From NCBI GenBank assembly GCA_964626075.1, contig CAZVDD010000013.1, positions 31,291 to 95,290 of the forward strand: a stretch of 64,000 nucleotides of DNA, in the 5' to 3' direction. The stretch comes from an uncultured bacterium (GTDB lineage: Bacteria > Hydrothermota > Tepidihabitantia > Tepidihabitantales > Tepidihabitantaceae). Below the pieces are notes generated by a model, which saw nothing but the letters and a program-made list of their open reading frames with translations, did no database searches and had not been told where the DNA came from. Positions 1-64,000 of the stretch are shown here, one piece after another. The first letter of the stretch is position 1. The number at the start of each line of letters is the position of its first letter. A program made the translations under genes and the position numbers.

Positions 1-67
1 ACCGATACAAATACCGCTACTACCACTACCGCTATGCGACCAACCCGCAAAAGGCAGAAGGTTAGGG

Positions 68-96
68 TTGACATAAAACAGTTTTCCATCTAATCT
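68..96 (+). promoter_or_regulatory. sigma70-like promoter (TTGACA 68-73, 17 nt spacer, TAATCT 91-96). The -10 ends 7 nt before the ATG at 104, so the transcript would be leaderless.
   Basis: Hexamers and spacing read directly from the sequence. No Shine-Dalgarno between the -10 and the ATG. Confidence 0.45.
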
Positions 97-103
97 ATAT
101 CTG

Positions 104-688
104 ATGAGCCGTATTAAATTTTCCCCCATTTTCCTCGCCGCCCTGTTCAGCGTTGCTGCCCTCTGTGACAATCTGCCCGAACGCCAGTGGGAACGGGGCG
201 CGTTTGAACCGATTGGCGGTAAACCGTACCAACTGCCCAGCGGTATCACCCTCCGGGAAATCAAAGGTCTCGGTGAAGAAACGACCTTTTCTCTCATGCC
301 CCTGCGGGCGGTTCTGCTCAACACCACTTCTCATCGCATCACCGTCAAAATGCCGGCGGGATTGGTATTTTCGCCTTTCGACCACGAGTATCAGTATATG
401 ATGCTTGTCCAGGACTTTTCTTTTTCGGTGCCCGCCGACCAGGACACCGCAATCCTTCTGCCCACCTACGGTTGCAATGAAGATTTAGACGAACCGGACG
501 AAGAGTCCGACTATCAGATTGACATCCAGGTGTGGGAGCGGGAGTTTAACGAACTGTTCACCATCCTCAAGACCAAAAACCTCAACAATATAGATGCCGT
601 AGAACTGGTGCAGGATGCGGTATACGAAATCACCGACGGCAACGGCCTCACCGATTCCACCCGCACGCTTTTGAAACAACTCCCGTGA
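104..688 (+). CDS. Lipoprotein, paralog A (194 aa). N-terminal signal peptide with a lipobox-like AALC. Function unknown.
   Basis: ATG at 104. Hydrophobic N-terminus followed by Cys. Shares an MS(R/K)(I/L)KFS N-terminus and a C-terminal AV(W/Y)xxTDxxGLT motif with the next gene. Stop overlaps the next start (ATGA). Confidence 0.55.
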   Translation: MSRIKFSPIFLAALFSVAALCDNLPERQWERGAFEPIGGKPYQLPSGITLREIKGLGEETTFSLMPLRAVLLNTTSHRITVKMPAGLVFSPFDHEYQYMMLVQDFSFSVPADQDTAILLPTYGCNEDLDEPDEESDYQIDIQVWEREFNELFTILKTKNLNNIDAVELVQDAVYEITDGNGLTDSTRTLLKQLP

Positions 689-1305
689 GTAAACTCAAAT
701 TTTCTTCCCCGCTTCTGCGCCCCGGCGCTACCGCACTGCTGCTTTTCTGCTCTTGCGCACTTCTCTTCTTCTCTGCCTGCGACAACATTTTCTCCCCTTC
801 TGACTTTGAACCCACCGGCACCCCATTTTACCTCAACCCCGGCATCAACACCATCGCCATAACCGGCAACCGCCGCCTGTTCAGCGACCAAGGTCTTTAC
901 ACTCTGGAACTTATCTGCCAGACCACTAATACCAGCCCTCTTCTTGACACCCTTCCCGGCGGCTTACTCTTCACTTCAATTAAAAACTCCACCCAGCATG
1001 TTATCGTTCTTAAAGACCATTTTATCACTGCTCACCCCTCCCGGACAAGCGTCGTCGTCGGCGTGTTCTGCTGTAACCGCTATCGCCAGATCCCGGCAGA
1101 AGACGACACATTTCGCCTCGGACCATTGACTGACAACCCGGACCTCCAGCGGCTGGCGCAACTGGTGAAAAACAAAGACATCTCGCAAAACCTCGGCATG
1201 GTACAACGCGCGGTCTGGATGGTTACCGACTCCACCGGTTTAACCCAGCCTTACATCGACTCAATCAACGCTTTACCCCCGAAATCTGATGGTAACCATC
1301 ATTGA
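685..1305 (+). CDS. Lipoprotein, paralog B (206 aa). Tandem duplicate of the preceding gene.
   Basis: Signal peptide LLFFSAC with lipobox Cys. C-terminal AVWMVTDSTGLTQ motif matches paralog A. Confidence 0.55.
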   Translation: MSKLKFSSPLLRPGATALLLFCSCALLFFSACDNIFSPSDFEPTGTPFYLNPGINTIAITGNRRLFSDQGLYTLELICQTTNTSPLLDTLPGGLLFTSIKNSTQHVIVLKDHFITAHPSRTSVVVGVFCCNRYRQIPAEDDTFRLGPLTDNPDLQRLAQLVKNKDISQNLGMVQRAVWMVTDSTGLTQPYIDSINALPPKSDGNHH

Positions 1306-2422
1306 GGTCAAGACCGCGCAACAGTTAAAGCGGTTTATCGATTTGCCTTTTGCCCTGTATTGGGGAAAACACGGGCTCGGTGCAAAGTACCCCTACTGGG
1401 TACCGCCGCTCAAGAAGGAGGTGGCGGCAATACTTGATTTTCAGCATCACCCATTCTGGGAACACGCCATCGGCACCCTGTTCCTCGCCGAAAAAGCCGG
1501 TAAGACGGTTGGCAGAATCTCGGCGCAGATTGACCACAACTACAACAAACTCTGGGAAGAGAAACTGGGTTCGTTTGGCTTTTTTGAATGTGTTGACGAC
1601 CAGGAGGTGGCGAATGCGCTTTTTGATGCCGCCGCGCAATGGGTCAAGAGCCGCGGGATGAACCGGCTGCGCGGACCAATGAGCCCTTCCTCGAACGACG
1701 AATGGGGCTTTCTCTTTGAAGGCTTTGACCAGCCGCCGGTTTTGATGATGCCCTACAACCCGCCTTACTACCTACGCCTCGCCGAAAACTATGGGTTCGT
1801 AAAGGCGAAAGATCTCCTCGCCTTTATTAAATATGCCCACACCCCGATGCCCGAACGGCTTGTTGCGCTTGCCGAACGCCTCCGCGCCAACCCCAACATC
1901 ACGGTCCGGCCAATTAATATGAAAAAACTGCCTTCGGAGATGGCGATCGTCCGGGAACTGTACAACACCTCCTGGGAGAAAAACTGGGGTTTCTCTCCGA
2001 TGACCGACAAAGAGATGAGCCTCCTTGCCCAAAATTTGAAAACATTTGCCGACCCCAATATGGTGCTTTTTGCCTTCTATCAGGGAAAACCCGCTGGACT
2101 TGCCATCACTTTACCCGATATGAATCAGGTTTTAAAGCATCTAAACGGTAAACTGGGACTTATTGGAATGGTAAAATTCCTCTACTACCGCCGGAAAATC
2201 ACCGGCGCCCGCGCCATCGTGTTCGGGTTCAAGCCCGAGTACCGCCGACTTGGATTACCGGTTCTTCTATTCTACGAAACCGAAAAATATATGCGGCAAA
2301 AGGGCTATCAGTGGTGCGAACTTTCCTGGAACCTTGAAGACAACTGGCTCATCAACGAGTTTGACCGCGAACTGGGCGGAGAAGTGTACAAAAAATACCG
2401 GGTGGTTGAAAAGCCGGTATAA
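1289..2422 (+). CDS. GNAT-fold N-acyltransferase-like protein (377 aa) of the conserved Bacteroidetes/FCB-type family (FemAB/BioF2-like fold).
   Basis: N-terminus KRFIDLPFALYWG..YWVPPL and GFFECVDD motifs recalled from a widely conserved ~380 aa family annotated as N-acetyltransferase. ATG at 1289 overlaps the previous gene by 17 nt. Confidence 0.5.
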   Translation: MVTIIEVKTAQQLKRFIDLPFALYWGKHGLGAKYPYWVPPLKKEVAAILDFQHHPFWEHAIGTLFLAEKAGKTVGRISAQIDHNYNKLWEEKLGSFGFFECVDDQEVANALFDAAAQWVKSRGMNRLRGPMSPSSNDEWGFLFEGFDQPPVLMMPYNPPYYLRLAENYGFVKAKDLLAFIKYAHTPMPERLVALAERLRANPNITVRPINMKKLPSEMAIVRELYNTSWEKNWGFSPMTDKEMSLLAQNLKTFADPNMVLFAFYQGKPAGLAITLPDMNQVLKHLNGKLGLIGMVKFLYYRRKITGARAIVFGFKPEYRRLGLPVLLFYETEKYMRQKGYQWCELSWNLEDNWLINEFDRELGGEVYKKYRVVEKPV

Positions 2423-2648
2423 AGTTTTGACCCCACTTAAATAAAATATTCACGGTCTTTCCTGTAATTCACTATCTATCATAAACTTATTCAACACAAC
2501 CCCCCGTCCCCTGGACCGTTTCCAGGACCGTTTCGGACTCCCTCGGTGCGCAAATACCCTATTTGTGTACCTCTGAACTTGCTATTTTCTACTGTCCAAC
2601 CGCTACTGTGATGCTGTTAACTATCGAAGGACACGGCACTTGGTGCTC

Positions 2649-4109
2649 CTACTCCCACTCAATAGTTGCTGGTGGCTTAGAAGAGATGTCGTAAACCACC
2701 CGATTGATACCCGGCACCTCATTGGTGATGCGCGCGGCGATGCGGGCAAGCAAATCCTCCGGCAACCGCGCCCAATCTGCGGTCATCGCATCGGTTGATG
2801 TCACGGCACGCAGCGCAACAACATTCTCATAGGTGCGCTCATCACCCATCACCCCAACCGAACGCACCGGCAAAAGAACACAGAGCGCCTGCCATACCTT
2901 ATCGTAGTATCCTGCCCGCCGCAGTTCAGTGATAAAAATTTCGTCCGCCGCGCGCACCAGTTTCAGCCGCTCCGGTGTCACCGCGCCCAGGATGCGCACC
3001 GCCAGTCCTGGTCCAGGAAACGGATGGCGCGCAAGAATCACCTTCGGAATGTGCAACGCCCGACCCAGGCGCCGCACCTCATCTTTGAAAAGCTCCTTTA
3101 ACGGCTCAATCAGTTCAAACTTCAAATCCTTTGGCAGACCGCCGACATTGTGGTGGGTCTTGATTGTTGCCGAAGGACCGCCGAACGCCGAGCGGGACTC
3201 AATCAGGTCCGGATAAAGCGTGCCCTGTGCCAGAAATTTAATCCCGCCCAGTTGCTTCCCAACATCTTCAAACACCCGGATAAACTCATTACCGATGATT
3301 TTCCGCTTCTTCTCCGGGTCGCTAACACCCTTCAGCCGGTTCAAAAACCGTTCTGCCGCCGGCACAAACCGCACCGGCAACCGGCAGCGCAAAGTTTTCA
3401 GCACCATTGCCGCTTCCCCGGCGCGCAAAAGCCCGTTGTCAACAAAAACCGCTACCAGTTGCCGGCCAATCGCCCGGTAAAGTAAAGTGGCAAGAACCGT
3501 GGAGTCAACCCCGCCCGAAACCGCACACAGCACCCGCTCCTTGCCCACCGTGTTTCTGATTTCCGCGGTCTTTTCCGCAATGAACTCCTGCATCGTCCAT
3601 TCCGGCTGACAGCGGGCGATGCGGAAAAGAAAGTTTTCCAAAATCTTTTTGCCCAGCGGCGTGTGCTCCACCTCGGGATGAAACTGCACACCGTAAATGC
3701 GCCACGCCTCCTGCCCCATTGCTGCTATTGACAGATGCCCGGTCTTACCCAGCTTCACAAATTCGACGGGCAGACGGGTAACCGAATCGCCATGACTCAT
3801 CCAGACCCTAAACCGTTGCGGCAGTCCGGCAAAAAGCGGGCTAACCTGAATCTTCTCAAACTGGGCGCCGCCGTACTCCCGCACCCCATTACGCGTCACC
3901 TTTCCCCCTAACAGATAGGCGGTGACCTGCATTCCATAGCAAATCCCCAACAGCGGAATGCCCAGGCTGAAAATCGCCGGGTCCGGTAAAGGTGCCTTCG
4001 GCGCAAACACACTCGCCGGCCCGCCCGAAAGAATCAGCGCCCTTGCCTGCCGTTCTAATATCACTTCCGGTGCGATGTTGAAAGGCACAATCTCCGAGAA
4101 AACCCGCAA
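2649..4109 (-). CDS. guaA: GMP synthase, glutamine-hydrolyzing (486 aa).
   Basis: N-terminal class-I glutamine amidotransferase domain (GICYGMQ). ATP-pyrophosphatase P-loop SGGVDSTV. Typical C-terminal dimerisation end ..IEWE. Confidence 0.93.
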   Translation of the reverse strand: MRVFSEIVPFNIAPEVILERQARALILSGGPASVFAPKAPLPDPAIFSLGIPLLGICYGMQVTAYLLGGKVTRNGVREYGGAQFEKIQVSPLFAGLPQRFRVWMSHGDSVTRLPVEFVKLGKTGHLSIAAMGQEAWRIYGVQFHPEVEHTPLGKKILENFLFRIARCQPEWTMQEFIAEKTAEIRNTVGKERVLCAVSGGVDSTVLATLLYRAIGRQLVAVFVDNGLLRAGEAAMVLKTLRCRLPVRFVPAAERFLNRLKGVSDPEKKRKIIGNEFIRVFEDVGKQLGGIKFLAQGTLYPDLIESRSAFGGPSATIKTHHNVGGLPKDLKFELIEPLKELFKDEVRRLGRALHIPKVILARHPFPGPGLAVRILGAVTPERLKLVRAADEIFITELRRAGYYDKVWQALCVLLPVRSVGVMGDERTYENVVALRAVTSTDAMTADWARLPEDLLARIAARITNEVPGINRVVYDISSKPPATIEWE

Positions 4110-4181
4110 CTCCCGAACACGGCGGGCAATCAGCTGAGTGTACTGCGAACCAAAATCTAAGACTAAAACCCTATCCAGTTG

Positions 4182-4598
4182 CTACTTCTCCCTTCTTACC
4201 GGCGGCAGGGTGTCGCTCGCAAGCAGTTCACAAACCCCCGATGCCTTGCCATAGATTAAAAGACATTTATAATAGATGCTGGCTGCGGACTTAACATCCT
4301 TTGTTGCCCGCCACTTGTTCAGCGTCAGTTTCAGCTCTTCAATCTGCCGCTCCAGGTAACCAAGCCGGCGATTAATTAAAAGCCGCTCAACTATTGAAGA
4401 CGACCTCAGCCGGTTGCGCAGTACCACCGCGCTGCTTTCCAGTTCCGCAACACGGCGCTCAAACACCTGTACCGACTCTGGCGTCACCTCAAAAACCATT
4501 ACCCGGGATTTAATCCTCTGCCGTTGATTCACGTTATACAACAAAAGCCCGAACAAAAACGCCAGCACCAAAAGCAGAAACCAGAAAACTCCCTTCAT
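4182..4598 (-). CDS. Hypothetical membrane-anchored coiled-coil protein (138 aa). Possibly FtsB/FtsL-like.
   Basis: One N-terminal TM helix followed by a heptad-like charged region. No diagnostic motif. Confidence 0.35.
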   Translation of the reverse strand: MKGVFWFLLLVLAFLFGLLLYNVNQRQRIKSRVMVFEVTPESVQVFERRVAELESSAVVLRNRLRSSSIVERLLINRRLGYLERQIEELKLTLNKWRATKDVKSAASIYYKCLLIYGKASGVCELLASDTLPPVRREK

Positions 4599-4608
4599 AA
4601 CAACCTCC

Positions 4609-7071
4609 TTACCTGACTACGATATTTACCACCCGGCCCGGTATCAAAACCACCCGGATTACCTCCTTACCCTCAATATAGGGTAGTACCGCACTGTTTT
4701 CCAGCGCCGCTTTTTTCACCTCCTCCGCACCGCTTGTCCGGCTGACAACCACCTTGCCCCGCAGTTTGCCGTTGACCTGAACCGGAATCTCTATTGTATC
4801 AAAATGCACAAACCGCTCATCCCATTCCGGCATCGGCTCGCAAAATATCGACCCCTTTTCCGGATAAAATCGGTGCCACAACTCCTCACTCAAATGGGGG
4901 GCAAACGGCGCCAGCAGTTTAACAAACCGCACCAGGGCAAACCGGAACACCGGCGACTTTTGGTCCGGGAACAGATACAGTTCATTCAAAAACTCCATCA
5001 GGGCGCTGATTGCGGTGTTGAACTGGAAATTGTCTGCATCGGTTATCACCTTCTTATGGGTTTGGTTCATCCGGATGTAAAGCCTCTTCTCCTCGGCGCT
5101 GAACTTTTCCACCTCAATTTTATCGGGCGGCAGTTGATAACCCGCATCTTCAAACAGTCGCCATACCCGGGCGATAAAACGCTTGACACCGGTGACAAGT
5201 TCATTTGACCATTCGAGCGGCTTCTCGGGCGGTGCGGCAAAGAGCACACCGAGTCGGGCACAATCGGCGCCGTGCTCCTCAACAAACGGTCCAACCCAGA
5301 CCCCGTGCCGTCGGGACGAAGACATCGTCTTACCGTCAAGGGAAACCATCCCCTGGGTGTGCAAAACCCGACAGGGTTCTTTTACCGAAACCATTTCGAG
5401 GTCGTGCAAAACCCGGGTAAAGAACCGAAAGAAAATCAGATGGCCACAGGCGTGCTCAATACCGCCGATGTAGTTGTCAATCGGCAACCACTTGTCCGCG
5501 TTCGCCCGGGAAAAGGGCAGTTGGTCGTTGTGCGGGTCGGTGTAGCGCAGGTGGTACCAGGAAGAATCAACAAAAGTATCCATCGTGTCCGGGTCGCGCT
5601 GGGCCGGACCGCCACATTTCGGGCAGGTGGTGTTGATAAACGACTCCACCCCGGCAAGGACCGATTTGCCCTTGGGCTTGTAATCCTTGACATCAGGCGG
5701 CAAAAGCACCGGCAGCTGTTCATAGGGAACCGGCACAATGCCGCACTGCGGGCAGTGAATCATCGGTATCGGTGTGCCCCAGTAGCGTTGCCGAGAGATG
5801 AGCCAGTCTTTTAACCGGTACTGAACCTTGCGCCGGCCGATATTGCGCCTTTCCAGTTCTTCAATAACCAGTTGAATCCCCTTTTCCGAAGGCGTACCAT
5901 CAAACGGCCCGGAGTTGACCATCACCCCGGGCTCGGTGTATGCGCCCGTCATCTCTTCCGGCACAACCGTTTTGCCTTCCGGCACAATCACCACTTTAAT
6001 CGGGATGTTGTACTTGCGGGCAAACTCAAAGTCCCGCTGGTCATGTCCGGGCACACCCATCACCATTCCGGTCCCATACCCGGCAAGCACAAAGTCCGCA
6101 ACCCAGATTGGTACCATTTCGCCGCTCAACGGGTTGCGGGCAAACCGGCCGGTGAAAATCCCCTGCTTCTCCCTGCCCACTGCCGTGCGCTCAATCTCGG
6201 GCTGGATTAGAATTTGGTGACAGAAATCTGCCACCGCATGCTCCTGCGGTGTACCCCGGGCAATTGTTTCCGCCAGCGGCGCATCCGGCGCCAGCGCCAG
6301 AAATGTCACCCCGTAAAGCGTATCAGGCCTTGTTGTCCAAACCGGCAACCTTGTGCCGTCGTCCATTTGAAAATCAACCTCAACCCCTTCGGACCGACCA
6401 ATCCAGTTCCGCTGCATCACCCGCACACTCTCAGGCCAGCCGGTCAACTCTTCAATTCCGTCCAGCAACTCCTGGGCGTACTCGGTGATTTTGAAAAACC
6501 ACTGCGTCAACTTCTTCTTCTCCACCGGTGCCGCACAACTGGAACGGTAACACCGGCCTTCCACCACCTGCTCATTTGCCAGAACCGTCTGGCAGCGCGG
6601 ACACCAGTTCACATAAGCCTCCTTGCGGTAAACCAGCCCGCGCTCGTAAAACTTCAAAAACAACCACTGATTCCACCGGTAATATTCCGGCAGGCAGGTA
6701 GTAACCTCCCGGTCCCAATCATAACCAATGCCCAGCAATTTAAGGTTATTCTTACACAGCTTAATTGAGTCAAATGTCCAAACCCAGGGCGGTATGTTGT
6801 GCTCAATTGCCGCATTTTCCGCCGGTAAACCGAACGCATCCCAGCCAAACGGATGCAACACATCGTACCCCTGCATCATCTTGAGCCGTGCCACACAGTC
6901 GCCGATGCAGTAATTGCGGGCATGACCCATATGCATATCACCCGAAGGATACAGAAACATCTCTAACACATAGTACTTCTTCTTCGGATTAGGATTCGTT
7001 TTAAAAACCCCTTTTTCCTCCCAGAACCGTTGCCATTTCAACTCAATTTCTCTTGTTGGATAATCACTCAT
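4609..7071 (-). CDS. leuS: Leucine--tRNA ligase (820 aa).
   Basis: Class I aaRS HMGH (HIGH) motif near the N-terminus. KMSSS (KMSKS variant). Bacterial LeuS length and typical N-terminus ..ELKWQRFWEE. Confidence 0.93.
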   Translation of the reverse strand: MSDYPTREIELKWQRFWEEKGVFKTNPNPKKKYYVLEMFLYPSGDMHMGHARNYCIGDCVARLKMMQGYDVLHPFGWDAFGLPAENAAIEHNIPPWVWTFDSIKLCKNNLKLLGIGYDWDREVTTCLPEYYRWNQWLFLKFYERGLVYRKEAYVNWCPRCQTVLANEQVVEGRCYRSSCAAPVEKKKLTQWFFKITEYAQELLDGIEELTGWPESVRVMQRNWIGRSEGVEVDFQMDDGTRLPVWTTRPDTLYGVTFLALAPDAPLAETIARGTPQEHAVADFCHQILIQPEIERTAVGREKQGIFTGRFARNPLSGEMVPIWVADFVLAGYGTGMVMGVPGHDQRDFEFARKYNIPIKVVIVPEGKTVVPEEMTGAYTEPGVMVNSGPFDGTPSEKGIQLVIEELERRNIGRRKVQYRLKDWLISRQRYWGTPIPMIHCPQCGIVPVPYEQLPVLLPPDVKDYKPKGKSVLAGVESFINTTCPKCGGPAQRDPDTMDTFVDSSWYHLRYTDPHNDQLPFSRANADKWLPIDNYIGGIEHACGHLIFFRFFTRVLHDLEMVSVKEPCRVLHTQGMVSLDGKTMSSSRRHGVWVGPFVEEHGADCARLGVLFAAPPEKPLEWSNELVTGVKRFIARVWRLFEDAGYQLPPDKIEVEKFSAEEKRLYIRMNQTHKKVITDADNFQFNTAISALMEFLNELYLFPDQKSPVFRFALVRFVKLLAPFAPHLSEELWHRFYPEKGSIFCEPMPEWDERFVHFDTIEIPVQVNGKLRGKVVVSRTSGAEEVKKAALENSAVLPYIEGKEVIRVVLIPGRVVNIVVR

Positions 7072-7156
7072 AACTCTACCTTCCTTTCACCGCTTCACTC
7101 CTTACGCTTCCCCCGCCCACGACAGAAGGGGCAATGGGATAATGTAAACTTCATCG

Positions 7157-8134
7157 CTATCTCCTGGGTCCTAATGCCCAGACGAGCCACATATCAAGCA
7201 GCGCCCAGGGCTCTGGATGACCGGAAACAATCCGGCGGTTAATTTCGTAAAGGGCATCAATCGCCTTATGCAGGCGCCGGGTTCGAATCGTGCCTTCACC
7301 CCAGCCCATCTCTCTGCCATAATAGTCGGGCCGGCGCAAGAGGTTCAACAACGCATAACCCAGATTCACCACAATCCGTATCGGCTCCTCGCCCTTCTCC
7401 TCAAGCCGCCGCAGCATTTGCAGCGCCTGAGCGGGATTCCCCTCCCGTACCAGCCGAATAAACTCCTGCAACTCAAATACCCGGGTGGAACTGGCATACC
7501 GCTTCACCACATCCTCGTTAACCGTTTCGCCCTGTCCCAGAACCGTTGCTAACTTCTCCATCTCCCCTTTAAGAAACCGCAAATCCTGACCACAAACCTC
7601 AACCAGACAGCGCGCCGCCCCATCATCAAACTTTAATCCGTCCGCCGCACCCCAGCTTTTCAACAACCGCACCAGCCCATCACCTTCCGGCGCTCGCAAC
7701 TGCACCACAAACCGTTCCACTCCGGTTTTCTTAAAAACCTCCTTCAACCCCTTCTCGTACTCACAACTTGCCACTATCGTCACCGCCTCGGGCAAACGCG
7801 CAAACACCGCACACACCCTCGCCAGCACCTCCTTGCGCAACTCCTCTAAGTGCTCAATCACCACCAAGCGCCGGGGCGCCGCCACCGGCAACTGACGAAC
7901 CGCCGCCTCAATCGCGCCCCCAACATCACCCCGCACCTCCCGGGCATCAAGCCTTTCAAAATCAAACGCCTCTAAACCTGAAACCAGCAACTCCTCCTTT
8001 AAAAGCCGAACAAACTCCTCAACAAAAAAGGACTCGCTGTCGTAAAATAGATAAAGCGGCTGAAAATTTCCCGCCGCCAACTCGGCAAAAATGTCGCGCG
8101 CCCCACCCTTATGGGCTCTGCTCTTCTCCTGCAT
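7157..8134 (-). CDS. holA: DNA polymerase III delta subunit (325 aa).
   Basis: N-terminal PLYLFYDSESFFVEEF resembles the HolA signature. Located immediately after leuS, as in many bacteria. Confidence 0.6.
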   Translation of the reverse strand: MQEKSRAHKGGARDIFAELAAGNFQPLYLFYDSESFFVEEFVRLLKEELLVSGLEAFDFERLDAREVRGDVGGAIEAAVRQLPVAAPRRLVVIEHLEELRKEVLARVCAVFARLPEAVTIVASCEYEKGLKEVFKKTGVERFVVQLRAPEGDGLVRLLKSWGAADGLKFDDGAARCLVEVCGQDLRFLKGEMEKLATVLGQGETVNEDVVKRYASSTRVFELQEFIRLVREGNPAQALQMLRRLEEKGEEPIRIVVNLGYALLNLLRRPDYYGREMGWGEGTIRTRRLHKAIDALYEINRRIVSGHPEPWALLDMWLVWALGPRR

Positions 8135-8266
8135 ACCGAAAACGATTTTACCTCAAATCCATCTCTGGTCAATCCTCAACCCTTGTCACACTAATCCTTC
8201 CTCACGCTCCTCTCCTCCCTTAAATGCTGAACTAGGGCGCAACGGCAAAAAGGACAATCAGCCCTA

Positions 8267-9034
8267 CTATTCCCCTTTGATGGCATGGGACAAAGGGGAA
8301 GGAACACTCTTCCGTAAGCGGGAAAACTCCTCCTGCAACCGCTGATTGATACGTCTGATTTCCCGCCTCAAATCCTCCGGAGAAGAAGGCGGTTCCGCCG
8401 GCGGCGCAATCGGCTCACCCAGCGCAACCACGATATTACGATTCAGCAAATTCCCGACAACCGAAAAAAATCCCTCCCAGGCTTCATTCAGACCGGCCTT
8501 GGAATTGGGCTCTGGTCCGAGTTTCAACCCCGCAACATACACCGGTAAAACCGGTACCTGCGCCCGCACCGCCAGCCATGCGGTACCGTCGTAAAGATGG
8601 TCAACATCGCCCCGGCGGTTCAACTCGCCCTCCGGATAAACGCCCAACACCGCGCCCTCCCTCAACATCTGGACCCCGCGCCGCAAGGTCGGGATGTTCT
8701 CATTACCCTTGCCAATTGCCACCGGCATCGTATCGCAAAGATTCCTCATCCAGAACCCGACAAACCGCGAATGAAACCACTTTGCCGCCGCCAGAAAGAA
8801 CACCCGCGTCCTCAGCGCCAGTTGAATCACAATTGAGTCTGCACCGGTCAAGTGGTTTGCCGCGACAACAAACCCGCTTTTAATCGGCAGCGCCACCCGT
8901 TCTCTACCAACCACCCGAATCCGGATTAGAAGACCATAAATGGTGAGCAGCACCGACTTTACCAGCGCCCATAACTGGCGGCTGCGGGATGGTTTGACTC
9001 CTGCCCGTGTCTCGAAAATCCTTCCTTTTGACAT
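8267..9034 (-). CDS. plsC: 1-acyl-sn-glycerol-3-phosphate acyltransferase-like (LPLAT family) protein.
   Basis: NHLTGAD (HX4D) acyltransferase motif and VYPEGE (EGTR-like) motif. Confidence 0.7.
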   Translation of the reverse strand: MSKGRIFETRAGVKPSRSRQLWALVKSVLLTIYGLLIRIRVVGRERVALPIKSGFVVAANHLTGADSIVIQLALRTRVFFLAAAKWFHSRFVGFWMRNLCDTMPVAIGKGNENIPTLRRGVQMLREGAVLGVYPEGELNRRGDVDHLYDGTAWLAVRAQVPVLPVYVAGLKLGPEPNSKAGLNEAWEGFFSVVGNLLNRNIVVALGEPIAPPAEPPSSPEDLRREIRRINQRLQEEFSRLRKSVPSPLSHAIKGE

Positions 9035-9314
9035 CTCGCAACTCCTGCATTATTGTAAAATTTCCTCCGACCTGTGTCAATACTCCAGACACCCGCACCT
9101 TTGTTTTCCCTGTTAAGAGAAGAGAAAAACGGGCGGCCGCGCTGGCGTAATAGCTAACTATCGCGCCAATGCTGGCGGTTATCTTTGATTTCTCAAATAC
9201 TTCCAGTAAACTGGGCTGATGCGGCCGGGCACGGCATACTGCGCCCGGATATCCGTTTGACTATTTCGAGCCGTCAAGGTCCGTTAAAAATTACCAGCCA
9301 AAGGAGGCAGCGTG

Positions 9315-9476
9315 ATGGAAGAACACAATAACCATAACGAAGCGGTGGTTGAAGCGCTGATTGAAATTGCGGCGCTCGTTGAAATGTTGATTGACAAAGG
9401 GGTGTTTACCGCTGAGGAGTTTCAGAACAAAATCGGCGAGGTGGTGGAACGGTTTACAACACCTGAACAGGAATAG
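9315..9476 (+). CDS. Small acidic protein (53 aa), unannotated in the ORF track because it is under 60 aa.
   Basis: Strong Shine-Dalgarno AAAGGAGG 6-7 nt upstream of GTG/ATG (9312/9315). Clean ORF MEEHNNHNEAVVEALIEIAALVEMLIDKGVFTAEEFQNKIGEVVERFTTPEQE ending TAG at 9474-9476. Confidence 0.5.
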   Translation: MEEHNNHNEAVVEALIEIAALVEMLIDKGVFTAEEFQNKIGEVVERFTTPEQE

Positions 9477-9553
9477 CCTTACCCTCTTTTCGACCAACCC
9501 TTCCCGCGCAAAGCCGGAAGGGGCTAAGACGATCGCGTTGCACTATGTCCCAA

Positions 9554-10063
9554 CTAAGCCTTACCGTCTTTGATTAACTGGTTGCGGCAGACGGTAAGAA
9601 ACTCCAGGCAAGTTGCGGTGCGGTAGTCCGGGTAAGTCCAGGGCAGAGGTTGAAACTTCCCTTGGTGATAGATTAGGGTCACTTCGGCGTAGATACCCTC
9701 TCCCAGATAGATGCGGTGCGCGTAGTCTTTTGTTGTCGGCAGGATTAAATTGTGCAGGGAAAGGATACCCGGGTCGAGGTTTACCCGACGCCTGCCTGTG
9801 GCATCTTTGAGTTGCGCCTCAAGGGCAATGGTGCTTTTCTTGAATGCAATTAGCCGGTCGGGTGGAAACAGCCCTTGATGGGCAACCCAGCAACGCAGCA
9901 GTTCTGGTCCCATCTCATCTTGATAGTAACGGGAAAAGTCCCAGGGGATAATCGAACTTCTCAACTCAACAGCACCGAAGGTCTGCTCCAGAAGGCGAAC
10001 ACTCTGGTCAAGGATGTCCGGGTTGCGGGCGATAATCCCGATGATAAGTTTAACCGGCTTCAA
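9554..10063 (-). CDS. DUF4416 domain protein (169 aa).
   Basis: YYQDEMG motif and IIGIIARNPD-type N-terminus match the DUF4416 family as recalled. Start overlaps the scpB stop. Confidence 0.55.
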   Translation of the reverse strand: MKPVKLIIGIIARNPDILDQSVRLLEQTFGAVELRSSIIPWDFSRYYQDEMGPELLRCWVAHQGLFPPDRLIAFKKSTIALEAQLKDATGRRRVNLDPGILSLHNLILPTTKDYAHRIYLGEGIYAEVTLIYHQGKFQPLPWTYPDYRTATCLEFLTVCRNQLIKDGKA

Positions 10064-10713
10064 GGTGTAGGTTGCGGTGAATCAGACTCCAGAGTTTCCC
10101 GTTCCGCAAGAAATGTGCCCAGTTCTTCAAGGCTGGGCAGTTCGTCCAGCGACTCCAGTCCAAAGTAGCGCAGAAACTCGCGCGTTGTTCTATAGAGAAA
10201 CGGATTTCCGGGCCGATGTGCCCGGCCCGCGGTCACAATTAAACCGCGCTCCAACAGTGTCAAGAGTGGTGCCGAACAGTCAACCCCGCGCAGTTTCTCT
10301 ATCTCTGGCTTGGTCACCGGTTGCCGATAAGCGATAATGGCAAGAACCTCAAGCGCTGCCGGCGAGAGACGCTGGACCCGCTGGTGCTGGTAAAGTTTTC
10401 TAATCCAGTCGGCGTATTCGGGCAAAGTGTAAAGTTGGTAACCATGGGCAACCCGGCTGATGCGAAACGCCCGGCCGGTGTCGGCGTATTTCTGGTTTAA
10501 TGTTGCGATTACCGTACGGATTTGTTCCTCATCGGCACCGGTTATTGACGCCAGCCGGCTTAAAGGGATTGGTTGGTCACAGGCAAATAGGAGCGCCTCA
10601 ACGATGCCGGACAGTTCGTCGGCCTGATAGTAGCCCACCGCCGCCGAACCGTTTAAATTTTGCTCTTCTGTTCTCCCGTTCTTCTGCTCTTCCTGACTGT
10701 TGTTGTTGTTCAT
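10060..10713 (-). CDS. scpB: Segregation and condensation protein B (217 aa).
   Basis: Conserved ScpB winged-helix core (..VEALLFA..P..L..., ..GLI....R.....G.P.LY.TT..FL..FGL.SL.ELP). Confidence 0.85.
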   Translation of the reverse strand: MNNNNSQEEQKNGRTEEQNLNGSAAVGYYQADELSGIVEALLFACDQPIPLSRLASITGADEEQIRTVIATLNQKYADTGRAFRISRVAHGYQLYTLPEYADWIRKLYQHQRVQRLSPAALEVLAIIAYRQPVTKPEIEKLRGVDCSAPLLTLLERGLIVTAGRAHRPGNPFLYRTTREFLRYFGLESLDELPSLEELGTFLAERETLESDSPQPTP

Positions 10714-11927
10714 CTCTTTTTAGTCAGCCGGAATCGGGTTAGCAGTGCGGTAACCGCAAGGCGCAGCTCTGCGGCGTGAATGAAGCAGGTAAGTCGTAGT
10801 GCCGAAATCGCAAACGCCTCGATGTGAATCTGTGCCCGATGTAGGGTGGCAAAGGTCTCGCCGATGATGTCCGAATCGGTACCCACACCGGGTCCAACGA
10901 GTGAAACCGCACTGAGGTTTTCATCAACCTGTAACCGCCGGGCACCCAATTTTTCAACCAGCGGTCTTAGAAGTTCAACCGCCCGTTTTTGATGTGTTCC
11001 TGGTATGTAGAACAGCAGGTCAAAACGGTCGCGATGGGTGACACCGTGATTGAACAGCAAAACCGGCACCCGGGCAGCACTTAAAATGGTCACGACCTGA
11101 TGTAGACACCTTTTCTTCTTGACAACATCAACCAGGGCAATCCTTGCTACCGCCGCTTCGTGTGTTATCGCCCGGACAAACGGTTTTTCCATCGGTGATT
11201 GTGTTTTTACCATCGTCCCTCGCTTTTTGTTGAAAGACGACCGGATGACCATCGGCACCCGGTACTTTTCGGCTAATGCGCAGGCACGAGGATGAATCAC
11301 ACCCGCTCCCGCCTGCGCCAGTTCGGTCAATTCCTCAAAACTGATTTCTGGAACCTTTTTCAAATTCGGAAACTCCCTTGGGTTCTCGGTAAAGATACCG
11401 TCAACATCTTTGTAAAGTTCGCAGCGGTCGGCTTTGAGCGCTGCGGCAAGTGCCACGGCAGTAACATCAGAACCACCTCGCCCTAAGGTTGTTATCTCGC
11501 GCTCTTCGCTCATGCCTTGAAAACCGGCAACAATTGGCACTTTTCCCCGGCGCAAAGCCTCAGTAACGCGATAAAGCCGGACCTCCTGGATGCGGGCGTC
11601 GGAGTGAAACCGGTCGGTGATGATACCCACCTGCGAGCCGGTAAAGGAAGCCGCCTCCTGTCCTTCATTAAACAGCGCCAGCGAGAGCAATGCCATCGCC
11701 TGCCGTTCACCGGTGGTTAGTAGCATATCCAGTTCCCGGGGCGGCGGTGATGGGTTAACCATCAAGGCTTGCCGATACAGGTCATCGGTTGTGTTGCCCA
11801 TCGCCGAAACAACAACCACCAGCCGGTCACCCAACTGACGCCGTTGGGCAATTTGTCTTGCTATCTGTTTCAGCTGTTTGATACTGGCAAGCGAACTACC
11901 ACCAAACTTCTGAACTATTAACGCCAT
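10710..11927 (-). CDS. lysC: Aspartate kinase (405 aa).
   Basis: N-terminus KFGGSSLAS.. and VVVVSAMG..TD amino-acid-kinase signature. C-terminal ACT-domain region. Confidence 0.9.
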   Translation of the reverse strand: MALIVQKFGGSSLASIKQLKQIARQIAQRRQLGDRLVVVVSAMGNTTDDLYRQALMVNPSPPPRELDMLLTTGERQAMALLSLALFNEGQEAASFTGSQVGIITDRFHSDARIQEVRLYRVTEALRRGKVPIVAGFQGMSEEREITTLGRGGSDVTAVALAAALKADRCELYKDVDGIFTENPREFPNLKKVPEISFEELTELAQAGAGVIHPRACALAEKYRVPMVIRSSFNKKRGTMVKTQSPMEKPFVRAITHEAAVARIALVDVVKKKRCLHQVVTILSAARVPVLLFNHGVTHRDRFDLLFYIPGTHQKRAVELLRPLVEKLGARRLQVDENLSAVSLVGPGVGTDSDIIGETFATLHRAQIHIEAFAISALRLTCFIHAAELRLAVTALLTRFRLTKKR

Positions 11928-13150
11928 ACCGCTCTTGTCTTAGCTCCGGTCATCAGTTTTGTCATTTGCGCCAGCCAGCGCCGGATACGGGCACCGGCGA
12001 CTTTAAGCCTGTTTTCCGGCGCGACCAGCGCAAACCGGACAAACCCTTCACCCTGCTTACCAAAACCAGCCCCGGGCGCGGCAACAATTCGGCATTTTTC
12101 AATTAACTGAAGGCAAAAGGCGTAGGAGCGGGAACCGCGATAAGTTTCCCGCCACCAGTCAGGCAGTTTTGCCCATACATAAAATGTACCTTGGGGTAAA
12201 GTAATATCCCAGCAGCCCTGTGCCAGTTCGGTAACAAAAACATCCCGGCGTTGCTGATACCGGCGCCGCACCGTTGCCGCGATTTTGCTCCCCCTGTTGA
12301 GGGCAAAAACCGCGGCGTCTTGCACCGCGCCAAACGGTCCGGAGTCAACATTCTCTTTTATCTTCAGCAATGCACCGAGCAGCTCTTTATTGCCCACCGC
12401 CACCCCAAGCCGCCAGCCCGGAATTGAAAATGTTTTGGAAAGCGAGTGTAACTCCAGTGCACAATTCTTGCTCTCTGGAACTTGAAGGATGGAAGGCGGC
12501 GGTTCGTTAAAATAGATTTCGGAGTAAACATTGTCATTAACGATGTAGAACCCATATTTCAATGCCAGGGCAACAAGTTCCTGATAGAAAACAAGAGGTG
12601 CAATGGCGGCCGTCGGATTGTTAGGAAAATTAAGGCAAAGCAGTTTCAGCCGGGGGGCAATTCGGCTGATGAAATCAAGGTCGGGAAGAAACCCATTCTT
12701 TTCCTCCAGGGGAACAAGCACCAGCGACGCGCCGCACAGTCGACTCTGATTGACATAAACGGGGTAACCCGGGTCGCAGACCGCAACCGTATCACCTCGG
12801 TCGCACAACGCCCAGAGCAGATGTGCCGCACCCTCTTTAGAACCCAAGAGCACCACCACCTCTTTTTCCGGTTCGAGGTTTACCCCAAACCTTCGCTGAT
12901 ACCAGCGGGCAAAGGCGCGGCGTAAGGTCAGTTTACCGGCATAAGTGGGATAACGGTGATTTTCCGAAACTTTTAACGCGCGGCCGAGTACCTTAAGTAA
13001 CGCGGGTGCGGGCTCAAGGTCCGGATTGCCTTCACCCAGGTCGATTAAACCGCCTTTTGCCCGTGCTTTAAACCTGTTCAGTTCTGAAAAGAGATAGGGG
13101 GGAAGAAGCGTTAACCTTTGCGCAAAAGGGGGCAATCGGCGCTGGCTCAT
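11918..13150 (-). CDS. dapL: Class I/II aminotransferase, LL-diaminopimelate aminotransferase-like (410 aa).
   Basis: LPPYLFSEL N-terminal motif and SKTFSIPGWRLG PLP-lysine region resemble DapL. Adjacent to aspartate kinase. Confidence 0.5.
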   Translation of the reverse strand: MSQRRLPPFAQRLTLLPPYLFSELNRFKARAKGGLIDLGEGNPDLEPAPALLKVLGRALKVSENHRYPTYAGKLTLRRAFARWYQRRFGVNLEPEKEVVVLLGSKEGAAHLLWALCDRGDTVAVCDPGYPVYVNQSRLCGASLVLVPLEEKNGFLPDLDFISRIAPRLKLLCLNFPNNPTAAIAPLVFYQELVALALKYGFYIVNDNVYSEIYFNEPPPSILQVPESKNCALELHSLSKTFSIPGWRLGVAVGNKELLGALLKIKENVDSGPFGAVQDAAVFALNRGSKIAATVRRRYQQRRDVFVTELAQGCWDITLPQGTFYVWAKLPDWWRETYRGSRSYAFCLQLIEKCRIVAAPGAGFGKQGEGFVRFALVAPENRLKVAGARIRRWLAQMTKLMTGAKTRAVWR

Positions 13151-14307
13151 CGCCGGGCTAAAAATCGCTCAATTCTTTCGAGCGCCCGCTGGATGTTCTC
13201 GATAGAGTTGGCGTAACTGAACCGCAGAAACCCATCGCCAAACTTGCCAAAGCAGGTGCCCGCAAGACACGCTACCCCCTCCTCTTCGAGCAGTCTATCC
13301 GCGAGAACCTTACAGTCAATTCCGGTGCCTTCGATATTGGGAAAGACATAAAAAGCGCCCTGCGGTTTAATACAACGAAAACCCGGAAGCCGGTTCAAGC
13401 CCTCGACAATAAGGTCCCGCCGCCGCTTAAACTCCGCCACCATTTGGTCAACAGGTTCACGGGGACCGTTAAGCGCCGCCAAACAGGCACGTTGAATAAA
13501 TGTCGCTGTGCAGGAGTTGATGTTGGTCTCAATCCGCGCCATCTTTTCTGCCAGTTCCGCCGGCATTATACCATAACCGATGCGCCAGCCGGTCATCGCA
13601 AAGGTCTTGGAAAAACCATCGAGAATAATCAAACGGCGTCCCGCCTCGGGAAACTGAGCAATCGACTCAAATTGTCCGTCATAGACAATCTCCGAGTAGA
13701 TTTCGTCGGCGAGAATCCAGACATTGTGTCTTATCGCAACTTCGGCAATCAAGCGCAAATCTTCCCGGGTTAACACTCCACCGGTCGGGTTTGCCGGCGA
13801 GTTGATAATAATCATCTTCGTTCGGGAATTGACCAATGACACCAACTCTTCAACATCCAGCCGAAAACCCCGTTCTTCCCGGAGCCGGATCGGTACCGGT
13901 CTTCCGCCCATATAGTCAATCATTGATTCATAGATAGGAAAACCGGGATTGGGATAAATCACTTCATCCCCGGTCTCAACCAGTGCCATAATCGCAAATG
14001 ACATTACCGGTTTTCCGCCAGGCGTGATTACAACCTGCTCCGGGAAAAACTTCGTTCCCCGCAACCGCCCCGCATATTTCGCAATTGCATCCCGAAGCTC
14101 GCCTAAACCCGCCGAAGGGCAGTAATGGGTCCAGCCCTCATCCAGCGCCTGTTTTGCCGCTTCAACAATGTGTTTGGGTGTCGGGAAGTCAGGTTCGCCA
14201 ATCTCCAGATGAATCACCGCCATTTTGCATTCCAGCTCCTTTGCCCGACACAGACAGTCAAAAGCGGTCTCGGTTCCCAGCCGACTCATCCGCTCTGCCA
14301 GTCTCAT
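13147..14307 (-). CDS. Class I aminotransferase, aspartate aminotransferase-like (386 aa).
   Basis: IHLEIGEPDFPTP and SKTFAMTGWRIGY class-I aminotransferase motifs. Confidence 0.75.
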   Translation of the reverse strand: MRLAERMSRLGTETAFDCLCRAKELECKMAVIHLEIGEPDFPTPKHIVEAAKQALDEGWTHYCPSAGLGELRDAIAKYAGRLRGTKFFPEQVVITPGGKPVMSFAIMALVETGDEVIYPNPGFPIYESMIDYMGGRPVPIRLREERGFRLDVEELVSLVNSRTKMIIINSPANPTGGVLTREDLRLIAEVAIRHNVWILADEIYSEIVYDGQFESIAQFPEAGRRLIILDGFSKTFAMTGWRIGYGIMPAELAEKMARIETNINSCTATFIQRACLAALNGPREPVDQMVAEFKRRRDLIVEGLNRLPGFRCIKPQGAFYVFPNIEGTGIDCKVLADRLLEEEGVACLAGTCFGKFGDGFLRFSYANSIENIQRALERIERFLARR

Positions 14308-16424
14308 TTCTTACCCCCGGGCTTCCGTCTGCTCGCTGCCTTCCGCTTTGGGGTTGGGGTAGAAACCTTGACGCCTCCATCTTTCCCTTTTGCCCTATCA
14401 TACAGCTCCTTTGCCTTGGCGGCGATGTGCTCAGCCGAAACCTCAAACTCCCACATCAACTCCCAGGGCTGGCCTGACTCTCCAAACCGGTCTTTAACAC
14501 CAACCGAACCGAACGCCAGGGGACGACCGTAGAGTTCCGGAGCGGTGTGCAGGACATAAGAAACCCGGTGCGCCAGACCACCAATCTGATGCTCCTCTGC
14601 GGTCAAAACCACACCGGTCTCCAGTGCCGCCTGAATCAAAAACTTTTGATTGGGAATCGTCTCATTCGGATGGGTGCTGGGCGACTTTAAGGTGTGTAAA
14701 TTGATAACCCGGGTTTCAATTCCGAACTCCTCTTTCAAAATCCACGCCGCCCGCAACGCCTCCGGTACCATTGGTCCGCACGCCACAATCGTCAAATGCT
14801 CGCCTTCGTTCTCGTAACTGTCCAAAGTCTTGACCTCAAACGCATCAAGAAATCTGTCCTTCTCCCCCCGGTATCGATAAACATTAGGCATCCCCCAGAT
14901 AAAAGGCGTATCCGGTGTGGTAACAACCGGTGTTGCCTCGCGCGCAAACCGAATATACTTTGGTCCCTGAATACTTAAAAGCAAATGTTCGGTTGCCTTT
15001 TTGGTTTCAAGCGCATCGGCGGGTACTGACACATGCATATTGGGTAACCCACATATCTGGAACAAATCTTCCAGTGCCTGATGTGTCGCACCATCAGGAC
15101 CAACCGAAACCCCACCGTGCGCGCCGGCAATCAAAACATTGAAATTACCATAGCAAACGGTCGTACGCAACTGGTCAAGATTTCGCCCCGCAGCAAAAAC
15201 GCCGTATGTCCCGAAAACCGGCAGTTTCCCTTCCTTTGCCAGCCCTGCCGCCACATTCGTGCCCGACTGCTCGGCAATCCCAACCGAAATCCACCGTTCC
15301 ATTCGCTCTGGATACTTCTCATAAAACTTTGAAATAGCGATTGACCCCGAGATGTCGGCACCAATACAGCATACCCTTTTATCGTCACCCAGTGCTTCCA
15401 GCGCCTCGCCGAACCCGAAACGCGTTGCCTTCATTTCCACCTTCATTTTCTCCTGCTGATTCCAGAAGTAGTCCCGGGAAAACTTTGGCACCTTTGCAGT
15501 CAACTTGGCGGTCGCCTCAGCCTGATATTCCGCAGCCCTTTTCAGCAGTTCCTCGTAATCAATCCGGTAATGAAGACCAAGCTCTTCCAATCCCTTAACC
15601 ATCTCCGCCTTGTTCGGGGCTTTTCCATGCCAGCCGGCGACATTCTCCATAAACGAAACGCCTTTACCCTTGGTCGTGTGGCAGATAATCACCGTCGGCT
15701 GCCCTTTGTGCTTTGCCGCTTTATCAAATGCCGCCAGAATCTGGTGCATGTTGTGGCCATCGATCTCAATCACATTCCAACCAAACGACCGGTACTTTTC
15801 GGCAATCGGGTCAATCGGCATTACATCCTTTACCCAACCGTCAATCTGCAGCCGATTCTTATCCAGAATACAACAAAGGTTATCCAGTTTATACGCACCG
15901 GCTTCCATTATCGCTTCCCAGATCTGTCCCTCCTGATGCTCACCATCACCGGTGATACAGTAAACCCGATAATCCTTCTTATCCAACCGGGCAGCAAGAC
16001 AAATCCCCACCGCCACCGAAAGCCCCTGCCCCAGCGAACCAGAAGAAATCTCAACCCCGGGCAGTTTGAGCCAGTGCGGATGGCCCTGATAAGGAGCGTA
16101 CAGCTTCCTCAACCGCACCACATCCTCAACTGGAAAATAGCCCGCCATTGCCAGTCCTAAGTAAAGCGCCGGCGCCTTATGCCCGGCGGACCAGATAATA
16201 CGGTCCCGGTTTTCCCAGTAAGGATTTTCCGGGTCGTGCCGGGCAACATGAAGATACAGTGCCGCAGTGACATCCATAATAGAAAGCGTCCCGCCTGAAT
16301 GACCCGAACCCGCAGCACAAAGGGCAATAAGGTTATAACCGCGCATTGTATTCGCCGCCTGAATCAACTCCGCCACAGAGTAACTCTTCCGCACCGCATT
16401 GCTCTTTGAGTCAACTATCGGCAT
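14304..16424 (-). CDS. tkt: Transketolase (706 aa). N- and C-terminal split-type subunits fused by a helical linker, plus a ~35 aa lysine-rich C-terminal tail.
   Basis: N-terminal TPP-binding motifs (GHSGG, GDGE..EG). A C-terminal pyrimidine-binding/transketolase C domain follows a KAEMVKGLEELG linker. Tail KDGGVKVSTPTPKRKAASRRKPGGKK. Stop TGA overlaps the aspC-like ATG (ATGA). Confidence 0.88.
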   Translation of the reverse strand: MPIVDSKSNAVRKSYSVAELIQAANTMRGYNLIALCAAGSGHSGGTLSIMDVTAALYLHVARHDPENPYWENRDRIIWSAGHKAPALYLGLAMAGYFPVEDVVRLRKLYAPYQGHPHWLKLPGVEISSGSLGQGLSVAVGICLAARLDKKDYRVYCITGDGEHQEGQIWEAIMEAGAYKLDNLCCILDKNRLQIDGWVKDVMPIDPIAEKYRSFGWNVIEIDGHNMHQILAAFDKAAKHKGQPTVIICHTTKGKGVSFMENVAGWHGKAPNKAEMVKGLEELGLHYRIDYEELLKRAAEYQAEATAKLTAKVPKFSRDYFWNQQEKMKVEMKATRFGFGEALEALGDDKRVCCIGADISGSIAISKFYEKYPERMERWISVGIAEQSGTNVAAGLAKEGKLPVFGTYGVFAAGRNLDQLRTTVCYGNFNVLIAGAHGGVSVGPDGATHQALEDLFQICGLPNMHVSVPADALETKKATEHLLLSIQGPKYIRFAREATPVVTTPDTPFIWGMPNVYRYRGEKDRFLDAFEVKTLDSYENEGEHLTIVACGPMVPEALRAAWILKEEFGIETRVINLHTLKSPSTHPNETIPNQKFLIQAALETGVVLTAEEHQIGGLAHRVSYVLHTAPELYGRPLAFGSVGVKDRFGESGQPWELMWEFEVSAEHIAAKAKELYDRAKGKDGGVKVSTPTPKRKAASRRKPGGKK

Positions 16425-16432
16425 AAACTCTC

Positions 16433-17083
16433 CTATCCTTTTGGTATCCCCTGATAATCCTCGTAGAACTTTTTAATCCCAGCATCAGTCAGAGGATGCC
16501 TAACCATCTTCAAAAGCACATCATAAGGGACCGTTGCTATATGCGCGCCTGCCCGCATCGACTCAACCACATGCAAAGGATGCCTGATACTTGCGGCAAT
16601 CACCTGGGTCGAAAAGTCGTAGTAATCAATCATTGCTGCAATATCCCGAACCAGTTCCATTCCTTCGTGCGAGATGTCGTCCAGTCGTCCTACAAACGGC
16701 GAAACAAAAGTTGCCCCGGCGCGGCACGCTAAAAGCGCCTGATTCGGTGAAAATATCAAAGTGACATTTGTCATTATACCTTTACGCGTTAGCCGGTAAA
16801 CCGCCTGCAACCCCTCGATTCCCATAGGAACTTTCACCGTAACCTTCTTCGGGTCCAACTTTGCCCACTCCTCACCCTCCTTTACCATACCATCCGCATC
16901 TGGTGATATCGCCTCAACCGACACCGGGCCATCCACGACCCTCAGAATCTCTTCCACACATTCCCTAAAAGACTTACCGGTCTTTTTCACCAGTGTTGGA
17001 TTGGTTGTTACTCCATCAATGATGCCCCAGCTGGCAACATCCTTAATCTCCTTGATATCTGCGGAATCAATAAATATCTTCAT
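16433..17083 (-). CDS. tal: Transaldolase / fructose-6-phosphate aldolase family protein (216 aa, short Tal type).
   Basis: [20 protein letters not shown] motif. Start reassigned to the ATG at 17083, preceded by GGAGGAT Shine-Dalgarno (cctcc at 17093-17097). The ORF track's 287 aa extension has no support. Confidence 0.85.
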
Positions 17084-17135
17084 AATGGTTATCCTCCGTT
17101 GACTGAAAATGGAAAGACTCTCGCCAAGGAATTTC

Positions 17136-17163
17136 AGTATAACAACAAAAACCAAAAAGGCAA
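17136..17163 (-). promoter_or_regulatory. Candidate promoter of the tal-tkt-...-DUF4416 operon (minus strand: TTGCCT, 16 nt, TATACT).
   Basis: Hexamers read on the reverse complement. Lies ~55 nt upstream of the tal ATG, which has a Shine-Dalgarno. Confidence 0.35.
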
Positions 17164-17178
17164 GTATTACTACTGGGC

Positions 17179-17760
17179 TTACCTGGTAATGCCGGCACCG
17201 TTGCGGAGCAGGTTGAGAGAGTTGCCCGCTTGTAGTACTGAGCGTACTTCCCCAACCTGCTCCGCTGCCCTGCTCATTAACCTTTCCACCCCGCAACTTA
17301 ACAGTGACGGCGTGTTGAGAACTTTATCCGTCAGCGCCAGGACACGCACCGCGGCACTGGAACGGCTAAGCACGCGCACACTGGGCGGAAACAAAACGAG
17401 GGTAAAGGAAAGACCGAGCCATACCACCGCCAGGCCCTTTGTCAATCCGAAAATACCACCAAGGAAGGTGTCGAGATACTCAAGGCGGCTCCAGTCCAGC
17501 AGTTTTAAAAGCGCCCGTCGGACAAAACGAAGACCCAGTCCGGTGGCAGCAATAAGAATAACGAAGGCTAAAAAAACGGATGCGGGATAGTTGTGCAGAA
17601 ATCGGTCGAACACGGGGGAGACGACCGTTTGATTTCTCAGGCCTATGACAAGTCCAAGCGAAGGGAAAAGTAACGAGCAGAACCTCCTTATCAGGCCGGA
17701 ATAGTAACCACTAATCATAAAACCAAGGACAAATAGAACAATAATCACATCCACCGCCAT
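17179..17760 (-). CDS. cvpA: CvpA family membrane protein (193 aa).
   Basis: Four predicted TM helices. N-terminus [26 protein letters not shown] resembles CvpA. Confidence 0.55.
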
Positions 17761-18094
17761 ATCACACCACTCACTTGAAACTGTGCATTACTTGTGCCAC
17801 CAATTTTACGGTACGTACAGGGCTTAACTTTTTTCTAACATACTTAAAATCAGGCGGTAACAATAATTCAAACTTTGTAATATCAAAATGCCCGCCTGTT
17901 GCACCCCATCCATCACTGTGCCTGTATCATATTCAAACACAACAACATGTCCATCGTGACCGAATTATTTTTAACTGTCGCACCCGTTTCGCAGCAGGAA
18001 TCGTTACCAACCACTTATCTGTTATTGTCAACAAAAGGAACTTAAGGACAAAGCAATTCCCTGTGACCCTAGCTCATAATGCGCTCTCGGTCTA

Positions 18095-18514
18095 TCAAAA
18101 TGACAATAGTTTTAATCCGGTCTCCGGTTCAAGTTGTCGGCTAAGTTTCTTATCACCCGGAAAGATGGAGATCTCACAGGTAACACCTACCCGACCGGCA
18201 AACAGATGGCCCCCATAGGTTGTCATCTGTCTATCGCTAAGAACGATATGACAGTGACAAACCGGCTGTTTTCCATCCCAGGCGACATTACCCAGAAGGG
18301 ATACTATCTCAAACTCGCCTTTTAGCTGACGCCGGCGGTAACTCTTTTTACTGATATTATAGTAACCCAATTCAAAGTCGTATCCAGCACCGAGTCCACT
18401 GATAACCCCGGATTTAATCTTAACCCGCCGGGCAAACTCCACAAGAGTCGTCAATATCTCTTCTCCTTGCAAAAGTCTTAACTGATAGAACTGACTATTT
18501 TTAATCCATTTCAT
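18095..18514 (-). CDS. PPC (DUF296) domain protein (~139 aa).
   Basis: CHCHIVLS..GGHL..G.V..T.EI motif typical of the PPC/DUF296 fold. Start taken at MKWIKN (18514). The upstream K/R-rich residues in the ORF track are the alternate frame of the topA tail. Confidence 0.6.
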   Translation of the reverse strand: MKWIKNSQFYQLRLLQGEEILTTLVEFARRVKIKSGVISGLGAGYDFELGYYNISKKSYRRRQLKGEFEIVSLLGNVAWDGKQPVCHCHIVLSDRQMTTYGGHLFAGRVGVTCEISIFPGDKKLSRQLEPETGLKLLSF

Positions 18515-20615
18515 CTTTCCCCTCTTTTTTCTTGCTCTTTTTCGTTTTTTTAACAAAACGACACTGGGGATACCCGGAACAGGCGATGAATTTCCCAAAC
18601 CGGCTTTGCCGCTCCACCAAAGGCTTACCGCACTTCGGACATGATTCCGCTAGAATTTTAGGCGCCTCTTTAGGTGGACGTTTTATAAAGTCACATTGGG
18701 GATACCCGGAACAGGCGATGAATTTCCCAAACCGGCTCTGCCGCTCCACCAAAGGCTTGCCGCACTTCGGACAGATGTCTGCTAACGGTTTCTCTTCTCC
18801 CTTTTTCACATAGTCACATTCCGGATATTTTGAACAGGATATGAATTTGCCAAACCTGCCCCAGCGTTCAACCAGCACCGCTCCACACTTCGGGCAACTT
18901 TCGTTTAGCTCGCGGGTCAAACCATCTTTAATTTCGGCTGCCTCCGCCTCTGCCCGGTCCAGGTCTTCTTTAAATGGCTGGTAAAAACGCGCCACAACCT
19001 CGCGCCAATTTAATTCCCCCTCTTCAACACCGTCCAGTTCCTTTTCCATCTCGCGAGTGAACCCGATTTCAAATATGTTGGCAAACCGAGGAATTAAAAT
19101 GTCGTTTACAACCGTCCCTAACTCGGTTGGGACCAGTTTTCCCTGTTTCCTCTCAACATACCCACGCTCAACCAGAGTCGGAACGATTGTCGCATAAGTT
19201 GAAGGTCTGCCAATCCCGTTAACTTCTAACCGCTTAATCAAACTTGCTTCAGTGTAACGGGGCGGCGGCTGGGTGAACTTCTGTTCCGGGATAAACTCTT
19301 TCATCTCAACCGGTTCGCCCTTCTGTAATTCGGGCAATGAACTTTCCTTATCCGGTTCGCCGTATATCCGCTCAAAACCCTCAAAAACCCGTCTTACCGC
19401 CTCAGTCCTGAAGGTGTAATCACCCCCTTCAACTAAAACCTCGGTCAAATTGTACAACGCATCCGCCATTTGGCTGGCAACAAACCGGCGGAAAATCAAC
19501 TCGTAAACCTTAAACTCATCAGGGGTTAGATACGGTTTAACCCGCTCTGGGGTCAAATCTAGACGGGTCGGCCTTATCGCTTCATGTGCACCCTGGGTAC
19601 CCTTGCGGTCCGGATAATGCCGCGGCTTATCAGGAAGAAACCGCTCTCCATATGTTTGTGAAATTAAATTACGCACAGCAGTTACCACATCGTCCGCTAC
19701 TCGAAATGAATCGGTGCGGGGATATGTAATTAACCCGACAGTTTCCTCCTTCAAATCTACCCCTTCAAACAGCCTCTGGGCGATACGCATCGTCCGCGCT
19801 GAACCGAACTTAAACAACTGTCCCGTCTCCTTTAAAAGTGTCGCAGTCACAAAAGGCGGTAGTGGTCTCTTATGCCGTTCCCGCTGCTTAACCACGCTTA
19901 CCGTGAAACGGGTTCCCTGGCACCCCTGCCGCACCCCCTCAACTTCGGACCGGTCCTTCAACCGGAAAGTCTGATTCCTGATTTTTATCAGCTGACACTC
20001 AAAACGTTCTCCGCTCGCCCGGGCAAAAATCGCCCGAACAACCCAGAACTCCTCCGGTTTAAAACTTGCAATCTCTCTTTCCCGCTCCACCAGAATCCGA
20101 AGAGCAACGGTTTGCACCCGACCCGCCGACTTCCCTGCTCGCACTGTTCGCCACAGCAAGGGTGAAACAAGATAACCTACAAGCCGATCCAGCACCCGAC
20201 GTGCTCTATGGGCATCAACCTTCCGCAGATCAATTTCGCCCGGTGAATTAAAACCAGCCTCAATACCCCGGGGCGTAATCTCATAAAACAAAACCCGTTT
20301 TATATTCGCCCCATTCTTTATCTCCTGTGCAACCGAATAGGCAATCGCCTCGCCTTCTCGGTCCGGGTCACAACCCAGGTAAACTGTTTTTGCCTGTTTT
20401 GCCGCCGTTTTTAACTCGTTGATGACCGGCGCCTTCCCTCTTATTCTTATATACTCTGGTTCAAATCCATTTTCGATGTCAACCCCGAGTCGGGACTTTG
20501 GCAAATCCGCGATATGTCCCCGGGAGGAAAGAACCTTTACCCTGCCCTTCAGCAATCTGCTGATCGTATGAGCTTTGGTTGGAGACTCGACAATAAGTAA
20601 ATCTTTTTTGCTCAT
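18501..20615 (-). CDS. topA: DNA topoisomerase I (704 aa) with three C-terminal C4 zinc ribbons and a lysine-rich tail.
   Basis: TOPRIM N-terminus LLIVESPTKAHTI. Three CPKCG...C..YP.C repeats. Tail KKTKKSKKKEGKDEMD. Confidence 0.93.
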   Translation of the reverse strand: MSKKDLLIVESPTKAHTISRLLKGRVKVLSSRGHIADLPKSRLGVDIENGFEPEYIRIRGKAPVINELKTAAKQAKTVYLGCDPDREGEAIAYSVAQEIKNGANIKRVLFYEITPRGIEAGFNSPGEIDLRKVDAHRARRVLDRLVGYLVSPLLWRTVRAGKSAGRVQTVALRILVEREREIASFKPEEFWVVRAIFARASGERFECQLIKIRNQTFRLKDRSEVEGVRQGCQGTRFTVSVVKQRERHKRPLPPFVTATLLKETGQLFKFGSARTMRIAQRLFEGVDLKEETVGLITYPRTDSFRVADDVVTAVRNLISQTYGERFLPDKPRHYPDRKGTQGAHEAIRPTRLDLTPERVKPYLTPDEFKVYELIFRRFVASQMADALYNLTEVLVEGGDYTFRTEAVRRVFEGFERIYGEPDKESSLPELQKGEPVEMKEFIPEQKFTQPPPRYTEASLIKRLEVNGIGRPSTYATIVPTLVERGYVERKQGKLVPTELGTVVNDILIPRFANIFEIGFTREMEKELDGVEEGELNWREVVARFYQPFKEDLDRAEAEAAEIKDGLTRELNESCPKCGAVLVERWGRFGKFISCSKYPECDYVKKGEEKPLADICPKCGKPLVERQSRFGKFIACSGYPQCDFIKRPPKEAPKILAESCPKCGKPLVERQSRFGKFIACSGYPQCRFVKKTKKSKKKEGKDEMD
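18561..18772 (-). repeat. Near-identical tandem direct repeat inside topA (two ~80 nt copies, period 132 nt, 3 mismatches), encoding zinc-ribbon repeats 2 and 3.
   Basis: Copies at 18561-18640 and 18693-18772 compared directly. The encoded peptides CPKCGKPLVERQSRFGKFIACSGYPQC are identical. Confidence 0.85.
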
Positions 20616-20649
20616 TGGGCGTGTAGAATAACCTATTTCGATTTAAAAG

Positions 20650-21039
20650 TCAACCCTCAATTATAACCACCGCCGCCGCATAATCCTCTAAGTGGGTCAA
20701 ACTTAAATGCACCCGGCGCTTACCCAAAAACTGCTTTGCCCGACCGGAGACTTTAAGTGTAGGCCGGGTCTTCTCGTTGTCACAAACCTCTATCTCCTGC
20801 CAGGAGACCGCACCGCGTAAACCGGTTCCCAGTGCCTTGGAAAAAGCCTCCTTTGCAGCAAACCGGGCAGCGTAAGAAGGGTAGGGATGCGCAAGTTTCT
20901 GACAGAATTCAACCTCTGCGGGCGTAAAAATCCGCTCGATAAACCGGTGCCCAAAGTTCTCAATAGCCCGACGAATCCTGCTTACACTCATCAGGTCAAT
21001 GCCGACACCGAATATTCCCGGGAGGTCTTTCCGCAACAC
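20650..21039 (-). CDS. acpS: Holo-[acyl-carrier-protein] synthase (129 aa).
   Basis: GIDLMSVSRI.. and FAAKEAFSKALGTG motifs of AcpS-type phosphopantetheinyl transferases. Confidence 0.85.
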   Translation of the reverse strand: MLRKDLPGIFGVGIDLMSVSRIRRAIENFGHRFIERIFTPAEVEFCQKLAHPYPSYAARFAAKEAFSKALGTGLRGAVSWQEIEVCDNEKTRPTLKVSGRAKQFLGKRRVHLSLTHLEDYAAAVVIIEG

Positions 21040-21726
21040 CTACCCCCTCTGATTCAATCGCTCAACTATTGGAATCAACTCTAAGATGTCATTAACCTCA
21101 TAGTCGGCGCCGGAGTTTAAAGTGCCAAAACTGTCGCCGTATCGGGCAAAAACCGTAATCATTCCGAGCTCCTTAGCGCCAACAATATCCCGCTCCGCCC
21201 AGTCGCCAACCATAATTGCCTCGGCAGGCATAACCTGCAAAAGTTCCAAAACCTTTTCGAACGGCTCCCGGGCGGGCTTACGCTTGCCGGTATCATCAAA
21301 TGTTACGACCACATCAAAAAATCGGTCCACACCCAATGAGACCAGGCGCATCCAGACCGGCAAACGTGGTGCATCCGAAACCACCGCCAGCTTCAACCCC
21401 AGGCGAAAAAGTTTCAAGAGCGCCAGGTTTACATGGGGATAAGGAACGAGCGCTCCTTCCCGTGCCCGGCGATAAGCAATAATTCCACTCGCCAGAATCC
21501 GATAATCGATATACCCCAGAACCTCCTGGAGAAAGTCGTTAAAAACCTCTTGATACTCAATCCCTTTCTCTTGATAGATTTCGTAAATCTTCTTCTTCGC
21601 CGCTTCCGGTGTTAAATCCAGCCCAGCGTCAATCATCGCCATTACCGCTGCATCCACCGCCGCTTTTTTCCACTTGTCGAAGTCCACCAGGGTGTTGTCA
21701 ACATCAAACACTACCGCTTTCACCAT
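21040..21726 (-). CDS. HAD-superfamily hydrolase (228 aa).
   Basis: Motif I VVFDVDNTL. Motif IV GDW.ERDI near the C-terminus. Confidence 0.75.
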   Translation of the reverse strand: MVKAVVFDVDNTLVDFDKWKKAAVDAAVMAMIDAGLDLTPEAAKKKIYEIYQEKGIEYQEVFNDFLQEVLGYIDYRILASGIIAYRRAREGALVPYPHVNLALLKLFRLGLKLAVVSDAPRLPVWMRLVSLGVDRFFDVVVTFDDTGKRKPAREPFEKVLELLQVMPAEAIMVGDWAERDIVGAKELGMITVFARYGDSFGTLNSGADYEVNDILELIPIVERLNQRG

Positions 21727-21728
21727 AA

Positions 21729-22226
21729 TTAGCCCCCAACCATCCGCCTGAACCGCGGTGATAGCCTTTCGTAAGTTCTATCTAAATGTTCACTTACCAC
21801 CTTAGTCTCAGCAAATAAGGGCATAAAGTTCGTGTCCCCCTGCCAGCGCGGTACGATGTGCAGATGGAGGTGGCCGGTAACTCCAGCACCAGCAACCGCA
21901 CCTAAATTCGCCCCGATATTAAAACCCTGGGGCTTAAACTCCCGGCGTAATGCCCTCAAACTCAACTTCACCAGTTCGAGAAGATCGTCTCCTTCATCGG
22001 GCTTTAAATTTTCAAAACTGGCGATGTGGCGCAACGGCGCAACCATCAAATGACCGCTGTTGTAGGGATACCGGTTCATCACCACAAACGCCCGCTTCCC
22101 CCGGTAAAGAATCAACCCCTTTTTGTCGTCCTTCAACTTTTTTAAATAACAGAAAAGGCAGCCCTGACATTCCGGTGCCCTATTGCTAAAATACTCCACG
22201 CGCCACGGTGCCCAGAGCCTTTTCAC
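21729..22226 (-). CDS. HIT-family protein (165 aa).
   Basis: Histidine triad HLHLHIVPR. N-terminal WAPWR..Y motif. Confidence 0.75.
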   Translation of the reverse strand: MKRLWAPWRVEYFSNRAPECQGCLFCYLKKLKDDKKGLILYRGKRAFVVMNRYPYNSGHLMVAPLRHIASFENLKPDEGDDLLELVKLSLRALRREFKPQGFNIGANLGAVAGAGVTGHLHLHIVPRWQGDTNFMPLFAETKVVSEHLDRTYERLSPRFRRMVGG

Positions 22227-22239
22227 TTATCCCTCCTAT

Positions 22240-23499
22240 TTAAAACAACCTCATCTGTCTATCATCGGTCTTAACATCTTGCCCCGGTTCAATCGTCCGG
22301 CGCCGTTCTCCGGGAAGAACCTGCACTACACCGAAAACCCCATCGTAACCAGGCTCAACCGTCACATCCCCCTTTCGCATCCTTTCGACACCTTCGCCAA
22401 CCCTCGCATCAACCCGCTTGATATCATCAATCGGCACATCCATCAAAATCTCAAACTCGCTCCCCAGCGCCTTAACCAGTTCTTCGTACCGACGGGCAAC
22501 TCCAGCGGTGTCACGCCCCAGCTCCAGCGCCTCAGCGATAATCTCCTCCAGCGGCACCAGATGCTTAAACGGTATTACATCATCGGGGCAGGAATCCGGC
22601 TTTCGGTCTGCCAGTTCCTCTACCCGATGTAACACACCGACCGTAAGTGGCTTTCGGCATATCGGACACACATTACCCGAAAGCATAGCCTCGGCTGGAC
22701 TCATCCGCACCCCACAGTTACGATGGCCATCGTAATGATACTTCCCCTCTTCAGGAAAGAACTCAATCGTAAACAGAAATCGACTTTTGTCTTTGGTCTT
22801 CAACACAGTACGCAGTGCGTCGTAATCCAACTCGCAGTTGAAAACATTCGCCTCCCGTCCCAGACGGCTCGGCGAATGGGCATCGGAATTCGAAATCAAA
22901 GTCTTTTTGTCCAATGCTGATAACCGCCAGTTCATCGGCGGGTCTGAAGAAAGACCGGTCTCAACCGCAAACACCTCATCCGCCAGGTCACCAAAACAAT
23001 CCTCAAATGAGTCAAATCCGGAGTTGGAACCGAAAAGCGAAAACCACGGTGTCCAGATGTGTGCCGGTACTATAAACGCCCGGGGTTCAATTTCAATCAC
23101 CCTCGCCAGCAGATCATAACTGGAAATGCTAACCGTGGGTCTACCATCAACCTCCAGCCTGCCGTAGCGGGCGAGCATCTTGTTAATCTCTTGGGCGCTC
23201 TTCATGCTCGGACAGTAAATCAGGTTGTGAATGCGCCGTAACTTACCGCCCGCAGAATAGATGTTGTTGACTTCGGTGGAAAGGATAAAATATGTGTCGC
23301 CGTATAGATATAACCCATTAGCTCCTTCTTTCAGATGTTCGCTTAACGATGCAAAATACCGGGGGTGAGTGAAATCTCCAGTGGCAACCAGTTTGATCCC
23401 TTTAATTCGCGCCGCCCGGGCAATCGCCGGAATGTCCATCTCCTGGCTTGTTGCCCTCGAATAGCGCGAGTGAATATGCAAATCGGCAATAAAACGCAT
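22240..23499 (-). CDS. Endonuclease Q-like PHP-domain nuclease (419 aa).
   Basis: ADLHIHSRYS PHP start, GTGD, PAHIWTPW, SNSDAHSP..LGRE and a C-terminal Cys4 zinc finger (CGV...CPIC). These match archaeal EndoQ (TIGR00375) as recalled. Confidence 0.55.
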   Translation of the reverse strand: MRFIADLHIHSRYSRATSQEMDIPAIARAARIKGIKLVATGDFTHPRYFASLSEHLKEGANGLYLYGDTYFILSTEVNNIYSAGGKLRRIHNLIYCPSMKSAQEINKMLARYGRLEVDGRPTVSISSYDLLARVIEIEPRAFIVPAHIWTPWFSLFGSNSGFDSFEDCFGDLADEVFAVETGLSSDPPMNWRLSALDKKTLISNSDAHSPSRLGREANVFNCELDYDALRTVLKTKDKSRFLFTIEFFPEEGKYHYDGHRNCGVRMSPAEAMLSGNVCPICRKPLTVGVLHRVEELADRKPDSCPDDVIPFKHLVPLEEIIAEALELGRDTAGVARRYEELVKALGSEFEILMDVPIDDIKRVDARVGEGVERMRKGDVTVEPGYDGVFGVVQVLPGERRRTIEPGQDVKTDDRQMRLF

Positions 23500-23541
23500 C
23501 GTCCTATTTTAACTCACTTAAACTGAATTTCAAATCTGCCC

Positions 23542-24288
23542 TCATCTTTGCGCCACCACCATCATCCGCACCGTTAAAGGACCAACCGGAAAAAAACCGC
23601 CGTGGTGGTAAAAATGCGTCCCGGAAAAACCCGCTGCCCTCAGCGCGCGCCTCACCTCTTCAACTGTGTAGGCACGCTCCTCGTGTATCTCTTCATACCT
23701 TCCCCCCAGTGTGCCATCACCCATCTTCTCCCAGAAGGTCAAATGGAGGGTGGAAATCCTGGTTTGCCGGTCATAACTGTTCTGCCAGATAGAAACAATC
23801 TCCTCGGTCTCGCGGGTAATCGTCCTTGTTCCCCAACCCTCGGAAAGCCCATACACCGTATTCATATCAAACACAAATATCCCCTGCCCGACTAAACTTT
23901 TGAATACACACCCAAAACAGCGCTCAAGGTCCTCTTCGGTCAGAAGGTAGTTGATGCTGTCGTAAAGCGAAATCGCCGCATCAACCGGTTCTGAAATTTT
24001 AAAATCTCTAATGTCGGCACACACCAACTCAATCGGCAAATCTCCCCGTTTACTCTCGAGCACCGCGAGCATCTCTTTTGACCGGTCAACGCCGATCATT
24101 CGATAACCCTTTTGCGCCAGAAGTACTGTTGGAATACCGCTGCCGCAAGCAACATCAAGAATCGTCCTCGGGACAACCTTAAACCGCCGGAAAATTTTCA
24201 AGATATAGCTGACCCAGCCCGGATAGTCCACGAACTTCGTCATGAACCGGTCGTAATGCCGGGCAAACCGGGCAAACGGCGCCACCAT
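23542..24288 (-). CDS. Class I SAM-dependent methyltransferase (248 aa).
   Basis: Motif I ILDVACGSG and a downstream acidic residue. Confidence 0.75.
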   Translation of the reverse strand: MVAPFARFARHYDRFMTKFVDYPGWVSYILKIFRRFKVVPRTILDVACGSGIPTVLLAQKGYRMIGVDRSKEMLAVLESKRGDLPIELVCADIRDFKISEPVDAAISLYDSINYLLTEEDLERCFGCVFKSLVGQGIFVFDMNTVYGLSEGWGTRTITRETEEIVSIWQNSYDRQTRISTLHLTFWEKMGDGTLGGRYEEIHEERAYTVEEVRRALRAAGFSGTHFYHHGGFFPVGPLTVRMMVVAQR

Positions 24289-24401
24289 CTAACTCAATAT
24301 AAAAAGTTCGTCTCTCCTGTCAACACCAAAATCCATGCCCCCAGCCAGTTAACGCGTTAGCCGAAAGTTTACCTGTTGCTACTGCACTTTCCGGTCTCTT
24401 T

Positions 24402-24429
24402 TTGACATCTGCAAACTACCGGCTAAAAT
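24402..24429 (+). promoter_or_regulatory. sigma70-like promoter (TTGACA, 16 nt, TAAAAT). The -10 ends 10 nt before the ATG, so the leader is essentially absent.
   Basis: Read directly. No Shine-Dalgarno. Confidence 0.45.
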
Positions 24430-24439
24430 AATACTTAAA

Positions 24440-25795
24440 ATGAACTACCACGCCCATATCCGGATGCGTCCTCATATGCCCCTTCTAATAATCTCACATA
24501 TTGTGCTCCTCACCCTCCCGGCTGCTGCCACTTACTGGCCCATTCCACCGATAAACCAAGTTCACCCCTTAGGAAACAATTGGGGCAACTACCAGAACTA
24601 CGGTTCTTCCCCCTACTTTCACCCCGGAATTGATATCATCACCACGGACACCAGTGGTGTTGAAGTCCGGGCGGTTGCCCACGGCTGGGTCAAAGCCTGG
24701 GGCACGATTCAAGCAGAACTGCACTACCGACTCGCGGTGTGTGATTCGCCTTTAACCTACTCTGGTCGTGCTGAAGGATGGCTTTACGCCCATATTGACC
24801 CTAACCGCTGGCACAAAAACCTTGGTGATGAGGTGCAAGAAGGGGAAGTCATTGGCTATCTTGTCGCCTGGCCCATCGATGCTTCTTTCGACCATCTTCA
24901 CTTTGCCCGCATCTCCGACACCGGCGCCACCTGGCAGCGTTTTCCCCAACCCACCTGGTGGTTTATACAGAATCCATTGACAATTATTCAACCCAATACC
25001 GACCTTGAACCACCGGTATTTGAAAATGCCCGTACCAACGCCCTTTTTGCCTTCTGCCGCAACAATACCTCAACCTACTTAAATCCCAACAACCTCACCG
25101 GTGATGTTGACATCATCGCGAAAATTTACGATCGCACCGGCTTTTCAACCGGTAATTCAACCTGGGATAAACTCGCACCTTTTCTGATTGAATACTCAAT
25201 TAAAAGTGTCGGAGGCTCGATTGTTGTTCCCTGGACCATCGGCGTCATATTTTCCGGCCGTTTGGAAGATGCCCTTGTCTCGGTAGTTTACAAAAACGAC
25301 AACACCTGCCGCTCTCAGGGTGATTACGAAAACCGTTCTTACTACTACATCGTCACCAACACCGATGGTGACAGCATAATTGAATCTACCGACATTCAGG
25401 GAAAATGGGCAACCGCCGAGGTTGGTGACGGCGACTATTGGGTACTCATCCGCGCCTCTGATGTCGTCGGTAACACAACCGTCGACTCAATGCTTGTTCA
25501 CACTGCCAACGGCGTCGCACTTGCCGAACAAAACTCAACCTTTCTCACCGCACCGCTGCGGGCAACACCGGCAAATGGCAACTGGCAAATTGATTTTGGT
25601 ATCTCCCGAGCCGCACCGGTCCGCTTGACGGTCTTTGACCCGACCGGCAGACAAGTCACAATCCTTGCCGAGCAACAGCTCGCACCCGGCAACCATCGTG
25701 TGTCATTCCGACCCTCGGCTTCTGGTGTCTATTTTGTCAACATGACCGTTGGATTTAACCAGACCTACCAGACAAAACTAACCGTAATAAAATAA
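24440..25795 (+). CDS. Secreted M23-family (LytM-like) metallopeptidase with a T9SS-type C-terminal sorting domain (451 aa).
   Basis: HPGIDI and DHLHF (HxxxD ... HxH) zinc-ligand motifs. Signal-peptide-like N-terminus. C-terminal ~70 aa ...VFDPTGRQV..APGNHRVSF..ASGVYFV..KLTVIK matches Por_Secre_tail-type domains. Confidence 0.7.
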   Translation: MNYHAHIRMRPHMPLLIISHIVLLTLPAAATYWPIPPINQVHPLGNNWGNYQNYGSSPYFHPGIDIITTDTSGVEVRAVAHGWVKAWGTIQAELHYRLAVCDSPLTYSGRAEGWLYAHIDPNRWHKNLGDEVQEGEVIGYLVAWPIDASFDHLHFARISDTGATWQRFPQPTWWFIQNPLTIIQPNTDLEPPVFENARTNALFAFCRNNTSTYLNPNNLTGDVDIIAKIYDRTGFSTGNSTWDKLAPFLIEYSIKSVGGSIVVPWTIGVIFSGRLEDALVSVVYKNDNTCRSQGDYENRSYYYIVTNTDGDSIIESTDIQGKWATAEVGDGDYWVLIRASDVVGNTTVDSMLVHTANGVALAEQNSTFLTAPLRATPANGNWQIDFGISRAAPVRLTVFDPTGRQVTILAEQQLAPGNHRVSFRPSASGVYFVNMTVGFNQTYQTKLTVIK

Positions 25796-25818
25796 GTAGG
25801 TCAAGAACGGTAACTGAC

Positions 25819-27144
25819 TTACTTGTTTGTCAGTGCTGAAGATGCGGCACGGGCGGCGGTGCCACCTGAAGCCCAGGCAAAGTGCAAATTGTAGCCCCCA
25901 CTTTCTGCCCAGAGGTCTAACGCTTCGCCGACAACGAATAGCCCGGGGAACCGAAACACCGCCATCGTCCTCATATCCACCTCATCCAGACTCACTCCGC
26001 CCCCGGTCACAGTGGCTCTTTCTATCGGTTCGGTACCTACAATCTCAAACCTCGTTCCCTTGAGTTGCTCAATCAAACGCTGCACCGCCACCTTGCTCAG
26101 GTTAGTCAACCTGCTATCCGGTGCCACATCCGCCCGAGCACAGAGAAACATCGCAAACTTGCGGGCAACAAACCTGGTCAAAGCGGTCTTTGCTTGAATC
26201 AACGGCCGCTCCTGCCGGAGGCGATCGATATAAGCTTTCAACTCTTGAAAACTCTTATCCGGTACCCAGTCAACAGTAAGTCCCACCTTATCTGTTTGCA
26301 TCAATGCCCGGGCCACAAAACCCGAAATGTTCATTATCGCCGAGCCGGAAATGTACTTATGTGCAAATATGAAATTACCCGGTCTTGGGGCAACATTTGG
26401 TATATCCACTTTTACCCTAACTGAAGGCTGGCTGATTCCGGCGAAATTTTCAATTTCCTCCTTGGGCTTCAGCGCAGCAAGGGCGGGAAAAAAAGGGGTC
26501 ATTTTGACACCTAATGAGTTGACCAAACGATTACCATCACCTGAGGATCCAGTCTGGGGATAACTGGCACCACCGGTCGCAATTACGACACTTCTTGCGT
26601 GAATGGTCTCACCGCTTTTTAGAACAATATACCAGCCCGGCAATACTTCATTCACATTTGCCTTTGTTCTTATCTCGCCCCCGGCTTGAATCACCGCTTC
26701 AACGAGCCGTTCCCGAACTATTCCAGCACCGGTTTGAGCTCTTTCTAACCGACTGATGTCAGGAGGATTAATCTCAAACATGAACGCACTCTCGGTTTTT
26801 CCCGCCGACCTATGTACCTTCCTGCTAACCCAGACGCATCCATCCTCGTCAATCCGTGGTTCTATACCCAGCATTCTAAAAAATTTAATTGCCTCCTGAG
26901 CCGGAAACTGGCGTAGCAAAAGTAAAATTTTATCTTTAGGACAATCAAACCTTTTTGCCATCAAATTGGGCGGTTCCAGATGGGTAAAATTACACCTTTT
27001 GCCCCCGGTCAAAGCAACCTTATTCCCACACCGGTCGGTCTTCTCTAAAATTAGAACCTTCAATCCCAACCGGCACCCCTCGAGCGCACAAGCAAGACCC
27101 GCGGCGCCACCGCCAACCACTACCAAATCCATAACGTTATGCAT
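25819..27144 (-). CDS. HI0933/BaiN-family FAD-dependent oxidoreductase (441 aa).
   Basis: Rossmann dinucleotide motif VVVGGGAAGL. Family-typical length and ..GGK.CNFTH motif. Confidence 0.7.
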   Translation of the reverse strand: MHNVMDLVVVGGGAAGLACALEGCRLGLKVLILEKTDRCGNKVALTGGKRCNFTHLEPPNLMAKRFDCPKDKILLLLRQFPAQEAIKFFRMLGIEPRIDEDGCVWVSRKVHRSAGKTESAFMFEINPPDISRLERAQTGAGIVRERLVEAVIQAGGEIRTKANVNEVLPGWYIVLKSGETIHARSVVIATGGASYPQTGSSGDGNRLVNSLGVKMTPFFPALAALKPKEEIENFAGISQPSVRVKVDIPNVAPRPGNFIFAHKYISGSAIMNISGFVARALMQTDKVGLTVDWVPDKSFQELKAYIDRLRQERPLIQAKTALTRFVARKFAMFLCARADVAPDSRLTNLSKVAVQRLIEQLKGTRFEIVGTEPIERATVTGGGVSLDEVDMRTMAVFRFPGLFVVGEALDLWAESGGYNLHFAWASGGTAARAASSALTNK

Positions 27145-27358
27145 ATCAAAAAATTATGATAGTAAAGACCAACTGTAATTTGCCGGTGCGCCGGGCTTGA
27201 ATCCTCGGACTTTTTTCTGTAGTCTAAATATCGAGGGCACGAAGGCCCGGTACACTAAAAACGGCTCGGTCAACAAAATTGCCGCGTAACTGGGCTTTCC
27301 GTGACCCTCACCATTTTTATGTGTTATCTACTCTCGGAAACATTCGCATCATCTCAGG

Positions 27359-28615
27359 TTACTCAAGAAAGAAGATGTTGCGTTTGGCGCAAATCTCTTT
27401 GAGCACCTTGGGCCAGACCGTAACCGATACCTCGCCCAGACTTGCGGTCCTAAGCAGATACATATAGGTCCGCGACTGGCCAATACCACCACCGATAGAA
27501 AGGGGCACCCGATCGTTCATAATCGCCTGATGATAGGGCAACTCAAGGAAATGCTCCTGTTTCGCCATCTTCAACTGCTGAACAAGCGTCTCTTTCGTCA
27601 CACGGATACCCATTGAGGTCAACTCGTGTCGTCTTCTTGTTACCGGATTCCAAACCAGGATGTCGCCGTTCATACCGTGGGTCGGCTTTCCGGTCCAATG
27701 GGAAGTGTCGGTAATCCAGTCGTCGTAGTCGGCTGCCCGCATCTCATGGGGCAACCCATCAGCCAGCGGATAGCCAATACCGATGATGAAAACCGCCGGC
27801 GCATACTCCTGAAGCAGTTTGGTCTCCCGCTGCTTTCGTGGTAAGTCCGGGTACATCTCAAGAATCTCCTCGGCGTGGATGAAGGTCAACTCTTCAGGAA
27901 TGGGCGGATACTTTGTCGTGCGCAACTCCGGAAACTGCTCCTGAACCAGGTGAGATGCTCCCACAATCACCTTCCAGATTTTCCTTACGACATCCTTAAG
28001 ATAATCAAGGTTCCGGTCCTGCGCAGTAATAACCTTCTCCCAGTCCCACTGGTCAACATAAGAGGAGTGGTCGTGGTCCAGGAAATAATCTTTCCGCACT
28101 GCTCGCATATCGGTGCAAATCCCTTCACCTACCTTGCACCCAAACTGCGCCAGCGCCAACCGCTTCCACTTGGTCGCTGCCTGAACAATCTGAGCGTTGA
28201 TTCGTGGGGAAATGCCCAGTCCACAGGGAAATTCGACCGGAGTCCTGGAACCATCCCGGTCCAGATAGTCGTTGACCCCTGACTCCCGCTCCACAATCAA
28301 GGGCACCTGAACCATATGCAGGTTCAGTTCCCGGCACAGGTTCTTCTCAATGTACTCCTTGATCATAAAGAGCGCGTCCATCCGTTTTAGCGGCGGTAGA
28401 ATCGGCTCGTAATCGGTGGGTAAAATTTTCTCCACCTCTTCATAGGTGCCGACACCTGGACCGGCTAAATCGGCTCGCTTCTTATCCAGAAGCGTCGGTG
28501 CTGCGCTCTTGAGCGAGGCTTTCTTCGGTATCTTTTTTGCCACTTTTTTCTTAGTGACTTTTTTCACCGTCTTGCGTGCGGTCTTCTTCACCGCCTTTTT
28601 CTGCTTTTTCTTCAT
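27359..28615 (-). CDS. asnA: Aspartate--ammonia ligase (asparagine synthetase A) with a ~75 aa N-terminal extension, including a 40 aa lysine-rich histone-H1-like tail.
   Basis: Core aligns to E. coli AsnA (SSYVDQWDWE, GDILVWNP, SMGIRV, IGGGIGQSR). ATG at 28615 preceded by AAAGGAG Shine-Dalgarno. N-terminus MKKKQKKAVKKTARKTVKKVTKKKVAKKIPKK. Confidence 0.85.
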   Translation of the reverse strand: MKKKQKKAVKKTARKTVKKVTKKKVAKKIPKKASLKSAAPTLLDKKRADLAGPGVGTYEEVEKILPTDYEPILPPLKRMDALFMIKEYIEKNLCRELNLHMVQVPLIVERESGVNDYLDRDGSRTPVEFPCGLGISPRINAQIVQAATKWKRLALAQFGCKVGEGICTDMRAVRKDYFLDHDHSSYVDQWDWEKVITAQDRNLDYLKDVVRKIWKVIVGASHLVQEQFPELRTTKYPPIPEELTFIHAEEILEMYPDLPRKQRETKLLQEYAPAVFIIGIGYPLADGLPHEMRAADYDDWITDTSHWTGKPTHGMNGDILVWNPVTRRRHELTSMGIRVTKETLVQQLKMAKQEHFLELPYHQAIMNDRVPLSIGGGIGQSRTYMYLLRTASLGEVSVTVWPKVLKEICAKRNIFFLE

Positions 28616-28775
28616 CTGCTACACTCCTTTTTGTTAATCTACTTCTTACATCATATTTAAAGGAAAATCGGCATATTAAGGATAACAACCCCGACTTAAT
28701 CTGTCAAGGATTAATGACACCCGAAACGCCGTTCGATGCTCAATTTACCACTCCAAAATTGATTAAGGATTTTTG

Positions 28776-28804
28776 TTGACAAGCGGCTTAGGGGGTGTTA
28801 AAAT
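28776..28804 (+). promoter_or_regulatory. Near-consensus sigma70 promoter (TTGACA 28776-81, 17 nt spacer, TAAAAT 28799-804) driving the candidate sRNA.
   Basis: Read directly from the sequence. Confidence 0.55.
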
Positions 28805-28810
28805 TAACCA

Positions 28811-28967
28811 CAATTTGGTGAGGTGGAGGCGGTTGTTTCAGGCGACGGAACGGCATCTCAACCTCCTCAAAAAGCCCAAAGGAATGCCCTCGCATTCCAA
28901 TCCCACCAAAAAAGCCTCGCCTGAAACCGGCCCTGGCCGCATCCACCTCACATTTTGTTTTATATTT
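28811..28967 (+). ncRNA. Candidate ~150 nt rod-shaped small RNA. The 5' and 3' ends pair and it has an intrinsic-terminator-like 3' end.
   Basis: 5' GGUGAGGUGGAGGCGG (28817-32) pairs with CCGCAUCCACCUCAC (28937-51) with one mismatch. An inner perfect 10 bp helix pairs UUUCAGGCGA (28836-45) with UCGCCUGAAA (28917-26). An apical 7 bp hairpin GGAAUGC-CCUC-GCAUUCC lies at 28881-98. A U-tract AUUUUGUUUUAUAUUU follows the closing helix. The overlapping 81 aa ORF has no coding support. Confidence 0.45.
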
Positions 28968-29022
28968 ATAACTCCAAGAATGTCAAAATATTACACAATC
29001 AGGCTCGCTTTGATTTAACCGC

Positions 29023-29943
29023 TTATCGGGCAAGTTTGCGGGCAAGCTGAATCGCTGCCAGCGTAGAGTGGTGTGATGCAATGCCCTGGCCCGCAATGTC
29101 AAAGGCAACGCCGTGCAGCGGAGACGTGCGCACCGCTTCTAAACCAAGGGTCACATTCACCCCCCTCCCCTGTGAGAGCAGTTTTGCCGGAATCATCGCC
29201 TGGTCGTGATACATCGCCACGAATCCATCAAAATCATCCAGATGGGCGAAAATGGCATCCGCGGGTATGGGACCGAATGCCGCTACCTTTTTCTTCTGTG
29301 CCGATTTAACACCGGCTTCAATCCGCTTTTCTTCACCAGTAGAGAACTCCCGCCCGTGCGGATTGAACGCCAAAACCGCAATCTTAGGTTGCGCGCCGTG
29401 TCGGAATCGTTTGGGGGCTTCTCGTCTCAAAAATTCGTCAATGAGCAGTATCTTCTCCTGCACCGCTCGGGCTGTAATCAACGGCGCAACACGACCCAGA
29501 GGCACATGGATTGTTACAAAAATCACCTTGAACCGCCTTGACCAGGCAAGCATCGCATAACGCCGAGCCCTTAACCGTTGGGCAAGAAACTCAGTTTGCC
29601 CCGGAAACGGAAAACCGGCAAGCCGCAGCGCCTCTTTGGACACCGGTGCAGTAACAAGGGCGCCAATCGTACCGTTTCTCAGTAACTCCACCCCTCTTTC
29701 CAGCGCGCGCCACGCTGCAACACCACAACCTTTCTGCACCCTGCCGTACTCGTATTTACCAACCGGCCCAGTGTCTATCACCCCAACCCCATCATAGTTA
29801 ACCTTCAGCCGTTTTGCCTCCCACTTCAACACCTCTTCCGAACCGATGAGCAAAATATTTCTCCGCTCGGTTTCCTGAACAGCCCGCAACACCGTTTCCG
29901 GACCAACTCCTGCCGGGTCGCCAAGGGTAATACCGATCTTCAT
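29023..29943 (-). CDS. pdxA: 4-hydroxythreonine-4-phosphate dehydrogenase family protein (PdxA/PdxA2 family, 306 aa).
   Basis: N-terminus IGITLGDPAGVGPE typical of the PdxA family. Confidence 0.75.
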   Translation of the reverse strand: MKIGITLGDPAGVGPETVLRAVQETERRNILLIGSEEVLKWEAKRLKVNYDGVGVIDTGPVGKYEYGRVQKGCGVAAWRALERGVELLRNGTIGALVTAPVSKEALRLAGFPFPGQTEFLAQRLRARRYAMLAWSRRFKVIFVTIHVPLGRVAPLITARAVQEKILLIDEFLRREAPKRFRHGAQPKIAVLAFNPHGREFSTGEEKRIEAGVKSAQKKKVAAFGPIPADAIFAHLDDFDGFVAMYHDQAMIPAKLLSQGRGVNVTLGLEAVRTSPLHGVAFDIAGQGIASHHSTLAAIQLARKLAR

Positions 29944-29944
29944 C

Positions 29945-30826
29945 TCAGTAATGGCTCAATGTGCCGGAACGCCGGGTCCGGCGGTCAATCAACATAAAAA
30001 CAAACAGCCCAAAACCAACCCACAACAGAGATAAAAGCCCGAGACGAACAAAGGCATCACTTAAGGTGAAATCAATCTTCTCGCCCATCAGAAAGTGGCG
30101 GGCGGTCAATATCCCATAAGTTGTTGGTACAAACAGCGCCAGTTTCTGCAAAAACACCGGTAAAACCGCCAGCGGATAGGCAATCGGTGTAAGAATCATC
30201 AATATGCTGGATAGCGCCTCACTCACCAGCCAGCCCTGCTTAAAAAGCAGGGTAAAACTTGCCATAAACATCCCGATGCCGTAAAGTGCCACCAGCATCA
30301 ATCCGATAACCAGCAATGTTGGCAGCAGCCCCAGGGGGTTGATTTTCAGGCTGAAAACGAGCAGGATAAAAACAATCTGCACCGCAATCATCAACAACTG
30401 GTGCAAAATTGAGTGCAGCGCCATCCCCATACTGAAAACCCAGCGGGGCACCGGCGCCGCAAATACCGATTCCAGCGTTCCGTAGAACTGCTCCTTCCTC
30501 AGACTGAACCCCATCGCCCACAACGCCATATTGAGGAACCCGATAAACAGATACCCCAGAGTAATAAATGTAACAATGTCCGAGGTGCCAACGAGGTTTT
30601 GTAAACTTGCGGACTCCCTGCCGCCAACCAGTGCAATCCCGTAGAGAAGATAGGGAAGGAGGTAAACCACCGGGTCAATTAAACCGCGGGCAAAGTCCGC
30701 CTTGTAGGTCAACTCCAGTTTCCACTCCTTGATATTTTCTGCCCAGACCGCAGCACCATAATGGCGCAGCAACCGAATCACTTTATGAACTCCCCTTCCC
30801 GTGGAAACTGTTTCATTACAATTCAT
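29945..30826 (-). CDS. ABC-2 type transporter permease (293 aa).
   Basis: Six predicted TM helices with ABC-2 topology. Operonic with an ABC ATPase. Confidence 0.65.
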   Translation of the reverse strand: MNCNETVSTGRGVHKVIRLLRHYGAAVWAENIKEWKLELTYKADFARGLIDPVVYLLPYLLYGIALVGGRESASLQNLVGTSDIVTFITLGYLFIGFLNMALWAMGFSLRKEQFYGTLESVFAAPVPRWVFSMGMALHSILHQLLMIAVQIVFILLVFSLKINPLGLLPTLLVIGLMLVALYGIGMFMASFTLLFKQGWLVSEALSSILMILTPIAYPLAVLPVFLQKLALFVPTTYGILTARHFLMGEKIDFTLSDAFVRLGLLSLLWVGFGLFVFMLIDRRTRRSGTLSHY

Positions 30827-30828
30827 CT

Positions 30829-31659
30829 TTAATGCATCCCCACTGTGCCGTCGCGCCGGGTCTTTTTCTCAAGATAAACAAAAAGAAAATAGCCAGCGGT
30901 CAAAAGAATTGCGTCCATCACCAGTAAAATCAAAACCGTCTGCCATAAGTTAACCTCCGACTTATTCAACAAAATAATCCCTCGAATCGCAATCAGAGCC
31001 CAAGTAAGGGGAATCAATGTGCTCACCATTGCGGTAATCGGGTTCACCTGCACCGGATACCGAATTGGTGAAAACAGAAAAAATATCCACTCTAAGGTAT
31101 GAACCCAGCCATGGACCTCTTTAATCAATAGTGTGAAACCGGCAAAGGCAATGGCAAATCCGTAAAACCCAATCATCAAGAGCCCGACCAGCAGGATAAT
31201 GGGCAGAACCTTGTCAATGGTAAACCGCACGCCAAAGAATATGCTGATTATCGTCGCTTGAAACACCGCCATCACCGTTGACCATGCCCACTCGGCTAAT
31301 GTCTTGCCGATTAAAATCACCAGCGGGTGCGTCGGCGACGCGATGATGTATTCCATCGTTCCCCAGTAGGTCTCCTCGCGTAGCGAATTTCCCACCCCCC
31401 AAAGTGCGGAAAATACAAAAGTCGAAATCATCGCACCAATCAGCACAAACGCCAGATAGTTTCCCGAACCGGTTAACTGCCGGAACGATTCGCTTGTTGC
31501 CCCGCCCACCAGCGCCCTACCCTGAAAAACATAGGGCATCACCCAGATGAGCGGAAAGATTGCCCAGAAGAAAATCATTATCGGATAGGACAACCAGATG
31601 CGCACCGTCTTACCAAACTCGGCACCCAGCGCCCGCAGTTCCACTCCCGGTGCCCGCAT
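30829..31659 (-). CDS. ABC-2 type transporter permease (276 aa).
   Basis: Multi-TM protein, paralogous in topology to the adjacent permease. Confidence 0.65.
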   Translation of the reverse strand: MRAPGVELRALGAEFGKTVRIWLSYPIMIFFWAIFPLIWVMPYVFQGRALVGGATSESFRQLTGSGNYLAFVLIGAMISTFVFSALWGVGNSLREETYWGTMEYIIASPTHPLVILIGKTLAEWAWSTVMAVFQATIISIFFGVRFTIDKVLPIILLVGLLMIGFYGFAIAFAGFTLLIKEVHGWVHTLEWIFFLFSPIRYPVQVNPITAMVSTLIPLTWALIAIRGIILLNKSEVNLWQTVLILLVMDAILLTAGYFLFVYLEKKTRRDGTVGMH

Positions 31660-31663
31660 CGCT

Positions 31664-32668
31664 TCACTCCTCGGTTGTATCCGCCGCCAGCGAGGTACCG
31701 GTCATATAGATAAACACATCCTCCAGCGTTGGTTCCTGAACATCAATCGTTAAAATTTTTGCCCCGGTCCGCACCAGTTCAATCACATCGCTCAAAATCC
31801 CTTCGGCGCGCGGGGCAAGAATCTTCACTGTTGTCACCCCATCCTGGCTATCGGCGCTCAACCGCTCCACGCCGGGCAGCGACTTTAATCGGCTGATGTC
31901 CACCTCCCCCTGACAGCGCACCGAAAGAACCTCTTTGTGAGGAATGTCCCGCTTGAAATCCTCCGGTGACTTAATGTCAACAATCTTACCCCGGTTGATA
32001 AAGGCAATCCGCTCGCACAACTCATCCGCCTCATCCATATAGTGGGTTGTCAAAAGAATCGTCTTTCCCTGTTTTTGATTCAACTCCTCCTTGATAAACT
32101 GCCGGATGAACCGGCCAAACTGCGGGTCGAGCCCAAGTGTCGGCTCATCCAGAAGTAGAAGTCGCGGGTCGTGCAGCATCGCCCGCGCCAGACTCACCTT
32201 CTGCTTCATACCCGAGGAGTAGCGCTCGAGCCGCTCATTTGCGACCTCTTTCAGCCCTAACAGTTCCAGCAGATAGTCAATCCGGCGGTCGCGCTCCTTT
32301 CCTGACAGTCCGTAGAGAGCGGCAAAGAACTTAAGATTGTCCCGGGCCGAAAGTTTCCAGTAGAGCGTCCGCTCCCCCGAAGTCAAAAGCCCGATTTGCT
32401 GGCGGCAGAACAGTGTATCCTTAAAAACATCGTGCCCAAACAGCCGAATTGTCCCCTCATCAGGAATCAAAAGCGTGGCGATACAACGCACCAGCGTCGT
32501 CTTTCCTGCGCCGTTCGGTCCCAGCAATCCAAAAAGCTCTCCGGCGCGCAGGGATAGCGTCGCGCCATCCAGCGCCCTTAATGTCCGCCGCTTCAACCCT
32601 TTACCGCGCCGAAACTTCTTCACCACATTCTGGCACTCAAGTGCCGTTGTCCAACTATCTGTGCCCAT
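31664..32668 (-). CDS. ABC transporter ATP-binding protein, ABC-2 exporter type with a C-terminal extension (~334 aa).
   Basis: Walker A GLLGPNGAGKTTL, signature YSSGMKQKV, Walker B LLLLDEPT. Start reassigned to the ATG at 32668 (MGTDSW...). The ORF-track N-terminal extension is R-rich and unsupported. Confidence 0.8.
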   Translation of the reverse strand: MGTDSWTTALECQNVVKKFRRGKGLKRRTLRALDGATLSLRAGELFGLLGPNGAGKTTLVRCIATLLIPDEGTIRLFGHDVFKDTLFCRQQIGLLTSGERTLYWKLSARDNLKFFAALYGLSGKERDRRIDYLLELLGLKEVANERLERYSSGMKQKVSLARAMLHDPRLLLLDEPTLGLDPQFGRFIRQFIKEELNQKQGKTILLTTHYMDEADELCERIAFINRGKIVDIKSPEDFKRDIPHKEVLSVRCQGEVDISRLKSLPGVERLSADSQDGVTTVKILAPRAEGILSDVIELVRTGAKILTIDVQEPTLEDVFIYMTGTSLAADTTEE

Positions 32669-33776
32669 TTTTTCTTTCCGCCGCGGTGTGCGATAGCATC
32701 TTTTCAATATTATCCGCCGCACTATCCCAGGTCCACTGCCGCGCCCAATCAACCGCCTGAACCCCAAGCCGGTTTCGGAGCGCCTCGTCCTGTAAAAGCC
32801 GGTCAATCTTCTCTGCCAGCTCCGTCACATTGCCATAAGTGTAAAACAGTCCGTTGACACCTTCACGCGAAGAGTCCACCAGACCCGGTGAACGGGCAAC
32901 AACCACCGGTGTGCCGCAACCGTTTGCCTCCATCACAATCAACCCCCACCCCTCCTTGATTGAACTCTCAACCAGCAGCGCACTGCGTCGGTACCAGTTG
33001 ACCTTCTCTGCCTCGGAAACAAAACCGGTAAAGACCACCGTATCCTGTATCCTCAGTTTCTCACTCAATTCCTTAAGCCGGGGCAAATCATCGCCGGTTC
33101 CTACCACCACCACCTTGAACTGTCGCCCTCGCTCCTTCAGAATCCGTGCCGCATAAAGCAGATGGTCGGTTGACTTGTATTTCTTCAACCGTCCGACATG
33201 AAGCACCACCGGCTCCCGCGCCACCGTTGGGTCGGGTTTAAACTTCTCAAAGTCTGTCCCCGGTGGCACAACGGTAATCATCTCGGGGGCGATACCAATC
33301 CGGACCACATCCCGCTTTGAACTCTCCGACAGCACGGCAAAGCGACACCGCTTATACGCCAAAGGAATCATACTCTCGGCCAGGTAAACATAAGCGGCCA
33401 GCGGTGCAACAACCTCCTTAAAAATACTCCCCCGAAAAAGATGCATCAAAAGCACCGCCACCGGCTTATTTACAAACCAGGGCGAATAAAACGGAATCTT
33501 GTTCAAATCATCCACCACCACATCGTAATCGCCTGCCGCGACAACACGGGGCAACTGGCGGTAAACGGTGAAATTAAAAGTCCACTTTCCACCCCGGCGC
33601 AATACTCTTATCCCATCGATATCCTCTTCGGGCGCTGAACCTTTGAACCGTTCACACAGAAGCGTCACCTCATGCCCCCGCGCCACCAGCCGCCGAAAAA
33701 CCTCTTGCAAGTAAACCTCGGCGCCGCCTGCCTCTGGGTTCTGAATACACCGCCAGTTGACAACCAGTATGCGCAT
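32655..33776 (-). CDS. Glycosyltransferase family 4 (373 aa).
   Basis: GT-B retaining GT4 features (N-terminal MRILVV..GGAE, C-terminal EGWGLIVMEANGCGTPVV). Stop overlaps the ABC ATPase start. Confidence 0.8.
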   Translation of the reverse strand: MRILVVNWRCIQNPEAGGAEVYLQEVFRRLVARGHEVTLLCERFKGSAPEEDIDGIRVLRRGGKWTFNFTVYRQLPRVVAAGDYDVVVDDLNKIPFYSPWFVNKPVAVLLMHLFRGSIFKEVVAPLAAYVYLAESMIPLAYKRCRFAVLSESSKRDVVRIGIAPEMITVVPPGTDFEKFKPDPTVAREPVVLHVGRLKKYKSTDHLLYAARILKERGRQFKVVVVGTGDDLPRLKELSEKLRIQDTVVFTGFVSEAEKVNWYRRSALLVESSIKEGWGLIVMEANGCGTPVVVARSPGLVDSSREGVNGLFYTYGNVTELAEKIDRLLQDEALRNRLGVQAVDWARQWTWDSAADNIEKMLSHTAAERKNGHR

Positions 33777-33784
33777 TGACTCTT

Positions 33785-33813
33785 ATCTTAAACCGATTAC
33801 CCATTTCGGTCAA
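33785..33813 (-). promoter_or_regulatory. Leaderless-type promoter for the GT4-ABC operon (minus strand: TTGACC, 17 nt, TAAGAT, 8 nt, ATG at 33776).
   Basis: Read on the reverse complement. Confidence 0.4.
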
Positions 33814-33822
33814 GCCCGTGCC

Positions 33823-33851
33823 TTGCCCGATCGAGAACCCTGGTCTATAAT
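33823..33851 (+). promoter_or_regulatory. Leaderless-type promoter (TTGCCC, 17 nt, TATAAT, 6 nt, ATG at 33858).
   Basis: Perfect -10 TATAAT at 33846-51. Divergent, back-to-back with the previous promoter. Confidence 0.5.
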
Positions 33852-33857
33852 AGCAGT

Positions 33858-34223
33858 ATGTGCCTCAACTGGACCAAAAAACAGTTCTTGAACTGGCTGC
33901 TCCTCGGCATCGGCTATCTCCTTTCACCTTTGTCCTGGTGGAACGACCTGTTTATCAACCTTCCTCTTGCCTATCTTTTCGCCTGTCTTTTCTCCCTTTT
34001 CTCGCCCCGGATTTTCACCCTTGCCATCATCGCCGGTTACTGGCTCACCAACATCACCGGCTTGCTTCTCATCCATCTTGCCGCGCTGCGTTTTGCTGGC
34101 GTCAAACGCCTTAACCGGCGTCAGTGGTTGATCAACGGTCTTATTACTGCCGGTTACAGCCTCCTTATTTTGCTATTGGTCATGCGCCGCATCCTCAAAC
34201 CATTCTGGCTCTACCAGCGTTGA
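33858..34223 (+). CDS. Small integral membrane protein (121 aa, ~3 TM). Function unknown.
   Basis: Hydrophobic profile only. No YbaN PTTPF motif. Confidence 0.45.
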   Translation: MCLNWTKKQFLNWLLLGIGYLLSPLSWWNDLFINLPLAYLFACLFSLFSPRIFTLAIIAGYWLTNITGLLLIHLAALRFAGVKRLNRRQWLINGLITAGYSLLILLLVMRRILKPFWLYQR

Positions 34224-34255
34224 CTTTCCAGTTGCCGTTAAGAAAATAACTTTCG

Positions 34256-35008
34256 ATGATCTGGCTCCTGATTCTGGCGATTCTCCCCGGCGTCGGCCTG
34301 ATGCTTTTTTTCTACTTCCGGGACAAATACAAAAAAGAGCCCTTCGGACCCATATTTCTCGCTTTCCTTTTGGGCGCAGTTGTTACCCTGCCGGCATCCG
34401 CAACATCTTCCCTTGTGCAGCGTCTCACCGGCTGGTTCAGTCCCCCTTTTACCATTACAAAAATCTTTCTCGGCGCCTTCATCGTCGCTGGTCTGATAGA
34501 AGAGTTCTGGAAGTTCTTTGTTGTCCGGTTCTACTGCTATCACCGCCCGGAGTTCGATGAACCCTACGATGGCATTCTTTACGCCACCGCCGTGGCGCTC
34601 GGTTTTGCCACTCTGGAAAACATCATCTACATCTTCGGTACAGCTGCGTTCAGCGGACTGCGCACCGGCGTAATGCGTGCCTTACTCGCGGTTCCGAGCC
34701 ACGCCTTCTACGGCGTCTTAATGGGCTACTTCCTCGGTGAGGCAAAATTTGCCCCAACCGAAACCAAGGCAAATCTCCTCGGGCTCTTCGGGCTCCTTTT
34801 GGCAATCTGTGCCCACGGCGTATACGACTTTGTCGTCGTCGCCCTTGCCCAGCGCCCGCTCCTTATCGGCAGCCTCATTGTATTTTCAGTCCTCGTCTGG
34901 GTGGTATTTTTCGAACTCACCCGGCGTCAGGCAGAACAGTCTGCTCACCAGTCGCCAAGACTCGCCGCACTGAAAAAAGGTCCACCGCCCGACGAACCTT
35001 CTCGCTGA
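34256..35008 (+). CDS. prsW: PrsW-family intramembrane metalloprotease (250 aa).
   Basis: FRDKYKKEPF, GLIEEFWKF and HAFYG..MGYFLGEAKF motifs typical of the PrsW (YpdC) family. Confidence 0.7.
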   Translation: MIWLLILAILPGVGLMLFFYFRDKYKKEPFGPIFLAFLLGAVVTLPASATSSLVQRLTGWFSPPFTITKIFLGAFIVAGLIEEFWKFFVVRFYCYHRPEFDEPYDGILYATAVALGFATLENIIYIFGTAAFSGLRTGVMRALLAVPSHAFYGVLMGYFLGEAKFAPTETKANLLGLFGLLLAICAHGVYDFVVVALAQRPLLIGSLIVFSVLVWVVFFELTRRQAEQSAHQSPRLAALKKGPPPDEPSR

Positions 35009-35025
35009 TTATTAAAAACAGTTGT

Positions 35026-35053
35026 TTGACACCTCTTGGGGCGTGGTTAGTAT
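35026..35053 (+). promoter_or_regulatory. Leaderless-type promoter (TTGACA, 16 nt, TAGTAT, 6 nt, ATG at 35060).
   Basis: Read directly. Confidence 0.45.
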
Positions 35054-35059
35054 CAACTG

Positions 35060-36052
35060 ATGAACAAACAACTCTGGCCGCTAATCCTGGCGGTGGTTAA
35101 TTTAGGACTGTTCACAATAAACGGATGTAAGAAACCCCTTTTAGTTAAAGACCGGGCGGAAACGATTCCGCCCGGCGCGGTAAAGATGCAACCGGAAATG
35201 GATTCGTTCCCTCCAATACTGTTCTCTAACGAATGGGAGCCACCCGTGCCAATGCCCGGACCGGTGAATACCGCCGGCGCTGAGGATTCCCCATTCATCA
35301 CCCCGAACGGTACTGAGTTCTACTTCGTTTTTACGCCCGATGTCTCCGTCCCGGTGGAAAAACAAGCCGCCGACGGCGTTACCGGTATATGGTATTGCCG
35401 GCTGGAAAATGGTCATTGGACCGAGCCGGAGCGCGTGATACTTAACAACGACATTTCGCTTGATGGAGCGCAGTTCGTAATGGGCGACACAATGTGGTTT
35501 GCGTCCGTACGGCCCGGTAACTATGGCGAAATTGACTGGTATCTGGCACTCCGCCGCAATGGTAAATGGGGTAACTGGCGCAACGCCGGCAGGCAGATAA
35601 ATAAAGAACTCAAGCCCGGCGAACTCCACATCAGTGCCGACCATAGCACGATGTACTATGGCAAAACTGGCATTCACGGTGGCCTTGACATCGTTCGTTC
35701 CCAACGCACTCCGTCCGGCTGGGGCGAGCCAGTTAACCTTGGGCCACTGGTAAACAGCGCCCGAGATGAAGGTCAGCCCTTTATATCATCAGACGACAAA
35801 GAGTTGTGGTTCACCGGCTGGACTGACAGCTTAGTTGGACCGTGCGTCTACCGATGCCGGAAAGACAGCACCGGGCGATGGCAACCGGCAGAGCTAATCG
35901 TCGGTCAATTTGCCGGCGAACCTACCCTTGACGACGCCGGCAACCTCTACTTTGTCCACCATTTTTACTCCGGCGGCGACTCCTCGCGGATGATTGAAGC
36001 CGACATCTACCTCTGCCGTCGCAAAACCGCTCTTTCAAAAATCATTAGGTAA
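35060..36052 (+). CDS. Lipoprotein with PD40/TolB-like beta-propeller repeats (330 aa).
   Basis: Lipobox LFTINGC. Repeated PFITPNGTEFYF / PFISSDDKELWF / DDAGNLYFV motifs characteristic of PD40 (WD40-like) repeats. Confidence 0.55.
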   Translation: MNKQLWPLILAVVNLGLFTINGCKKPLLVKDRAETIPPGAVKMQPEMDSFPPILFSNEWEPPVPMPGPVNTAGAEDSPFITPNGTEFYFVFTPDVSVPVEKQAADGVTGIWYCRLENGHWTEPERVILNNDISLDGAQFVMGDTMWFASVRPGNYGEIDWYLALRRNGKWGNWRNAGRQINKELKPGELHISADHSTMYYGKTGIHGGLDIVRSQRTPSGWGEPVNLGPLVNSARDEGQPFISSDDKELWFTGWTDSLVGPCVYRCRKDSTGRWQPAELIVGQFAGEPTLDDAGNLYFVHHFYSGGDSSRMIEADIYLCRRKTALSKIIR

Positions 36053-37034
36053 TCATCGGCTCGCCCGGTATTTCACAGGTTTCTGAAGTGTGCGTCTCAA
36101 GCCAACTCAGCAACTCTTTGAGGCTTGCCGTGGCGAGACAGATTGAAGTATCCGCGGCGCCATAGTAAACCCGTAAGGTGTCGCCATCCGGTTCCAGCAC
36201 CGCACCGCACGGAAAGACAACACTGGGCACATCACCTACCCGCTCGTAAGGCTTCACTGGACCGAATATCCATTCGCTGCTCCGGCGCACACAGCGCCAG
36301 GGTTGCTCTAAATCCAGTAGCGCGAGACCAACCCGGTAAATTGCACCGCTGGGGGTATCTTTCACCCCGTGATAAAAAATTAGCCAGCCGTGCGCTGTTT
36401 CCAGGGGCGGTGTTGCCAGCCCAACTCGACTGGCATCCCACCAGGCACCCTGCCGTGCTGGCATTACCAGATGGTGTCTACCCCAATGAATCAAATCCGG
36501 TGACTGGGAGATATAGATATGCGCTCCGAGCGATGTCGTGGGCCGATGAACCATCAACCAGTACCCGTTGAACCGCCGGGGTAAAAGTGCCGCATCCTTA
36601 TCTGCCGGCGGCATCACCACGCCCAACCGCTCGTACTCCTTGAAATCTTTGGTCAACGCCAGTCCAACAGCCGGACCTGCCCGAGAATAGGCGGTGTAGG
36701 TAACTGCATACTTTCCCAGTTCCTCAACATAGGTGATGCGCGGGTCTTCAACCCCCCACAACTCTTCCGGAAATCGGCTGGGGTCGGGCGCAAAACTCGG
36801 CTCCGGTTCAATCTCCCAGTTGTCAATCCCGTTAGCGGAACGGGCAACGCATAAGTGCGAAATCCCGCGCCGGTCCTCAACCCGGCACAAAAGCAAGGTT
36901 GCGCCGTCGGGCAACAACACCGCGCCCGGGTTGAACACGGTGTTAACCGTATATGGCCAGTCAGCCGCGGTCAGTATCGGGTTCTTTTCCCAGCGCCGGA
37001 GTAACAACTGCCGGTCCTGTTCAATGTGCCTCAA
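36045..37034 (-). CDS. Glycoside hydrolase family 130 protein (beta-mannoside phosphorylase/hydrolase-like, 329 aa).
   Basis: GVEDPRITY, YTAYS, NGYWLMVHRP, HGWLIFYHGV, VVFPCG and VYYGAADT motifs match GH130 5-bladed propeller enzymes. Confidence 0.75.
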   Translation of the reverse strand: MRHIEQDRQLLLRRWEKNPILTAADWPYTVNTVFNPGAVLLPDGATLLLCRVEDRRGISHLCVARSANGIDNWEIEPEPSFAPDPSRFPEELWGVEDPRITYVEELGKYAVTYTAYSRAGPAVGLALTKDFKEYERLGVVMPPADKDAALLPRRFNGYWLMVHRPTTSLGAHIYISQSPDLIHWGRHHLVMPARQGAWWDASRVGLATPPLETAHGWLIFYHGVKDTPSGAIYRVGLALLDLEQPWRCVRRSSEWIFGPVKPYERVGDVPSVVFPCGAVLEPDGDTLRVYYGAADTSICLATASLKELLSWLETHTSETCEIPGEPMIT

Positions 37035-39292
37035 CCTTCCTCCGTTGTCTGCGCTGTCCGCATCGTCAAGAGGGCGCCGATAAACGACAGTGTTGCCTCT
37101 GCCCCTTCATTGCCATTCACCCCGTCGGGATGCAGCCCATCATGGCAGCCACCGGTCGTGTAGTCGTAAATCGGTAAACCGAGGTCGTTGCGTCCCAAAT
37201 ACCACTCAAACGCCCGGCGCATCTCCTCGCGCCACTTGGGCTCCCGGGTGCTCAAAAATGCTTGATAGCACGCCTCCACTGTGCACTCTGCCTCAATCGG
37301 CTGCTGGTCAAACCGCAGCCGCGCTGTTCCCCGCCGCCATCCCGTATGTGCGACCGGTACAAAGTGCCCCTGCTCCGCAGTCTGCACCGCTATCAACCAT
37401 CTTAAAGAATCCAATCCGGCATCAACCATCTCTCTTTTTCCCAGTTCCCGGCCGGCAACAATCAGCGCCTCGCTCAATCGGGCGTTCGCATAGGCAAGGA
37501 CCGGTTCAAACCAGCGCCAATCTTCAGTAGCGTTGCGCCGGTAGAGGTCGAGCAGTCTTTCCGCCAGAACCTCGCGAAATCGCCGGGCATTACTGTCGCC
37601 CGGAAAACGCCGGCTATAAGCACATAACCCCAGCAAGGTGTAAGCCCAGGCGCGCGGGCTGGTAAAAAGTTCCACCGCGGGCAAACCCGAGGCAAACAAA
37701 TTCATCGCCAGCGCCACCACCCCGTCCTCACTTGCCGAACTTACCGCATAACCCAGCGCCCATAGCGCCCGACCCTGACTGTCTTCCGAACCCGCCTCCT
37801 CAGTCCAGCGCCGTTCATAACTCAAAAAATTCCGAAACCGGCTGTTGTCCCGGTTGAAGGCAAAATCGAGAAACGCCAGATAGCGCCGGACCAGCCGATT
37901 GAGAAAAGGCTTATCCGCCGCCACCTCCTGTGCCCTGAGTACCATCAAAAGCGCCCGGGCGTTGTCGTCCGTTGTATAACCTTCAGCAAGATTGGGCACG
38001 GTGCGCCGGGCATGCTGCAGGATTCCGGTGTCATCGGTCAAGGTCAAAAGATGATTCAAGTTCAACTCCGGCAGGTCGATGTCTAACGGGTCAGCACTGC
38101 CCATCACCGGTGCCACCGCAAGCGGCGCCCGCATCCGCTCCTCGGCGGCACGCTGAAACGAGTTCAAATAGACGCGGGCAACCTCCTTCCAAACCATCAT
38201 TCTTCCAAAGGCGTAGGCACGCTTGCGCATCGAATGGCGCTCGGTTTCATTTTCAAACAATCCGATAATTGTTTCCGCCAGCGCCTTTGAATCGCGAAAC
38301 GGCACCAGTCTTCCCCTGCCTTCCGCCAGCATCTCCTCCGCATACCAGTAAGGGGTTGACACCACCGCCTTACCAACCCCCATTGAATAGGCAAGCGTTC
38401 CGGAAACAATCTGCGCCGGATTGAGATAAGGTGTCACATAGATGTCGGCCGCGCCGAGAAACTGGCACAACTCCTCCAGCGTGACAAACTGATTGTAAAA
38501 TATTAAATTCCGGTCTACCCCTTGCTCGCGTGCCCGTCTTTGCAGGCGCAGCCGGTACTCCTCACCCTGTTCCCGCTTCACATGGGGGTGGGTGACACCG
38601 AGCACGATGTAAACCACATCAGGAAACCGGGCGGCAATCGCCGGCAGGGCGTCAATCATATATTCGATACCCTTGTTGGGTGACAAAAGCCCAAATGTGA
38701 GAATCACCCTTCGGCCCTCAACCCCGAACAAATCCTTGTAGTAGTTCGGGTCAACAAAAGGCATATCCGGAATCCCGTGATGGATAAAATCAATCTTTTT
38801 CTCCGGCACCTGGTAAATCTCTTTTAAAAACCGCACCGCCCGCTCACTCATCACCACGACCCTTTCCGAAATCCGGCAAATCTCCTCCATAACCGAGCGC
38901 TGCTGTTCATTCGGTTCGGCAAGAACCGTATGCAATGTCGTCACAATCGGCATCCGCAACCGGCGCAGCGTTACCAGGATATGCCCGCCCGCGGGCCCGC
39001 CAAATATCCCGAACTCATGCTGAAGACAGGTCAAGTCAACCCGGGTCATATTGAGAAACTCTGCCAGTTGCCGGTAATAATCCTGATTGTTCTGGGCGAC
39101 CTCGAACTTCACCTCCTCAGGATAAGGGTAACCATCCGGCGTATCGTTCAACGCCACAACCAGCCCGTTCAACTCCGGCGCTTCCTGAGTAACCGAATGG
39201 TAAAGGTCTGAGGTAAAGGTGGCAATCCCGCACTTCCGCGGCAGATAAGTTCCAATAAACGCTATCTTCTTAAATAGATACGGACCACGCAT
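37031..39292 (-). CDS. Bifunctional-type protein (753 aa): an N-terminal GT4 glycosyltransferase (~400 aa) fused to a C-terminal ~350 aa (alpha/alpha)6-toroid-like (six-hairpin glycosidase-like) domain.
   Basis: N-terminal half has GT4 features (LSPNKG, GT-B fold). C-terminal half shows repeated aromatic-rich helix pairs (DDNARALLMVL, ALWALGYAV, AWAYTLLGL, VLAYANARL) typical of six-hairpin folds. Shine-Dalgarno GAGGTGA upstream of the ATG at 39292. Confidence 0.6.
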   Translation of the reverse strand: MRGPYLFKKIAFIGTYLPRKCGIATFTSDLYHSVTQEAPELNGLVVALNDTPDGYPYPEEVKFEVAQNNQDYYRQLAEFLNMTRVDLTCLQHEFGIFGGPAGGHILVTLRRLRMPIVTTLHTVLAEPNEQQRSVMEEICRISERVVVMSERAVRFLKEIYQVPEKKIDFIHHGIPDMPFVDPNYYKDLFGVEGRRVILTFGLLSPNKGIEYMIDALPAIAARFPDVVYIVLGVTHPHVKREQGEEYRLRLQRRAREQGVDRNLIFYNQFVTLEELCQFLGAADIYVTPYLNPAQIVSGTLAYSMGVGKAVVSTPYWYAEEMLAEGRGRLVPFRDSKALAETIIGLFENETERHSMRKRAYAFGRMMVWKEVARVYLNSFQRAAEERMRAPLAVAPVMGSADPLDIDLPELNLNHLLTLTDDTGILQHARRTVPNLAEGYTTDDNARALLMVLRAQEVAADKPFLNRLVRRYLAFLDFAFNRDNSRFRNFLSYERRWTEEAGSEDSQGRALWALGYAVSSASEDGVVALAMNLFASGLPAVELFTSPRAWAYTLLGLCAYSRRFPGDSNARRFREVLAERLLDLYRRNATEDWRWFEPVLAYANARLSEALIVAGRELGKREMVDAGLDSLRWLIAVQTAEQGHFVPVAHTGWRRGTARLRFDQQPIEAECTVEACYQAFLSTREPKWREEMRRAFEWYLGRNDLGLPIYDYTTGGCHDGLHPDGVNGNEGAEATLSFIGALLTMRTAQTTEEG

Positions 39293-39335
39293 AACCGTTC
39301 ACCTCAAACCCTTTTTTATCTCTCATTTAATATCC

Positions 39336-39364
39336 ATTTTAGTCCCACCGTTAAGGAATGTCAA
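39336..39364 (-). promoter_or_regulatory. Promoter of the GT4-fusion/GH130 operon (minus strand: TTGACA, 17 nt, TAAAAT). Leader ~37 nt with a Shine-Dalgarno.
   Basis: Read on the reverse complement. Same TAAAAT -10 as two other promoters in the window. Confidence 0.5.
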
Positions 39365-39689
39365 CATATGTAACTCTAAACCCCTATGCGCCACCGCGTT
39401 AGGGCAAACCCGGCAACCAACTTTTGCCCCGGACCACCGCTATCACCTATTAGACCCCAACCGAAGAAAAAATTAACGCCCTTTCTCCTAACTGATTGTC
39501 AGTCCATAGGTTAACCGTATAGGATACGGTCCCCTGACCCGTTCCGGGGACTGCTTCTTACACCCTGACCTGTTTCTGTACCGGCAGGTTTTGATAGCCA
39601 ACCGCACCAATCCCGGTAAGTTACCCGACTTGCGCGCTGCGCCCGCCAATTTCACCCAACCACCGATACTTTTTTGGGCAACAAGCTGG

Positions 39690-40325
39690 CTATTTGCGCA
39701 CCGCTGCCTTTTCAAACTCTGCTATCGCCTCATCGGAAAGGGGATGATTACCCAGCGCTAACAGCACCTCATAGGGCAGGGTTAAATGGTGGGCACCAGC
39801 GATAAACGCTCGCAGCGCCTCTTCCGGCGACTTAACACTTGCCGCCACAAGTTCCACCGGCCTGCCACTTGCCTGAATCACCGCTGCCATTTCGGCAATC
39901 AGTTTTATCCCGTCGCCCAAAAGCCTGGTTGCCCGGTTGACATAAGGGATGACATAAGTGCACCCGGCTTCAATCGCAAGGAGCGTTTGGTGCCCGCTGA
40001 ACACCGCGGTCGCGGCACAGGGGATTTCCGGTGCAAGGCGGGTGACGAGCGCCAGGTTTTCGGTTGTCGCCGGAATCTTCAACACAATCTTGTCCGGCGC
40101 AATCTGGTAAAACTCCCTTGCCTCCTGCTCCTTTTCCCGCAAAGCCTTGCCGGTCAACTGATAAAATACCGGACCGGGCACAATCTGACACAACCTTTTA
40201 ATCACCGTATCAGGTGCCGCCGCCACCTTTGATAGTAGGATAGGATTGGTCGTGCACCCGCGCACGAACCCCAGTTTTACTGCCTGCGTTACCTCATCAA
40301 CAACCGCACTGTCAATGAACAGCAT
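39690..40325 (-). CDS. Second transaldolase / fructose-6-phosphate aldolase family protein (211 aa).
   Basis: MLFIDSAVVDEV..GCTTNP motif. Start reassigned to the ATG at 40325 with AGGAGGG Shine-Dalgarno. Translationally coupled to the upstream ribokinase gene. Confidence 0.8.
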   Translation of the reverse strand: MLFIDSAVVDEVTQAVKLGFVRGCTTNPILLSKVAAAPDTVIKRLCQIVPGPVFYQLTGKALREKEQEAREFYQIAPDKIVLKIPATTENLALVTRLAPEIPCAATAVFSGHQTLLAIEAGCTYVIPYVNRATRLLGDGIKLIAEMAAVIQASGRPVELVAASVKSPEEALRAFIAGAHHLTLPYEVLLALGNHPLSDEAIAEFEKAAVRK

Positions 40326-40326
40326 C

Positions 40327-41247
40327 TTAACCCTCCTGTTCCTTGAGCAACCGCTCAACCTCTTCCCTTCGGGGCATAGACGGTTCTGCCCCGAGTACCG
40401 TGCAGGCGACTGCACCGCACGCATTGGCAAACCGCACCGCCTCATCCAGACTCCGACCCTCGGCGATACTTACCACCAGACCGGCGCGAAAGGCGTCACC
40501 GGCACCGGTCGAATCTATCGCCTTAACCTTAAACGGTGGAAACCGCCTTTTGCCATTTTCGTCAAACACCAGCGCGCCATCTGCGCCCACCGAAATAATT
40601 ACCGCCCGGCGTCCGGATTTAAGTTCGGCTTTTGCCCAGTCATCAATCGCCATCCCGCCTGCCAGTTCTGCCGCCTCAATCTCGTTCGGAACGATGTAAT
40701 CAATTGGCTGGCTGATGGGCAGTTCAATCTTGTGAAACGGTGCCGGGTCAAGAAACACCAGACACCCGGCATTGCGGGCAATGGTCGCCGCCTGAAACGA
40801 AACCCGGTGCGGAATCTCAAACTGCAGCATCAGGGCATCCGCCGCCTCAATTTCCGGCTTTACCATCGCTATCTGTTCCTCACCCAGGCGGAGATTGGCA
40901 CCGGCAACACCGATAATCGCATTCTGCCCGGCACTGTCAATCATCGGGCAGGCAACACCCGTTGGCACTTCGGGGTCAACAGCGACGAAATCGGTCCTCA
41001 TCCCTTCCTCTTTCATCTTCTTCAAAAACAACTCGCCGAAGTAGTCCATTCCCACCTTGCCCACCATCACAACATCGGCCCCCAGCCGATGCGCCGCAAC
41101 CGCCTGATTAAAACCCTTGCCGCCTAAAAAAAGTCCAAACCCATCACCGGCCATTGACTCGCCTGGTCGGGGCAACCGCTTGACCCGAAACACCATATCG
41201 GTCATAAAAGAACCAACAACGCAGATTTTAACCCGCTTATTTTTCAT
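40327..41247 (-). CDS. rbsK: Ribokinase-like PfkB-family sugar kinase (306 aa).
   Basis: N-terminal GSFMTDMVFRV..PGES and C-terminal DSTGAGDAFRAGL...ANACGA.CTV.GA.PS motifs, as in RbsK. Confidence 0.75.
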   Translation of the reverse strand: MKNKRVKICVVGSFMTDMVFRVKRLPRPGESMAGDGFGLFLGGKGFNQAVAAHRLGADVVMVGKVGMDYFGELFLKKMKEEGMRTDFVAVDPEVPTGVACPMIDSAGQNAIIGVAGANLRLGEEQIAMVKPEIEAADALMLQFEIPHRVSFQAATIARNAGCLVFLDPAPFHKIELPISQPIDYIVPNEIEAAELAGGMAIDDWAKAELKSGRRAVIISVGADGALVFDENGKRRFPPFKVKAIDSTGAGDAFRAGLVVSIAEGRSLDEAVRFANACGAVACTVLGAEPSMPRREEVERLLKEQEG

Positions 41248-41298
41248 AATGTTAAGTTTATCGCCGCAATACGCCCCCTGTCAAACCAGACGAAAAAA

Positions 41299-41326
41299 TT
41301 GACCACCCGAAAATTGTCCTTATTGT
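41299..41326 (+). promoter_or_regulatory. Leaderless-type promoter (TTGACC, 16 nt, TATTGT, 6 nt, ATG at 41333).
   Basis: Read directly. Confidence 0.35.
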
Positions 41327-41332
41327 TAAACT

Positions 41333-41854
41333 ATGCTGCTAAATTTCCACGGCAAACAGCCGCAAATTGCCCCGGATGTTTTTGTTGCGCCCAATGCGGT
41401 CATCGTTGGCGACTGCGAAATTAAATCCGGGGCAACAATCTGGTTCGGTGTGCTGATTCGGGCTGATGTCAACCGTATCGTCATCGGTTCAATCACCAAC
41501 ATCCAGGATTTATCCGTCATCCACTGTGACGAAGCCGAACCACCGGTTGTACTCGGTACTCGGGTAACCGTGGGCCACCGGGCGATTGTGCACGGTTGCA
41601 CGATAGAAGACGAGGCGATGATTGGCATGGGTGCGGTCATTCTCAACCGGGCAAAAGTTGGCAGGAACTCAATTGTTGCTGCCGGCAGCCTGGTCAAAGA
41701 AGATTTCGTAGTGCCTCCGGGCACTCTTGTTGCCGGGGTGCCGGCGCAAATCAAACGGGAACTGCAACCGGCAGAAATTGAATGGCTCAAAAAGGTGGCA
41801 GAGGGTTATTATCAACTGGGCAAAAAGTATCGTCAGTTAACTCCGACAACCTGA
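41333..41854 (+). CDS. Gamma-class carbonic anhydrase family / hexapeptide-repeat protein (173 aa).
   Basis: Left-handed beta-helix hexapeptide repeats with a YrdA/PaaY-like N-terminus. Confidence 0.8.
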   Translation: MLLNFHGKQPQIAPDVFVAPNAVIVGDCEIKSGATIWFGVLIRADVNRIVIGSITNIQDLSVIHCDEAEPPVVLGTRVTVGHRAIVHGCTIEDEAMIGMGAVILNRAKVGRNSIVAAGSLVKEDFVVPPGTLVAGVPAQIKRELQPAEIEWLKKVAEGYYQLGKKYRQLTPTT

Positions 41855-41896
41855 TTAGAAACCATTAGAACCGGGTTTTGCTCAACCCCAAAACAA

Positions 41897-42613
41897 CTAT
41901 TCAAAAATCCGTTCCACCGCCTGGTCTTCAACCCAGCCGCCTATACCACCCGGAATCTGAATCAACACAAACCCGGGCCGGCGCTCAACAATCTTGACCT
42001 CCAACCCATCGTGCACCGCGGCGATCTCCTTGTACTCTTCACCCGGTCCGGAGCGTAAAATCGCCTCAGCCACCACCACCACCGCCTTTGCCCGATTGAC
42101 CATACCTTGCCAGATTAGCGCCCCGGCACCAAAGTAGAGAAAAACAACTGTTAACCCGATTGCCCCATAACCCAAAAACTTTTTGCCCGTGCTCAGATAG
42201 AGCCCGAGACAAAGCGCCAGGACGAAAAACAAAAACCCGGCAAGAAAACGGGTTGTCAATCGGTCAAACGGTGTCAGGAGATTACGCACCGTTGTTGTCA
42301 ACGGGCTTTCCGGATTGGGATTTTTATCCGGTCGGAAGTTGCGCACAAAGGCGATGTTGCTCGTTATGTCCGGGTCGTGCGGCTTGAGCGCCCAGGCACG
42401 GAGATAGTCCGCGAGCGCCCTGCCCAACCTACCTAACTTGAAATGGGTATTGCCCCGATTGTAATAAATCTCCACCGCCGCGGCCTCCTGCGCCGCCGAG
42501 TCGTAAAGGACAATGGCATCTTCAAACCGTCCTGCCTCGTAAAGTTTGTTTGCCCGTTCCAACTGTTCAACCGGTAGTGCAAACACCAATATCAGCGTCG
42601 CAAGTAAACTCAT
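41897..42613 (-). CDS. batE: BatE-like TPR plus SH3b-domain protein (238 aa).
   Basis: N-terminal TPR, central TM, C-terminal SH3-like region. Terminal position in the Bat operon. Confidence 0.55.
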   Translation of the reverse strand: MSLLATLILVFALPVEQLERANKLYEAGRFEDAIVLYDSAAQEAAAVEIYYNRGNTHFKLGRLGRALADYLRAWALKPHDPDITSNIAFVRNFRPDKNPNPESPLTTTVRNLLTPFDRLTTRFLAGFLFFVLALCLGLYLSTGKKFLGYGAIGLTVVFLYFGAGALIWQGMVNRAKAVVVVAEAILRSGPGEEYKEIAAVHDGLEVKIVERRPGFVLIQIPGGIGGWVEDQAVERIFE

Positions 42614-44367
42614 ATCTTTTTGACAACTCCGCGTGCCTTTTGTAAAACCGCCCGCGGGTTACAGTCGCTCATCCCGGGCGAAAACCGGGCAAGGGCACAA
42701 AGCTGCACCGTGTCCAGCAAATCCTGCACCGCTCCCGCATCGGCGCCCTGTCGGGTCAACGCATCTTTTATCTCCGCACCGGTCAAAGCACCGGTTTCAA
42801 TGTTGAACCGGTCCCCAGCATAAGAAAGTAACGCCTGATACACCAGACTGTAAAAGTCGGCAATCCGGTTTGCGCCCAGCGCTTTTTCCGCCTGTTTCAA
42901 CCGGCGGGTTGCAACCTTCCGCGCATTACTGCGGCGGGCATAACCCGGGTCAAGTTGCAACTTGCGCCGCCGGACACCAAACCCGATGCCGAACGCCATC
43001 ACAACCAGCCCCACTATGTAAAACAACTTAAACCAGGATTCATAACCCGCCAACCGGTTACCGGTCAAGCGCAGTTCGGTCTTGATATGCCTGATGTCCG
43101 TACCCAGAACCCTCATTCCGGTCGCGGTCGTATAATCCTCCCCGCTTCTTGCCGGCACACCGAGAGCGACAAACTCCAAAGGCGGCGTCTTTCTTATGTA
43201 GTAACTACCCGTATTCGGGTCAAAGAAACCAATCTCAACCTCCGGAATCCGGAATTTACCGTCGGCCAGCGGCAAAAGTGGATATTCAAACCGCCTTGTA
43301 CCCTTGAGCCCGCCGCTGGCGTAATTGCAATCGTCCTTTGTCTCCGGGCTCAAGACCTTCAAACCGGTAATCGCCGGCAGAGTTGGCGCACCAATTAAAC
43401 CAAGGTTACCGGTTCCGGTGATAACAAGCGAAAGCATAACCGGTTCACCACCCTTTGCCGTTTCCGGCACCACCCGGGCACTAACCTGAAACGAACCAAC
43501 ACCACCGGTGAACGATGTTGGTCTTCCTGTTTCGGGCAGCGCCTTTACCTCAACCGTCACCTCTTCCGAATTAACCTCAAACGGCTTAGCGGTTGAGAAG
43601 AAAAACCCCGGCGCCACCATCTCACCGGCAAGGCTCATCTTGCCAATCTTCAACTGCCCGGCACGGGTGGGAAACAGCGCGGTCTTTCGCACCACCGCGC
43701 CGAACATCTGCCTGCCCCGATAGTTTCGCCTTTCATAATTCAGTTTTTGCGGTTGATAAACCTCTTGAGTCCAGAAACCGCTCAGGGGCGGCGGCTCTTT
43801 GATATTCAAACTTACCACCTGCCCTGTGGTGTAAAATGTCCAGGTTGCGGTTACCATCTCACCCTGATAAACCGTTTTTCGGTCCACGCTCACATCAAGA
43901 AAAACCTCGCCTCGGGCCGGTTCCGGCTCTTCAAAGATATCAAAGGGGCTGCGCTGGGGTTGCGAGCGCTTTGTCTGAGTCCCGGTTTTTGTCACCTTAA
44001 CCGTTATTGGTTCGGTTGTGTACTCCGTCCCGTTGTAGTTCAACCGGCAGGGTCCGATTACCAGCTCGCCGGTCTTTTTCGGAATCAGGGTGTAGATAAA
44101 ACTGATTGTCTGCTCCTGAGTCACCCGGCCCTGAACAATTGAAATACTTGTTGACTGTGACTGGCTACTGCCGACATTGTCAAACCCGGCCAGTTCGGGC
44201 AACTGCGGCTTCGGCACCCGGCCTACATTCGTTCCGCTTACCTGAACAATCAACTGCAACGGCTCACCCAGCCCAACCGTCATCCGGTCAACCTCGGCAG
44301 TAAACCGCAACTCACCCCCGGTCGCGAGGGCCAAAAACAAACCAAAGGTCGCAATCCAGCGCCGCAT
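42610..44367 (-). CDS. batD: BatD (oxygen tolerance) protein (~585 aa).
   Basis: Signal peptide plus a large beta-rich extracytoplasmic domain, C-terminal TM and basic tail. Start reassigned to the ATG at 44367, which is TAAGATG-coupled to the batB/C stop. Confidence 0.6.
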   Translation of the reverse strand: MRRWIATFGLFLALATGGELRFTAEVDRMTVGLGEPLQLIVQVSGTNVGRVPKPQLPELAGFDNVGSSQSQSTSISIVQGRVTQEQTISFIYTLIPKKTGELVIGPCRLNYNGTEYTTEPITVKVTKTGTQTKRSQPQRSPFDIFEEPEPARGEVFLDVSVDRKTVYQGEMVTATWTFYTTGQVVSLNIKEPPPLSGFWTQEVYQPQKLNYERRNYRGRQMFGAVVRKTALFPTRAGQLKIGKMSLAGEMVAPGFFFSTAKPFEVNSEEVTVEVKALPETGRPTSFTGGVGSFQVSARVVPETAKGGEPVMLSLVITGTGNLGLIGAPTLPAITGLKVLSPETKDDCNYASGGLKGTRRFEYPLLPLADGKFRIPEVEIGFFDPNTGSYYIRKTPPLEFVALGVPARSGEDYTTATGMRVLGTDIRHIKTELRLTGNRLAGYESWFKLFYIVGLVVMAFGIGFGVRRRKLQLDPGYARRSNARKVATRRLKQAEKALGANRIADFYSLVYQALLSYAGDRFNIETGALTGAEIKDALTRQGADAGAVQDLLDTVQLCALARFSPGMSDCNPRAVLQKARGVVKKI

Positions 44368-44368
44368 C

Positions 44369-46030
44369 TTACCAGTCCTTTTCCACCTGACGCCTTGCCC
44401 GGGGCTTGCGCACATCCTTCTGAACCTGGCGCTCCTTGTTTTCCACCGCCTGCAAAACCCGCTCCGCCTCATCCTTCGCCATTCCCGATTGCCCCTGATA
44501 TTCTGGCGCCCGCGGCTGTTCTTGTTGCCTTCCTCCTGATTGCTGCTGCTGGCTCTGACTGGAATCTGGCGCCTGCTTCATTTCTTCCTTTCTCTTCAAA
44601 CAGAACTCTAAATTCTCCTTTGCCTGTCGGTCGTTCGGATTGGAGAGCAAAGCCATTTTATAAGAATTAATCGCCTCATCCAGTTTCCCCATCCGATAAA
44701 AACTGTTACCCAGATTGTAAAAGGCGTTACTGCGTTTGCGCTGATTTCTGTCCACCGTTGCCAGCGAAAGCTCTTTGATTGCCTCATCAAATTTACCCAG
44801 CCGATAGTAGGTGTTGCCGATATTGTAGTGAATCGCCAGGGCATCGGGCTCCAGCACCTCAGCCCGTTGATAAAAACTGAGCGCCTCCTGATACTTGCCC
44901 CGCCGGAACAAACCATTGCCCGCCCGCAACAAATTGGGCACATCGCCGTTTGCCGTTTGCACAACAACAAGAGAAACAACAAACCCGACCAGCGCTGCCC
45001 GCCGCCGATTAGAAGTGAATCGCCCCTTAATAAAGGGGCTCAGCGGGTTGCGGACCGCCGGTAAAGCAAGGCTAAAGAACAGCAGCAAAATGCCCGTCAA
45101 CAAAAAAACTTGATACCGCTCCACATAGTTAGAAAAACTGCCCCCACTCAACTCCTCTTTTTCCAGCCGGTCAAACTCTCCGGCCAGTTTCGGTGCCGAA
45201 AACCCCTCCATTCGATAAAAACGGCCGCCGGTTGCCTGCGCGATAAGAATCAACTTGCGTTCATCCATCCTTGAAATCACCACCTGCCCAGCACGGTCTT
45301 TTTTGTAAACCACACCCCCTTCTTTTCTTTCCGGAATTGGCGCCCCCTCCGCACTGCTGAACGCCACCGGATAAATCCGCACCCCCAGTTCCTTCGCCAC
45401 CTGCACCGCCTGTTCAGTCTGGGTTCCGAGGTCCTCGCCATCGGTGATTAAAACGAGCGCCCTGCTACCCGGTGCAGTACTCCTAAACAGTTCACTCGCT
45501 TTCCGAATCGCCTTGCCGTAATCGGTGCCCGGCACCGGCATCAAATCCGGGCTGATGATGTCAAGGAACAGTTTTGCCGCCTCGATATCGGTTGTCAGCG
45601 GGCATAGGATATGAGCATCACCGGCAAAGGCGACAATGCCCACCGCGTTACCGGTAAGTTCATCAAGCAAAGCGGCGACTTCGGTCCGGGCGCGCTCAAG
45701 CCGGTTCGGCTTGACATCCTCGGCAAGCATCGACTTTGAGGCGTCAAGGGCAATCACCACCGCCACACCCCGACTCTTAAACATCTGTAATCTCTCGCCC
45801 CATCTCGGTCGCGCCAGCGCAACGACCATCAGCCCGAGCCCGAGAACCAAGAGCATCAGTTTCACCCATTCAAGAAAAGGCGCGCGGCTGGGTTCAATCC
45901 GGGCAAGCAACTGCGGTTCAATAAAACGGGTAACCCGTTTTCGGTCCCGATTTCGGACAACGATAAAAAACACCATGATTACCGGCAGGGCAAGCAGAAG
46001 ATACAGTATGCGCGGTGCGCCCCAGTGCAT
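44369..46030 (-). CDS. batB: BatB/BatC fusion: von Willebrand factor A domain plus TPR repeats (553 aa).
   Basis: N-terminal TM, VWA MIDAS motif VIALDASKSM, C-terminal TPR repeats, then a Q-rich tail. Confidence 0.65.
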   Translation of the reverse strand: MHWGAPRILYLLLALPVIMVFFIVVRNRDRKRVTRFIEPQLLARIEPSRAPFLEWVKLMLLVLGLGLMVVALARPRWGERLQMFKSRGVAVVIALDASKSMLAEDVKPNRLERARTEVAALLDELTGNAVGIVAFAGDAHILCPLTTDIEAAKLFLDIISPDLMPVPGTDYGKAIRKASELFRSTAPGSRALVLITDGEDLGTQTEQAVQVAKELGVRIYPVAFSSAEGAPIPERKEGGVVYKKDRAGQVVISRMDERKLILIAQATGGRFYRMEGFSAPKLAGEFDRLEKEELSGGSFSNYVERYQVFLLTGILLLFFSLALPAVRNPLSPFIKGRFTSNRRRAALVGFVVSLVVVQTANGDVPNLLRAGNGLFRRGKYQEALSFYQRAEVLEPDALAIHYNIGNTYYRLGKFDEAIKELSLATVDRNQRKRSNAFYNLGNSFYRMGKLDEAINSYKMALLSNPNDRQAKENLEFCLKRKEEMKQAPDSSQSQQQQSGGRQQEQPRAPEYQGQSGMAKDEAERVLQAVENKERQVQKDVRKPRARRQVEKDW

Positions 46031-47010
46031 TACACCAGCCTCCGGTTGATAACCATCCCAAAACTAAATCCGGCAAATGTAAATATCAAGCCGAGAAGTA
46101 ACGGCAGCGCCATCCGCTCCTGATACAGCGTATAACGCCGGGCTTTAAAGGTCGAAGGTTCCAGCCGGTCAATCTCTTCATAAACCCGCTTCAGCGCCTC
46201 CGGGTCGGTGGCAAGAAAGAACTTGCCACCGGTAATCGCGGCAATCTTCTCCAGCGTCTCGGTGTCAAGGTCAACCTCCACCTGAACATACCGCCTGCCA
46301 AAGAGCGGGTCGTCAACCGGAAACGGTACCGGACCCTTACTGCCAACCCCAATCGTGTAAATCTTAATACCCAGCGCCGCTGCCGCCTGCGCTGCGGTCA
46401 AAGGGTCGATATCGCCCGTGTTGTTGCGGCCATCGGTCAAGAGGATAATCACCTTTTCCCGCGCCTTCGACCCCTTGAGCCGCGCCGCGGCACTGGCGAT
46501 GCCCATTCCAATTGCGGTGCCATCTTCCAGCGTGCCAAACTCCACCCGGTCCAAGATGTCGTTGACAATACTATGGTTCAGCGTCAAGGGACACTGGGTT
46601 AAACTGGTTGCGGCAAAAATCACCAGGCCGATGCGGTCCCCGGTTCGGCGGTTGACAAACTCCTTTGCCCGCTCCTTAGCAACGGTGAGGCGGTCTTTGG
46701 GCAGAAAGTCTGCCGCCTGCATCGTACCCGAAATGTCCAGACAGAGCATAATGTCAATCCCCCGGGTCTCCAGTTCCTCAAACATCCGTCCCTTTTGCGG
46801 TCGCGCCAGCGCCAGCGTGGAAAACACCAGCGCCAGCGAATAACAGAAAAGGGGCAACTGCGTCAGCACCTGCTCGAAAACCGTCGGTGCCGGCAGCAGG
46901 GTCGTGTCACTAAACTGCAGGCAACTGCGCCGGCGCTGGCGCTCCCACCACCACAAAATTGGCACCAGCGCCAGAAGTGCCAGATAACCCGGATGCGCCA
47001 GATGCCACAT
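46030..47010 (-). CDS. batA: BatA: von Willebrand factor A domain membrane protein (326 aa).
   Basis: Two N-terminal TM helices. VWA MIDAS DIMLCLDISGTM. Confidence 0.7.
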   Translation of the reverse strand: MWHLAHPGYLALLALVPILWWWERQRRRSCLQFSDTTLLPAPTVFEQVLTQLPLFCYSLALVFSTLALARPQKGRMFEELETRGIDIMLCLDISGTMQAADFLPKDRLTVAKERAKEFVNRRTGDRIGLVIFAATSLTQCPLTLNHSIVNDILDRVEFGTLEDGTAIGMGIASAAARLKGSKAREKVIILLTDGRNNTGDIDPLTAAQAAAALGIKIYTIGVGSKGPVPFPVDDPLFGRRYVQVEVDLDTETLEKIAAITGGKFFLATDPEALKRVYEEIDRLEPSTFKARRYTLYQERMALPLLLGLIFTFAGFSFGMVINRRLV

Positions 47011-47013
47011 CGC

Positions 47014-48126
47014 CTAACCTCCGCTTTGCACCGACGTGTTACCACGCGCCCCTGCACCGTTGCTGCCGGTCGATTCCGGCGCCGGCATCGTCAGTTCCAC
47101 CAGTTGCCGTGCCTGAACCACCACCTCTTGCGGCTTATCCGGAATATGCTTGGCATACTTCACCCGGTCGGTTTCAAAAAAGAACAACCGGAACCGTTCA
47201 ACTTCCGGCACCTTCCGCTGCCGCAACTCCCGCAGAATCTCGCTCGTTGTCTGGTCAATTGCGGGAAACCCAAAACGCCGGGTCAAGTACCGCTTCACAA
47301 TCTCCGATATTGTGTAGTAATACCGCTTCACCTGGCCATTGCCCAACAACTCTTCAACCGGCACCTGTTCCAGCGCCCTTAACGCCTCCTCCCAGGGTGA
47401 AAGCAAGGGTGCCAACTCAGCCTGTTTCTGCCGGAAACGCCTCAACAGCCGGTAACCCCAATACCCGCCTGCAACTAATACCAGCGCGCCGAGCAACACC
47501 CAGAGCGGCATTAGATTGGGAAACTCCACCTGGGGTTTGATGTCGTTGATGTCCTGCATCCGTTCGTTAATTAAACTCAGCACCCTCACCGGCAGTGAAT
47601 CGCTCGCCGCGGCACACAACCCGCTTCCATCCTGATAGGTCACGAGAAAGGGCGGCAGTTTTCGCTCGCCCACTGTCCACAAAACCAGCGTCAGATTGTA
47701 AACATCAAAGGCGGTGTCGCCCCGGAAGTGAATCTGATGTCTCTGCTCACTGACGGTAAAATCGTCGCCCTTTTCCACAAACGGTGGCGAAACGGTCAAA
47801 TTGCGCGGATGGGAAACTGTCACCGCCACCTTTAACCGGTCGCCAATCGTCAAGGCTTTGCCTTTTTTCTCTGTAACCCGCACCGCGACCCGCACCGGTC
47901 CATCTTGAACCAGACGATAAGGTCGAGGGGGCGTTGTGTCTGCCAGACTGTCCGCCTGAGCCCATAGTAGCCCAAAAAGCAACCCTAACGCCAAAACTAT
48001 CCCGGCCGCTTTTCTTTTTCTCTCTCCTTGTCTGACCTTCCCTTGATGGAAAAAGACAAAGCGGAGGTTGCCCGCTTCCACCCTGCCGCGCTTCTGCTCT
48101 GCTGTCCTGCGCCGCATTTCCCTCAC
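47014..48126 (-). CDS. Bat-operon membrane protein of unknown function (~370 aa; start GTG 48126 or ATG 48117).
   Basis: Signal/TM helix, periplasmic domain, second TM, cytoplasmic C-terminus. Conserved position between DUF58 and batA. Confidence 0.5.
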   Translation of the reverse strand: MREMRRRTAEQKRGRVEAGNLRFVFFHQGKVRQGERKRKAAGIVLALGLLFGLLWAQADSLADTTPPRPYRLVQDGPVRVAVRVTEKKGKALTIGDRLKVAVTVSHPRNLTVSPPFVEKGDDFTVSEQRHQIHFRGDTAFDVYNLTLVLWTVGERKLPPFLVTYQDGSGLCAAASDSLPVRVLSLINERMQDINDIKPQVEFPNLMPLWVLLGALVLVAGGYWGYRLLRRFRQKQAELAPLLSPWEEALRALEQVPVEELLGNGQVKRYYYTISEIVKRYLTRRFGFPAIDQTTSEILRELRQRKVPEVERFRLFFFETDRVKYAKHIPDKPQEVVVQARQLVELTMPAPESTGSNGAGARGNTSVQSGG

Positions 48127-49025
48127 CGATAACGCCGTGCCCGTTCCTGAAAGAACCGATGTAGCTTCGGGGTAAACGGTTCGTCGGTTAAAAGGGAAAT
48201 ATGGTCCACCCCGAGCCGCTGAAACAACCGGCTCAATGCCTCCTGCTGCCGCTCCGTTCTCTGCCGGAACTCATCCTGAACCCGCCGGGCACTCGTGTTC
48301 ACCAGAACCCGTTTGCCCGTTTCCGCATCAACAAACTCCCGCAACCCCAGCGCCGGCAGATTCAGCTCTGCCCGGTCATTGATGCTCAACACCACCAGAT
48401 CGTGCTGCCGGCTCATAATCGAAAGTGGCTTCTCAAACTCGGCACCGACAAAACCCGGACCGAGCAAATCCGACACCAGAAACACAATCGCCCGGCGTTT
48501 AAGGATGTGCAAAACAAACTCCAGTGCTGTGCCCGGTGCTGTTCCCAAACCTTCCGGCTGAAAGTAGAGGATGTCTCGTACCAGGCGTAACACCTGCGTC
48601 CGTCCCTTTGATGGGGGCACAAAGTGCTCAATCCGGTCGGTAAAAAATACCAGCCCCACCTTGTCGTTGTTCTTAATTGCCGAAAACGCCAGTGTCGCGC
48701 TCACCAGCGCCGCCTGCTCAATCTTCAACGCCCCCCTTGTGCCAAACCGATTGGAACCCGAAGCGTCCACCACCAGCATTACCAGAAGTTCCCGCTCCTC
48801 GGCAAACAACTTGACAAACGGCTTGCCAAACCTTGCGGTCAAGCGCCAGTCAATCGTCCGCACATCGTCGCCCACCTGATATTCCCTGGTGTCGGCAAAC
48901 TCCACCCCGCGCCCCTTGAAACTCGACCGGTAATCACCGGCAAACACCGTGTTAACCAAACGCCGGGTGCGAATCTCAATCTGCCGGATTTGGGAAAGTT
49001 CCCGTCGCAGTGTCACCGTCCGCAT
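48123..49025 (-). CDS. DUF58 domain protein (300 aa).
   Basis: DWRLTARFGKPFVK..VVDASGS motif of the DUF58 family. Always paired with MoxR. Confidence 0.75.
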   Translation of the reverse strand: MRTVTLRRELSQIRQIEIRTRRLVNTVFAGDYRSSFKGRGVEFADTREYQVGDDVRTIDWRLTARFGKPFVKLFAEERELLVMLVVDASGSNRFGTRGALKIEQAALVSATLAFSAIKNNDKVGLVFFTDRIEHFVPPSKGRTQVLRLVRDILYFQPEGLGTAPGTALEFVLHILKRRAIVFLVSDLLGPGFVGAEFEKPLSIMSRQHDLVVLSINDRAELNLPALGLREFVDAETGKRVLVNTSARRVQDEFRQRTERQQEALSRLFQRLGVDHISLLTDEPFTPKLHRFFQERARRYR

Positions 49026-49030
49026 CGTCT

Positions 49031-50032
49031 TTACGGCACCTCCACCCCTTCCAGCACGCGCCGGATGATATCATCAGTTGTCAACTCCTCCGCCTCTGCC
49101 TCGTAAGTCAAAATCAGCCGATGCCGCAGCACATCGTAGGCGAGTTCCTTGATATCCTCCGGAATCACAAAACCCCGGCGCCTTAAAAACGCCATCGCCC
49201 GACTCGCCGTCAACAGATAAATTGACGCCCGCGGTGAAGCGCCATAGCGAATCAGCGGCACCAGGTCGGCAAGATTGTGCTCCCTGGGAAACCGGGTCGC
49301 AAACACCAAATTAACGATGTAATCCTTCAACTTTTCATCAACATAGATACGGGTACACAACTCCCGGGCCCGCAGTATCGTTGCGCTGTCAACCACCGGC
49401 GTCACCTTCGGCTCAACCCCTTTTGTCATCCGCTCAACAATCTGTTTCTCCTCTTCCTTTGAAGGATAACTCACCCGCAGTTTCAGCAAAAACCGGTCAG
49501 TCTGCGCCTCCGGCAAGGGATAGGTCCCCTCCTGCTCAATCGGGTTCTGGGTCGCCAGAACCAGAAACGGCTCCTCCAGCCGAAAGGTCTCTTCCCCAAT
49601 CGTCACCTGCCGTTCCTGCATCGCCTCGAGCAGCGCGCTCTGCACCTTAGGTGGTGCCCGGTTGATTTCATCCGCCAGGACAAAATTGGCAAAAATCGGC
49701 CCCTTGCGCGCGGTAAACTCGCCGGTGCGTTGATTGTAAATCTGCGTGCCGATGATGTCGGCGGGCAAAAGGTCGGGCGTAAACTGAATCCGCTGAAACC
49801 GGGCGCTGATTGCACCGGCAAGCGCCTTCACCGCATAGGTCTTTGCCAGTCCGGGCACGCCCTCAATCAAAATGTGCCCGTTTGCTAAAAGCCCGATGAG
49901 CAGCCTCTCAATCAAATACTTCTGCCCGACAATCACCTTGCCGACCTCAGCGGTCAGCGCCTGAACAAACACACTCTCTCTTTCTATCTCCTCATGAATC
50001 CGTCTGATATCATCCTGCTGTAACTCGCTCAT
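49031..50032 (-). CDS. moxR: MoxR-family AAA+ ATPase (333 aa).
   Basis: Walker A GVPGLAKT. MoxR-typical ..RIQFTPDLLPADI.G. Walker B ADEINRA. Confidence 0.88.
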   Translation of the reverse strand: MSELQQDDIRRIHEEIERESVFVQALTAEVGKVIVGQKYLIERLLIGLLANGHILIEGVPGLAKTYAVKALAGAISARFQRIQFTPDLLPADIIGTQIYNQRTGEFTARKGPIFANFVLADEINRAPPKVQSALLEAMQERQVTIGEETFRLEEPFLVLATQNPIEQEGTYPLPEAQTDRFLLKLRVSYPSKEEEKQIVERMTKGVEPKVTPVVDSATILRARELCTRIYVDEKLKDYIVNLVFATRFPREHNLADLVPLIRYGASPRASIYLLTASRAMAFLRRRGFVIPEDIKELAYDVLRHRLILTYEAEAEELTTDDIIRRVLEGVEVP

Positions 50033-50137
50033 CGCCTACTCCTTTTTTATAAAAAGCCTTTAACCCCCATCTCCCATTTTATTATATAAGACTAAACCGT
50101 TAACCCCCTGGTTGCAAGAAAAACAGGCAAGTTTTAC

Positions 50138-50166
50138 TTGATTTATCAATACCGCCGCGGTAAGCT
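50138..50166 (+). promoter_or_regulatory. Leaderless-type promoter (TTGATT, 17 nt, TAAGCT, 7 nt, ATG at 50174).
   Basis: Read directly. The ORF-track TTG start at 50138 is rejected in favour of the ATG at 50174. Confidence 0.35.
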
Positions 50167-50173
50167 ATCAACG

Positions 50174-50755
50174 ATGCTCTACTCACTCCTTCAGCTAATT
50201 ATCCTGTTCTTTGTCATCTTTGACCCGCTCTTGAGTTTTGTTGTCTTCTTTGGTGCCACCGCGGATATGAGCCCAGAAGAAAAACGGAAAACCGCGCTAC
50301 TTGCGGTCATTGTTGCCTTTTCCATATCAGTCCTCTGTCTCATCTTCGGTGCCGGCATCCTGCGCCTCTTCAACACCAACATCCAGGACTTCAAAATCGC
50401 CGGCGGCATCATCCTCGCCATCCTCGGCATCAAGATGTCTCTTGGTCAGTCCGACTCGGAAAAGGTGATGGGCACCAAACGCTCGGCAAAGGCAATCGCC
50501 TCAATCATCGCCACCCCGCTTTTAACCGGCCCGGCGTCAATCACCGCCATCATCATCAGCGTCCACGACTACGGCAGACTCCTCACCGCCATTGCCGTCC
50601 TTCTTGTCCTCATCATCACCCTGATTCTGTTCCTCCAGGCGCCCCGCATCACCCGCTTCACCGGCGAAACCGCGCTGCAGGTCGTCTCCACCTTGATGGG
50701 CTTAATCACCCTCTCCTGGGGCATAATGTTCATCAAACAGGGTTTCGGCTCCTGA
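50174..50755 (+). CDS. marC: MarC-family (UPF0056) integral membrane protein (~193 aa).
   Basis: N-terminus LLQLIILFFVIFDPL and multi-TM profile of MarC. Confidence 0.65.
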   Translation: MLYSLLQLIILFFVIFDPLLSFVVFFGATADMSPEEKRKTALLAVIVAFSISVLCLIFGAGILRLFNTNIQDFKIAGGIILAILGIKMSLGQSDSEKVMGTKRSAKAIASIIATPLLTGPASITAIIISVHDYGRLLTAIAVLLVLIITLILFLQAPRITRFTGETALQVVSTLMGLITLSWGIMFIKQGFGS

Positions 50756-52378
50756 ACCGACCGCGCTGCCTCTTTCCTTCTTCCCCGCTCGTAAAACAAA
50801 AACCATCACCCAGAACAGCAAACCGATAAGCAGGAAGTGAAACCAGAGCCACAACGGCAACCCCAGAACAACCGGTCGCGGCCGGTGCCAGTTGTAAAAG
50901 TCAAGGCTTAACACAAAGATGACGAAAAATGGCGCCACCTGCCACCATTTTATTCGCCCGCCTGTCACCCATGGCTTTAGCCCGCGCGCCGGTAACAAAA
51001 AACTCCCCCCAATCAAAATACCGCTGACGACAACAACCACCGGCACCACCGCCAGAAAACCAAAACTGGGCAAAAGTTTAAAATGGTAAAGAACCACCAG
51101 CACCTCACCGGTAACAATTGCGGCAAAACCTGCCCAGGGGTTTGCCTTCTGCCAGTAAGCCGCGGCAACCGTCACCGGAAAAAGCACCGCCAGCCCGGTA
51201 AAGGTTTCGGTCGCAATCTGTAAAATTGTGCCCCACGGTCTTAACGCCAGAAAAAGCCCAATTAGGGCAAGGATAACAACCACCAAAAAGTGAAGTGGCT
51301 TTGAACCCTCGGCCGGCTTTCCCAGCAAAACCCTTATGTCCCGAACCAGCATCGACGACAGGGTCAAAAGTTGCGAATCCATCGTTGACATCAACGCCGC
51401 AATCCCGCACACGGTCAAAACCCCACTGAAAAATCCGGGCAGACTCTTATTCACCAACAGGGGCAAAATCTGGTCGGTCTTTGTGCCTTCAATTCCGGGC
51501 AAAACCTTGTGCGCCATCACACCCAGCGCCACCGGAAAGAAAAACAGGACCCCGGTCACAAGCGGATAAAACAGCGCGGCCATTTTCAGCGCCTTCTCAT
51601 CTCGCGCGGCAAAAAACCGCTGAAACAACTGGGGAAACATCGGGTCGCAAACAAACCAGAGAAAAAGATAAGAAAACCAGACCTGCGGTGTAAAAAAATT
51701 ACCTCCGCCCGGTCGGGAAAAAAGTTCTCCCTGATTTGCGAGCAAATCGTTGTTCACCAAAGCAAAACCACCCAGCGCCTTGACCGTCGCCCCGAACAGA
51801 ACCGCCAAACCGGCCAGCATCACCAACCCCTGCAAAAAATCGGTCCAGGCATCACCGCGCATCCCGGCAAGCAGCACATAACCCAGACCCACGAAAACTA
51901 CCAAACCGGCGCCCGCTGCATACGGCAGACCAAAAAGCGCATTCAGCATATAACCGGCACCCATCGGTTGCAGCGCCAGGTACGGCAGGGTAAATACAAC
52001 CATTACCAAAAGATAGGCAAGATGGAGCGCCCGGTTTTCAAACCGCAACCCGATCAACTCCGGCGGCGTAATTGCACCCTGCGCCTTTGCCGCTCGATGA
52101 GCCGGAATCCCGAGCAAAAGAAAGGTCAAAGCCATAAACCCGGTGCCAAACGCCATTATCGGATAATAAGAATAGCCCAACCGGTAACCGGCACCGGCAA
52201 ACCCGAACACCGTAAAAGAGGAAAAGTTTGTTGCGGCGAGCGTCAAGAGCAAAACAAGCGGCCCAAGCCGCCGCCGGGCAAGAAAAAAGTCCTCGTGCCC
52301 TGGTCTTGACCGCAACCGGGCGAAAACCCCGAGGATTAAAAGCAAAACAAAATAGCCCGCAAACAAAACGACCGTCAT
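50702..52378 (-). CDS. Sodium:solute symporter family transporter (558 aa).
   Basis: 13-14 TM helices. SSS-typical N-terminus (..FFLA.R.LGP....). Overlaps the marC 3' end convergently by 54 nt. Confidence 0.75.
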   Translation of the reverse strand: MTVVLFAGYFVLLLILGVFARLRSRPGHEDFFLARRRLGPLVLLLTLAATNFSSFTVFGFAGAGYRLGYSYYPIMAFGTGFMALTFLLLGIPAHRAAKAQGAITPPELIGLRFENRALHLAYLLVMVVFTLPYLALQPMGAGYMLNALFGLPYAAGAGLVVFVGLGYVLLAGMRGDAWTDFLQGLVMLAGLAVLFGATVKALGGFALVNNDLLANQGELFSRPGGGNFFTPQVWFSYLFLWFVCDPMFPQLFQRFFAARDEKALKMAALFYPLVTGVLFFFPVALGVMAHKVLPGIEGTKTDQILPLLVNKSLPGFFSGVLTVCGIAALMSTMDSQLLTLSSMLVRDIRVLLGKPAEGSKPLHFLVVVILALIGLFLALRPWGTILQIATETFTGLAVLFPVTVAAAYWQKANPWAGFAAIVTGEVLVVLYHFKLLPSFGFLAVVPVVVVVSGILIGGSFLLPARGLKPWVTGGRIKWWQVAPFFVIFVLSLDFYNWHRPRPVVLGLPLWLWFHFLLIGLLFWVMVFVLRAGKKERGSAVGSGAETLFDEHYAPGEGD

Positions 52379-52413
52379 CTTGAACTCCTTTCAAAATCCC
52401 TATTAAACAAACA

Positions 52414-52436
52414 AGCCATCCCTGGTTGGGATGGCT
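52414..52436 (-). promoter_or_regulatory. Perfect 9 bp GC-rich hairpin (AGCCAUCCC-UGGUU-GGGAUGGCU) in the 5' leader of the symporter gene, followed on the minus strand by a U-rich tract. Possible attenuator or stabilising stem-loop.
   Basis: Inverted repeat read directly. A minus-strand promoter (TTGACA 52489-84, 16 nt, TACAAT 52467-62) lies just upstream. Shine-Dalgarno AAAGGAG follows. Confidence 0.35.
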
Positions 52437-52612
52437 TGCGCCTGACATAACCAGCAAAACAATTGTAAACCCGATTTGCCACCTGTCAAGCCCGCGCTAA
52501 GAGGCGCCGTTACAGCAATCATCACCATAAAAAGGGGAAAGGTACCAGCACCAATCGAAAATTCCAAGATAGAACAGGTCCGACCTAACTTCTAATACCC
52601 CATCAGCCCATT

Positions 52613-52641
52613 TTGACCGCGGGCAAAATCTCGGCTAAATA
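52613..52641 (+). promoter_or_regulatory. Leaderless-type promoter (TTGACC, 17 nt, TAAATA, 8 nt, ATG at 52650).
   Basis: Read directly. Confidence 0.35.
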
Positions 52642-52649
52642 ATTAACCG

Positions 52650-53432
52650 ATGATAAAAACCCGGGTCAACGGCATCAACCTTTGGCTCTTCCCCAACCTT
52701 GCCGGTTACAAAACGATTACCCACTTTGTCACCACCCGGCAGGGCGGGGTAAGTCCGAAACCCTTTGACACCCTCAACCTCGCCTTCCACACCCAAGACC
52801 ATTTCAACAATGTCCTGCGCAACCGTCTCATCCTTGCCCGTGCCCTGAAAATCGACCCGGATGCACTCATCAACGGCGAACAGGTCCACGGTGCCCAGAT
52901 TGCCATTGTCCAGCACAAAAACACGCCCCTACCCGACACCGACGGTCTCATCACCAATAAACCCGGCATCTGCCTTTTAGTCCTTGTTGCCGACTGTGTC
53001 CCGCTTATCTTCTATCACCCCCAAAAACAGGTGGTCGGTGTTGCCCATGCCGGCTGGAAAGGAACCGTCGCCCGCATCGCACAAAAGACCGTCCAGAAAC
53101 TGCAACAAAAATTCGCCTGTGAACCAGAACAACTACTTGTCGGCATCGGTCCGGCAATCGGCCCCTGCTGCTACCAGGTCCAGGACGATGTTGTCCAGAT
53201 TGTCAAAAAGACCCAGCCCCAAAGCGAAAAACTCCTTATCCGGCGCGTGGGCAACTGGTACCTTGACATTATCAAGGCGAACGAAGCCCAGCTACTCGAC
53301 TCCGGGGTCAGAAAAGAAAACATCCAGACCGCCAACCTCTGCACCCGCTGCCACAGCAAAACCTTCTACTCTGCCCGCGACCGCAAAGGACCAACGGGCC
53401 GATTCGGCGCCGGAATTATGCTCAACCCCTGA
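52650..53432 (+). CDS. pgeF: Peptidoglycan editing factor / purine nucleoside phosphorylase YfiH (DUF152, 260 aa).
   Basis: ADCVPL, HAGWKG and CTRCHS..FYSARD motifs of the YfiH/PgeF family. Confidence 0.8.
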   Translation: MIKTRVNGINLWLFPNLAGYKTITHFVTTRQGGVSPKPFDTLNLAFHTQDHFNNVLRNRLILARALKIDPDALINGEQVHGAQIAIVQHKNTPLPDTDGLITNKPGICLLVLVADCVPLIFYHPQKQVVGVAHAGWKGTVARIAQKTVQKLQQKFACEPEQLLVGIGPAIGPCCYQVQDDVVQIVKKTQPQSEKLLIRRVGNWYLDIIKANEAQLLDSGVRKENIQTANLCTRCHSKTFYSARDRKGPTGRFGAGIMLNP

Positions 53433-53846
53433 ACCTATCCTACCCTATGATTAGACCCCAAAATCGGCATAAGATTAACGAACCGGTTAACACATTGACA
53501 ACCGGTTGATTAGCGCCCGAAACCGTCCCGGAAACGGTCCCCTCCCCCCTTCCGGGGATAGTCTCCAAAGCCCAAATCGCACCAACCTCGCATCATTCCT
53601 AACCGTCCCCGGACAAAACCCTCAAAACCCCGACACCAGCCACCGCGCCCCTTTCATCCTCTGCACACCATTTTAATAGACCGAACAAAAGGCTGCGGTT
53701 TAAGAACACCAGAGAGCAACCACTCCAAGCCAATACTTTAATCTTTTGAATTGGGAGGAAAAGCCGCAGTGGGAGCGGTGTCAAATAAAAAATGAAGCCC
53801 CTCTTGAGCTACCATTGCCGGTTGGGTGCTGTCAATCCAGAAAGTT

Positions 53847-55061
53847 TTAACTTCCCCGGCCCAGCATCGTCCGGATGAATTCGTCGCCCTGCAAGACCCC
53901 TAAGGCGCCGGTCAAAACCGCCTGTTCATCAAACCGCTGTACCGAATCCGCCGGCAAATGCGGGTTGTAGATTGCCACCGGCACCGGTCCGTGCGTGTGG
54001 TTGCCCCTTGCCACGGGTGTTTTGTGGTCGGGCAGGACCGCAACCGTTGCCTGAATCTTTTTTTCTTCTAAACCCGCCATCACCCGGGAAACAAGCCTTG
54101 CGTCAAACAGCTCAATCGCTTTGACCTTCTGTTTGACATCACGGCTGTGGCCCGCCTCATCTGGTGCCTCAAGATGAAGGTAGACAAAGTCGTGGTCGTC
54201 AAGCGCCCGCAAGCAAGCGTCCGCCTTGCCTTCGTAGTTGGTGTCAATCAAGCCGGTGGCACCTGGTACCTCAATCACATCCAATCCGGCATAAACGCCC
54301 AAGCCTTTAATTAAATCAACCGCCGCGATGACCGCACCTTTTAAGCCGAAAAGTTCCTGATATGTGGGCATTGACGGCTTTTTGCCCGGGGACCAGAACC
54401 AGATGGAGTTTGCCGGGTCTTTGCCCTGGAGCGTGCGGTTAAGGTTGACCGCCTGTCCGGGCAGAATGTCCCAGGAGGATAAAGTCAGGTGGCGCAACAG
54501 TTGCGCGGTCGGTTCTGCCGCCGGCGTTTTTGCCCGGGGCAAAAGTTCCAGCGCCTTTTCGCCCACATAGTCGTGGGGTGGGAAGCATTCAATCTCGGCA
54601 GAACCCTTTTTCAGCACACACAGATGACGGTAGGTGAAGCCAGGATAGAATCGGACCGTCTCGTTTGCCAGTTGCCGGTTGACCTCTTCAATCAATAGTG
54701 CCGCCTCTTCGGTCGTGATATGGCCCGCGGAGTGGTTTTTGATTTTGCCGTCCTGGATGCAGATGAGGTTGCAGCGCAGCGCAACATCGTCCGGTTCCAG
54801 TTTCACCCCTAAACTTGCCGCCTCAATCACGCCCCGGCCCTGGTAGTAGCGATGCGGGTCATAGCCGAGGATCGTCAGGTTGGCAACCTCAGAGCCTGGT
54901 GGCATATCTTCGGTGACGGTGATGAAACTGCCGCACCTGCCAAGCCGGGCGATGCGGTCCAGGGTTGGTTTTTCTGCCACCTGTAAAGGGGTCTTGTTGC
55001 CCAGTTCTGGCACCGGGTCGTCCGCCATTCCATCACCTAAAAATACGATGTACTTCATCAC
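53847..55061 (-). CDS. Cofactor-independent phosphoglycerate mutase (ApgM)-like metalloenzyme (404 aa). Immediately downstream of thrC, so a candidate for the proposed non-orthologous homoserine kinase (TIGR02535-like).
   Basis: N-terminus YIVFLGDGMAD and metalloenzyme-superfamily organisation. Lies 6 nt downstream of thrC. Confidence 0.6.
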   Translation of the reverse strand: MMKYIVFLGDGMADDPVPELGNKTPLQVAEKPTLDRIARLGRCGSFITVTEDMPPGSEVANLTILGYDPHRYYQGRGVIEAASLGVKLEPDDVALRCNLICIQDGKIKNHSAGHITTEEAALLIEEVNRQLANETVRFYPGFTYRHLCVLKKGSAEIECFPPHDYVGEKALELLPRAKTPAAEPTAQLLRHLTLSSWDILPGQAVNLNRTLQGKDPANSIWFWSPGKKPSMPTYQELFGLKGAVIAAVDLIKGLGVYAGLDVIEVPGATGLIDTNYEGKADACLRALDDHDFVYLHLEAPDEAGHSRDVKQKVKAIELFDARLVSRVMAGLEEKKIQATVAVLPDHKTPVARGNHTHGPVPVAIYNPHLPADSVQRFDEQAVLTGALGVLQGDEFIRTMLGRGS

Positions 55062-55067
55062 CCGTTT

Positions 55068-56411
55068 TTAATTCGCCACCTTCTTCTTCAAGTAATCTTT
55101 GAACCAGTTGTAGTCTACCGGTCCGGTTTCGTAATTCTCCGGTTTTGTGTCCAGTCCCAGCAGCGCCTCGGGCGGTTCCGGCTCAATCCCGAGCAGACTT
55201 TTAATTTCTTCTGGGAACTTTGCCGGATGTGCGGTCTCAATCGCAATTGCCAGGTTGGGCTCTTTTTCCGCCCCGTACCGTTCCAGCGCTGCCCAGCCCA
55301 CCGCGCCGTGCGGCTCAAGCAGGATGTGATACTTTTTGTAGGTGTTGACGATTGTCTGACGGGTCTCGGCGTCGGTGATACTCAAGGAGAAGATATCGCG
55401 CTGCATCGCCTTGAGGTCAGGCGGTTTTATGATGTTGCCCTGTTCGTCCATCACCCCGGAGTAGAGCGCCACGAGCCGGGGTAAATTAGAAGGATGCCCG
55501 ACATTCATCGCATTGGAGATGCACTTGCGCGAGGGCACAATCTTTTCGTATCTACCGGTTTGTAAAAAATTCGGGAATTCGTCGTTCTCGTTGGTGGCGA
55601 TGATAAACCGTTCGGCGGGCAAACCCATTCGCCAGGCAAGCATTCCGGCGCACATATTGCCAAAGTTGCCGGATGGTACACAGAACACCGCCCGCGTGCC
55701 TTTTTCCGCCAGCTGGGCATAGGCGTAGAAGTAGTAAACCGCCTGGGGCAGAAGTCTACCAATGTTGATTGAGTTCGCCGAAGAGAACGGAATCTGTTTT
55801 AACTCCGGGTCGGCAAACGCCCGTTTGACCAACGCCTGACAGTCGTCAAACTTGCCGTCAATCCCGATTGTCGTCACATTGCCACCCAAGGTGGTCATCT
55901 GCTTGCGCTGCCGGTCAGACACCTCGGCAATCGGAAACAAAACCACCATCTTGATGCGGTCCACATTGTAAAACGCATGGGCAACCGCGCTGCCGGTGTC
56001 GCCTGAAGTCGCGGTCAATATGACCAGTTCGCCCCCAGACTGTTTTAAGATATAGCGCAGGAGCCGTGCCATCATCCGGGCGGCAAAGTCTTTGAAGGAG
56101 GCGGTGGGACCGCGGTCAAGTCGCATCAGAAACCGGTTGCCAACCACATTTTCTAAGGGCACCGGGTAGTTGTAGCACTCATAGCAGATTTTCAGAAGTT
56201 CATCATCGGGCAGGAGATGGGAAGTCCAGCGCCGCATCACCGCAAACGCCACCTCGGGATAAGGCTGGTCCGCGAGTTCATAAATCTCCTCTTCTGGAAT
56301 CACCGGAATCTGTTCCGGCATATACAACCCTTTGTCCGGTGCCTGACCAACAAGGAGCGCAGTGCCTAAATCAACCGGTGGCGCCTTCTGGTTGGTGGAA
56401 TAAAAGCGCAT
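55068..56411 (-). CDS. thrC: Threonine synthase (long form, 447 aa).
   Basis: PLP-lysine motif TASFKDFAAR and overall ThrC-like architecture. Confidence 0.85.
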   Translation of the reverse strand: MRFYSTNQKAPPVDLGTALLVGQAPDKGLYMPEQIPVIPEEEIYELADQPYPEVAFAVMRRWTSHLLPDDELLKICYECYNYPVPLENVVGNRFLMRLDRGPTASFKDFAARMMARLLRYILKQSGGELVILTATSGDTGSAVAHAFYNVDRIKMVVLFPIAEVSDRQRKQMTTLGGNVTTIGIDGKFDDCQALVKRAFADPELKQIPFSSANSINIGRLLPQAVYYFYAYAQLAEKGTRAVFCVPSGNFGNMCAGMLAWRMGLPAERFIIATNENDEFPNFLQTGRYEKIVPSRKCISNAMNVGHPSNLPRLVALYSGVMDEQGNIIKPPDLKAMQRDIFSLSITDAETRQTIVNTYKKYHILLEPHGAVGWAALERYGAEKEPNLAIAIETAHPAKFPEEIKSLLGIEPEPPEALLGLDTKPENYETGPVDYNWFKDYLKKKVAN

Positions 56412-56414
56412 CGG

Positions 56415-57818
56415 TTAAGCCCCTTCCAGCGCCTGCTTCAGGTCGGCGATGATGTCTTCCGGGTCTTCGCCACCCACCGAGAGCCTAATCAAATCCGCCG
56501 GAATGCACGCCATCTCTCGGCACTCTTCACCCTGAAGAAGGTGGGTGGAGATGGACGGGATGGTTGCCACCGTCTTGATTCTGCCCAAATCGGTTGCCCG
56601 CCAGATTAACTGGAAGCGGTCAAAAACCCGGCGCGTTGCCTGATGGCCACCTTTGAGCCGAAACGCCAAAAGATGGGTGTAACGGTTTATCGGCTTTAAG
56701 TAGCGCGGGTCTTTCTCGGCATCGACCAGATACAGGTATTTTGTGGCAACTTTGTGCCGGGGATGACTCTCCAGCCCGAGGTAACTCACCTCAAGAACCG
56801 CGGGATGCGCGGCGAGAAATTGCGCAACCCGTAGCGCATTCTGACTGAAAAGGTCCACCCGATGGCGCAGGTCGCGCAGGTCGTTTAATGTCATCAGCGC
56901 CTGAAACGGGTGTAAACAGCCGCCCTGGTCGCGCTGCGGATAGCGCTTGAGATAAAGGGCAAAGTCCTGCTTCATCTCTTCGTTGGTGATTGGGGAGACA
57001 ATCGGTTTGCGGGCGATAACCGCACCGGCCATTCCCATTCCCGAGGTACTCATCACCTTGGTCACCGAATGTATCACGATGTCGGCGCCCAGGGTTAAGG
57101 GACGCAGCAGTGCGGGTGAAGCAATCGTAGAATCCACGACCATCGGTATGCCGTGCTCGTGCGCCAGTTCAATCACCGGTTTTAAGTCAAAGAACTGAAG
57201 CCCGGGGTTGGATGGTACCTCAGCGTAAAGGAACCGGGTGTTGCGGTCAATCTTTTTGCGCCACTCGTCAAGGTCTTCCGGGTGCAGAACCCAGCGCACC
57301 TCAATGCCCCGCTCTGCCATCTTGCGGACATTGAACTGTTGGAAGGTGCCACCGTAAATCTGGCACTGGGAAACAAAGTTGGGTTTCTCGTCATTCTGCC
57401 GCACCAAAAGCGCATCGGTAACATTTTCAATCGCCGCCATTCCCGACGAGTAAACACAGCAACCCGCCTCAAGGTCAGCGCCGTAGGTTTCAAGTAAGGC
57501 AAGGGTGTTTTCCAAATAACCCAATGTCGGGTTGTGAATCCGGGTGTAGCACCAGGTTGGAATCTGGTAGGAGAGCGCCGCCTCCAGTTCGTCGGAGTCC
57601 CGATACGCCTGCGCCGAAGAGAGAAACAGCGGTTCGATAATTGCGCCCTGGTTTTTCTCAATCGCCTCTTCTACGGTGTACATACCCCGCACCGCAATCG
57701 TGTCAAACCGCTTCCTTTTCGCCCGCTCCCAGCGTCGCTTTTCTGCCGCCAGTTGCTCTTTTGCTGCGGCGATGTAGCGTTCGACGCCGGTTGCGGGCGC
57801 CGGTTTATTCATATCCAT
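56415..57818 (-). CDS. Divergent Cys/Met-metabolism PLP-dependent enzyme (MetY/MetZ/MetB-like, 467 aa) with a ~40 aa charged N-terminal extension.
   Basis: FDTIAVRG, AMENVT-like region and PLP-lysine region DIVIHSVTKVMSTSG (a degenerate match to the family signature). Confidence 0.55.
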   Translation of the reverse strand: MDMNKPAPATGVERYIAAAKEQLAAEKRRWERAKRKRFDTIAVRGMYTVEEAIEKNQGAIIEPLFLSSAQAYRDSDELEAALSYQIPTWCYTRIHNPTLGYLENTLALLETYGADLEAGCCVYSSGMAAIENVTDALLVRQNDEKPNFVSQCQIYGGTFQQFNVRKMAERGIEVRWVLHPEDLDEWRKKIDRNTRFLYAEVPSNPGLQFFDLKPVIELAHEHGIPMVVDSTIASPALLRPLTLGADIVIHSVTKVMSTSGMGMAGAVIARKPIVSPITNEEMKQDFALYLKRYPQRDQGGCLHPFQALMTLNDLRDLRHRVDLFSQNALRVAQFLAAHPAVLEVSYLGLESHPRHKVATKYLYLVDAEKDPRYLKPINRYTHLLAFRLKGGHQATRRVFDRFQLIWRATDLGRIKTVATIPSISTHLLQGEECREMACIPADLIRLSVGGEDPEDIIADLKQALEGA

Positions 57819-57993
57819 AAGTTCCTCCCTTATATTTTATCAACTAAAAGCATAAGAACCTTAAACCTTATTGTCAAACAAGGAGCGCGCGACCGGTTAA
57901 ATCCCACCTCGCAAAGGGCGAAAAAAGTGCCGCAGTTTGGTTTTGGCTTTCCGGGTTTTGCTCTATCCGGCAAGAAGTTGTGCCTGTCCAAGG

Positions 57994-58022
57994 TTGACCG
58001 TTTATGGATTTTCCGGTATTAT
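57994..58022 (+). promoter_or_regulatory. Leaderless-type promoter (TTGACC, 17 nt, TATTAT, 7 nt, ATG at 58030).
   Basis: Read directly. Supports the 58030 start rather than the ORF-track 57937. Confidence 0.5.
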
Positions 58023-58029
58023 AATTAAA

Positions 58030-59529
58030 ATGCGGTCTCTATTGAGGCTGAAAACGATTGGCGCCGGGCTTTTCGCGCTCCTCACCTTATCTGTCGCCGG
58101 GGTGAGAACTACAACCGACACCCTGCCACCACCGATTATCAACCGCCACTCTTTTGAACTTCTGCTCAACAGCCGGTACTCGGTGCATAGCGGTTTTGAA
58201 GACAGCCTTCCTGAACAAATCCTTGCCAATGTGCTCTGGGCAATGGCACGCGTGCCCTGCTCGGGCTCTTATCGGGAGTTCTATGTTGCCACCCGAGAAA
58301 ATGTGTATCGCTATCAGCCGGCAACACGCTCTTTGACCGTGCACCTTGCCGGTGACCATCGCTACTACTCCGGCTCGGCTTTTGAGATTGGCATCGCCAC
58401 ACCCCGGCACGAAGACGCCGGCATGGCGATTCAGGCGGGATTGATTGCCGCCACCGCTTTCCGGGATGAAACCGGCGGCAACGTTGTCTGCTGCCCAATG
58501 AAATGGGCGGCGGATTACGCCAACAGCAACTGGCACCCAGACCACCCGATAATGCTGGTCAATCTGTTTGGCAACGCACCGGCAAGGCATCTGGACTCAA
58601 CCCGGGCGGCACTCTCTTCTGACTCCAGTTTGCCCGCCCCCATTACCAAAGGGACCGACACCTTTGAACTGGCACTGATGGAGTTAACCCAGGATTCGCT
58701 CTTTTCGTCCGGTAACCTTTCGATCGAAACCGTTTCCCAGTTACTCTGGGCAGGTTATGGTGTTACCCCGCACACCACATCCAACAACCGTCAGGGTTTA
58801 ACCGTACCCAGTGCGGTCGCCGGCTACTTCCTAACCGGGAAAATTTACCTCGTCCGGGAAGAAGGTATTGAACGGTATCACAACCGGCTACCGCCGGGTA
58901 CCAACCTTACTACGCGCGACCATCGGCTGGAACGGGTTTTGAGCGGCGACCGCCGTGCCGATTTGCGACAAGCGGTAAGCCGGATCCCTTCAACCGCTCC
59001 TGCCTACATCGTTGTCTGTGTTGACGACACCTCCTCTTATCGGACAATGGCAGAGGTGGGGTTTGTTGCCTTCAACCTTTTGATGCAGGCACATATCCTC
59101 GGCCTCTCCGCTTTCCTAACAATGCCCCTGACCCCAAGCGAAAGAAGCGCCATTCAGAACGCCCTGCTTTTGCCCTCAAACCATTATCCCGCACTGGTGT
59201 TTTCGGTTGGTGGCACCGCGGTTGGCATCCGGGAACGCCGCGCCCGAACCGGAACCGTTCAAATTGTCCGTGCCCAGCCTGCGGTGCGGCATGGTTATCT
59301 GCGTATCGAATATCTCCTGCATCAATCCGGTATGGTGCGCGCCGAGGTTTTTGACCTCGTTGGCAGACCGGTACGCACCCTGTTTGAAGAGCGCCAGACC
59401 CCGGGTTACCATTCAATCGTGTGGGATGGCACCGATGAAAACGGTCGTGTCGTACGCCGCGGCACCTATCTTATCGCCATCTCAGCGAACGGTTTCGTGG
59501 CCCAACACAAGGTCAACTGGGCGAAGTAA
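58030..59529 (+). CDS. Secreted protein with two tandem SagB-type nitroreductase-like domains and a T9SS-type C-terminal sorting domain (499 aa).
   Basis: Signal peptide MRSLLRLKTIGAGLFALLTLSVAG. Two repeats of the SagB-like pattern (NRHSFE..LWAMARVP..FYVATRENVYRYQP..L / LWAGYGVT..R..PSA..YFLTGKIYLV..YHNRLP). The C-terminus VFDLVGRPV..TPGYHSIVWDGTDENGRVV..GTYLI..HKV is Por_Secre_tail-like. Confidence 0.6.
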   Translation: MRSLLRLKTIGAGLFALLTLSVAGVRTTTDTLPPPIINRHSFELLLNSRYSVHSGFEDSLPEQILANVLWAMARVPCSGSYREFYVATRENVYRYQPATRSLTVHLAGDHRYYSGSAFEIGIATPRHEDAGMAIQAGLIAATAFRDETGGNVVCCPMKWAADYANSNWHPDHPIMLVNLFGNAPARHLDSTRAALSSDSSLPAPITKGTDTFELALMELTQDSLFSSGNLSIETVSQLLWAGYGVTPHTTSNNRQGLTVPSAVAGYFLTGKIYLVREEGIERYHNRLPPGTNLTTRDHRLERVLSGDRRADLRQAVSRIPSTAPAYIVVCVDDTSSYRTMAEVGFVAFNLLMQAHILGLSAFLTMPLTPSERSAIQNALLLPSNHYPALVFSVGGTAVGIRERRARTGTVQIVRAQPAVRHGYLRIEYLLHQSGMVRAEVFDLVGRPVRTLFEERQTPGYHSIVWDGTDENGRVVRRGTYLIAISANGFVAQHKVNWAK

Positions 59530-59544
59530 TCTGAAAATTCGCTG

Positions 59545-59573
59545 TTGACAATTCGCTTGTCCCGTTTTAGAAT
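59545..59573 (+). promoter_or_regulatory. sigma70-like promoter of yebC (TTGACA, 17 nt, TAGAAT), with a ~40 nt leader and AGGAGG Shine-Dalgarno at 59606-11.
   Basis: Read directly. Confidence 0.5.
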
Positions 59574-59616
59574 AAGAAGGTGAAAATTTGTTTAACACTG
59601 ATCGCAGGAGGATATT

Positions 59617-60375
59617 ATGTCTGGCCATTCTAAATGGGCAACAATTAAGCATAAGAAGAGTAAGGCGGATGCTGCCCGGGGGCGCGCATTTTCCAAATTG
59701 ATTCGGGAAATCACCACTGCCGCCCGCATCGGTGGTGGCGACATTGAAGCCAACCCCCGTCTGCGTAGCGCAGTTGAAGCCGCAAAAGCAATCAATATGC
59801 CCGCCGAGAACATCGAACGGGCGATTAAACGGGGTACCGGTGAACTTCCGGGCGTAACTTATGAAGAGATTTTTTATGAAGGTTATGCACCAGGAGGCGT
59901 CGCGCTCCTTGTACGGGTTTTAACCGACAACAAAAACCGCACCACCGCAGAAATCCGCCATGTGTTTGACAAGTACGGCGGTTCGATGGGCGCTGCCGGT
60001 TGCGTTGCCTGGCAGTTTAAGCCCAAAGGGCTAATCGTGATTGAAAAAGGTAAGACGGACGAGGACACTGTCTTGTCGGTCGCGCTCGAAGCCGGTGCCG
60101 ACGATGTTCAAACAGATTCTGCCGGCTACACCGTGGTCACTTCAGTGGAAAACTTTGAAGGGGTAAAGCGGCAGTTGAAGGCTGCGGGCATCGAATGGCT
60201 CAACGCCGAACTTACCCAGGTGGCAACCAACACCGTGCCCGTTTCGGAAGCCGATGCGCCCAAAGTTTTGAAACTGATTGAGATGCTTGAAGAGCTGGAA
60301 GAAGTCCAGCAGGTTTATGCCAACTTCGACATCCCGGACGAGGTCCTCGAAAGAGTATCATCTGCCGGGAGTTAA
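59617..60375 (+). CDS. yebC: YebC/PmpR-family transcriptional regulator (252 aa).
   Basis: N-terminus MSGHSKWATIKHKK and overall family conservation. Confidence 0.9.
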   Translation: MSGHSKWATIKHKKSKADAARGRAFSKLIREITTAARIGGGDIEANPRLRSAVEAAKAINMPAENIERAIKRGTGELPGVTYEEIFYEGYAPGGVALLVRVLTDNKNRTTAEIRHVFDKYGGSMGAAGCVAWQFKPKGLIVIEKGKTDEDTVLSVALEAGADDVQTDSAGYTVVTSVENFEGVKRQLKAAGIEWLNAELTQVATNTVPVSEADAPKVLKLIEMLEELEEVQQVYANFDIPDEVLERVSSAGS

Positions 60376-60841
60376 ATTTAACCGCATCATCGGCATTGAC
60401 CCGGGGTTGAGTGCCACCGGGTTCGGTGTCCTGGAAAAGGGTAAGGTGCTCGGTTTTGGAGTGATAAGGACCGATGCTCGGGTACCAGTAGCCCAACGGC
60501 TTGCCCAACTGGGAAACGAACTGGAACAGGTTTTGAACCGGTTTAAACCTTCCTGCTGCGCAATAGAAACCCTTTTCTTTAAAAACGGTGGCGCGCGCAG
60601 TGTCATTCTCTCTGCCCAATCGCGCGGGGTGCTTATGTTCATATTAGCCCAAAAGAAAATCCCGATTTTTGAACTCACCCCCGCAACGATAAAACTGGCG
60701 ATAACCGGCTCGGGCCGGGCATCAAAGACCCAGTTGAACTTTATGGTACGGAAGGTGTTAAAGATTACCGGTGCGGTTCAGGAGCATGCCGCGGATGCGC
60801 TTGCGGTTGCCTACTGCCTTCAAAATCGACAGCCACGGTGA
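60317..60841 (+). CDS. ruvC: Crossover junction endodeoxyribonuclease RuvC. The start is uncertain: ATG 60317 would give a 26 aa extension overlapping yebC by 59 nt, and no canonical start lies nearer the IIGIDPG motif.
   Basis: IIGIDPGLSATGFGV catalytic motif and C-terminal HAADALAVA. ATGA/GTGA coupling to ruvA. Confidence 0.8.
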   Translation: MPTSTSRTRSSKEYHLPGVKFNRIIGIDPGLSATGFGVLEKGKVLGFGVIRTDARVPVAQRLAQLGNELEQVLNRFKPSCCAIETLFFKNGGARSVILSAQSRGVLMFILAQKKIPIFELTPATIKLAITGSGRASKTQLNFMVRKVLKITGAVQEHAADALAVAYCLQNRQPR

Positions 60842-61416
60842 TTGCCCAGATTCAGGGTCATTTAATCTCCAAAGAACCAACCCGGGTCCTTGTCAGTGCC
60901 GGTGGCATTGGGTTTGAACTCATCGTCCCCCTTTCCACCTCACGCCAGTTGCCCGACTGTGGCGAACCGGTAACCCTTCTCGTTGTGTTTAAACTTGACC
61001 GCTCGGGTGTTCAACTGTACGGATTTAACACCCGGGAGGAGAAGGAGGTTTTTGAACTCCTGACCGGCGTAAAAGGGGTAGGACCAAAAGCGGCTTTAAA
61101 CCTATTGTCCCGCTGGCCACCAGAAGAGATAACCATTGCGATTCGTCAGGGTAAAACCGAACTCCTCAGGTCCGCACCAGGAATCGGCCCCAAAAAGGTC
61201 GATGCCATACTCAAACGGTTTTCGGAAAATGTAGCGGTTGGCGTCGCAACAACGGCTGACCTGTGCAAACCAACAAACTTCGCCGAGGCGTTAAACGCCC
61301 TTGTTTCCCTTGGCTTAACCCGTAAAGAGGCGCAGGAAAGGCTAAATAGACTAAAAATCACACCCGAAATGAACCTCCAGGACATCTTGAAGCAGGCGCT
61401 TGCCCAGAAGGGTTAA
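60838..61416 (+). CDS. ruvA: Holliday junction DNA helicase RuvA (192 aa).
   Basis: N-terminus IAQIQG.L.......V....GIG(Y/F)E. HhH region [16 protein letters not shown] start overlaps the ruvC stop. Confidence 0.88.
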
Positions 61417-61420
61417 AACT

Positions 61421-62452
61421 ATGCCCCGGGTTGAAAGGCTGTCTTCACCCCATCCGCTGCGGGGTGAAGATGCAATCGAAGAAAGTTTAAGACCAAGGAG
61501 TCTAAACGAGTTTATAGGCCAGAGCCGACTGAAAGACAACCTCAGGGTGTTCATTCAGGCGGCAAAACTGCGCCAAGAGCCGCTCGAACATGTCCTTTTG
61601 TCTGGACCCCCTGGTCTCGGTAAAACAACCCTTGCCCACATCCTTGCCTATGAACTGGGCGGCGCAATTCACTGCTCATCCGGACCGGTGCTGGAAAGAC
61701 CCATTGACCTCGCCGGAATTTTAACCCGTCTTAACCGGGGAGACATCCTGTTTATCGATGAAATCCATCGGACAACAAAAGCGGTTGAGGAGTTTCTTTA
61801 TCCGGCACTGGAAGATTTTGCCATCGACATCCTGCTGGATAAAGGCCCTGGCGCCCGCTCGGAACGGATTGCGCTGGAAGGGTTTACGCTCGTCGGCGCC
61901 ACCACCCGGACCGGACTTTTAACCGCACCCCTACGCTCCCGGTTTGGCATCATACTCCGGCTGGATTACTACCCGCCCGATGAGTTGTGCGCCATCGTCC
62001 ATCGCAGTGCCCGTATTCTGCGGATTGATATCGAGGCAGACGGGGCAAAAGAGATTGCCACCCGTGCCCGTGGTACCCCAAGAATCGCCAATAGGCTTTT
62101 GCGCCGGGTTAGGGACTTCGCCCAGGTACAGGGCAAAAAAGAGATTGATAAGGAGATTGTTCAATTTGCCCTAAACCAGCTGGAGGTGGACTCGCGCGGT
62201 CTTGATGAAATGGATAAGAAAATCCTTTTAACCGTAATCGACAAATTCAATGGCGGACCGGTCGGCATCACCTCAATATCCGCCGCTGTTAGCGAAGACC
62301 CGGGAACAATTGAAGAAGTTTATGAGCCCTATTTACTCCAGCAGGGGTTTATCCAGCGCACCCCAAGAGGCAGGGTTGCAACGCCATTGGCGTACCAGCA
62401 CTTCGGCAGAAAACCGCCTTCCGGAACCCAACCAACGCTTGGGTTTGACTGA
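61421..62452 (+). CDS. ruvB: Holliday junction DNA helicase RuvB (343 aa).
   Basis: LRP.SL.EFIGQ, Walker [20 protein letters not shown] at 61421 is 5 nt after the ruvA stop. Confidence 0.92.
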
Positions 62453-62544
62453 GTTCTGTTGTATAACTAAATATAAATAAATAACTTATAAAATTGGCGG
62501 TATTTTCTTGACAGACAACCTCCTGCCGGTAATTATTTTATCCT

Positions 62545-63189
62545 ATGAACCGATGGGCGATTTTCGCCTTTTTTCTCGTTTCGGGCTGCCTTGGTCCCCG
62601 CGTCCAGAACGTTTATCTGGACCCGGTCCGGCAACTGCCGCCCGCCTGGCTTTTCTCTGGGGTTGGACCCGAGCAGGAGGTAAAAACCGCCCGCTACCTT
62701 GGCAAATTCAAAATCACATATTATTGGGTAGTGGAAGAAAAGGATTACCCGAGTAGCCGAACCGTTCCCTTATACACCGCAGACGGTTCACTTCTCGGTA
62801 GATTTTCCCCCTCATTTGTAAACGACTTCAAAACCGAATCTGCTGCCCGGCTCAAGGACGGTACCTGCCTCAGTTACTTAAAAAAGCAGAATCGGGCTAA
62901 AGTGGTAAAAAAATTTCTGGGCCACGGCGGATACACACTTACAGAACTCAAGTCCGTCGCAGTTGACCCTAAGGTAATACCTCTTGGCTCAACAATTTAC
63001 ATTCCCCAGGCAGAGAATGTCGTCGTTGAAGGTAAACGCCTGAACGGTATCTTTTATGCCCATGATATCGGCAGCGCGGTAGAAGGCAAGCACATCGACA
63101 TCTTTATCGGTAAAAAGTCCAATATGGCGGCGCTTGCCTCAGCGGGGTTGAAAAGTTCTGGTAGCGTCGATGTCTACATACTTGAATAA
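62545..63189 (+). CDS. 3D-domain (MltA-like) lipoprotein (214 aa).
   Basis: Lipobox LVSGC. C-terminal 3D-domain pattern (VAVDPKVIPLGS.IYI....DIGSAV.G.HIDIF). Confidence 0.6.
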   Translation: MNRWAIFAFFLVSGCLGPRVQNVYLDPVRQLPPAWLFSGVGPEQEVKTARYLGKFKITYYWVVEEKDYPSSRTVPLYTADGSLLGRFSPSFVNDFKTESAARLKDGTCLSYLKKQNRAKVVKKFLGHGGYTLTELKSVAVDPKVIPLGSTIYIPQAENVVVEGKRLNGIFYAHDIGSAVEGKHIDIFIGKKSNMAALASAGLKSSGSVDVYILE

Positions 63190-64000
63190 AGAGTCGCTGT
63201 ATAGCAAGTCGTTTGCCGGCCTGATTTCCGATATCAACTTCGCAACCACCTCCCGCCGCCAATCATAATAAAGGTCGGCAATTGTAACAGTCTTTACCCC
63301 TTCTTGGTCCAGCCAATCTAAAAATTCGGCAAACTCTTTCGCCGGCCATTCGGTAAAAAATTGGGGCTGTTCCACAATCCGGTGCAGAAGGATGATTGAA
63401 ACCCGGTGGTTTTTAACATAACTCTTTGCCGCGACAAGAGAAACCTCTTTCCGCAGTTCGAATTCGGGCAACCGATAAGGGTCCAGCCAGAAGTTAACAT
63501 CGCCGGAACGCACCGCCCGGGCAGCCTGATAACCGGCACGTTTTACCAGCCGCCGCACCCTCTCGTCCATATCACCATAAGGGTAGACAAATGTAATAAC
63601 CGGAACCCCGAAAAGTGATTCAAGTATCATCCGGGACTGATAAATCTCCTGCCATGCCCGGGAACTGTCCAGCCTCGTTAGCCAAGGATGGGAAAGGGTA
63701 TGGCTTGCCACCTCAATGCCGCACGAGTCAATCATCTCCTTTATCTCACCGCGTGTCAGGTAGTAAGGACTTCCGCCGGGGTAATAGTTAACACCCTGAC
63801 CGGTAAGCGTGTTAACAATCACTGCGAGCGTGGCGGTCATCCGGTACCGTTTAAGCAAAGGGTATACCTTTTCGTAAACCGAACGGTGGCCATCATCGAT
63901 TGAAAGTACCACATAATGACCGGTCAGCGACTTTTCAACCTCGAACGTATCCTTAAATGAAGTTTCAAACTGCGGTTGTTGCCCATCACCATCAACGGTC
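63139..64000 (-). CDS. Polysaccharide deacetylase (CE4 / NodB homology domain) protein, 5'-truncated by the window edge.
   Basis: LSIDDG, HT.SHP and YPYGD motifs of CE4. The reading frame stays open to position 64000. The listed GTG start at 63912 may be internal. Confidence 0.7.
   Translation of the reverse strand, partial: TVDGDGQQPQFETSFKDTFEVEKSLTGHYVVLSIDDGHRSVYEKVYPLLKRYRMTATLAVIVNTLTGQGVNYYPGGSPYYLTRGEIKEMIDSCGIEVASHTLSHPWLTRLDSSRAWQEIYQSRMILESLFGVPVITFVYPYGDMDERVRRLVKRAGYQAARAVRSGDVNFWLDPYRLPEFELRKEVSLVAAKSYVKNHRVSIILLHRIVEQPQFFTEWPAKEFAEFLDWLDQEGVKTVTIADLYYDWRREVVAKLISEIRPANDLLYSDSLFKYVDIDATRTFQPR

Follow-up and report, generated by a model that had tools for sequence, protein, structure and literature searches.

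Consensus promoters directly before start codons suggest widespread leaderless expression in a candidate division WOR-3 bacterium

We describe a promoter layout in DNA from an uncultured candidate division WOR-3 (Caldifarciminota) bacterium, in which the -10 hexamer of a full -35/-10 promoter lies a few nucleotides before an ATG that has no Shine-Dalgarno (SD) sequence. The window, as we call the whole stretch analysed, is 64 kb long, and the host DNA is 53% GC. These primary-sigma promoters are likely to initiate transcription on the AUG or only a few nucleotides from it, and so to yield leaderless mRNAs; transcription start sites (TSSs) and mode of translation are both inferred here from sequence patterns. 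The extensive leaderless expression proposed in the initial annotation gains support from the completeness of the promoters, their spacing, their mutual exclusivity with SD sequences, their conservation in relatives and the N-termini of the encoded proteins. We lean slightly towards the broader reading that leaderless expression from full-consensus -35/-10 promoters, at about half of transcription units, is a trait of the WOR-3 phylum over a GC range of 50-72%. As a mechanism, leaderless expression is not novel and is well known from Actinobacteria and Deinococcus.

Data and search procedure

A perfect promoter was defined as TTGAC-N16-18-TAnnnT on either strand, with 200 dinucleotide shuffles as the control. 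An ATG was counted if it opens an open reading frame (ORF) of at least 80 codons, and d denotes the number of nucleotides between the -10 hexamer and that ATG. Statements about the organism as a whole are extrapolated from the window, 19 kb of flanking DNA and about 230 kb from relatives. The relatives were up to eleven other WOR-3 genomes (50-72% GC). Other phyla, for the most part Gemmatimonadota, contributed loci that were used solely as a rough negative control; their GC content differs from that of the host. For pgeF, relatives came from a metagenome scan with PgeF that gave only two useful loci, both on short contigs, which inform that promoter alone. No 16S rRNA gene is present in the 64-kb window, and Rfam gave no matches in it at gathering thresholds.

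Promoter matches and their distance to start codons

Perfect promoters number 22 in the window, against 3.5 +/- 1.8 expected and a shuffle maximum of 9, and 10 of these have a counted ATG at d = 6-10, against 0.33 expected. The excess over shuffles is approximately 6-fold for perfect matches and approximately 30-fold for ATG-ORFs at 6-10 nt, and the distances to ATG-ORFs peak at 6-10 nt, with none at d = 0-5 for the perfect matches in the window. A comparison with shuffled controls had been suggested in the initial annotation for the whole genome; in the window it shows the layout far above chance. Most perfect matches (18/22) are intergenic, and the four intragenic ones are at chance level. 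Ten of the 18 intergenic promoters abut an ATG, six stand ahead of SD-bearing leaders of 17-83 nt and two are orphans; the orphan-promoter region gave no Rfam match at E <= 1. Of 60 gene starts, 15 have a promoter at d = 4-12 that reaches a consensus score of 8.5 or more, as against 0.7% of all start-like triplets, and the top matches (10-11 of 12) of a separate promoter scan fall on the same sites.

Base composition was weighed as an explanation, in that AT-rich intergenic DNA might mimic -35 and -10 hexamers near starts. Some matches are indeed noise, since the four intragenic ones equal the shuffle expectation, and a looser scan at 9 of 12 positions rises only about 2x above shuffles. The two excesses, the empty bins at d = 0-5 and the conservation of the hexamers in relatives, even in a 72% GC genome, in which such AT-rich sequences would hardly arise by chance, effectively refute this explanation, and we leave it almost no probability.

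With weaker matches included, the layout stands at 15-16 of the approximately 30 transcription-unit heads in the 64-kb window, which is a sample of the genome. The 19 kb of flank outside the window holds only five transcription-unit heads, one with a clean layout, up to three loose or ambiguous and one SD-led; the left flank (9.9 kb) is one polysaccharide operon and has no transcription-unit heads.

Seventeen sites were aligned. Base counts in the -35 hexamer are T16 T17 G16 A16 C15, and in the -10 hexamer T14 and A17 at the first two positions and T16 at the last. This is the form of a sigma-70-type promoter (-35 TTGACA, spacer 17 +/- 1 nt, -10 TATAAT with A at position 2 and T at position 6). 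The start codon is ATG at all 17 sites, at a distance from the -10 of 6 nt (4 sites), 7 (5), 8 (5), 9 (1) or 10 (2). The alignment includes the FAD protein gene at 27144 (ATTACA-15-CATAAT-8-ATG), which was dropped as a seventeenth case for its poor hexamers and lack of conservation in the relatives L005 and L095. In the 16 retained sites the distance is 6-10 nt (median 7), with 13 of the 16 at 6-8 nt.

Leaderless-type sites in the window

Nine sites had been listed in the initial annotation as having near-consensus hexamers, a spacer of 16-17 nt, 6-10 nt to the ATG and no SD sequence; the layout stands at all nine, with exceptions in the hexamers at three. Those without exception are, on the plus strand, the genes for a 194 aa hypothetical protein (ATG 104; 68..106, TTGACA-17-TAATCT-7-ATG), whose promoter sits in the 38-nt gap behind the last gene of an EPS operon, an M23 peptidase-like protein (ATG 24440; 24402..24442, TTGACA-16-TAAAAT-10-ATG), a PD40-repeat protein (ATG 35060; 35026..35062, TTGACA-16-TAGTAT-6-ATG), a hexapeptide transferase (ATG 41333; 41299..41335, TTGACC-16-TATTGT-6-ATG) and a secreted FlgD_ig-domain protein of 499 aa (ATG 58030; 57994..58032, TTGACC-17-TATTAT-7-ATG), and on the minus strand that for a GT4 glycosyltransferase (ATG 33776; 33774..33813, TTGACC-17-TAAGAT-8-ATG). 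The exceptions, all on the plus strand, are the -35 of a DUF7980-like membrane protein gene (ATG 33858; 33823..33860, TTGCCC-17-TATAAT-6-ATG), the -35 of the weaker MarC promoter (ATG 50174; 50138..50176, TTGATT-17-TAAGCT-7-ATG) and the -10 of the PgeF/Cu-oxidase_4 gene (ATG 52650; 52613..52652, TTGACC-17-TAAATA-8-ATG), for which an alternative -10 is AATAAT with a 19-nt spacer.

The original count of at least ten genes proved too low. Sites added on the minus strand belong to a 325 aa protein (ATG 8134; 8132..8172, TTGACC-16-TAAAAT-10-ATG) with a weak Pfam match, below cut-off, to the DNA polymerase III delta C-terminal domain; to topA (ATG 20615; 20613..20653, TTGACT-17-TATTCT-9-ATG), whose promoter extends into the 3' end of acpS; to an MJ0043_C-domain protein (ATG 23499; 23497..23533, TTGAAA-16-TAAAAT-6-ATG); to a methyltransferase (ATG 24288; 24286..24323, TTGACA-16-TATATT-7-ATG); and to a PfkB kinase (ATG 41247; 41245..41284, TTGACA-18-TAAACT-7-ATG). 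Those added on the plus strand belong to a PrsW protease (ATG 34256; 34220..34258, TTGACT-16-GAAAAT-8-ATG), with a weaker -10, and a 3D-domain protein (ATG 62545; 62508..62547, TTGACA-17-AATTAT-8-ATG, or -16-TAATTA-9). The hexamers at 34256 and 62545, like those at 50174 and 52650, are imperfect.

Two pairs of promoters are placed back-to-back, those of 33776 and 33858 sharing an intergenic region of 81 bp and those of 41247 and 41333 one of 85 bp. Four promoters (104, 20615, 23499 and 34256) lie in a short gap after a co-oriented gene and partly overlap its 3' end, and read-through leadered transcripts may therefore coexist with the predicted leaderless ones at these genes.

Promoters with Shine-Dalgarno leaders

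Promoters of the same kind also precede genes with SD-bearing leaders. On the minus strand these are the genes for an acyltransferase (ATG 9034; 9032..9080, TTGACA-17-TACAAT, a short 17-nt leader with AGGAG), asnA (ATG 28615; 28613..28707, TTGACA-17-TATCCT, a 63-nt leader with AAGGAG), a GT4-fusion (ATG 39292; 39290..39364, TTGACA-17-TAAAAT, a 43-nt leader with GAGGTGA), an SSF transporter (ATG 52378; 52376..52489, TTGACA-16-TACAAT, an 83-nt leader with a hairpin and AAGGAG) and a Cys/Met PLP enzyme (ATG 57818; 57816..57877, TTGACA-17-TATGCT, a 30-nt leader with GGGAGG), and on the plus strand yebC (ATG 59617; 59545..59619, TTGACA-17-TAGAAT, a 43-nt leader with AGGAGG). The genes cited earlier as SD-led are confirmed, namely asnA, yebC and the GT4-fusion with the cores just given, tal with GGAGG and the ORF at 9315 with AAGGAGG. 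SD cores of 5-8 nt are found at 4598, 9034, 9315, 17083, 22226, 28615, 39292, 50032, 52378 and 59617, among others. In a per-gene table of the window, a promoter scoring at least 8.5 and an SD sequence never occur together at one gene. Internal operon genes have an SD sequence or overlapping stop and start codons, and the promoter motif is found only at transcription-unit heads.

Start codons and protein N-termini

Public gene calls on identical DNA disagree, for example between 451, 439 and 430 aa for the M23 peptidase-like gene at 24440 and between 530 and 499 aa. Such disagreement, seen also in the FAD protein at 27144 (441 or 437 aa), could favour a different reading of the promoter-adjacent ATGs, in which translation begins further downstream on leadered mRNAs and the geometry arises from the choice of the first ATG in frame; the called PrsW start in the 72% GC relative L098, just 2 nt past a -10-like hexamer, points the same way. 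We consider this reading very unlikely. An in-frame ATG stands at 6-10 nt for 10 of the 18 intergenic perfect promoters, against 0.33 expected, its position is conserved between species, and no SD sequence was noted by eye past these ATGs. The Pfam profiles of two proteins begin only a few residues from the proposed starts, that of MarC aligning from residue 5 counted from ATG 50174 and that of PfkB with profile position 3 at residue 7 counted from ATG 41247, and the N-termini of the DUF7980-like proteins coincide.

These Pfam boundaries and the DUF7980 alignment support protein N-termini at the promoter-adjacent ATGs. The start-codon reassignments that the layout had been said to validate hold in part: backing is found only for 50174, from the MarC profile, and for 58030, which is used by two of three public gene calls (the third uses TTG 57937); 24440 is a candidate start. 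The TTG at 50138, upstream of MarC, coincides with the start of the -35 hexamer.

Conservation in WOR-3 relatives

The geometry is kept in 7/7 WOR-3 relatives for topA (8-11 nt to the ATG), in 7/7 for the MJ0043-like gene (5-6 nt to ATG or GTG) and in 6/6 for the methyltransferase gene. The layout of the GT4 gene at 33776 is kept in L095, L096 and L098, that of pgeF in both relatives available (L085 and L086; protein 77% identical), and the PrsW promoter in L095, L096 and L097 as TTGACT-16-[GA]AAAAT. Single orthologues add TTGACA-16-TAAAAT-7-GTG for the gene at 24440 (L006) and TTGCCT-16-TAAAAT-6-ATG for that at 33858 (L096), the N-termini of the latter pair aligning within one residue. A candidate orthologue of the PfkB-family gene in L098 has TTGACA-17-CATCCT-8-ATG. 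This L098 locus, at 72% GC, has the pattern despite its high GC content.

The hexamers are conserved relative to flanking sequence, as in sigma-70-type promoters: at topA, the methyltransferase, the MJ0043-like gene, GT4 and PrsW they are kept while spacer and discriminator vary. When 11 WOR-3 loci (231 kb) are pooled, perfect promoters have 22 ATG-ORFs at a distance of 5-11 nt and 14 in the other 34 distance bins together, and the share of transcription-unit heads with the layout in L095-L098 is similar to that in the window. Of 24 promoters matched in 933 kb from other phyla, none had a distance of 6-10 nt. The layout appears to be a trait of the WOR-3 lineage, beyond a single genome. For some orthologues the called start is GTG or TTG, codons that serve leaderless initiation poorly in E. 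coli, and some have 10-12 nt between the -10 and the start.

Transcription start and mode of initiation

We propose that TTGACa/c-N16-18-TAwwaT is a genuine primary-sigma (sigma-70-type) promoter from which RNA polymerase would initiate on the A of the ATG, or a few nucleotides before it at most. The resulting mRNAs would begin with 5'-AUG and carry no SD sequence, the 5'-terminal AUG being recognised directly by ribosome and initiator tRNA. Initiation at the 5'-terminal AUG has indirect support from the ATG at every aligned site and from Pfam or homologue N-termini that coincide with these codons. SD-dependent initiation would serve the remaining transcription units and many genes inside operons, and the two systems would operate side by side. 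RNA polymerase usually starts about 7 nt (roughly 4-10) downstream of the -10 hexamer. From the distance of 6-10 nt between -10 and ATG, and from a -10-to-TSS range published as 4-10 bp (PMC12641261), the TSSs would lie at the start codon or within 5 nt upstream of it.

The distance is 9-10 nt at three sites (8134, 20615 and 24440), and at these, as in relatives with 11-12 nt, a canonical start would leave leaders of 2-5 nt. This bears on an alternative in which the promoters are real but the TSSs lie a few nucleotides upstream, giving minimal leaders of 1-5 nt, or slightly longer, translated independently of SD sequences and not strictly dependent on a 5'-AUG. The three sites, and the 10-12 nt at orthologues, do exceed the canonical 6 nt from -10 to +1, but 13 of the 16 retained sites lie at 6-8 nt, the modal -10-to-TSS spacing. 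TSS-mapping studies usually call a transcript leaderless if its 5' UTR is no longer than 5 nt, and under this convention short leaders are for most sites a nuance and not a separate mechanism. We regard the alternative as unlikely, and initiation at or next to the AUG remains the preferred reading.

Start codons in WOR-3 genomes could be set by a simple rule, the presence of a consensus promoter 6-10 nt before an ATG; if the phylum-wide reading is true, SD-biased gene callers systematically misplace them. Because the promoters resemble the E. coli consensus closely, reporters in E. coli offer a direct test of the transcriptional side of the prediction, and the existence of a WOR-3 isolate (PMC12285271) now makes start-site mapping feasible.

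Comparison with known systems

No report of leaderless expression in the WOR-3 phylum was found in the literature searched, and the WOR-3 papers examined make no mention of leaderless mRNAs, SD sequences or promoters. In E. coli, single leaderless mRNAs (lambda cI, Tn1721 tetR) are made from sigma-70 promoters with +1 on the A of the AUG and show a strict AUG preference. They are isolated cases in an SD-dominated genome, whereas in the host about half of transcription units have the layout.

WOR-3 is often regarded as a neighbour of the FCB group, and the non-SD initiation of Bacteroidota/FCB (group B) resembles the host in that many genes have no SD sequence. The promoter hexamers of Bacteroidota differ, being TTTG and TAnnTTTG. 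In group B the non-SD motif precedes all genes, internal ones included, and lies too near the start for a promoter (PMC6028130), while the motif described here has a -35 hexamer and is restricted to transcription-unit heads, with SD sequences elsewhere; the host is not of this type. Nor is it of the archaeal type (group D), in which a TATA box lies approximately 22-26 nt upstream, the A/T-rich box here being at 6-10 nt and accompanied by a bacterial -35.

The '-10 region adjacent to ORFs' of Deinococcus-Thermus is a TANNNT approximately 6-7 bp before the ORF at about a third or more of genes, a layout that has been used for start-codon correction in a group whose leaderless share is among the highest in bacteria (PMC12340547; PMC4007540; PMC3160421); the distance in D. 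radiodurans is 6-7 bp (PMC12340547). Deinococcus-Thermus is a different phylum from the host, and in Deinococcus the commonest -10 is TACACT in high-GC DNA, whereas the sites here have an A/T-rich -10 (TAAAAT, TATAAT, TATTAT) and a consensus -35.

The layout resembles that of leaderless genes in Actinobacteria (Mycobacterium, Streptomyces, Corynebacterium) and matches GeneMarkS-2 group C genomes. As there, a TAnnnT is localised approximately 6-8 nt before first-in-operon starts, leaderless-type genes have no SD sequence and leadered or internal genes have one. The distance in M. tuberculosis leaderless genes is 6-8 nt (PMC6028130), and leaderless transcripts in this group serve 25%-50% of operons (PMC6028130; PMC3898074); the share in the window agrees with a group C type, for which about 25% or more is expected. 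The host differs in its GC content (53%), in its lineage, WOR-3 being outside Terrabacteria, and in its starts, which are ATG at 16/16 retained window sites while mycobacteria freely use GTG too. Actinobacterial leaderless promoters show little -35 conservation, unlike the sites here, which have an E. coli-like full promoter with a -35 that is almost perfectly TTGAC(A/C) nearly everywhere. If the phylum-wide reading is true, WOR-3 would join Actinobacteria and Deinococcus-Thermus as the third large group of bacteria in which leaderless usage is very high, and its addition would bear on whether leaderless initiation is ancestral or was acquired repeatedly.

Promoter enrichment and distance to the start codon

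The initial annotation had described a recurrent layout at nine sites, with a -35 element, a 16-17 nt spacer, a -10 element and then a few nucleotides to an ATG lacking a Shine-Dalgarno (SD) sequence, and this layout was found at all nine. It had also proposed a comparison of the motif with shuffled controls. Run on the window, an unbiased pattern scan of both strands for TTGAC-N16-18-TAnnnT gave 22 matches, against an expectation of 3.5 +/- 1.8 (maximum 9) in 200 dinucleotide shuffles; the top-scoring matches of a separate sigma-70 scan fall at the same places.

For each match the distance to a downstream ATG opening an ORF of at least 80 codons was recorded. Such ATGs number 0 at 0-5 nt, 10 at 6-10 nt (chance expectation 0.33) and approximately five scattered up to 40 nt, so that 10 of the 22 perfect promoters abut an ATG. 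Another six lie 17-83 nt upstream of SD-bearing genes, namely those at 9034, asnA (28615), the GT4-fusion, the SSF transporter, the Cys/Met PLP enzyme and yebC (59617). Two are intergenic orphans, and four are intragenic, the number expected from shuffles.

Extent within the window

The leaderless-type layout occurs at 15-16 of the approximately 30 transcription-unit heads, more cases than had initially been listed. The starts are at 104, 24440, 33858, 34256, 35060, 41333, 52650, 58030 and 62545 on the plus strand and at 8134, 20615 (topA), 23499, 24288, 33776 and 41247 on the minus strand; the layout at 50174 is weaker. Of 17 candidate sites placed in an alignment, 16 were retained after 27144 was dropped. 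Among the 17, -35 counts are T16 T17 G16 A16 C15 followed by A or C, and those of the -10 are T14 A17 w w a T16. Spacers measure 16-17 nt apart from one of 18 nt and that of 27144 (15 nt), and the start codon is always ATG. The -10 to ATG distance is 6 nt at four sites, 7 at five, 8 at five, 9 at one and 10 at two. The same scoring criterion is satisfied by only 0.7% of start-like triplets window-wide. In a per-gene table of approximately 60 genes, no gene with a strong promoter 4-12 nt from its start also has an SD. The intergenic regions of two divergent pairs, 33776/33858 (81 bp) and 41247/41333 (85 bp), consist of two back-to-back core promoters and nothing else.

The end of the canonical -10 hexamer lies 6 nt ahead of +1, with start sites spread over approximately 4-10 bp downstream of the hexamer (PMC12641261), so a distance of 6-8 nt sets +1 at or beside the A of the ATG. 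At 9-10 nt at most a few nucleotides of leader would remain, and for these cases very short leaders, instead of none, are possible. We conclude, inferring both start site and translation mode from sequence, that the promoter-ATG sites probably represent leaderless or near-leaderless transcription units, which would be translated independently of an SD alongside SD-led genes.

Conservation in WOR-3 relatives

The window is 53% GC, with a strongly C-rich plus strand and most genes on the minus strand; neither tRNA genes nor Rfam matches were found in it. Plus-strand GC skew is negative throughout (1-64000; -0.03 to -0.23) and weakest at 58-63 kb, where plus-strand genes sit, so the skew partly follows gene orientation, coding strands being G-rich. 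Identical DNA is also found on long contigs in several metagenome assemblies. TopA is 88% identical to its counterpart in a MAG labelled candidate division WOR-3 (currently phylum Caldifarciminota in NCBI taxonomy) and 62-75% identical to six more MAGs, of which four carry the WOR-3 label; after these come matches at approximately 45%, mostly Gemmatimonadota.

Upstream of topA, all seven relatives have TTGAC(T/A/C)-16/17-TAT(T/C)CT followed by 8-11 nt and an ATG, with varying spacer and upstream context. Six relatives keep a TTGAC(A/T) promoter 7-12 nt ahead of the methyltransferase ATG (24288), and six retain TTG(A/C)AA-16-TA(A/G)AAT 5-6 nt ahead of the ATG or GTG of the MJ0043-like gene (23499); for the latter, the seventh (L011) has another hexamer pair in the same geometry. 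The PgeF layout (52650) is retained in two relatives (protein 77% identical).

A search with PrsW yielded four more WOR-3 loci, L095-L098 (PrsW identity 79-57%, GC 50-72%), which were assessed on gene calls made independently. There the geometry recurs at orthologues of GT4, PrsW and DUF7980, at a PfkB-family gene and at many unrelated heads (sucC, an SLBB export protein, DUF3108, a TPR protein and hypotheticals); the remaining heads include SD-bearing ones. The 72% GC locus, L098, keeps TTGACC-17-TAGTAT-8-GTG, TTGACC-16-TATACT-8-ATG and TTGACA-17-CATCCT-8-ATG. Across 11 WOR-3 loci taken together (231 kb), 77 perfect promoters have 22 ATG-ORFs at 5-11 nt versus 14 across the other 34 distance bins; in other phyla (933 kb), 24 promoter matches have none at 6-10 nt. 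This conservation, with the shuffle controls, excludes a chance origin of the layout.

As an out-of-sample check, five transcription-unit heads were inspected in the 19 kb of the same genome that flank the window. One is clean (TTGTCA-16-TAAAAT-6-ATG, at a deacetylase starting just past the window end), two are looser (TTGCCT-16-TATAAT-11-ATG and TTGACA-17-CAAACT-9-GTG), nadE is ambiguous (TATATT 6 nt ahead of the ATG, with no -35 at normal spacing) and the C25 peptidase is SD-led.

Start-codon annotation

Mis-assignment of these ATGs as start codons is unlikely in view of the fixed spacing, the conservation of that spacing and the evidence from the proteins. Pfam profiles begin a few residues from the proposed start in PfkB (41247) and MarC (50174) and within approximately 30 residues in GT4 (33776), PrsW (34256) and PgeF. 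The small ORF at 33858 encodes a conserved DUF7980-like protein whose N-terminus matches a relative's to within one residue. For topA, the methyltransferase and the MJ0043-like gene, public gene callers all use the ATG next to the promoter; their calls conflict for the M23 peptidase (24440; 451/439/430 aa) and the 58030 secreted protein (530/499/499 aa). The practical value of the promoter-ATG layout lies in start-codon annotation.

Called starts also vary by source on the same DNA in different assemblies (L001-L004 and L092-L094; window 8.5-30.6 kb and 52.5-64 kb): the HIT protein is called at 165/156/135 aa, tal at 216/240 aa and the FAD protein at 441/437 aa. Separately, guaA (4109-4184, minus strand) seems to be without a canonical start codon. 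Its conserved N-terminus (LDRVLVLDFGSQY...) is encoded ahead of the first ATG/GTG/TTG, in frame right behind the TAG that ends the 138-aa gene before it. The only plausible start is a CTG (4176-4174) that has GGGAG 9 nt ahead of it; in public gene calls the protein is truncated to 486 or 479 aa.

Orphan promoters, leader elements and a Bat-type operon

A strong orphan promoter at 28776-28804 (plus strand; TTGACA-17-TAAAAT with an upstream TG) precedes approximately 140 nt (both within 28776-28960) whose sequence hardly varies in three other WOR-3 species (L005, L095 and L096), each time beside pdxA. The fold of this region (MFE -60 kcal/mol, with one compensatory pair) consists of a long closing stem and an internal hairpin; a stretch of CAACCUCCUCAAAAAG is unpaired and invariant, and a T-run closes the region, which has no Rfam match at E <= 1. 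We consider it a candidate conserved, structured small RNA driven by the orphan promoter; through its CCUCCU loop this RNA could base-pair with SD sequences.

Within 9028-9476 two perfect promoters overlap face-to-face. That on the minus strand (9080-9052) serves the acyltransferase at 9034; that on the plus strand (9028-9056) has no gene for approximately 250 nt, up to an SD-led 53-aa ORF (9315-9476), pointing to a long leader, or to a further RNA, at 9060-9300. The SSF (sodium:solute symporter) gene has an 83-nt leader (52378-52489, minus strand) with a terminator-like 12-bp hairpin and T-rich tail (52439-52411) between promoter and SD, an arrangement resembling an attenuator or some other control element of the leader.

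A nine-gene operon at 41897-50032 (minus strand), with MoxR, VWA/BatA-like and BatD proteins, belongs to the aerotolerance (Bat) type familiar from Bacteroides. It opens with an SD-led MoxR gene (50032), and a Bat-type cluster is also found in the 72% GC relative L098.

Comparison with known leaderless systems

The distances in this WOR-3 window are the same as in the experimentally supported leaderless genes of M. tuberculosis (6-8 nt; PMC6028130) and D. radiodurans (6-7 bp; PMC12340547), and Zheng et al. recognise leaderless genes of bacteria by a TAnnnT signal approximately 10-12 bp ahead of the start (PMC3160421). On its testable criteria the layout agrees with GeneMarkS-2 group C, which covers 90% of Actinobacteria and 97% of Deinococcus-Thermus and is rare elsewhere; most FCB-group genomes are in group B (PMC6028130). 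A literature search for 'leaderless' together with 'WOR-3' found no paper, and the recent WOR-3 genome and isolation papers examined mention neither promoters, SD sequences nor leaderless mRNAs. Within the literature searched, then, what is new is the occurrence in the WOR-3 lineage of a layout that is itself already known. Compared with the classical cases, the -35 hexamer is here nearly perfect, the GC content is moderate and the lineage is a different one.

What the first reader, a model, noticed from the sequence alone, without database searches (positions are those of the whole stretch)
14304..14412. Lysine-rich basic tails on metabolic enzymes: Tkt C-terminus and AsnA N-terminus
Transketolase ends with KDGGVKVSTPTPKRKAASRRKPGGKK. 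AsnA begins with MKKKQKKAVKKTARKTVKKVTKKKVAKKIPKK (see 28496-28615). TopA ends KKTKKSKKKEGK. Histone-H1-like tails on TopA are known in some bacteria, but they are not known on Tkt or AsnA. They suggest nucleoid, RNA or polyanion tethering of metabolic enzymes in this lineage. The tkt tail sits across the aspC-like start, so it cannot be trimmed without breaking the coupling.
Basis: seen in the sequence. Interest (0 to 1): 0.5.

Follow-up and report, generated by a model that had tools for sequence, protein, structure and literature searches.

The report
Lysine-rich tails on two metabolic enzymes
In one branch of the uncultured bacterial phylum WOR-3, transketolase and asparagine synthetase A each carry a short, disordered, strongly positive tail resembling that of histone H1; selection keeps its lysine content but not its sequence, and it probably anchors these enzymes to DNA or another negatively charged polymer.

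Summary
Transketolase (Tkt, 14304-16424, minus strand) ends in a 27-residue tail of net charge +9. AsnA (27359-28615, minus strand) starts with about 43 extra residues of net charge about +19, translated from an ATG behind a canonical AAGGAG ribosome-binding site. Neither tail is an artefact: the identical 706-residue Tkt occurs on 10 independently assembled contigs.

Every member of one monophyletic WOR-3 subclade has a Tkt tail (window plus 21 loci; 21-55 residues, +7 to +25). Sister lineages end 1-15 residues after the last helix. AsnA shows the same pattern. Tail sequence turns over fast, but composition holds (K 27%, A 19%, P 11%, almost no hydrophobic residues). Lysine stays near 90% of the basic residues even in 68-69% GC genomes, and third-codon-position GC (GC3) follows the genome. 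So selection acts on the protein.

AlphaFold2 predicts both tails disordered. The tails are selective: among about 75 genes of this genome and several hundred ORFs in relatives, only Tkt and AsnA carry them.

The TopA "tail" is a 12-residue patch followed by DEMD and is unremarkable. The claim that gene overlap protects the Tkt tail is not supported.

Most likely function: a histone-H1/PAKKA-type anchor for polyanions (nucleoid, RNA or polyphosphate). This is inferred, not shown.

The parts
14304..16424 (-). Transketolase gene (706 aa).
   Evidence: Pfam Transketolase_N, Transket_pyr and Transketolase_C. NCBIfam NF004559 transketolase scores 626 bits against a cut-off of 488.
14307..14387 (-). 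Tkt C-terminal polybasic tail: 27 aa, GKDGGVKVSTPTPKRKAASRRKPGGKK, 7 K + 3 R, 1 D, net charge +9.
   Evidence: It lies beyond the last conserved helix (residues 664-678). AlphaFold2 pLDDT is 35-42 and the region is coil. The homologous position carries 21-55 aa basic tails in all 22 clade members and 1-15 aa in the outgroups.
14304..14307 (-). ATGA overlap of the Tkt stop (TGA) with the aminotransferase start (ATG).
   Evidence: Read from the sequence. The overlap is conserved only in L002 and L007. Other relatives have a gap of -1 to +24 nt.
13147..14307 (-). Aspartate-aminotransferase-like class I/II aminotransferase (386 aa), with no terminal extension here.
   Evidence: Pfam Aminotran_1_2. 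Best NCBIfam hits are aspartate aminotransferase models, all below their cut-offs.
27359..28615 (-). Aspartate-ammonia ligase (AsnA) gene, 418 aa.
   Evidence: Pfam PF03590, E = 1e-79, residues 81-326. TIGR00669 scores 286 bits, just under its cut-off of 292.8.
28487..28615 (-). AsnA N-terminal polybasic tail: residues 1-43, with the K-rich core in residues 1-32 (17 K, 1 R, no acidic residue).
   Evidence: Tail-less orthologues begin M..DKKADLAGPG, which is residue ~44 here. AlphaFold2 gives pLDDT about 32 and coil for residues 1-37. The 14 orthologue sequences that cluster together in the NJ tree order carry 37-45 aa (+14 to +19) ahead of the conserved core, except P0127 with 15 aa.
28624..28629 (-). 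Shine-Dalgarno sequence AAGGAG, 8 nt upstream of the AsnA ATG (28615).
   Evidence: Read from the sequence. There is no ATG, GTG or TTG at the canonical N-terminus (LLDKK is encoded CTT CTG GAT AAG AAG). A promoter-like TTGACA-17-TATCCT lies at 28707-28679.
18501..20615 (-). DNA topoisomerase I (TopA), 704 aa, with three C-terminal zinc ribbons.
   Evidence: Pfam Toprim, Topoisom_bac and Zn_ribbon_Top1 x3.
18516..18551 (-). TopA short basic patch KKTKKSKKKEGK, followed by DEMD. It is not an H1-like tail. The TopA 3' end just downstream of the patch overlaps the start of the next gene.
   Evidence: relatives end in 10-20 aa of mixed K/E sequence.
18095..18514 (-). PCC/DUF296-domain gene (139 aa, start MKWIKNS). 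It overlaps the TopA 3' end by 14 nt. The apparent K-rich N-terminus of the longer ORF 18095..18598 is the TopA basic patch read in another frame.
   Evidence: Pfam PF03479. The gene is called as 139-140 aa in L001, L076 and L080.

Best explanation
The two tails are intrinsically disordered, polycationic low-complexity appendages of the histone-H1 C-terminal-domain type. This is the same kind as the PAKKA/KPAA repeats of mycobacterial Hlp and Ku, and of Pseudomonas AlgP and PhaF. They arose in the ancestor of one WOR-3 subclade and have been kept on two soluble enzymes, transketolase and AsnA, by selection on lysine content and net charge rather than on sequence.

The most likely mechanism is non-specific, multivalent electrostatic binding to a cellular polyanion. 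That partner could be nucleoid DNA, ribosomal or transfer RNA, or polyphosphate. Binding would tether, and so localise or concentrate, the enzyme, as the KPAA domain of PhaF tethers PHA granules to the nucleoid.

Shown here: the tails are real, translated, clade-wide, compositionally conserved, lysine-specific, predicted disordered and restricted to very few proteins.

Inferred: that they bind a polyanion, which polyanion, and what this does for metabolism.
For: 1. The tails are real and translated.
- The identical 706-aa Tkt is on 10 contigs from independent samples.
- AsnA has AAGGAG 8 nt upstream of its ATG and no alternative start at the canonical N-terminus.

2. The tails are clade-wide.
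- In an NJ tree of Tkt cores, all 22 tail-bearing sequences (tails 21-55 aa, +7 to +25) form one clade. The 31 outgroup sequences have 1-15 residues.
- 37 of the 120 best 90%-identity clusters carry tails, essentially all those at 73% identity or more.
- For AsnA, 14 sequences adjacent in tree order carry the tail.
- Both tails occur in the same genomes: this window; FWPU01000340.1; the QZM1.Bin.120 MAG (CBFGJT contigs); and apparently the 66,950-bp contig JBBISL010000009.1, where the AsnA placement rests only on matching contig length.

3. Selection acts on composition, not sequence.
- Window and L002 are 92% identical in Tkt, but their tails barely align and differ by a 15-nt indel.
- Pooled tail composition is K 27, A 19, P 11, R 9, T 8, G 7%, with L+I about 1% and no aromatic residues.

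4. Lysine is kept against mutational bias. K/(K+R) is 0.93 in tails of the 68-69% GC genomes, where the cores drop to 0.32-0.51.

5. Selection is at protein level, not nucleotide level. Tail GC3 tracks core GC3 (r = 0.78) and tail GC tracks gene GC (r = 0.74).

6. Some relatives have true pentapeptide repeats. L019 has 6.6 copies of a 15-nt unit encoding PAAKK.

7. Both tails are predicted disordered. pLDDT is about 32 for AsnA residues 1-37 and 35-42 for Tkt residues 683-706, with no secondary structure.

8. The tails are selective.
- Of 59 selected ORFs in the window, plus 20 kb flanking it in the same genome, only Tkt, AsnA and the TopA patch score. YebC also scores, but inside a conserved domain.
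- In 385 ORFs of clade loci and in the AsnA neighbourhoods the same holds.
- RuvA, RuvB, RuvC, ScpB and LeuRS have no tail.

9. There are precedents.
- PAKKA tails of Ku, Hlp and HU bind DNA (PMC3553676).
- The KPAA domains of AlgP and PhaF associate with polyphosphate granules and the nucleoid and position granules (PMC9239181).
- K-rich low-complexity regions in prokaryotes are concentrated in DNA- and RNA-binding proteins (PMC6821194).
Against: - No binding or localisation data exist. The organism is uncultured.
- The window's own Tkt tail is one of the weakest in the clade (27 aa, +9, no repeats). On composition alone it is not significant within the window.
- The tails sit on enzymes with no known need for nucleic acid, while bona fide DNA-handling proteins in the same window lack them. 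Simple nucleoid affinity is therefore not an obvious benefit.
- One close AsnA relative (P0127, 93% identity, on a 1,235-bp contig) has only about 11 extra residues, so a long tail may be dispensable.
- The proteome sample is small: about 84 kb of this genome plus largely syntenic loci. The selectivity claim could weaken with whole genomes.
Confidence: 0.5

Rival explanations
1. The tails act on the enzyme itself rather than on a cellular scaffold. They could serve as solubility or anti-aggregation 'entropic bristles'. Alternatively they could fold back on the acidic enzyme surface to stabilise the dimer or to regulate activity.
For: - The Tkt core is acidic, with net charge about -10, so a +7 to +25 tail could interact with it.
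- Both enzymes belong to families that are homodimers in characterised examples (established knowledge for Tkt and AsnA).
- Many clade members come from hot springs (record titles; PMC12542636).
Against: - Core net charge is the same in the tail clade (mean -10) and in tail-less outgroups (mean -11), so there is no co-evolution of core and tail.
- The AsnA core is nearly neutral (-2 against -1).
- Clade members also come from lake water and sediments (L008, L011), so thermophily is not a common denominator.
- Solubility tags need not be lysine-specific, yet lysine is kept against GC pressure.
Confidence: 0.2
2. The tails are near-neutral low-complexity expansions produced by replication slippage in AAG-rich sequence. 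They are tolerated at termini and have no function.
For: - Sequence turns over rapidly, length varies from 21 to 55 aa, and L019 has 15-nt tandem repeats.
- P0127 carries a much shorter AsnA tail.
- Similar tails arose independently on Tkt in an Eisenbacteria MAG (L045) and on AsnA in P0229.
Against: - Every one of 22 diverged lineages retains a tail. Lys codons are one substitution away from stop codons, so neutral tails should often be truncated.
- Composition is held constant while GC3 drifts from 0.37 to 0.94.
- Lysine is retained in genomes of up to 69% GC.
- Only two gene families out of about 75 genes in this genome are affected. Slippage without selection would not be so selective.
Confidence: 0.15
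3. The function lies in the nucleotide sequence. The purine-rich tail-coding DNA would provide the ribosome-binding region and translational coupling for the downstream aminotransferase (Tkt). For AsnA it would provide an unstructured, A-rich 5' coding leader that boosts initiation.
For: - In the window the Tkt stop overlaps the aminotransferase start (ATGA), and a GGGGG stretch lies 9 nt upstream of that start, inside the tail codons.
- The AsnA tail lies at the 5' end of its ORF.
Against: - Most relatives have a separate AGGAGG site after the Tkt stop and no overlap, yet keep the tail.
- Tail GC ranges from 41% to 72% and follows the genome, so the DNA is not kept A-rich or unstructured. The L019 repeat unit GCCCGCCGCCAAGAA is 67% GC.
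- The amino-acid composition, not the nucleotide composition, is what stays constant.
Confidence: 0.05
4. The tails are artefacts: a frameshift, a missed stop codon or a mis-called start.
For: None found.
Against: - The identical Tkt protein is on 10 independent contigs.
- Tails are present in dozens of independent assemblies.
- AsnA has a strong Shine-Dalgarno sequence and no alternative start.
- Indels between relatives are multiples of three.
Confidence: 0.01

Closest known systems
PAKKA-type lysine/alanine/proline low-complexity tails of bacterial DNA-binding proteins: mycobacterial Hlp/HupB, M. smegmatis Ku, Deinococcus HU, actinobacterial TopA (PMC3553676, PMC7398561)
   Same: - Terminal position and K/A/P-dominated composition.
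- Pentapeptide repeats in some members; PAAKK in L019 is the same kind of unit.
- Rapid sequence turnover and variable length.
- Resemblance to the histone H1 C-terminal domain.
   Different: - Those tails are attached to proteins whose core already binds DNA, and they modulate that binding. Here the cores are a thiamine-diphosphate enzyme of the pentose-phosphate pathway and an amino-acid ligase.
- The window's own copies are short (27 and 43 aa) and are not repetitive at DNA level.
- The lineage is WOR-3, not Actinobacteria or Deinococcus.
PhaF and AlgP of Pseudomonas: a KPAA-repeat H1-like C-terminal domain that links a non-DNA cargo to the nucleoid or to polyphosphate granules (PMC9239181, PMC3574117, PMC7590123)
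   Same: A polycationic H1-like domain is used as an addressing or tethering module on a protein whose other part has a non-DNA job (phasin on PHA granules; polyphosphate granule spacing). This is the closest mechanistic precedent for tethering a cytoplasmic component.
   Different: - The PhaF and AlgP domains are much longer (about 150 aa, net charge +35 to +55) and regularly repetitive.
- Their cargo is a storage granule, not a soluble enzyme.
- There is no sequence homology beyond composition.
N-terminal lysine-rich appended domains of eukaryotic class IIb aminoacyl-tRNA synthetases (LysRS, AspRS, AsnRS) (PMC6213541, PMC8319005)
   Same: - By established structural knowledge, AsnA shares the class II catalytic fold of AspRS and AsnRS.
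- In both cases a disordered K-rich N-terminal extension, absent from most prokaryotic homologues, is appended to that fold.
- In the synthetases the extension binds tRNA non-specifically.
   Different: - AsnA has no anticodon-binding domain and no tRNA substrate (Pfam finds only PF03590).
- AlphaFold2 predicts no helix in the tail.
- The same clade put a similar tail on the unrelated Tkt, which argues for a general polyanion anchor rather than a tRNA-specific device.
Canonical tail-less Tkt and AsnA of neighbouring lineages (other WOR-3 clades, Zixibacteria, Ignavibacteria, KSB1)
   Same: The cores are 65-75% (Tkt) and 76-83% (AsnA) identical to the window proteins, and the tkt-aminotransferase synteny is shared.
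   Different: - These Tkt proteins end 1-15 residues after the last helix (...KELYDIKKKG).
- These AsnA proteins start M..DKKADLAGPG.
- One separate group of AsnA sequences, including several that sources name WOR-3, has an 11-15 aa weakly basic N-terminus (+3 to +7). This may be the precursor state.

Membership tests
Histone-H1-CTD-like / PAKKA-KPAA lysine-rich low-complexity tails | Composition dominated by K, A and P (plus T/S), with very few acidic, hydrophobic or aromatic residues. | tested here: met
   Pooled Tkt tails are K 27, A 19, P 11, R 9, T 8, G 7%, with D+E about 6%, L+I about 1% and no F/W/Y/C. The window Tkt tail has 7 K, 3 R, 3 P and 1 D in 27 aa. The window AsnA tail has 17 K in 32 aa and no acidic residue.
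Histone-H1-CTD-like / PAKKA-KPAA lysine-rich low-complexity tails | Short tandem peptide repeats (PAKKA or KPAA units) encoded by tandem DNA repeats. | tested here: inconclusive
   Met in relatives: L019 has a 15-nt unit x6.6 encoding PAAKK, and KKPAA-type runs occur in L012, L014, L017 and P0029. Not met in the window: Tandem Repeats Finder reports nothing in either tail.
Histone-H1-CTD-like / PAKKA-KPAA lysine-rich low-complexity tails | Terminal position and intrinsic disorder. | tested here: met
   AlphaFold2 gives pLDDT about 32 and coil for AsnA residues 1-37, and pLDDT 35-42 and coil for Tkt residues 683-706. This is a prediction only.
Histone-H1-CTD-like / PAKKA-KPAA lysine-rich low-complexity tails | Fast sequence and length turnover with conserved charge. 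| tested here: met
   Tails are 21-55 aa with net charge +7 to +25 across the clade. Tails barely align between proteins that are 92% identical overall.
Histone-H1-CTD-like / PAKKA-KPAA lysine-rich low-complexity tails | Binds DNA or another polyanion non-specifically. | not testable with these tools
   Needs EMSA or anisotropy measurements with full-length and tail-deleted proteins.
Histone-H1-CTD-like / PAKKA-KPAA lysine-rich low-complexity tails | Attached to a nucleic-acid-binding core (true of the classical bacterial examples). | tested here: not met
   The cores are transketolase and AsnA only. This is the point of novelty. PhaF is a precedent for a non-DNA core.
Actinobacterial-type TopA lysine-repeat C-terminal domain | A long lysine-repeat C-terminal domain that replaces or extends the zinc-ribbon region and confers processivity. 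| tested here: not met
   The window TopA has three Zn_ribbon_Top1 domains followed by only KKTKKSKKKEGKDEMD. Relatives end in 10-20 aa of mixed K/E sequence.
Eukaryote-type class IIb aaRS N-terminal tRNA-binding appended domain (considered for AsnA) | A K-rich N-terminal extension placed ahead of an anticodon-binding domain and a class II catalytic core that acts on tRNA. | tested here: not met
   Only PF03590 (AsnA) is found and there is no anticodon-binding domain. The tail is predicted to be coil, not an amphipathic helix.
Transketolase (NCBIfam NF004559) | Full-length match above the curated cut-off. | tested here: met
   626 bits against a cut-off of 488, covering residues 5-676. The tail lies outside the model.
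Aspartate-ammonia ligase AsnA (PF03590 / TIGR00669) | Match to the family model. | tested here: met
   PF03590 scores 268 bits against a cut-off of 27. The TIGR00669 equivalog scores 286, marginally below its cut-off of 292.8, so this is a divergent subfamily about 375 aa long without the tail.

The most novel reading that the evidence does not exclude
The tails are address tags of a lineage-specific spatial organisation of central metabolism. Under this reading, transketolase and AsnA are parked on a polyanionic scaffold: the nucleoid, ribosomes or RNA, or polyphosphate granules. In sister WOR-3 clades the adjacent aspartate aminotransferase may do the same through its own basic N-terminal peptide. 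Because lysine rather than arginine is specifically retained, the charge might be switchable by lysine acetylation. That would be a histone-tail-like regulatory layer on bacterial metabolic enzymes.
Probability: 0.2. Interest if true: 0.7.

Novelty: new variant of a known kind. Interest (0 to 1): 0.45.

Why it matters
Lysine-rich H1-like tails in bacteria are known as modulators of DNA-binding proteins, and in PhaF and AlgP as tethers for storage granules. Here they are stably maintained for a whole clade's history on two soluble central-metabolism enzymes and on almost nothing else. That would extend the principle to enzyme localisation in bacteria, a field with few clear sequence-encoded examples.

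The case is testable. There are two enzymes, natural tail-less orthologues at about 70-80% identity to serve as controls, and a graded natural series of tail lengths and charges (+7 to +25).

It also matters for annotation and proteomics. Trypsin destroys such tails, and gene callers may mis-place starts.

Tried and rejected
1. Mis-called AsnA start. Rejected: AAGGAG lies 8 nt upstream of the ATG, and there is no start codon at the canonical N-terminus.

2. Frameshift or assembly artefact in tkt. Rejected: the identical protein is on 10 contigs, and tails occur in dozens of assemblies.

3. Proteome-wide basic tails in this lineage. Rejected for the sample available: the window, 20 kb of flanks, 21 Tkt loci and 4 AsnA loci.

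4. Charge compensation between an unusually acidic core and the tail. Rejected: core charge is the same with and without a tail.

5. Nucleotide-level function (ribosome-binding site, coupling, A-rich leader). Disfavoured: GC and GC3 of the tails follow the genome, and most relatives do not overlap the downstream gene.

6. Gene-boundary shift, meaning the Tkt tail was captured from the basic N-terminal extension that the downstream aminotransferase carries in sister clades. No trace of that extension's motif (C-x3-CG[LM]P or KRIKKI) is found in any frame of the clade's tkt 3' ends. The extension looks instead like a duplication of the aminotransferase's own N-terminal helix. The idea is unsupported, though low-complexity sequence would erase any signal quickly.

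7. TopA as a third H1-like case. Rejected.

8. Search of 1.84 billion representatives at 50% identity, to ask how often Tkt carries such tails. The whole family collapsed into one tail-less representative. None of the 150 best hits has a polybasic C-terminus, which says tails are rare but adds little.

9. The published WOR-3 genome survey (PMC12542636) mentions transketolase but not tails, histones or polyphosphate.

Full report
**What is in the window**

On the minus strand, ORF 14304..16424 encodes a 706-aa transketolase (Tkt). The Pfam N-terminal, pyrimidine-binding and C-terminal domains cover residues 22-667, and NCBIfam NF004559 scores 626 bits. Its TGA stop overlaps the ATG of a class I/II aminotransferase gene (13147..14307), giving ATGA at 14304-14307.

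ORF 27359..28615 encodes a 418-aa aspartate-ammonia ligase, AsnA (PF03590, residues 81-326). It starts MKKKQKKAVKKTARKTVKKVTKKKVAKKIPKK.

TopA (18501..20615) has three zinc ribbons and ends KKTKKSKKKEGKDEMD.

**More than chance?**

The 59 non-overlapping ORFs of the window contain 5.0% K and 7.3% R.

- The AsnA tail has 17 K in 32 residues. The binomial probability is about 2e-14 per position, far beyond any multiple-testing correction.
- The Tkt tail has 10 K/R in 27 residues, with P about 1e-3. It would not stand out on composition alone.

The Tkt tail is made robust by comparison with relatives.

**Are the tails translated and real?**

- The AsnA ATG at 28615 is preceded by AAGGAG with an 8-nt spacer and by a promoter-like TTGACA-17-TATCCT.
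- The canonical N-terminus of the family corresponds to residue ~44 here. It is encoded CTT CTG GAT AAG AAG, which offers no start codon.
- The identical 706-aa Tkt, tail included, is encoded on 10 contigs from independent samples in JGI and Logan.
- Between close relatives, tail-coding DNA differs by in-frame indels.

**Lineage and phylogenetic distribution**

Record titles of the closest genomes place the window in candidate division WOR-3. The best match is JBBISL010000009.1, with 92% Tkt identity.

Tkt:
- Among the 120 best Tkt clusters, 37 carry C-terminal extensions of about 20-60 residues rich in K, A, P and T. These are essentially all clusters at 73% identity or more.
- The other clusters are 671-675 aa long and end ...KELYDIKKKG.
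- In a neighbour-joining tree of Tkt cores, the 22 tail-bearing sequences form one clade (window plus 21 loci, including the complete chromosome CP070680.1). Their tails are 21-55 aa with net charge +7 to +25.
- The 31 outgroup sequences include other WOR-3 clades, Zixibacteria, Ignavibacteria, KSB1 and Acidobacteriota. They have 1-15 residues after the last helix.
- One separate lineage, an Eisenbacteria MAG (L045), has an independently acquired 54-aa tail that is richer in arginine.

AsnA behaves the same way:
- 14 sequences adjacent in tree order carry 37-45 residues (+14 to +19) ahead of the conserved core. One exception is P0127, with 15.
- One separate group, including several sequences that sources name WOR-3, has an 11-15 aa weakly basic N-terminus.
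- All others start M..DKKADLAGPG.
- One unrelated sequence (P0229) gained a 31-aa basic N-terminus on its own.

Both tails co-occur in the same genomes: this window, FWPU01000340.1, and the QZM1.Bin.120 MAG. They apparently also co-occur on the 66,950-bp contig JBBISL010000009.1. There the AsnA placement rests only on a matching contig length.

**What selection preserves**

- Sequence is not conserved. Window and L002 are 92% identical over Tkt, but their tails barely align.
- Composition is conserved. Pooled tails are K 27%, A 19%, P 11%, R 9%, T 8%, G 7%. L+I is about 1% and there are no aromatic residues or cysteine.
- Lysine is specifically retained. Across genomes of 49-69% GC, K/(K+R) in the tail stays high, and is 0.93 at 68-69% GC. 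In the same proteins' cores it falls to 0.32-0.51.
- Nucleotide composition is free to drift. Tail GC3 tracks core GC3 (r = 0.78) and tail GC tracks gene GC (r = 0.74).

Selection therefore acts on the peptide, not on the DNA or mRNA. In some relatives the tail is a true tandem repeat: L019 has 6.6 copies of a 15-nt unit encoding PAAKK. The window's tails are not repetitive. AlphaFold2, run with alignments of 30 homologues, predicts AsnA residues 1-37 and Tkt residues 683-706 as coil with pLDDT 32-42, next to well-modelled cores.

**Selectivity**

I annotated the window and scanned every ORF for basic segments. The criterion was at least 8 K/R including at least 5 K, and at most 1 D/E, in 20 residues.

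- Among real genes, only Tkt, AsnA, the TopA patch and a conserved-domain segment of YebC score. One further hit is the spurious alternative frame of the TopA end.
- Ten kb on either side of the window in the same genome add no case.
- In 385 ORFs of the clade's Tkt loci, and in four AsnA neighbourhoods, again only Tkt and AsnA carry tails.
- Neighbours have none. These include transaldolase, two aminotransferases, aspartate kinase, LeuRS, ScpB, RuvA, RuvB, RuvC and GMP synthase.

This is not a proteome-wide habit of the lineage. DNA-handling proteins are not preferentially tagged.

**The gene-overlap argument**

Only the stop codon overlaps the aminotransferase start. The ATGA overlap is shared by L002 and L007. 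Other clade members have gaps of -1 to +24 nt, often with their own AGGAGG site after the Tkt stop. The tail persists whatever the junction looks like, and a nonsense mutation anywhere in it would leave the downstream ORF intact. The overlap therefore does not explain tail retention.

**Mechanism**

The closest known objects are the histone-H1-like K/A/P low-complexity tails of bacterial DNA-binding proteins. These are the PAKKA repeats of mycobacterial Hlp, M. smegmatis Ku and Deinococcus HU, and the lysine repeats of actinobacterial TopA. They bind DNA non-specifically and are described as having evolved repeatedly (PMC3553676, PMC7398561, PMC6821194).

The best mechanistic precedent is the KPAA domain shared by Pseudomonas PhaF and AlgP. 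It links a non-DNA cargo (PHA granules, polyphosphate granules) to the nucleoid or polyphosphate, and its removal disturbs granule positioning (PMC9239181).

By analogy, I propose that the Tkt and AsnA tails are polyanion anchors that localise these enzymes. I cannot tell which polyanion is involved. DNA, RNA or ribosomes, polyphosphate and anionic membranes are all compatible with the data.

For AsnA there is a second parallel. Eukaryotic class IIb aminoacyl-tRNA synthetases share AsnA's catalytic fold (established knowledge). They carry disordered lysine-rich N-terminal tRNA-binding extensions that are absent from prokaryotic homologues (PMC6213541, PMC8319005). However, AsnA has no anticodon-binding domain, and the same clade put the same kind of tail on the unrelated Tkt.

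**Rivals**

- Intramolecular role (solubility, stability or autoregulation). This is possible but gains no support from core charge, which is identical with and without tails.
- Neutral slippage-driven expansion. It explains the variability. It does not explain retention in all 22 lineages, lysine-specificity against GC pressure, or restriction to two gene families.
- Nucleotide-level role. Disfavoured.
- Artefact. Excluded.

**Novelty**

Full-text searches found no report of lysine-rich tails on transketolase or AsnA. The recent WOR-3 genome survey does not mention them. None of the 150 best Tkt-family representatives at 50% clustering has a polybasic C-terminus.

I rate this as a new variant of a known kind: a familiar module, the H1-like polycationic tail, on unexpected hosts, conserved across a clade of an uncultured phylum. 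Interest is moderate. The comparative signal is clean and the hypothesis is directly testable, but the function is inferred and the effect on metabolism is unknown.

Noticed in passing
L018 8034-9257; also L021, L025, L028, L029, L030, L031, L033, L041, L053, L065 (the gene immediately downstream of tkt): In sister WOR-3 clades whose Tkt has no tail, the aspartate-aminotransferase-like gene after tkt carries a conserved basic N-terminal extension of about 20 aa, MPxKKAKRIKKIKxC[TS]LACGLPES. It has a C-x3-CG motif and, in many cases, a recognisable Shine-Dalgarno sequence just upstream. It resembles a duplication of the enzyme's own N-terminal helix (KLAERMSRLGTET). So the same gene junction carries a basic peptide on one gene or the other, depending on the clade.
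   Followed up: partly
window 18095-18598 and 18501-18514: The TopA 3' end overlaps the start of a PCC/DUF296-domain gene (PF03479, 139 aa, ATG at 18514) by 14 nt. The topA-PCC pairing is conserved in relatives (L001, L076, L077, L079). The longer ORF 18095..18598 has a false K-rich N-terminus, which is the TopA basic patch read in another frame.
   Followed up: partly
L045 (Eisenbacteria MAG JAFGJU010000138.1), Tkt C-terminus; protein P0229 (AsnA): Polybasic tails were acquired independently outside the WOR-3 clade. L045 has a 54-aa tail of net charge +24 with more R than K on Tkt. P0229 has a 31-aa basic N-terminus on AsnA.
   Followed up: partly
protein P0127 (AsnA, 93% identical to the window protein, on a 1,235-bp Logan contig): A very close relative has only about 11 extra N-terminal residues (MRKKAVKKKTSLLDKK...). 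This is either a natural deletion inside the tail or an assembly collapse of low-complexity sequence.
   Followed up: no
L037 and L074 (WOR-3), Tkt C-termini: These Tkt proteins have short basic ends (KKSRGRKTKKS; RRRRKKK; net charge +7) in a WOR-3 lineage outside the tail clade. P0087 and P0090 are similar. They may be intermediate or parallel states.
   Followed up: no
window 41897-50032: A BatA-D-like operon lies on the minus strand: MoxR AAA ATPase, DUF58, DUF4381, two VWA proteins (one fused to TPR), BatD and a TPR/SH3 protein.
   Followed up: no
window 16433-17296 and 39690-40445: There are two transaldolase/FSA-family paralogues. The one next to tkt is called as 216 aa in relatives, so the 287-aa longest ORF here over-extends its N-terminus. 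The second paralogue sits beside a pfkB-family kinase.
   Followed up: no
window 1-54000 versus 54000-64000: GC skew on the plus strand is strongly negative (about -0.15 to -0.3) while genes run on the minus strand. It flattens to about 0 after 54 kb. Beyond about 58 kb the genes run on the plus strand (FlgD_ig-domain protein, YebC, RuvC, RuvA, RuvB). In the relative L078, dnaA lies 2 kb from asnA, but not in this window.
   Followed up: no
window 1289-2422: A 377-aa protein with a weak GNAT acetyltransferase match. It is relevant only to the speculative idea that lysine-specific tails could be regulated by acetylation.
   Followed up: no

What the first reader, a model, noticed from the sequence alone, without database searches (positions are those of the whole stretch)
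27359..28615. AsnA with a histone-H1-like N-terminal extension
Aspartate-ammonia ligase is a paralog of the class IIb aaRS catalytic core. Eukaryotic AsnRS, AspRS and LysRS carry lysine-rich N-terminal tRNA-binding helices. An AsnA with a 40 aa K-rich tail plus a 35 aa linker is unusual for bacteria. It may bind nucleic acid, for example tRNA or the nucleoid. The start is firmly supported by an AAAGGAG Shine-Dalgarno directly upstream of the K-rich codons.
Basis: partly seen in the sequence, partly recalled or inferred. Interest (0 to 1): 0.55.

Follow-up and report, generated by a model that had tools for sequence, protein, structure and literature searches.

The report
AsnA with lysine-rich disordered tail
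An otherwise ordinary asparagine-making enzyme (AsnA) from one group of uncultured WOR-3 bacteria carries a real, conserved, strongly positively charged floppy tail of about 40 residues at its start; the tail probably sticks to RNA, DNA or other negatively charged polymers, but nothing here tests that.

Summary
The ORF 27359..28615 (minus strand, 418 aa) is a canonical aspartate-ammonia ligase. Its first ~40 residues are 45-50% lysine, have no acidic residue and are predicted to be disordered.

The start codon is secure:
- A Shine-Dalgarno sequence and a -35/-10 promoter lie upstream in the tail-bearing lineages examined.
- A conserved protein segment lies upstream of every internal ATG.

The tail is not a one-off. 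There are 33 distinct versions in a single monophyletic clade of "candidate division WOR-3" AsnAs. Their order is scrambled, but composition, length and charge (about +18) are kept. One further long tail arose separately, and another WOR-3 clade has a short basic extension.

AsnA is the only protein with such a tail in ~200 kb sampled from these genomes. None of 80 AsnA loci from other phyla has one.

Residues 41-63 (DKKRADLAGPGVGTY...) are a near-invariant N-terminal segment of a large, cross-phylum AsnA subfamily. The canonical fold starts at residue 64.

Nucleic-acid or tRNA binding remains an inference from charge. The tail has no detectable homologue.

In passing, I found a well-supported unannotated structured small RNA between pdxA and asnA.

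The parts
27359..28615 (-). asnA coding sequence, 418 codons plus stop (aspartate-ammonia ligase)
   Evidence: ORF. Pfam PF03590 E=1e-79. TIGR00669 at 286 bits. PDB sequence matches 9v83, 11as and 4lns. Foldseek match to 11as_A with TM 0.85.
28496..28615 (-). Lysine-rich tail, aa 1-40 (MKKKQKKAVKKTARKTVKKVTKKKVAKKIPKKASLKSAAP). Net charge about +20, no acidic residue.
   Evidence: Sequence. pLDDT below 50 and coil for residues 1-37. Present in all members of one WOR-3 clade. No homologue found.
28427..28495 (-). Subfamily-conserved N-terminal segment, aa 41-63 (TLLDKKRADLAGPGVGTYEEVEK).
   Evidence: Invariant columns D49-G54, T57 and Y58. The motif is at the start of AsnA in nearly all of the 80 loci from many phyla. 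Absent from solved AsnA structures.
27362..28426 (-). Canonical AsnA fold, aa 64-418. It includes YVDQWDWE, NGDILVWNP and GGGIGQSR, which are shared with E. coli AsnA.
   Evidence: Residue-by-residue alignments to 9v83 (from aa 64) and 11as (from aa 82). Fold match.
28624..28630 (-). Shine-Dalgarno AAAGGAG, 8 nt upstream of the ATG
   Evidence: An equivalent AAAGGAG/AGGAG lies 5-9 nt before the tail ATG in six tail-bearing lineages.
28679..28707 (-). asnA promoter: TTGACA, 17 nt, TATCCT
   Evidence: Consensus scan, 10 of 12 matches with TG. CTTGAC is invariant (CTTGACA in 4 of 5 lineages) with a -10-like hexamer downstream.

Best explanation
This is a catalytically standard aspartate-ammonia ligase (aspartate + ATP + NH3 gives asparagine). 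In one clade of WOR-3 bacteria it has acquired a ~40-residue, intrinsically disordered, polycationic N-terminal tail. The tail is translated from the annotated ATG.

Selection acts on the tail's composition, length and charge, not on residue order. That is the signature of a functional disordered region that works by bulk electrostatics.

The most likely mode of action is non-specific binding of cellular polyanions, above all RNA (ribosomes, tRNA) or nucleoid DNA. E. coli AsnA crystallises as a dimer (prior knowledge, not tested here), so a dimer would carry two tails. That would tether or concentrate the enzyme on nucleic-acid-rich compartments without changing its chemistry.

Shown: the gene, the start, the tail's reality, its disorder prediction, its clade-wide retention and its specificity to AsnA.
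Inferred: polyanion binding and any localisation effect.
For: Identity of the enzyme.

Start codon:
- An SD precedes the tail ATG in six lineages.
- The promoter is conserved upstream.
- No in-frame ATG/GTG/TTG lies between V25 and the invariant DLAGPG segment.
- The identical 418-aa protein was called on 10 independent metagenome contigs.
- NCBI and UniProt entries are of the same length.

Retention under selection:
- The long tails form one monophyletic clade.
- There are 33 distinct tails, 29 of them with no acidic residue. Mean charge is +18 and median length 37 aa.
- Tail identity falls to 0.53-0.56, against 0.47 for shuffled tails, while core identity is 0.7-0.97.
- All indels are in frame.
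- Tail dN is 0.2-0.45 with dS saturated at 1.3 or higher.
- Basic extensions arose again independently: P0109 with 34 aa, and a WOR-3 clade with 14-18 aa and 5-8 K/R.

Specific to AsnA:
- AsnA is the only ORF with 9 or more K per 25 aa in about 200 kb from these genomes.
- There are 2 borderline cases among 2084 ORFs from other phyla.

Physical properties:
- Disorder: pLDDT below 50 and coil for residues 1-37.
- Charge: the tail shifts the protein's pI from about 6.2 to about 9.4.

Precedents for lysine-rich disordered tails that bind polyanions:
- The eukaryotic LysRS N-terminal tRNA-interaction domain (PMC6213541).
- The H1-like AlgP on polyphosphate granules (PMC9239181).
Against: - No binding experiment or localisation data exist.
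- The tail has no homologue that could transfer a function.
- Sequence order is almost unconstrained, which is also what neutral low-complexity drift within a composition bias would look like.
- One cluster member has a tail about 20 aa shorter (P0129, 398 aa). P0007 has only 18 residues before DLAGPG, so the full length is not strictly required.
- Only about 100 genes of these genomes were sampled. A wider habit of basic tails cannot be excluded. The transketolase-like protein at 14304..16424 has a mildly basic C-terminal tail.
Confidence: 0.55

Rival explanations
1. The tail is a dedicated tRNA-binding appendage, a bacterial counterpart of the lysine-rich N-terminal helices of eukaryotic AsnRS, AspRS and LysRS. 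It would couple AsnA to tRNA(Asn), AsnRS or the ribosome.
For: AsnA has the class IIb synthetase catalytic fold; the best non-AsnA structural matches are AspRS, AsnRS and LysRS. [quoted passage not shown] In class IIb synthetases that domain sits N-terminal to the core (prior knowledge), which is where the tail is attached. The eukaryotic LysRS extension is likewise disordered and lysine-rich (PMC6213541).
Against: There is no sequence similarity to any synthetase extension. The model shows coil, not a helix. The helical hydrophobic moment is not above shuffles, p about 0.06. Residue order is unconstrained, which argues against a specific recognition surface. AsnA chemistry needs no tRNA. LeuRS in the window has no tail.
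Confidence: 0.1
2. The tail is a functionless low-complexity expansion, produced by slippage in A-rich codons at the 5' end of the gene. It is tolerated because it is disordered and simply inherited within the clade.
For: Residue order is almost random beyond composition. Length varies from 26 to 51 aa, with shorter variants P0129 and P0007. The tail evolves 2-8 times faster than the core in dN.
Against: The tail is retained in every full-length member of a clade whose synonymous sites are saturated. Acidic residues are almost completely excluded (29 of 33 tails have none). Charge and length are kept in a narrow range. dN stays well below dS. Basic extensions on the same enzyme were gained independently. 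No other gene in the sampled 200 kb shows such an expansion.
Confidence: 0.17
3. The tail acts on the protein's own production or solubility rather than on a partner. It could be an A-rich, unstructured translation-initiation region. It could also be an RNA-assisted folding or solubility tag, or a charge-balancing partner for the acidic core.
For: The core is acidic (net -3 to -8, pI about 6.2) in the main tail-bearing clade, slightly more so than in tail-less relatives. N-terminal RNA-interaction tags improve folding of fused proteins (PMC7262357).
Against: An initiation effect needs only a few codons, not about 40. The difference in core charge between groups is within one standard deviation. 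Lysine codon usage in the tail is the same as in the core.
Confidence: 0.1
4. The polyanion that is bound is not nucleic acid. It could be polyphosphate granules or the anionic membrane surface.
For: The H1-like AlgP localises to polyphosphate granules (PMC9239181). A charge of about +20 per chain would bind any polyanion.
Against: There is no amphipathic-helix signal and the mean hydrophobicity is very low, which argues against membrane insertion. Nothing in the window points to polyphosphate metabolism.
Confidence: 0.06
5. The start is mis-annotated. Translation begins downstream and the lysine-rich codons are 5' untranslated sequence.
For: One database member of the same cluster was called with a short N-terminus (P0130, 384 aa).
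Against: The invariant DKKRADLAGPG segment lies upstream of the first internal ATG (M79). The only in-frame alternative starts before it (GTG at codons 9, 17 and 25) are themselves inside the tail. SD and promoter positions are conserved. The frame is kept open through many in-frame indels.
Confidence: 0.02

Closest known systems
Bacterial aspartate-ammonia ligase AsnA (E. coli 11AS/12AS; the 345-aa enzyme of PDB 9v83; Pfam PF03590, TIGR00669)
   Same: Same fold and the same catalytic motifs: YVDQWDWE, NGDILVWNP and GGGIGQSR. The alignment runs full length from residue 64 (9v83) or 82 (E. coli) to the C-terminus.
   Different: There are about 63 extra N-terminal residues. Of these, 23 (aa 41-63) are typical of a large cross-phylum subfamily. 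About 40 (aa 1-40) form the lysine-rich tail, found only in one WOR-3 clade. The TIGR00669 score is just under its cut-off (286 against 292.8).
Lysine-rich N-terminal tRNA-interaction extensions of eukaryotic class IIb synthetases (LysRS, AspRS, AsnRS)
   Same: An N-terminal, lysine-rich, disordered appendage on a class IIb synthetase-type catalytic core (PMC6213541 for LysRS).
   Different: There is no detectable homology. No helix is predicted. The host enzyme does not use tRNA. The organism is bacterial. Binding is untested.
Bacterial histone H1-like K/A/P-rich tails (for example AlgP of Pseudomonas)
   Same: The composition is dominated by K, A, P, T and V, with almost no acidic residues, and the sequence is disordered and hypervariable (PMC9239181).
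   Different: Those tails sit on DNA- or granule-associated proteins. Here the tail is fused to a biosynthetic enzyme. There is no regular KPAA-type repeat unit and no homology.

Membership tests
AsnA (aspartate-ammonia ligase, PF03590 / TIGR00669) | Significant match to the family profile | tested here: met
   PF03590 at 267.7 bits against a cut-off of 27. TIGR00669 at 286 bits, slightly below its equivalog cut-off of 292.8.
AsnA (aspartate-ammonia ligase, PF03590 / TIGR00669) | Class II synthetase-like catalytic fold without an anticodon-binding domain | tested here: met
   The AlphaFold2 model matches 11as_A with TM 0.85 and 4lns with TM 0.80, then AspRS/AsnRS catalytic domains. No other Pfam domain was found.
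AsnA (aspartate-ammonia ligase, PF03590 / TIGR00669) | Conserved substrate and ATP motifs of E. coli AsnA (DQWDWE block, GGGIGQSR motif 3) | tested here: met
   These blocks are identical in the residue-level alignment to 11as and 9v83, and invariant among 45 homologues.
AsnA (aspartate-ammonia ligase, PF03590 / TIGR00669) | Ammonia-dependent asparagine synthesis activity; homodimer | not testable with these tools
   This needs an enzyme assay and a measurement of oligomeric state.
Eukaryotic-type appended tRNA-binding extension of class IIb synthetases | Sequence relationship to known extensions | tested here: not met
   phmmer of the 44-aa tail against 1.84 billion representatives gave 0 hits at E<=0.001. 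No Pfam match was found outside AsnA.
Eukaryotic-type appended tRNA-binding extension of class IIb synthetases | Propensity for an amphipathic helix | tested here: inconclusive
   AlphaFold2 gives coil with pLDDT below 50. The maximum helical hydrophobic moment is 0.56, reached by 6% of shuffles. Many orthologous tails contain prolines.
Eukaryotic-type appended tRNA-binding extension of class IIb synthetases | Binds tRNA | not testable with these tools
   This needs a gel-shift or filter-binding assay.
Histone H1-like lysine-rich tail (compositional class, not a homologous family) | K/A/P/T-rich, acid-free, disordered, rapidly evolving sequence | tested here: met
   K 42%, A 15%, V 9%, T 8%, P 7%, R 6%. 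29 of 33 tails have no D/E. Disorder is predicted.
Histone H1-like lysine-rich tail (compositional class, not a homologous family) | DNA or polyanion binding | not testable with these tools
   Inferred from charge only.

The most novel reading that the evidence does not exclude
A bacterial lineage has convergently re-invented the eukaryotic solution of bolting a lysine-rich RNA-binding arm onto a class IIb synthetase-type core, but on the tRNA-independent paralog AsnA. The enzyme would then be physically tethered to tRNA(Asn), AsnRS or the ribosome, and freshly made asparagine would be channelled into translation. In the boldest form, the enzyme would act on a tRNA-bound substrate.
Probability: 0.07. 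Interest if true: 0.75.

Novelty: new variant of a known kind. Interest (0 to 1): 0.4.

Why it matters
Appended lysine-rich arms are regarded as a eukaryotic elaboration of class IIb aminoacyl-tRNA synthetases. A clade-wide, selected, AsnA-specific counterpart in bacteria would give a simple natural system to ask two things. What does a polycationic disordered tail do for a soluble metabolic enzyme (localisation, condensation or channelling)? How do such tails arise de novo?

If the tail only provides non-specific stickiness, it is a modest curiosity in an uncultured phylum. The proteins are already deposited as plain "aspartate--ammonia ligase", with no remark on the tail in the database names seen here.

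Tried and rejected
1. Searching the protein collection with the first 83 residues, to enumerate tail-bearing AsnAs, returned only 5 fragments. I used cluster membership instead.
2. A tail-only search of 1.84 billion representatives found nothing. The tail cannot be assigned to any family, and there is no evidence for fusion with a free-standing lysine-rich gene.
It was useful as a negative control. It did not let me look for AsnRS, AspRS or GatCAB in the same genome.
4. A membrane-targeting amphipathic helix was rejected.
5. A signal peptide was rejected because no hydrophobic core follows the basic stretch (sequence).
6. A riboswitch, T-box or leader RNA in the asnA 5' region was rejected: no Rfam match, and the promoter lies only ~60 nt upstream of the ATG.
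7. The antisense ORF 28446..28637 (+) is just the F/L-rich mirror image of the lysine codons.
8. A proteome-wide habit of lysine tails is not seen in about 200 kb sampled.
9. The 22-52-aa ORF on the minus strand inside the conserved intergenic block was rejected as coding. A 1-nt indel shifts its frame in L092/L103, and the pairing pattern fits the opposite strand.

Full report
**What is there**

The finding's coordinates hold one ORF on the minus strand, 27359..28615, 418 aa, starting with ATG. It is an aspartate-ammonia ligase:
- Pfam AsnA matches aa 81-326 with E = 1e-79.
- TIGR00669 matches aa 83-407 at 286 bits, just under its equivalog cut-off of 292.8.
- By sequence it matches three solved AsnAs: 9v83 from query residue 64, E. 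coli 11as from 82, and T. brucei 4lns from 81. The YVDQWDWE, NGDILVWNP and GGGIGQSR blocks are identical.
- An AlphaFold2 model (mean pLDDT 73.8) matches 11as_A with TM 0.85, then class IIb AspRS, AsnRS and LysRS catalytic domains.

The first 36 residues contain 18 K and 1 R and no acidic residue, against 6.4% K in the rest of the protein. The binomial P is about 1e-12.

**The start codon**

- AAAGGAG lies at 28624..28630, 8 nt before the ATG.
- A TTGACA-17-TATCCT promoter lies at 28707..28679.
- In five lineages CTTGAC is invariant (CTTGACA in four of them) and a -10-like hexamer follows.
- In six tail-bearing lineages an AAAGGAG or AGGAG sits 5-9 nt before the ATG that opens the lysine-rich stretch.
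- After codon 1, the only in-frame ATG/GTG/TTG codons before M79 are GTG at codons 9, 17, 25 and 61.
- Residues 46-58 are invariant among homologues, so translation must begin inside or before the tail. An internal start near residue 76 is excluded.
- The identical 418-aa protein was called on 10 contigs from at least four metagenome samples. It is deposited at that length in NCBI and UniProt as [quoted passage not shown].

**The "linker" is not a linker**

The 120 best homologue clusters are 76-96% identical to the query. Most are 375-379 aa and begin M-x(2-8)-DKKADLAGPG[VI][SG]TYEEVEKILPNDY.

The same motif opens AsnA in nearly all of the 80 loci of GTDB genomes. These come from Acidobacteriota, Actinomycetota, Planctomycetota, Gemmatimonadota, Bacteroidota, Desulfobacterota, Eisenbacteria, Ignavibacteria and even archaeal MAGs, at 60-79% identity.

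Residues 41-63 of the query are therefore a near-invariant N-terminal segment of a large AsnA subfamily. None of the solved structures has it. Residue 64 onward is the canonical fold. Only about 40 residues are truly appended.

**Distribution of the tail**

- In a neighbour-joining tree of the core, all proteins with 40-48 residues before DLAGPG (17-22 K/R) form a single clade of 14 cluster representatives plus the query. One member of that clade is shortened: P0007, with 18 residues.
- P0109 (34 residues, 14 K/R) branches elsewhere, which indicates a second, independent gain.
- A separate WOR-3 clade has a 14-18-residue extension with 5-8 K/R.
- With cluster members included, there are 41 tail-bearing sequences with 33 distinct tails.
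- Tail composition is K 42%, A 15%, V 9%, T 8%, P 7% and R 6%. 29 of 33 tails have no acidic residue. Mean net charge is +18 and median length 37 aa.
- Tail identity is 0.53-0.56 whether the cores are 70% or 97% identical, barely above the 0.47 of shuffled tails. Order is nearly free, while composition, charge and length are held.
- All length differences are in frame.
- Tail dN is 0.2-0.45 and core dN 0.04-0.2, with dS saturated.
- Partial synteny (asnA, M23-like, methyltransferase, MJ0043_C, HIT, HAD, ACPS, topA, PCC) links the lineages.

**Specific to AsnA**

- In the 64-kb window the next most lysine-rich real termini are the topoisomerase I C-terminus and a mildly basic C-terminal tail on a transketolase-like protein.
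- In about 200 kb from ten loci of the tail clade, the only ORFs of 150 aa or more with at least 9 K in 25 residues are the AsnAs themselves.
- In 1.28 Mb from other phyla, 2 of 2084 ORFs reach that threshold, and only marginally.
- LeuRS in the window has no tail.

**Properties**

- AlphaFold2 gives pLDDT below 50 and no secondary structure for residues 1-37.
- The helical hydrophobic moment is not significantly above shuffles (p about 0.06), and mean hydrophobicity is very low. That argues against a membrane helix.
- The tail moves the calculated pI from about 6.2 (core) to about 9.4.
- The tail alone finds no relative among 1.84 billion representative proteins.
- No riboswitch or leader RNA precedes the gene.

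**Interpretation**

Shown: a standard AsnA with a translated, disordered, polycationic tail that is retained clade-wide and is specific to AsnA.

Inferred: the tail binds polyanions non-specifically, most plausibly RNA or DNA, and so tethers or concentrates the presumably dimeric enzyme.

Two precedents exist. The eukaryotic LysRS N-terminal domain is disordered and lysine-rich and binds tRNA (PMC6213541). The H1-like AlgP sits on polyphosphate granules (PMC9239181).

AsnA is a class IIb synthetase paralog that lacks the anticodon-binding domain (PMC3532385), and in those synthetases that domain precedes the core. But the free residue order, the absence of a predicted helix and the lack of homology argue for bulk electrostatics rather than specific recognition.

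A neutral low-complexity expansion remains possible. It fits poorly with the near-total exclusion of acidic residues, the stable charge and length, the repeated gains, and the restriction to this one gene.

**Verdict**

The finding is real and unusual, and its function is unproven. It is a new variant of a known enzyme, of moderate interest.

**Side finding**

Between pdxA and asnA, on the + strand at about 28811..28962, lies a ~145-nt structured RNA candidate.
- It has its own TTGACA-17-TAAAAT promoter (28776..28804, 11 of 12 matches) and a stem followed by a U-run.
- Eleven distinct copies from metagenomes align at 89% column identity.
- The consensus fold has an 18-bp outer stem, a 13-bp inner stem and a 7-bp hairpin. 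Six pairs covary, 97% of cells are paired, and 0 of 500 shuffles reach the covariation score.
- G-U pairs fix the strand: 427 of 440 cells pair on the + strand against 388 on the other.
- The interior of about 70 nt is invariant and includes CCUCCU.
- There is no Rfam match.
- A covariance model finds it on the expected strand in all loci where pdxA is nearby, including L089, where asnA is 2 kb away. It finds no copy in 28 loci from other phyla.
- It therefore travels with the 3' end of pdxA and is probably unrelated to the tail.

Noticed in passing
window 28811..28962 (+), promoter 28776..28804; also L089 7916..8060, L090 9616..9761, L092 9666..9810, L095, L098-L105, L107: An unannotated ~145-nt structured small RNA candidate lies convergent with pdxA and divergent from asnA. 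It has a near-consensus promoter, a 31-bp two-part closing stem, a 7-bp hairpin, an invariant ~70-nt interior containing an anti-Shine-Dalgarno-like CCUCCU, and a U-run terminator. Six pairs covary, and G-U pairs assign it to the + strand. There is no Rfam family. It was found only in WOR-3-type contigs. Its function is unknown.
   Followed up: yes
window 28427..28495 (-), aa 41-63 of AsnA; L001-L080: A near-invariant N-terminal segment (DKKADLAGPG[IV][GS]xYxE[VL]EK) defines a large AsnA subfamily. The subfamily is 60-79% identical across more than 10 bacterial phyla and some archaeal MAGs, which is unusually high cross-phylum conservation. The segment is absent from all solved AsnA structures and modelled with low confidence. 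Its role is unknown.
   Followed up: partly
window 14304..16424 (-): A transketolase-like protein (706 aa) ends in a moderately basic, proline- and glycine-containing tail, KGKDGGVKVSTPTPKRKAASRRKPGGKK. This is a second metabolic enzyme in the window with a basic terminal extension, though far weaker than that of AsnA.
   Followed up: no
window 28788..28946 (-): A short ORF with a perfect GAGGAGG Shine-Dalgarno sequence (MPFRRLKQPPPPH...) lies inside the conserved intergenic block on the asnA strand. The peptide start is conserved in most copies, but a 1-nt indel shifts the frame in L092/L103 and the C-termini differ. It is probably a by-product of the RNA on the other strand.
   Followed up: partly
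P0109 / L091 1105..2415; P0024, P0032, P0074 and relatives: Basic N-terminal extensions on this AsnA subfamily arose more than once. P0109 has a 34-residue lysine-rich tail on an unrelated branch, plus an odd C-terminal extension that may be an assembly artefact. A separate WOR-3 clade has a 14-18-residue extension with 5-8 K/R.
   Followed up: partly
window 24440..25795 (+): An M23-peptidase-like protein carries a C-terminal Por secretion (T9SS) sorting domain. This is consistent with the FCB-group affinity of WOR-3.
   Followed up: no
window 18095..18598 and 18501..20615 (-): The longest-ORF call for the PCC-domain gene starts inside the topoisomerase I C-terminus and gives a spurious lysine/arginine-rich N-terminus. 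Gene callers on identical contigs start it at MKWIKNS (139 aa).
   Followed up: partly
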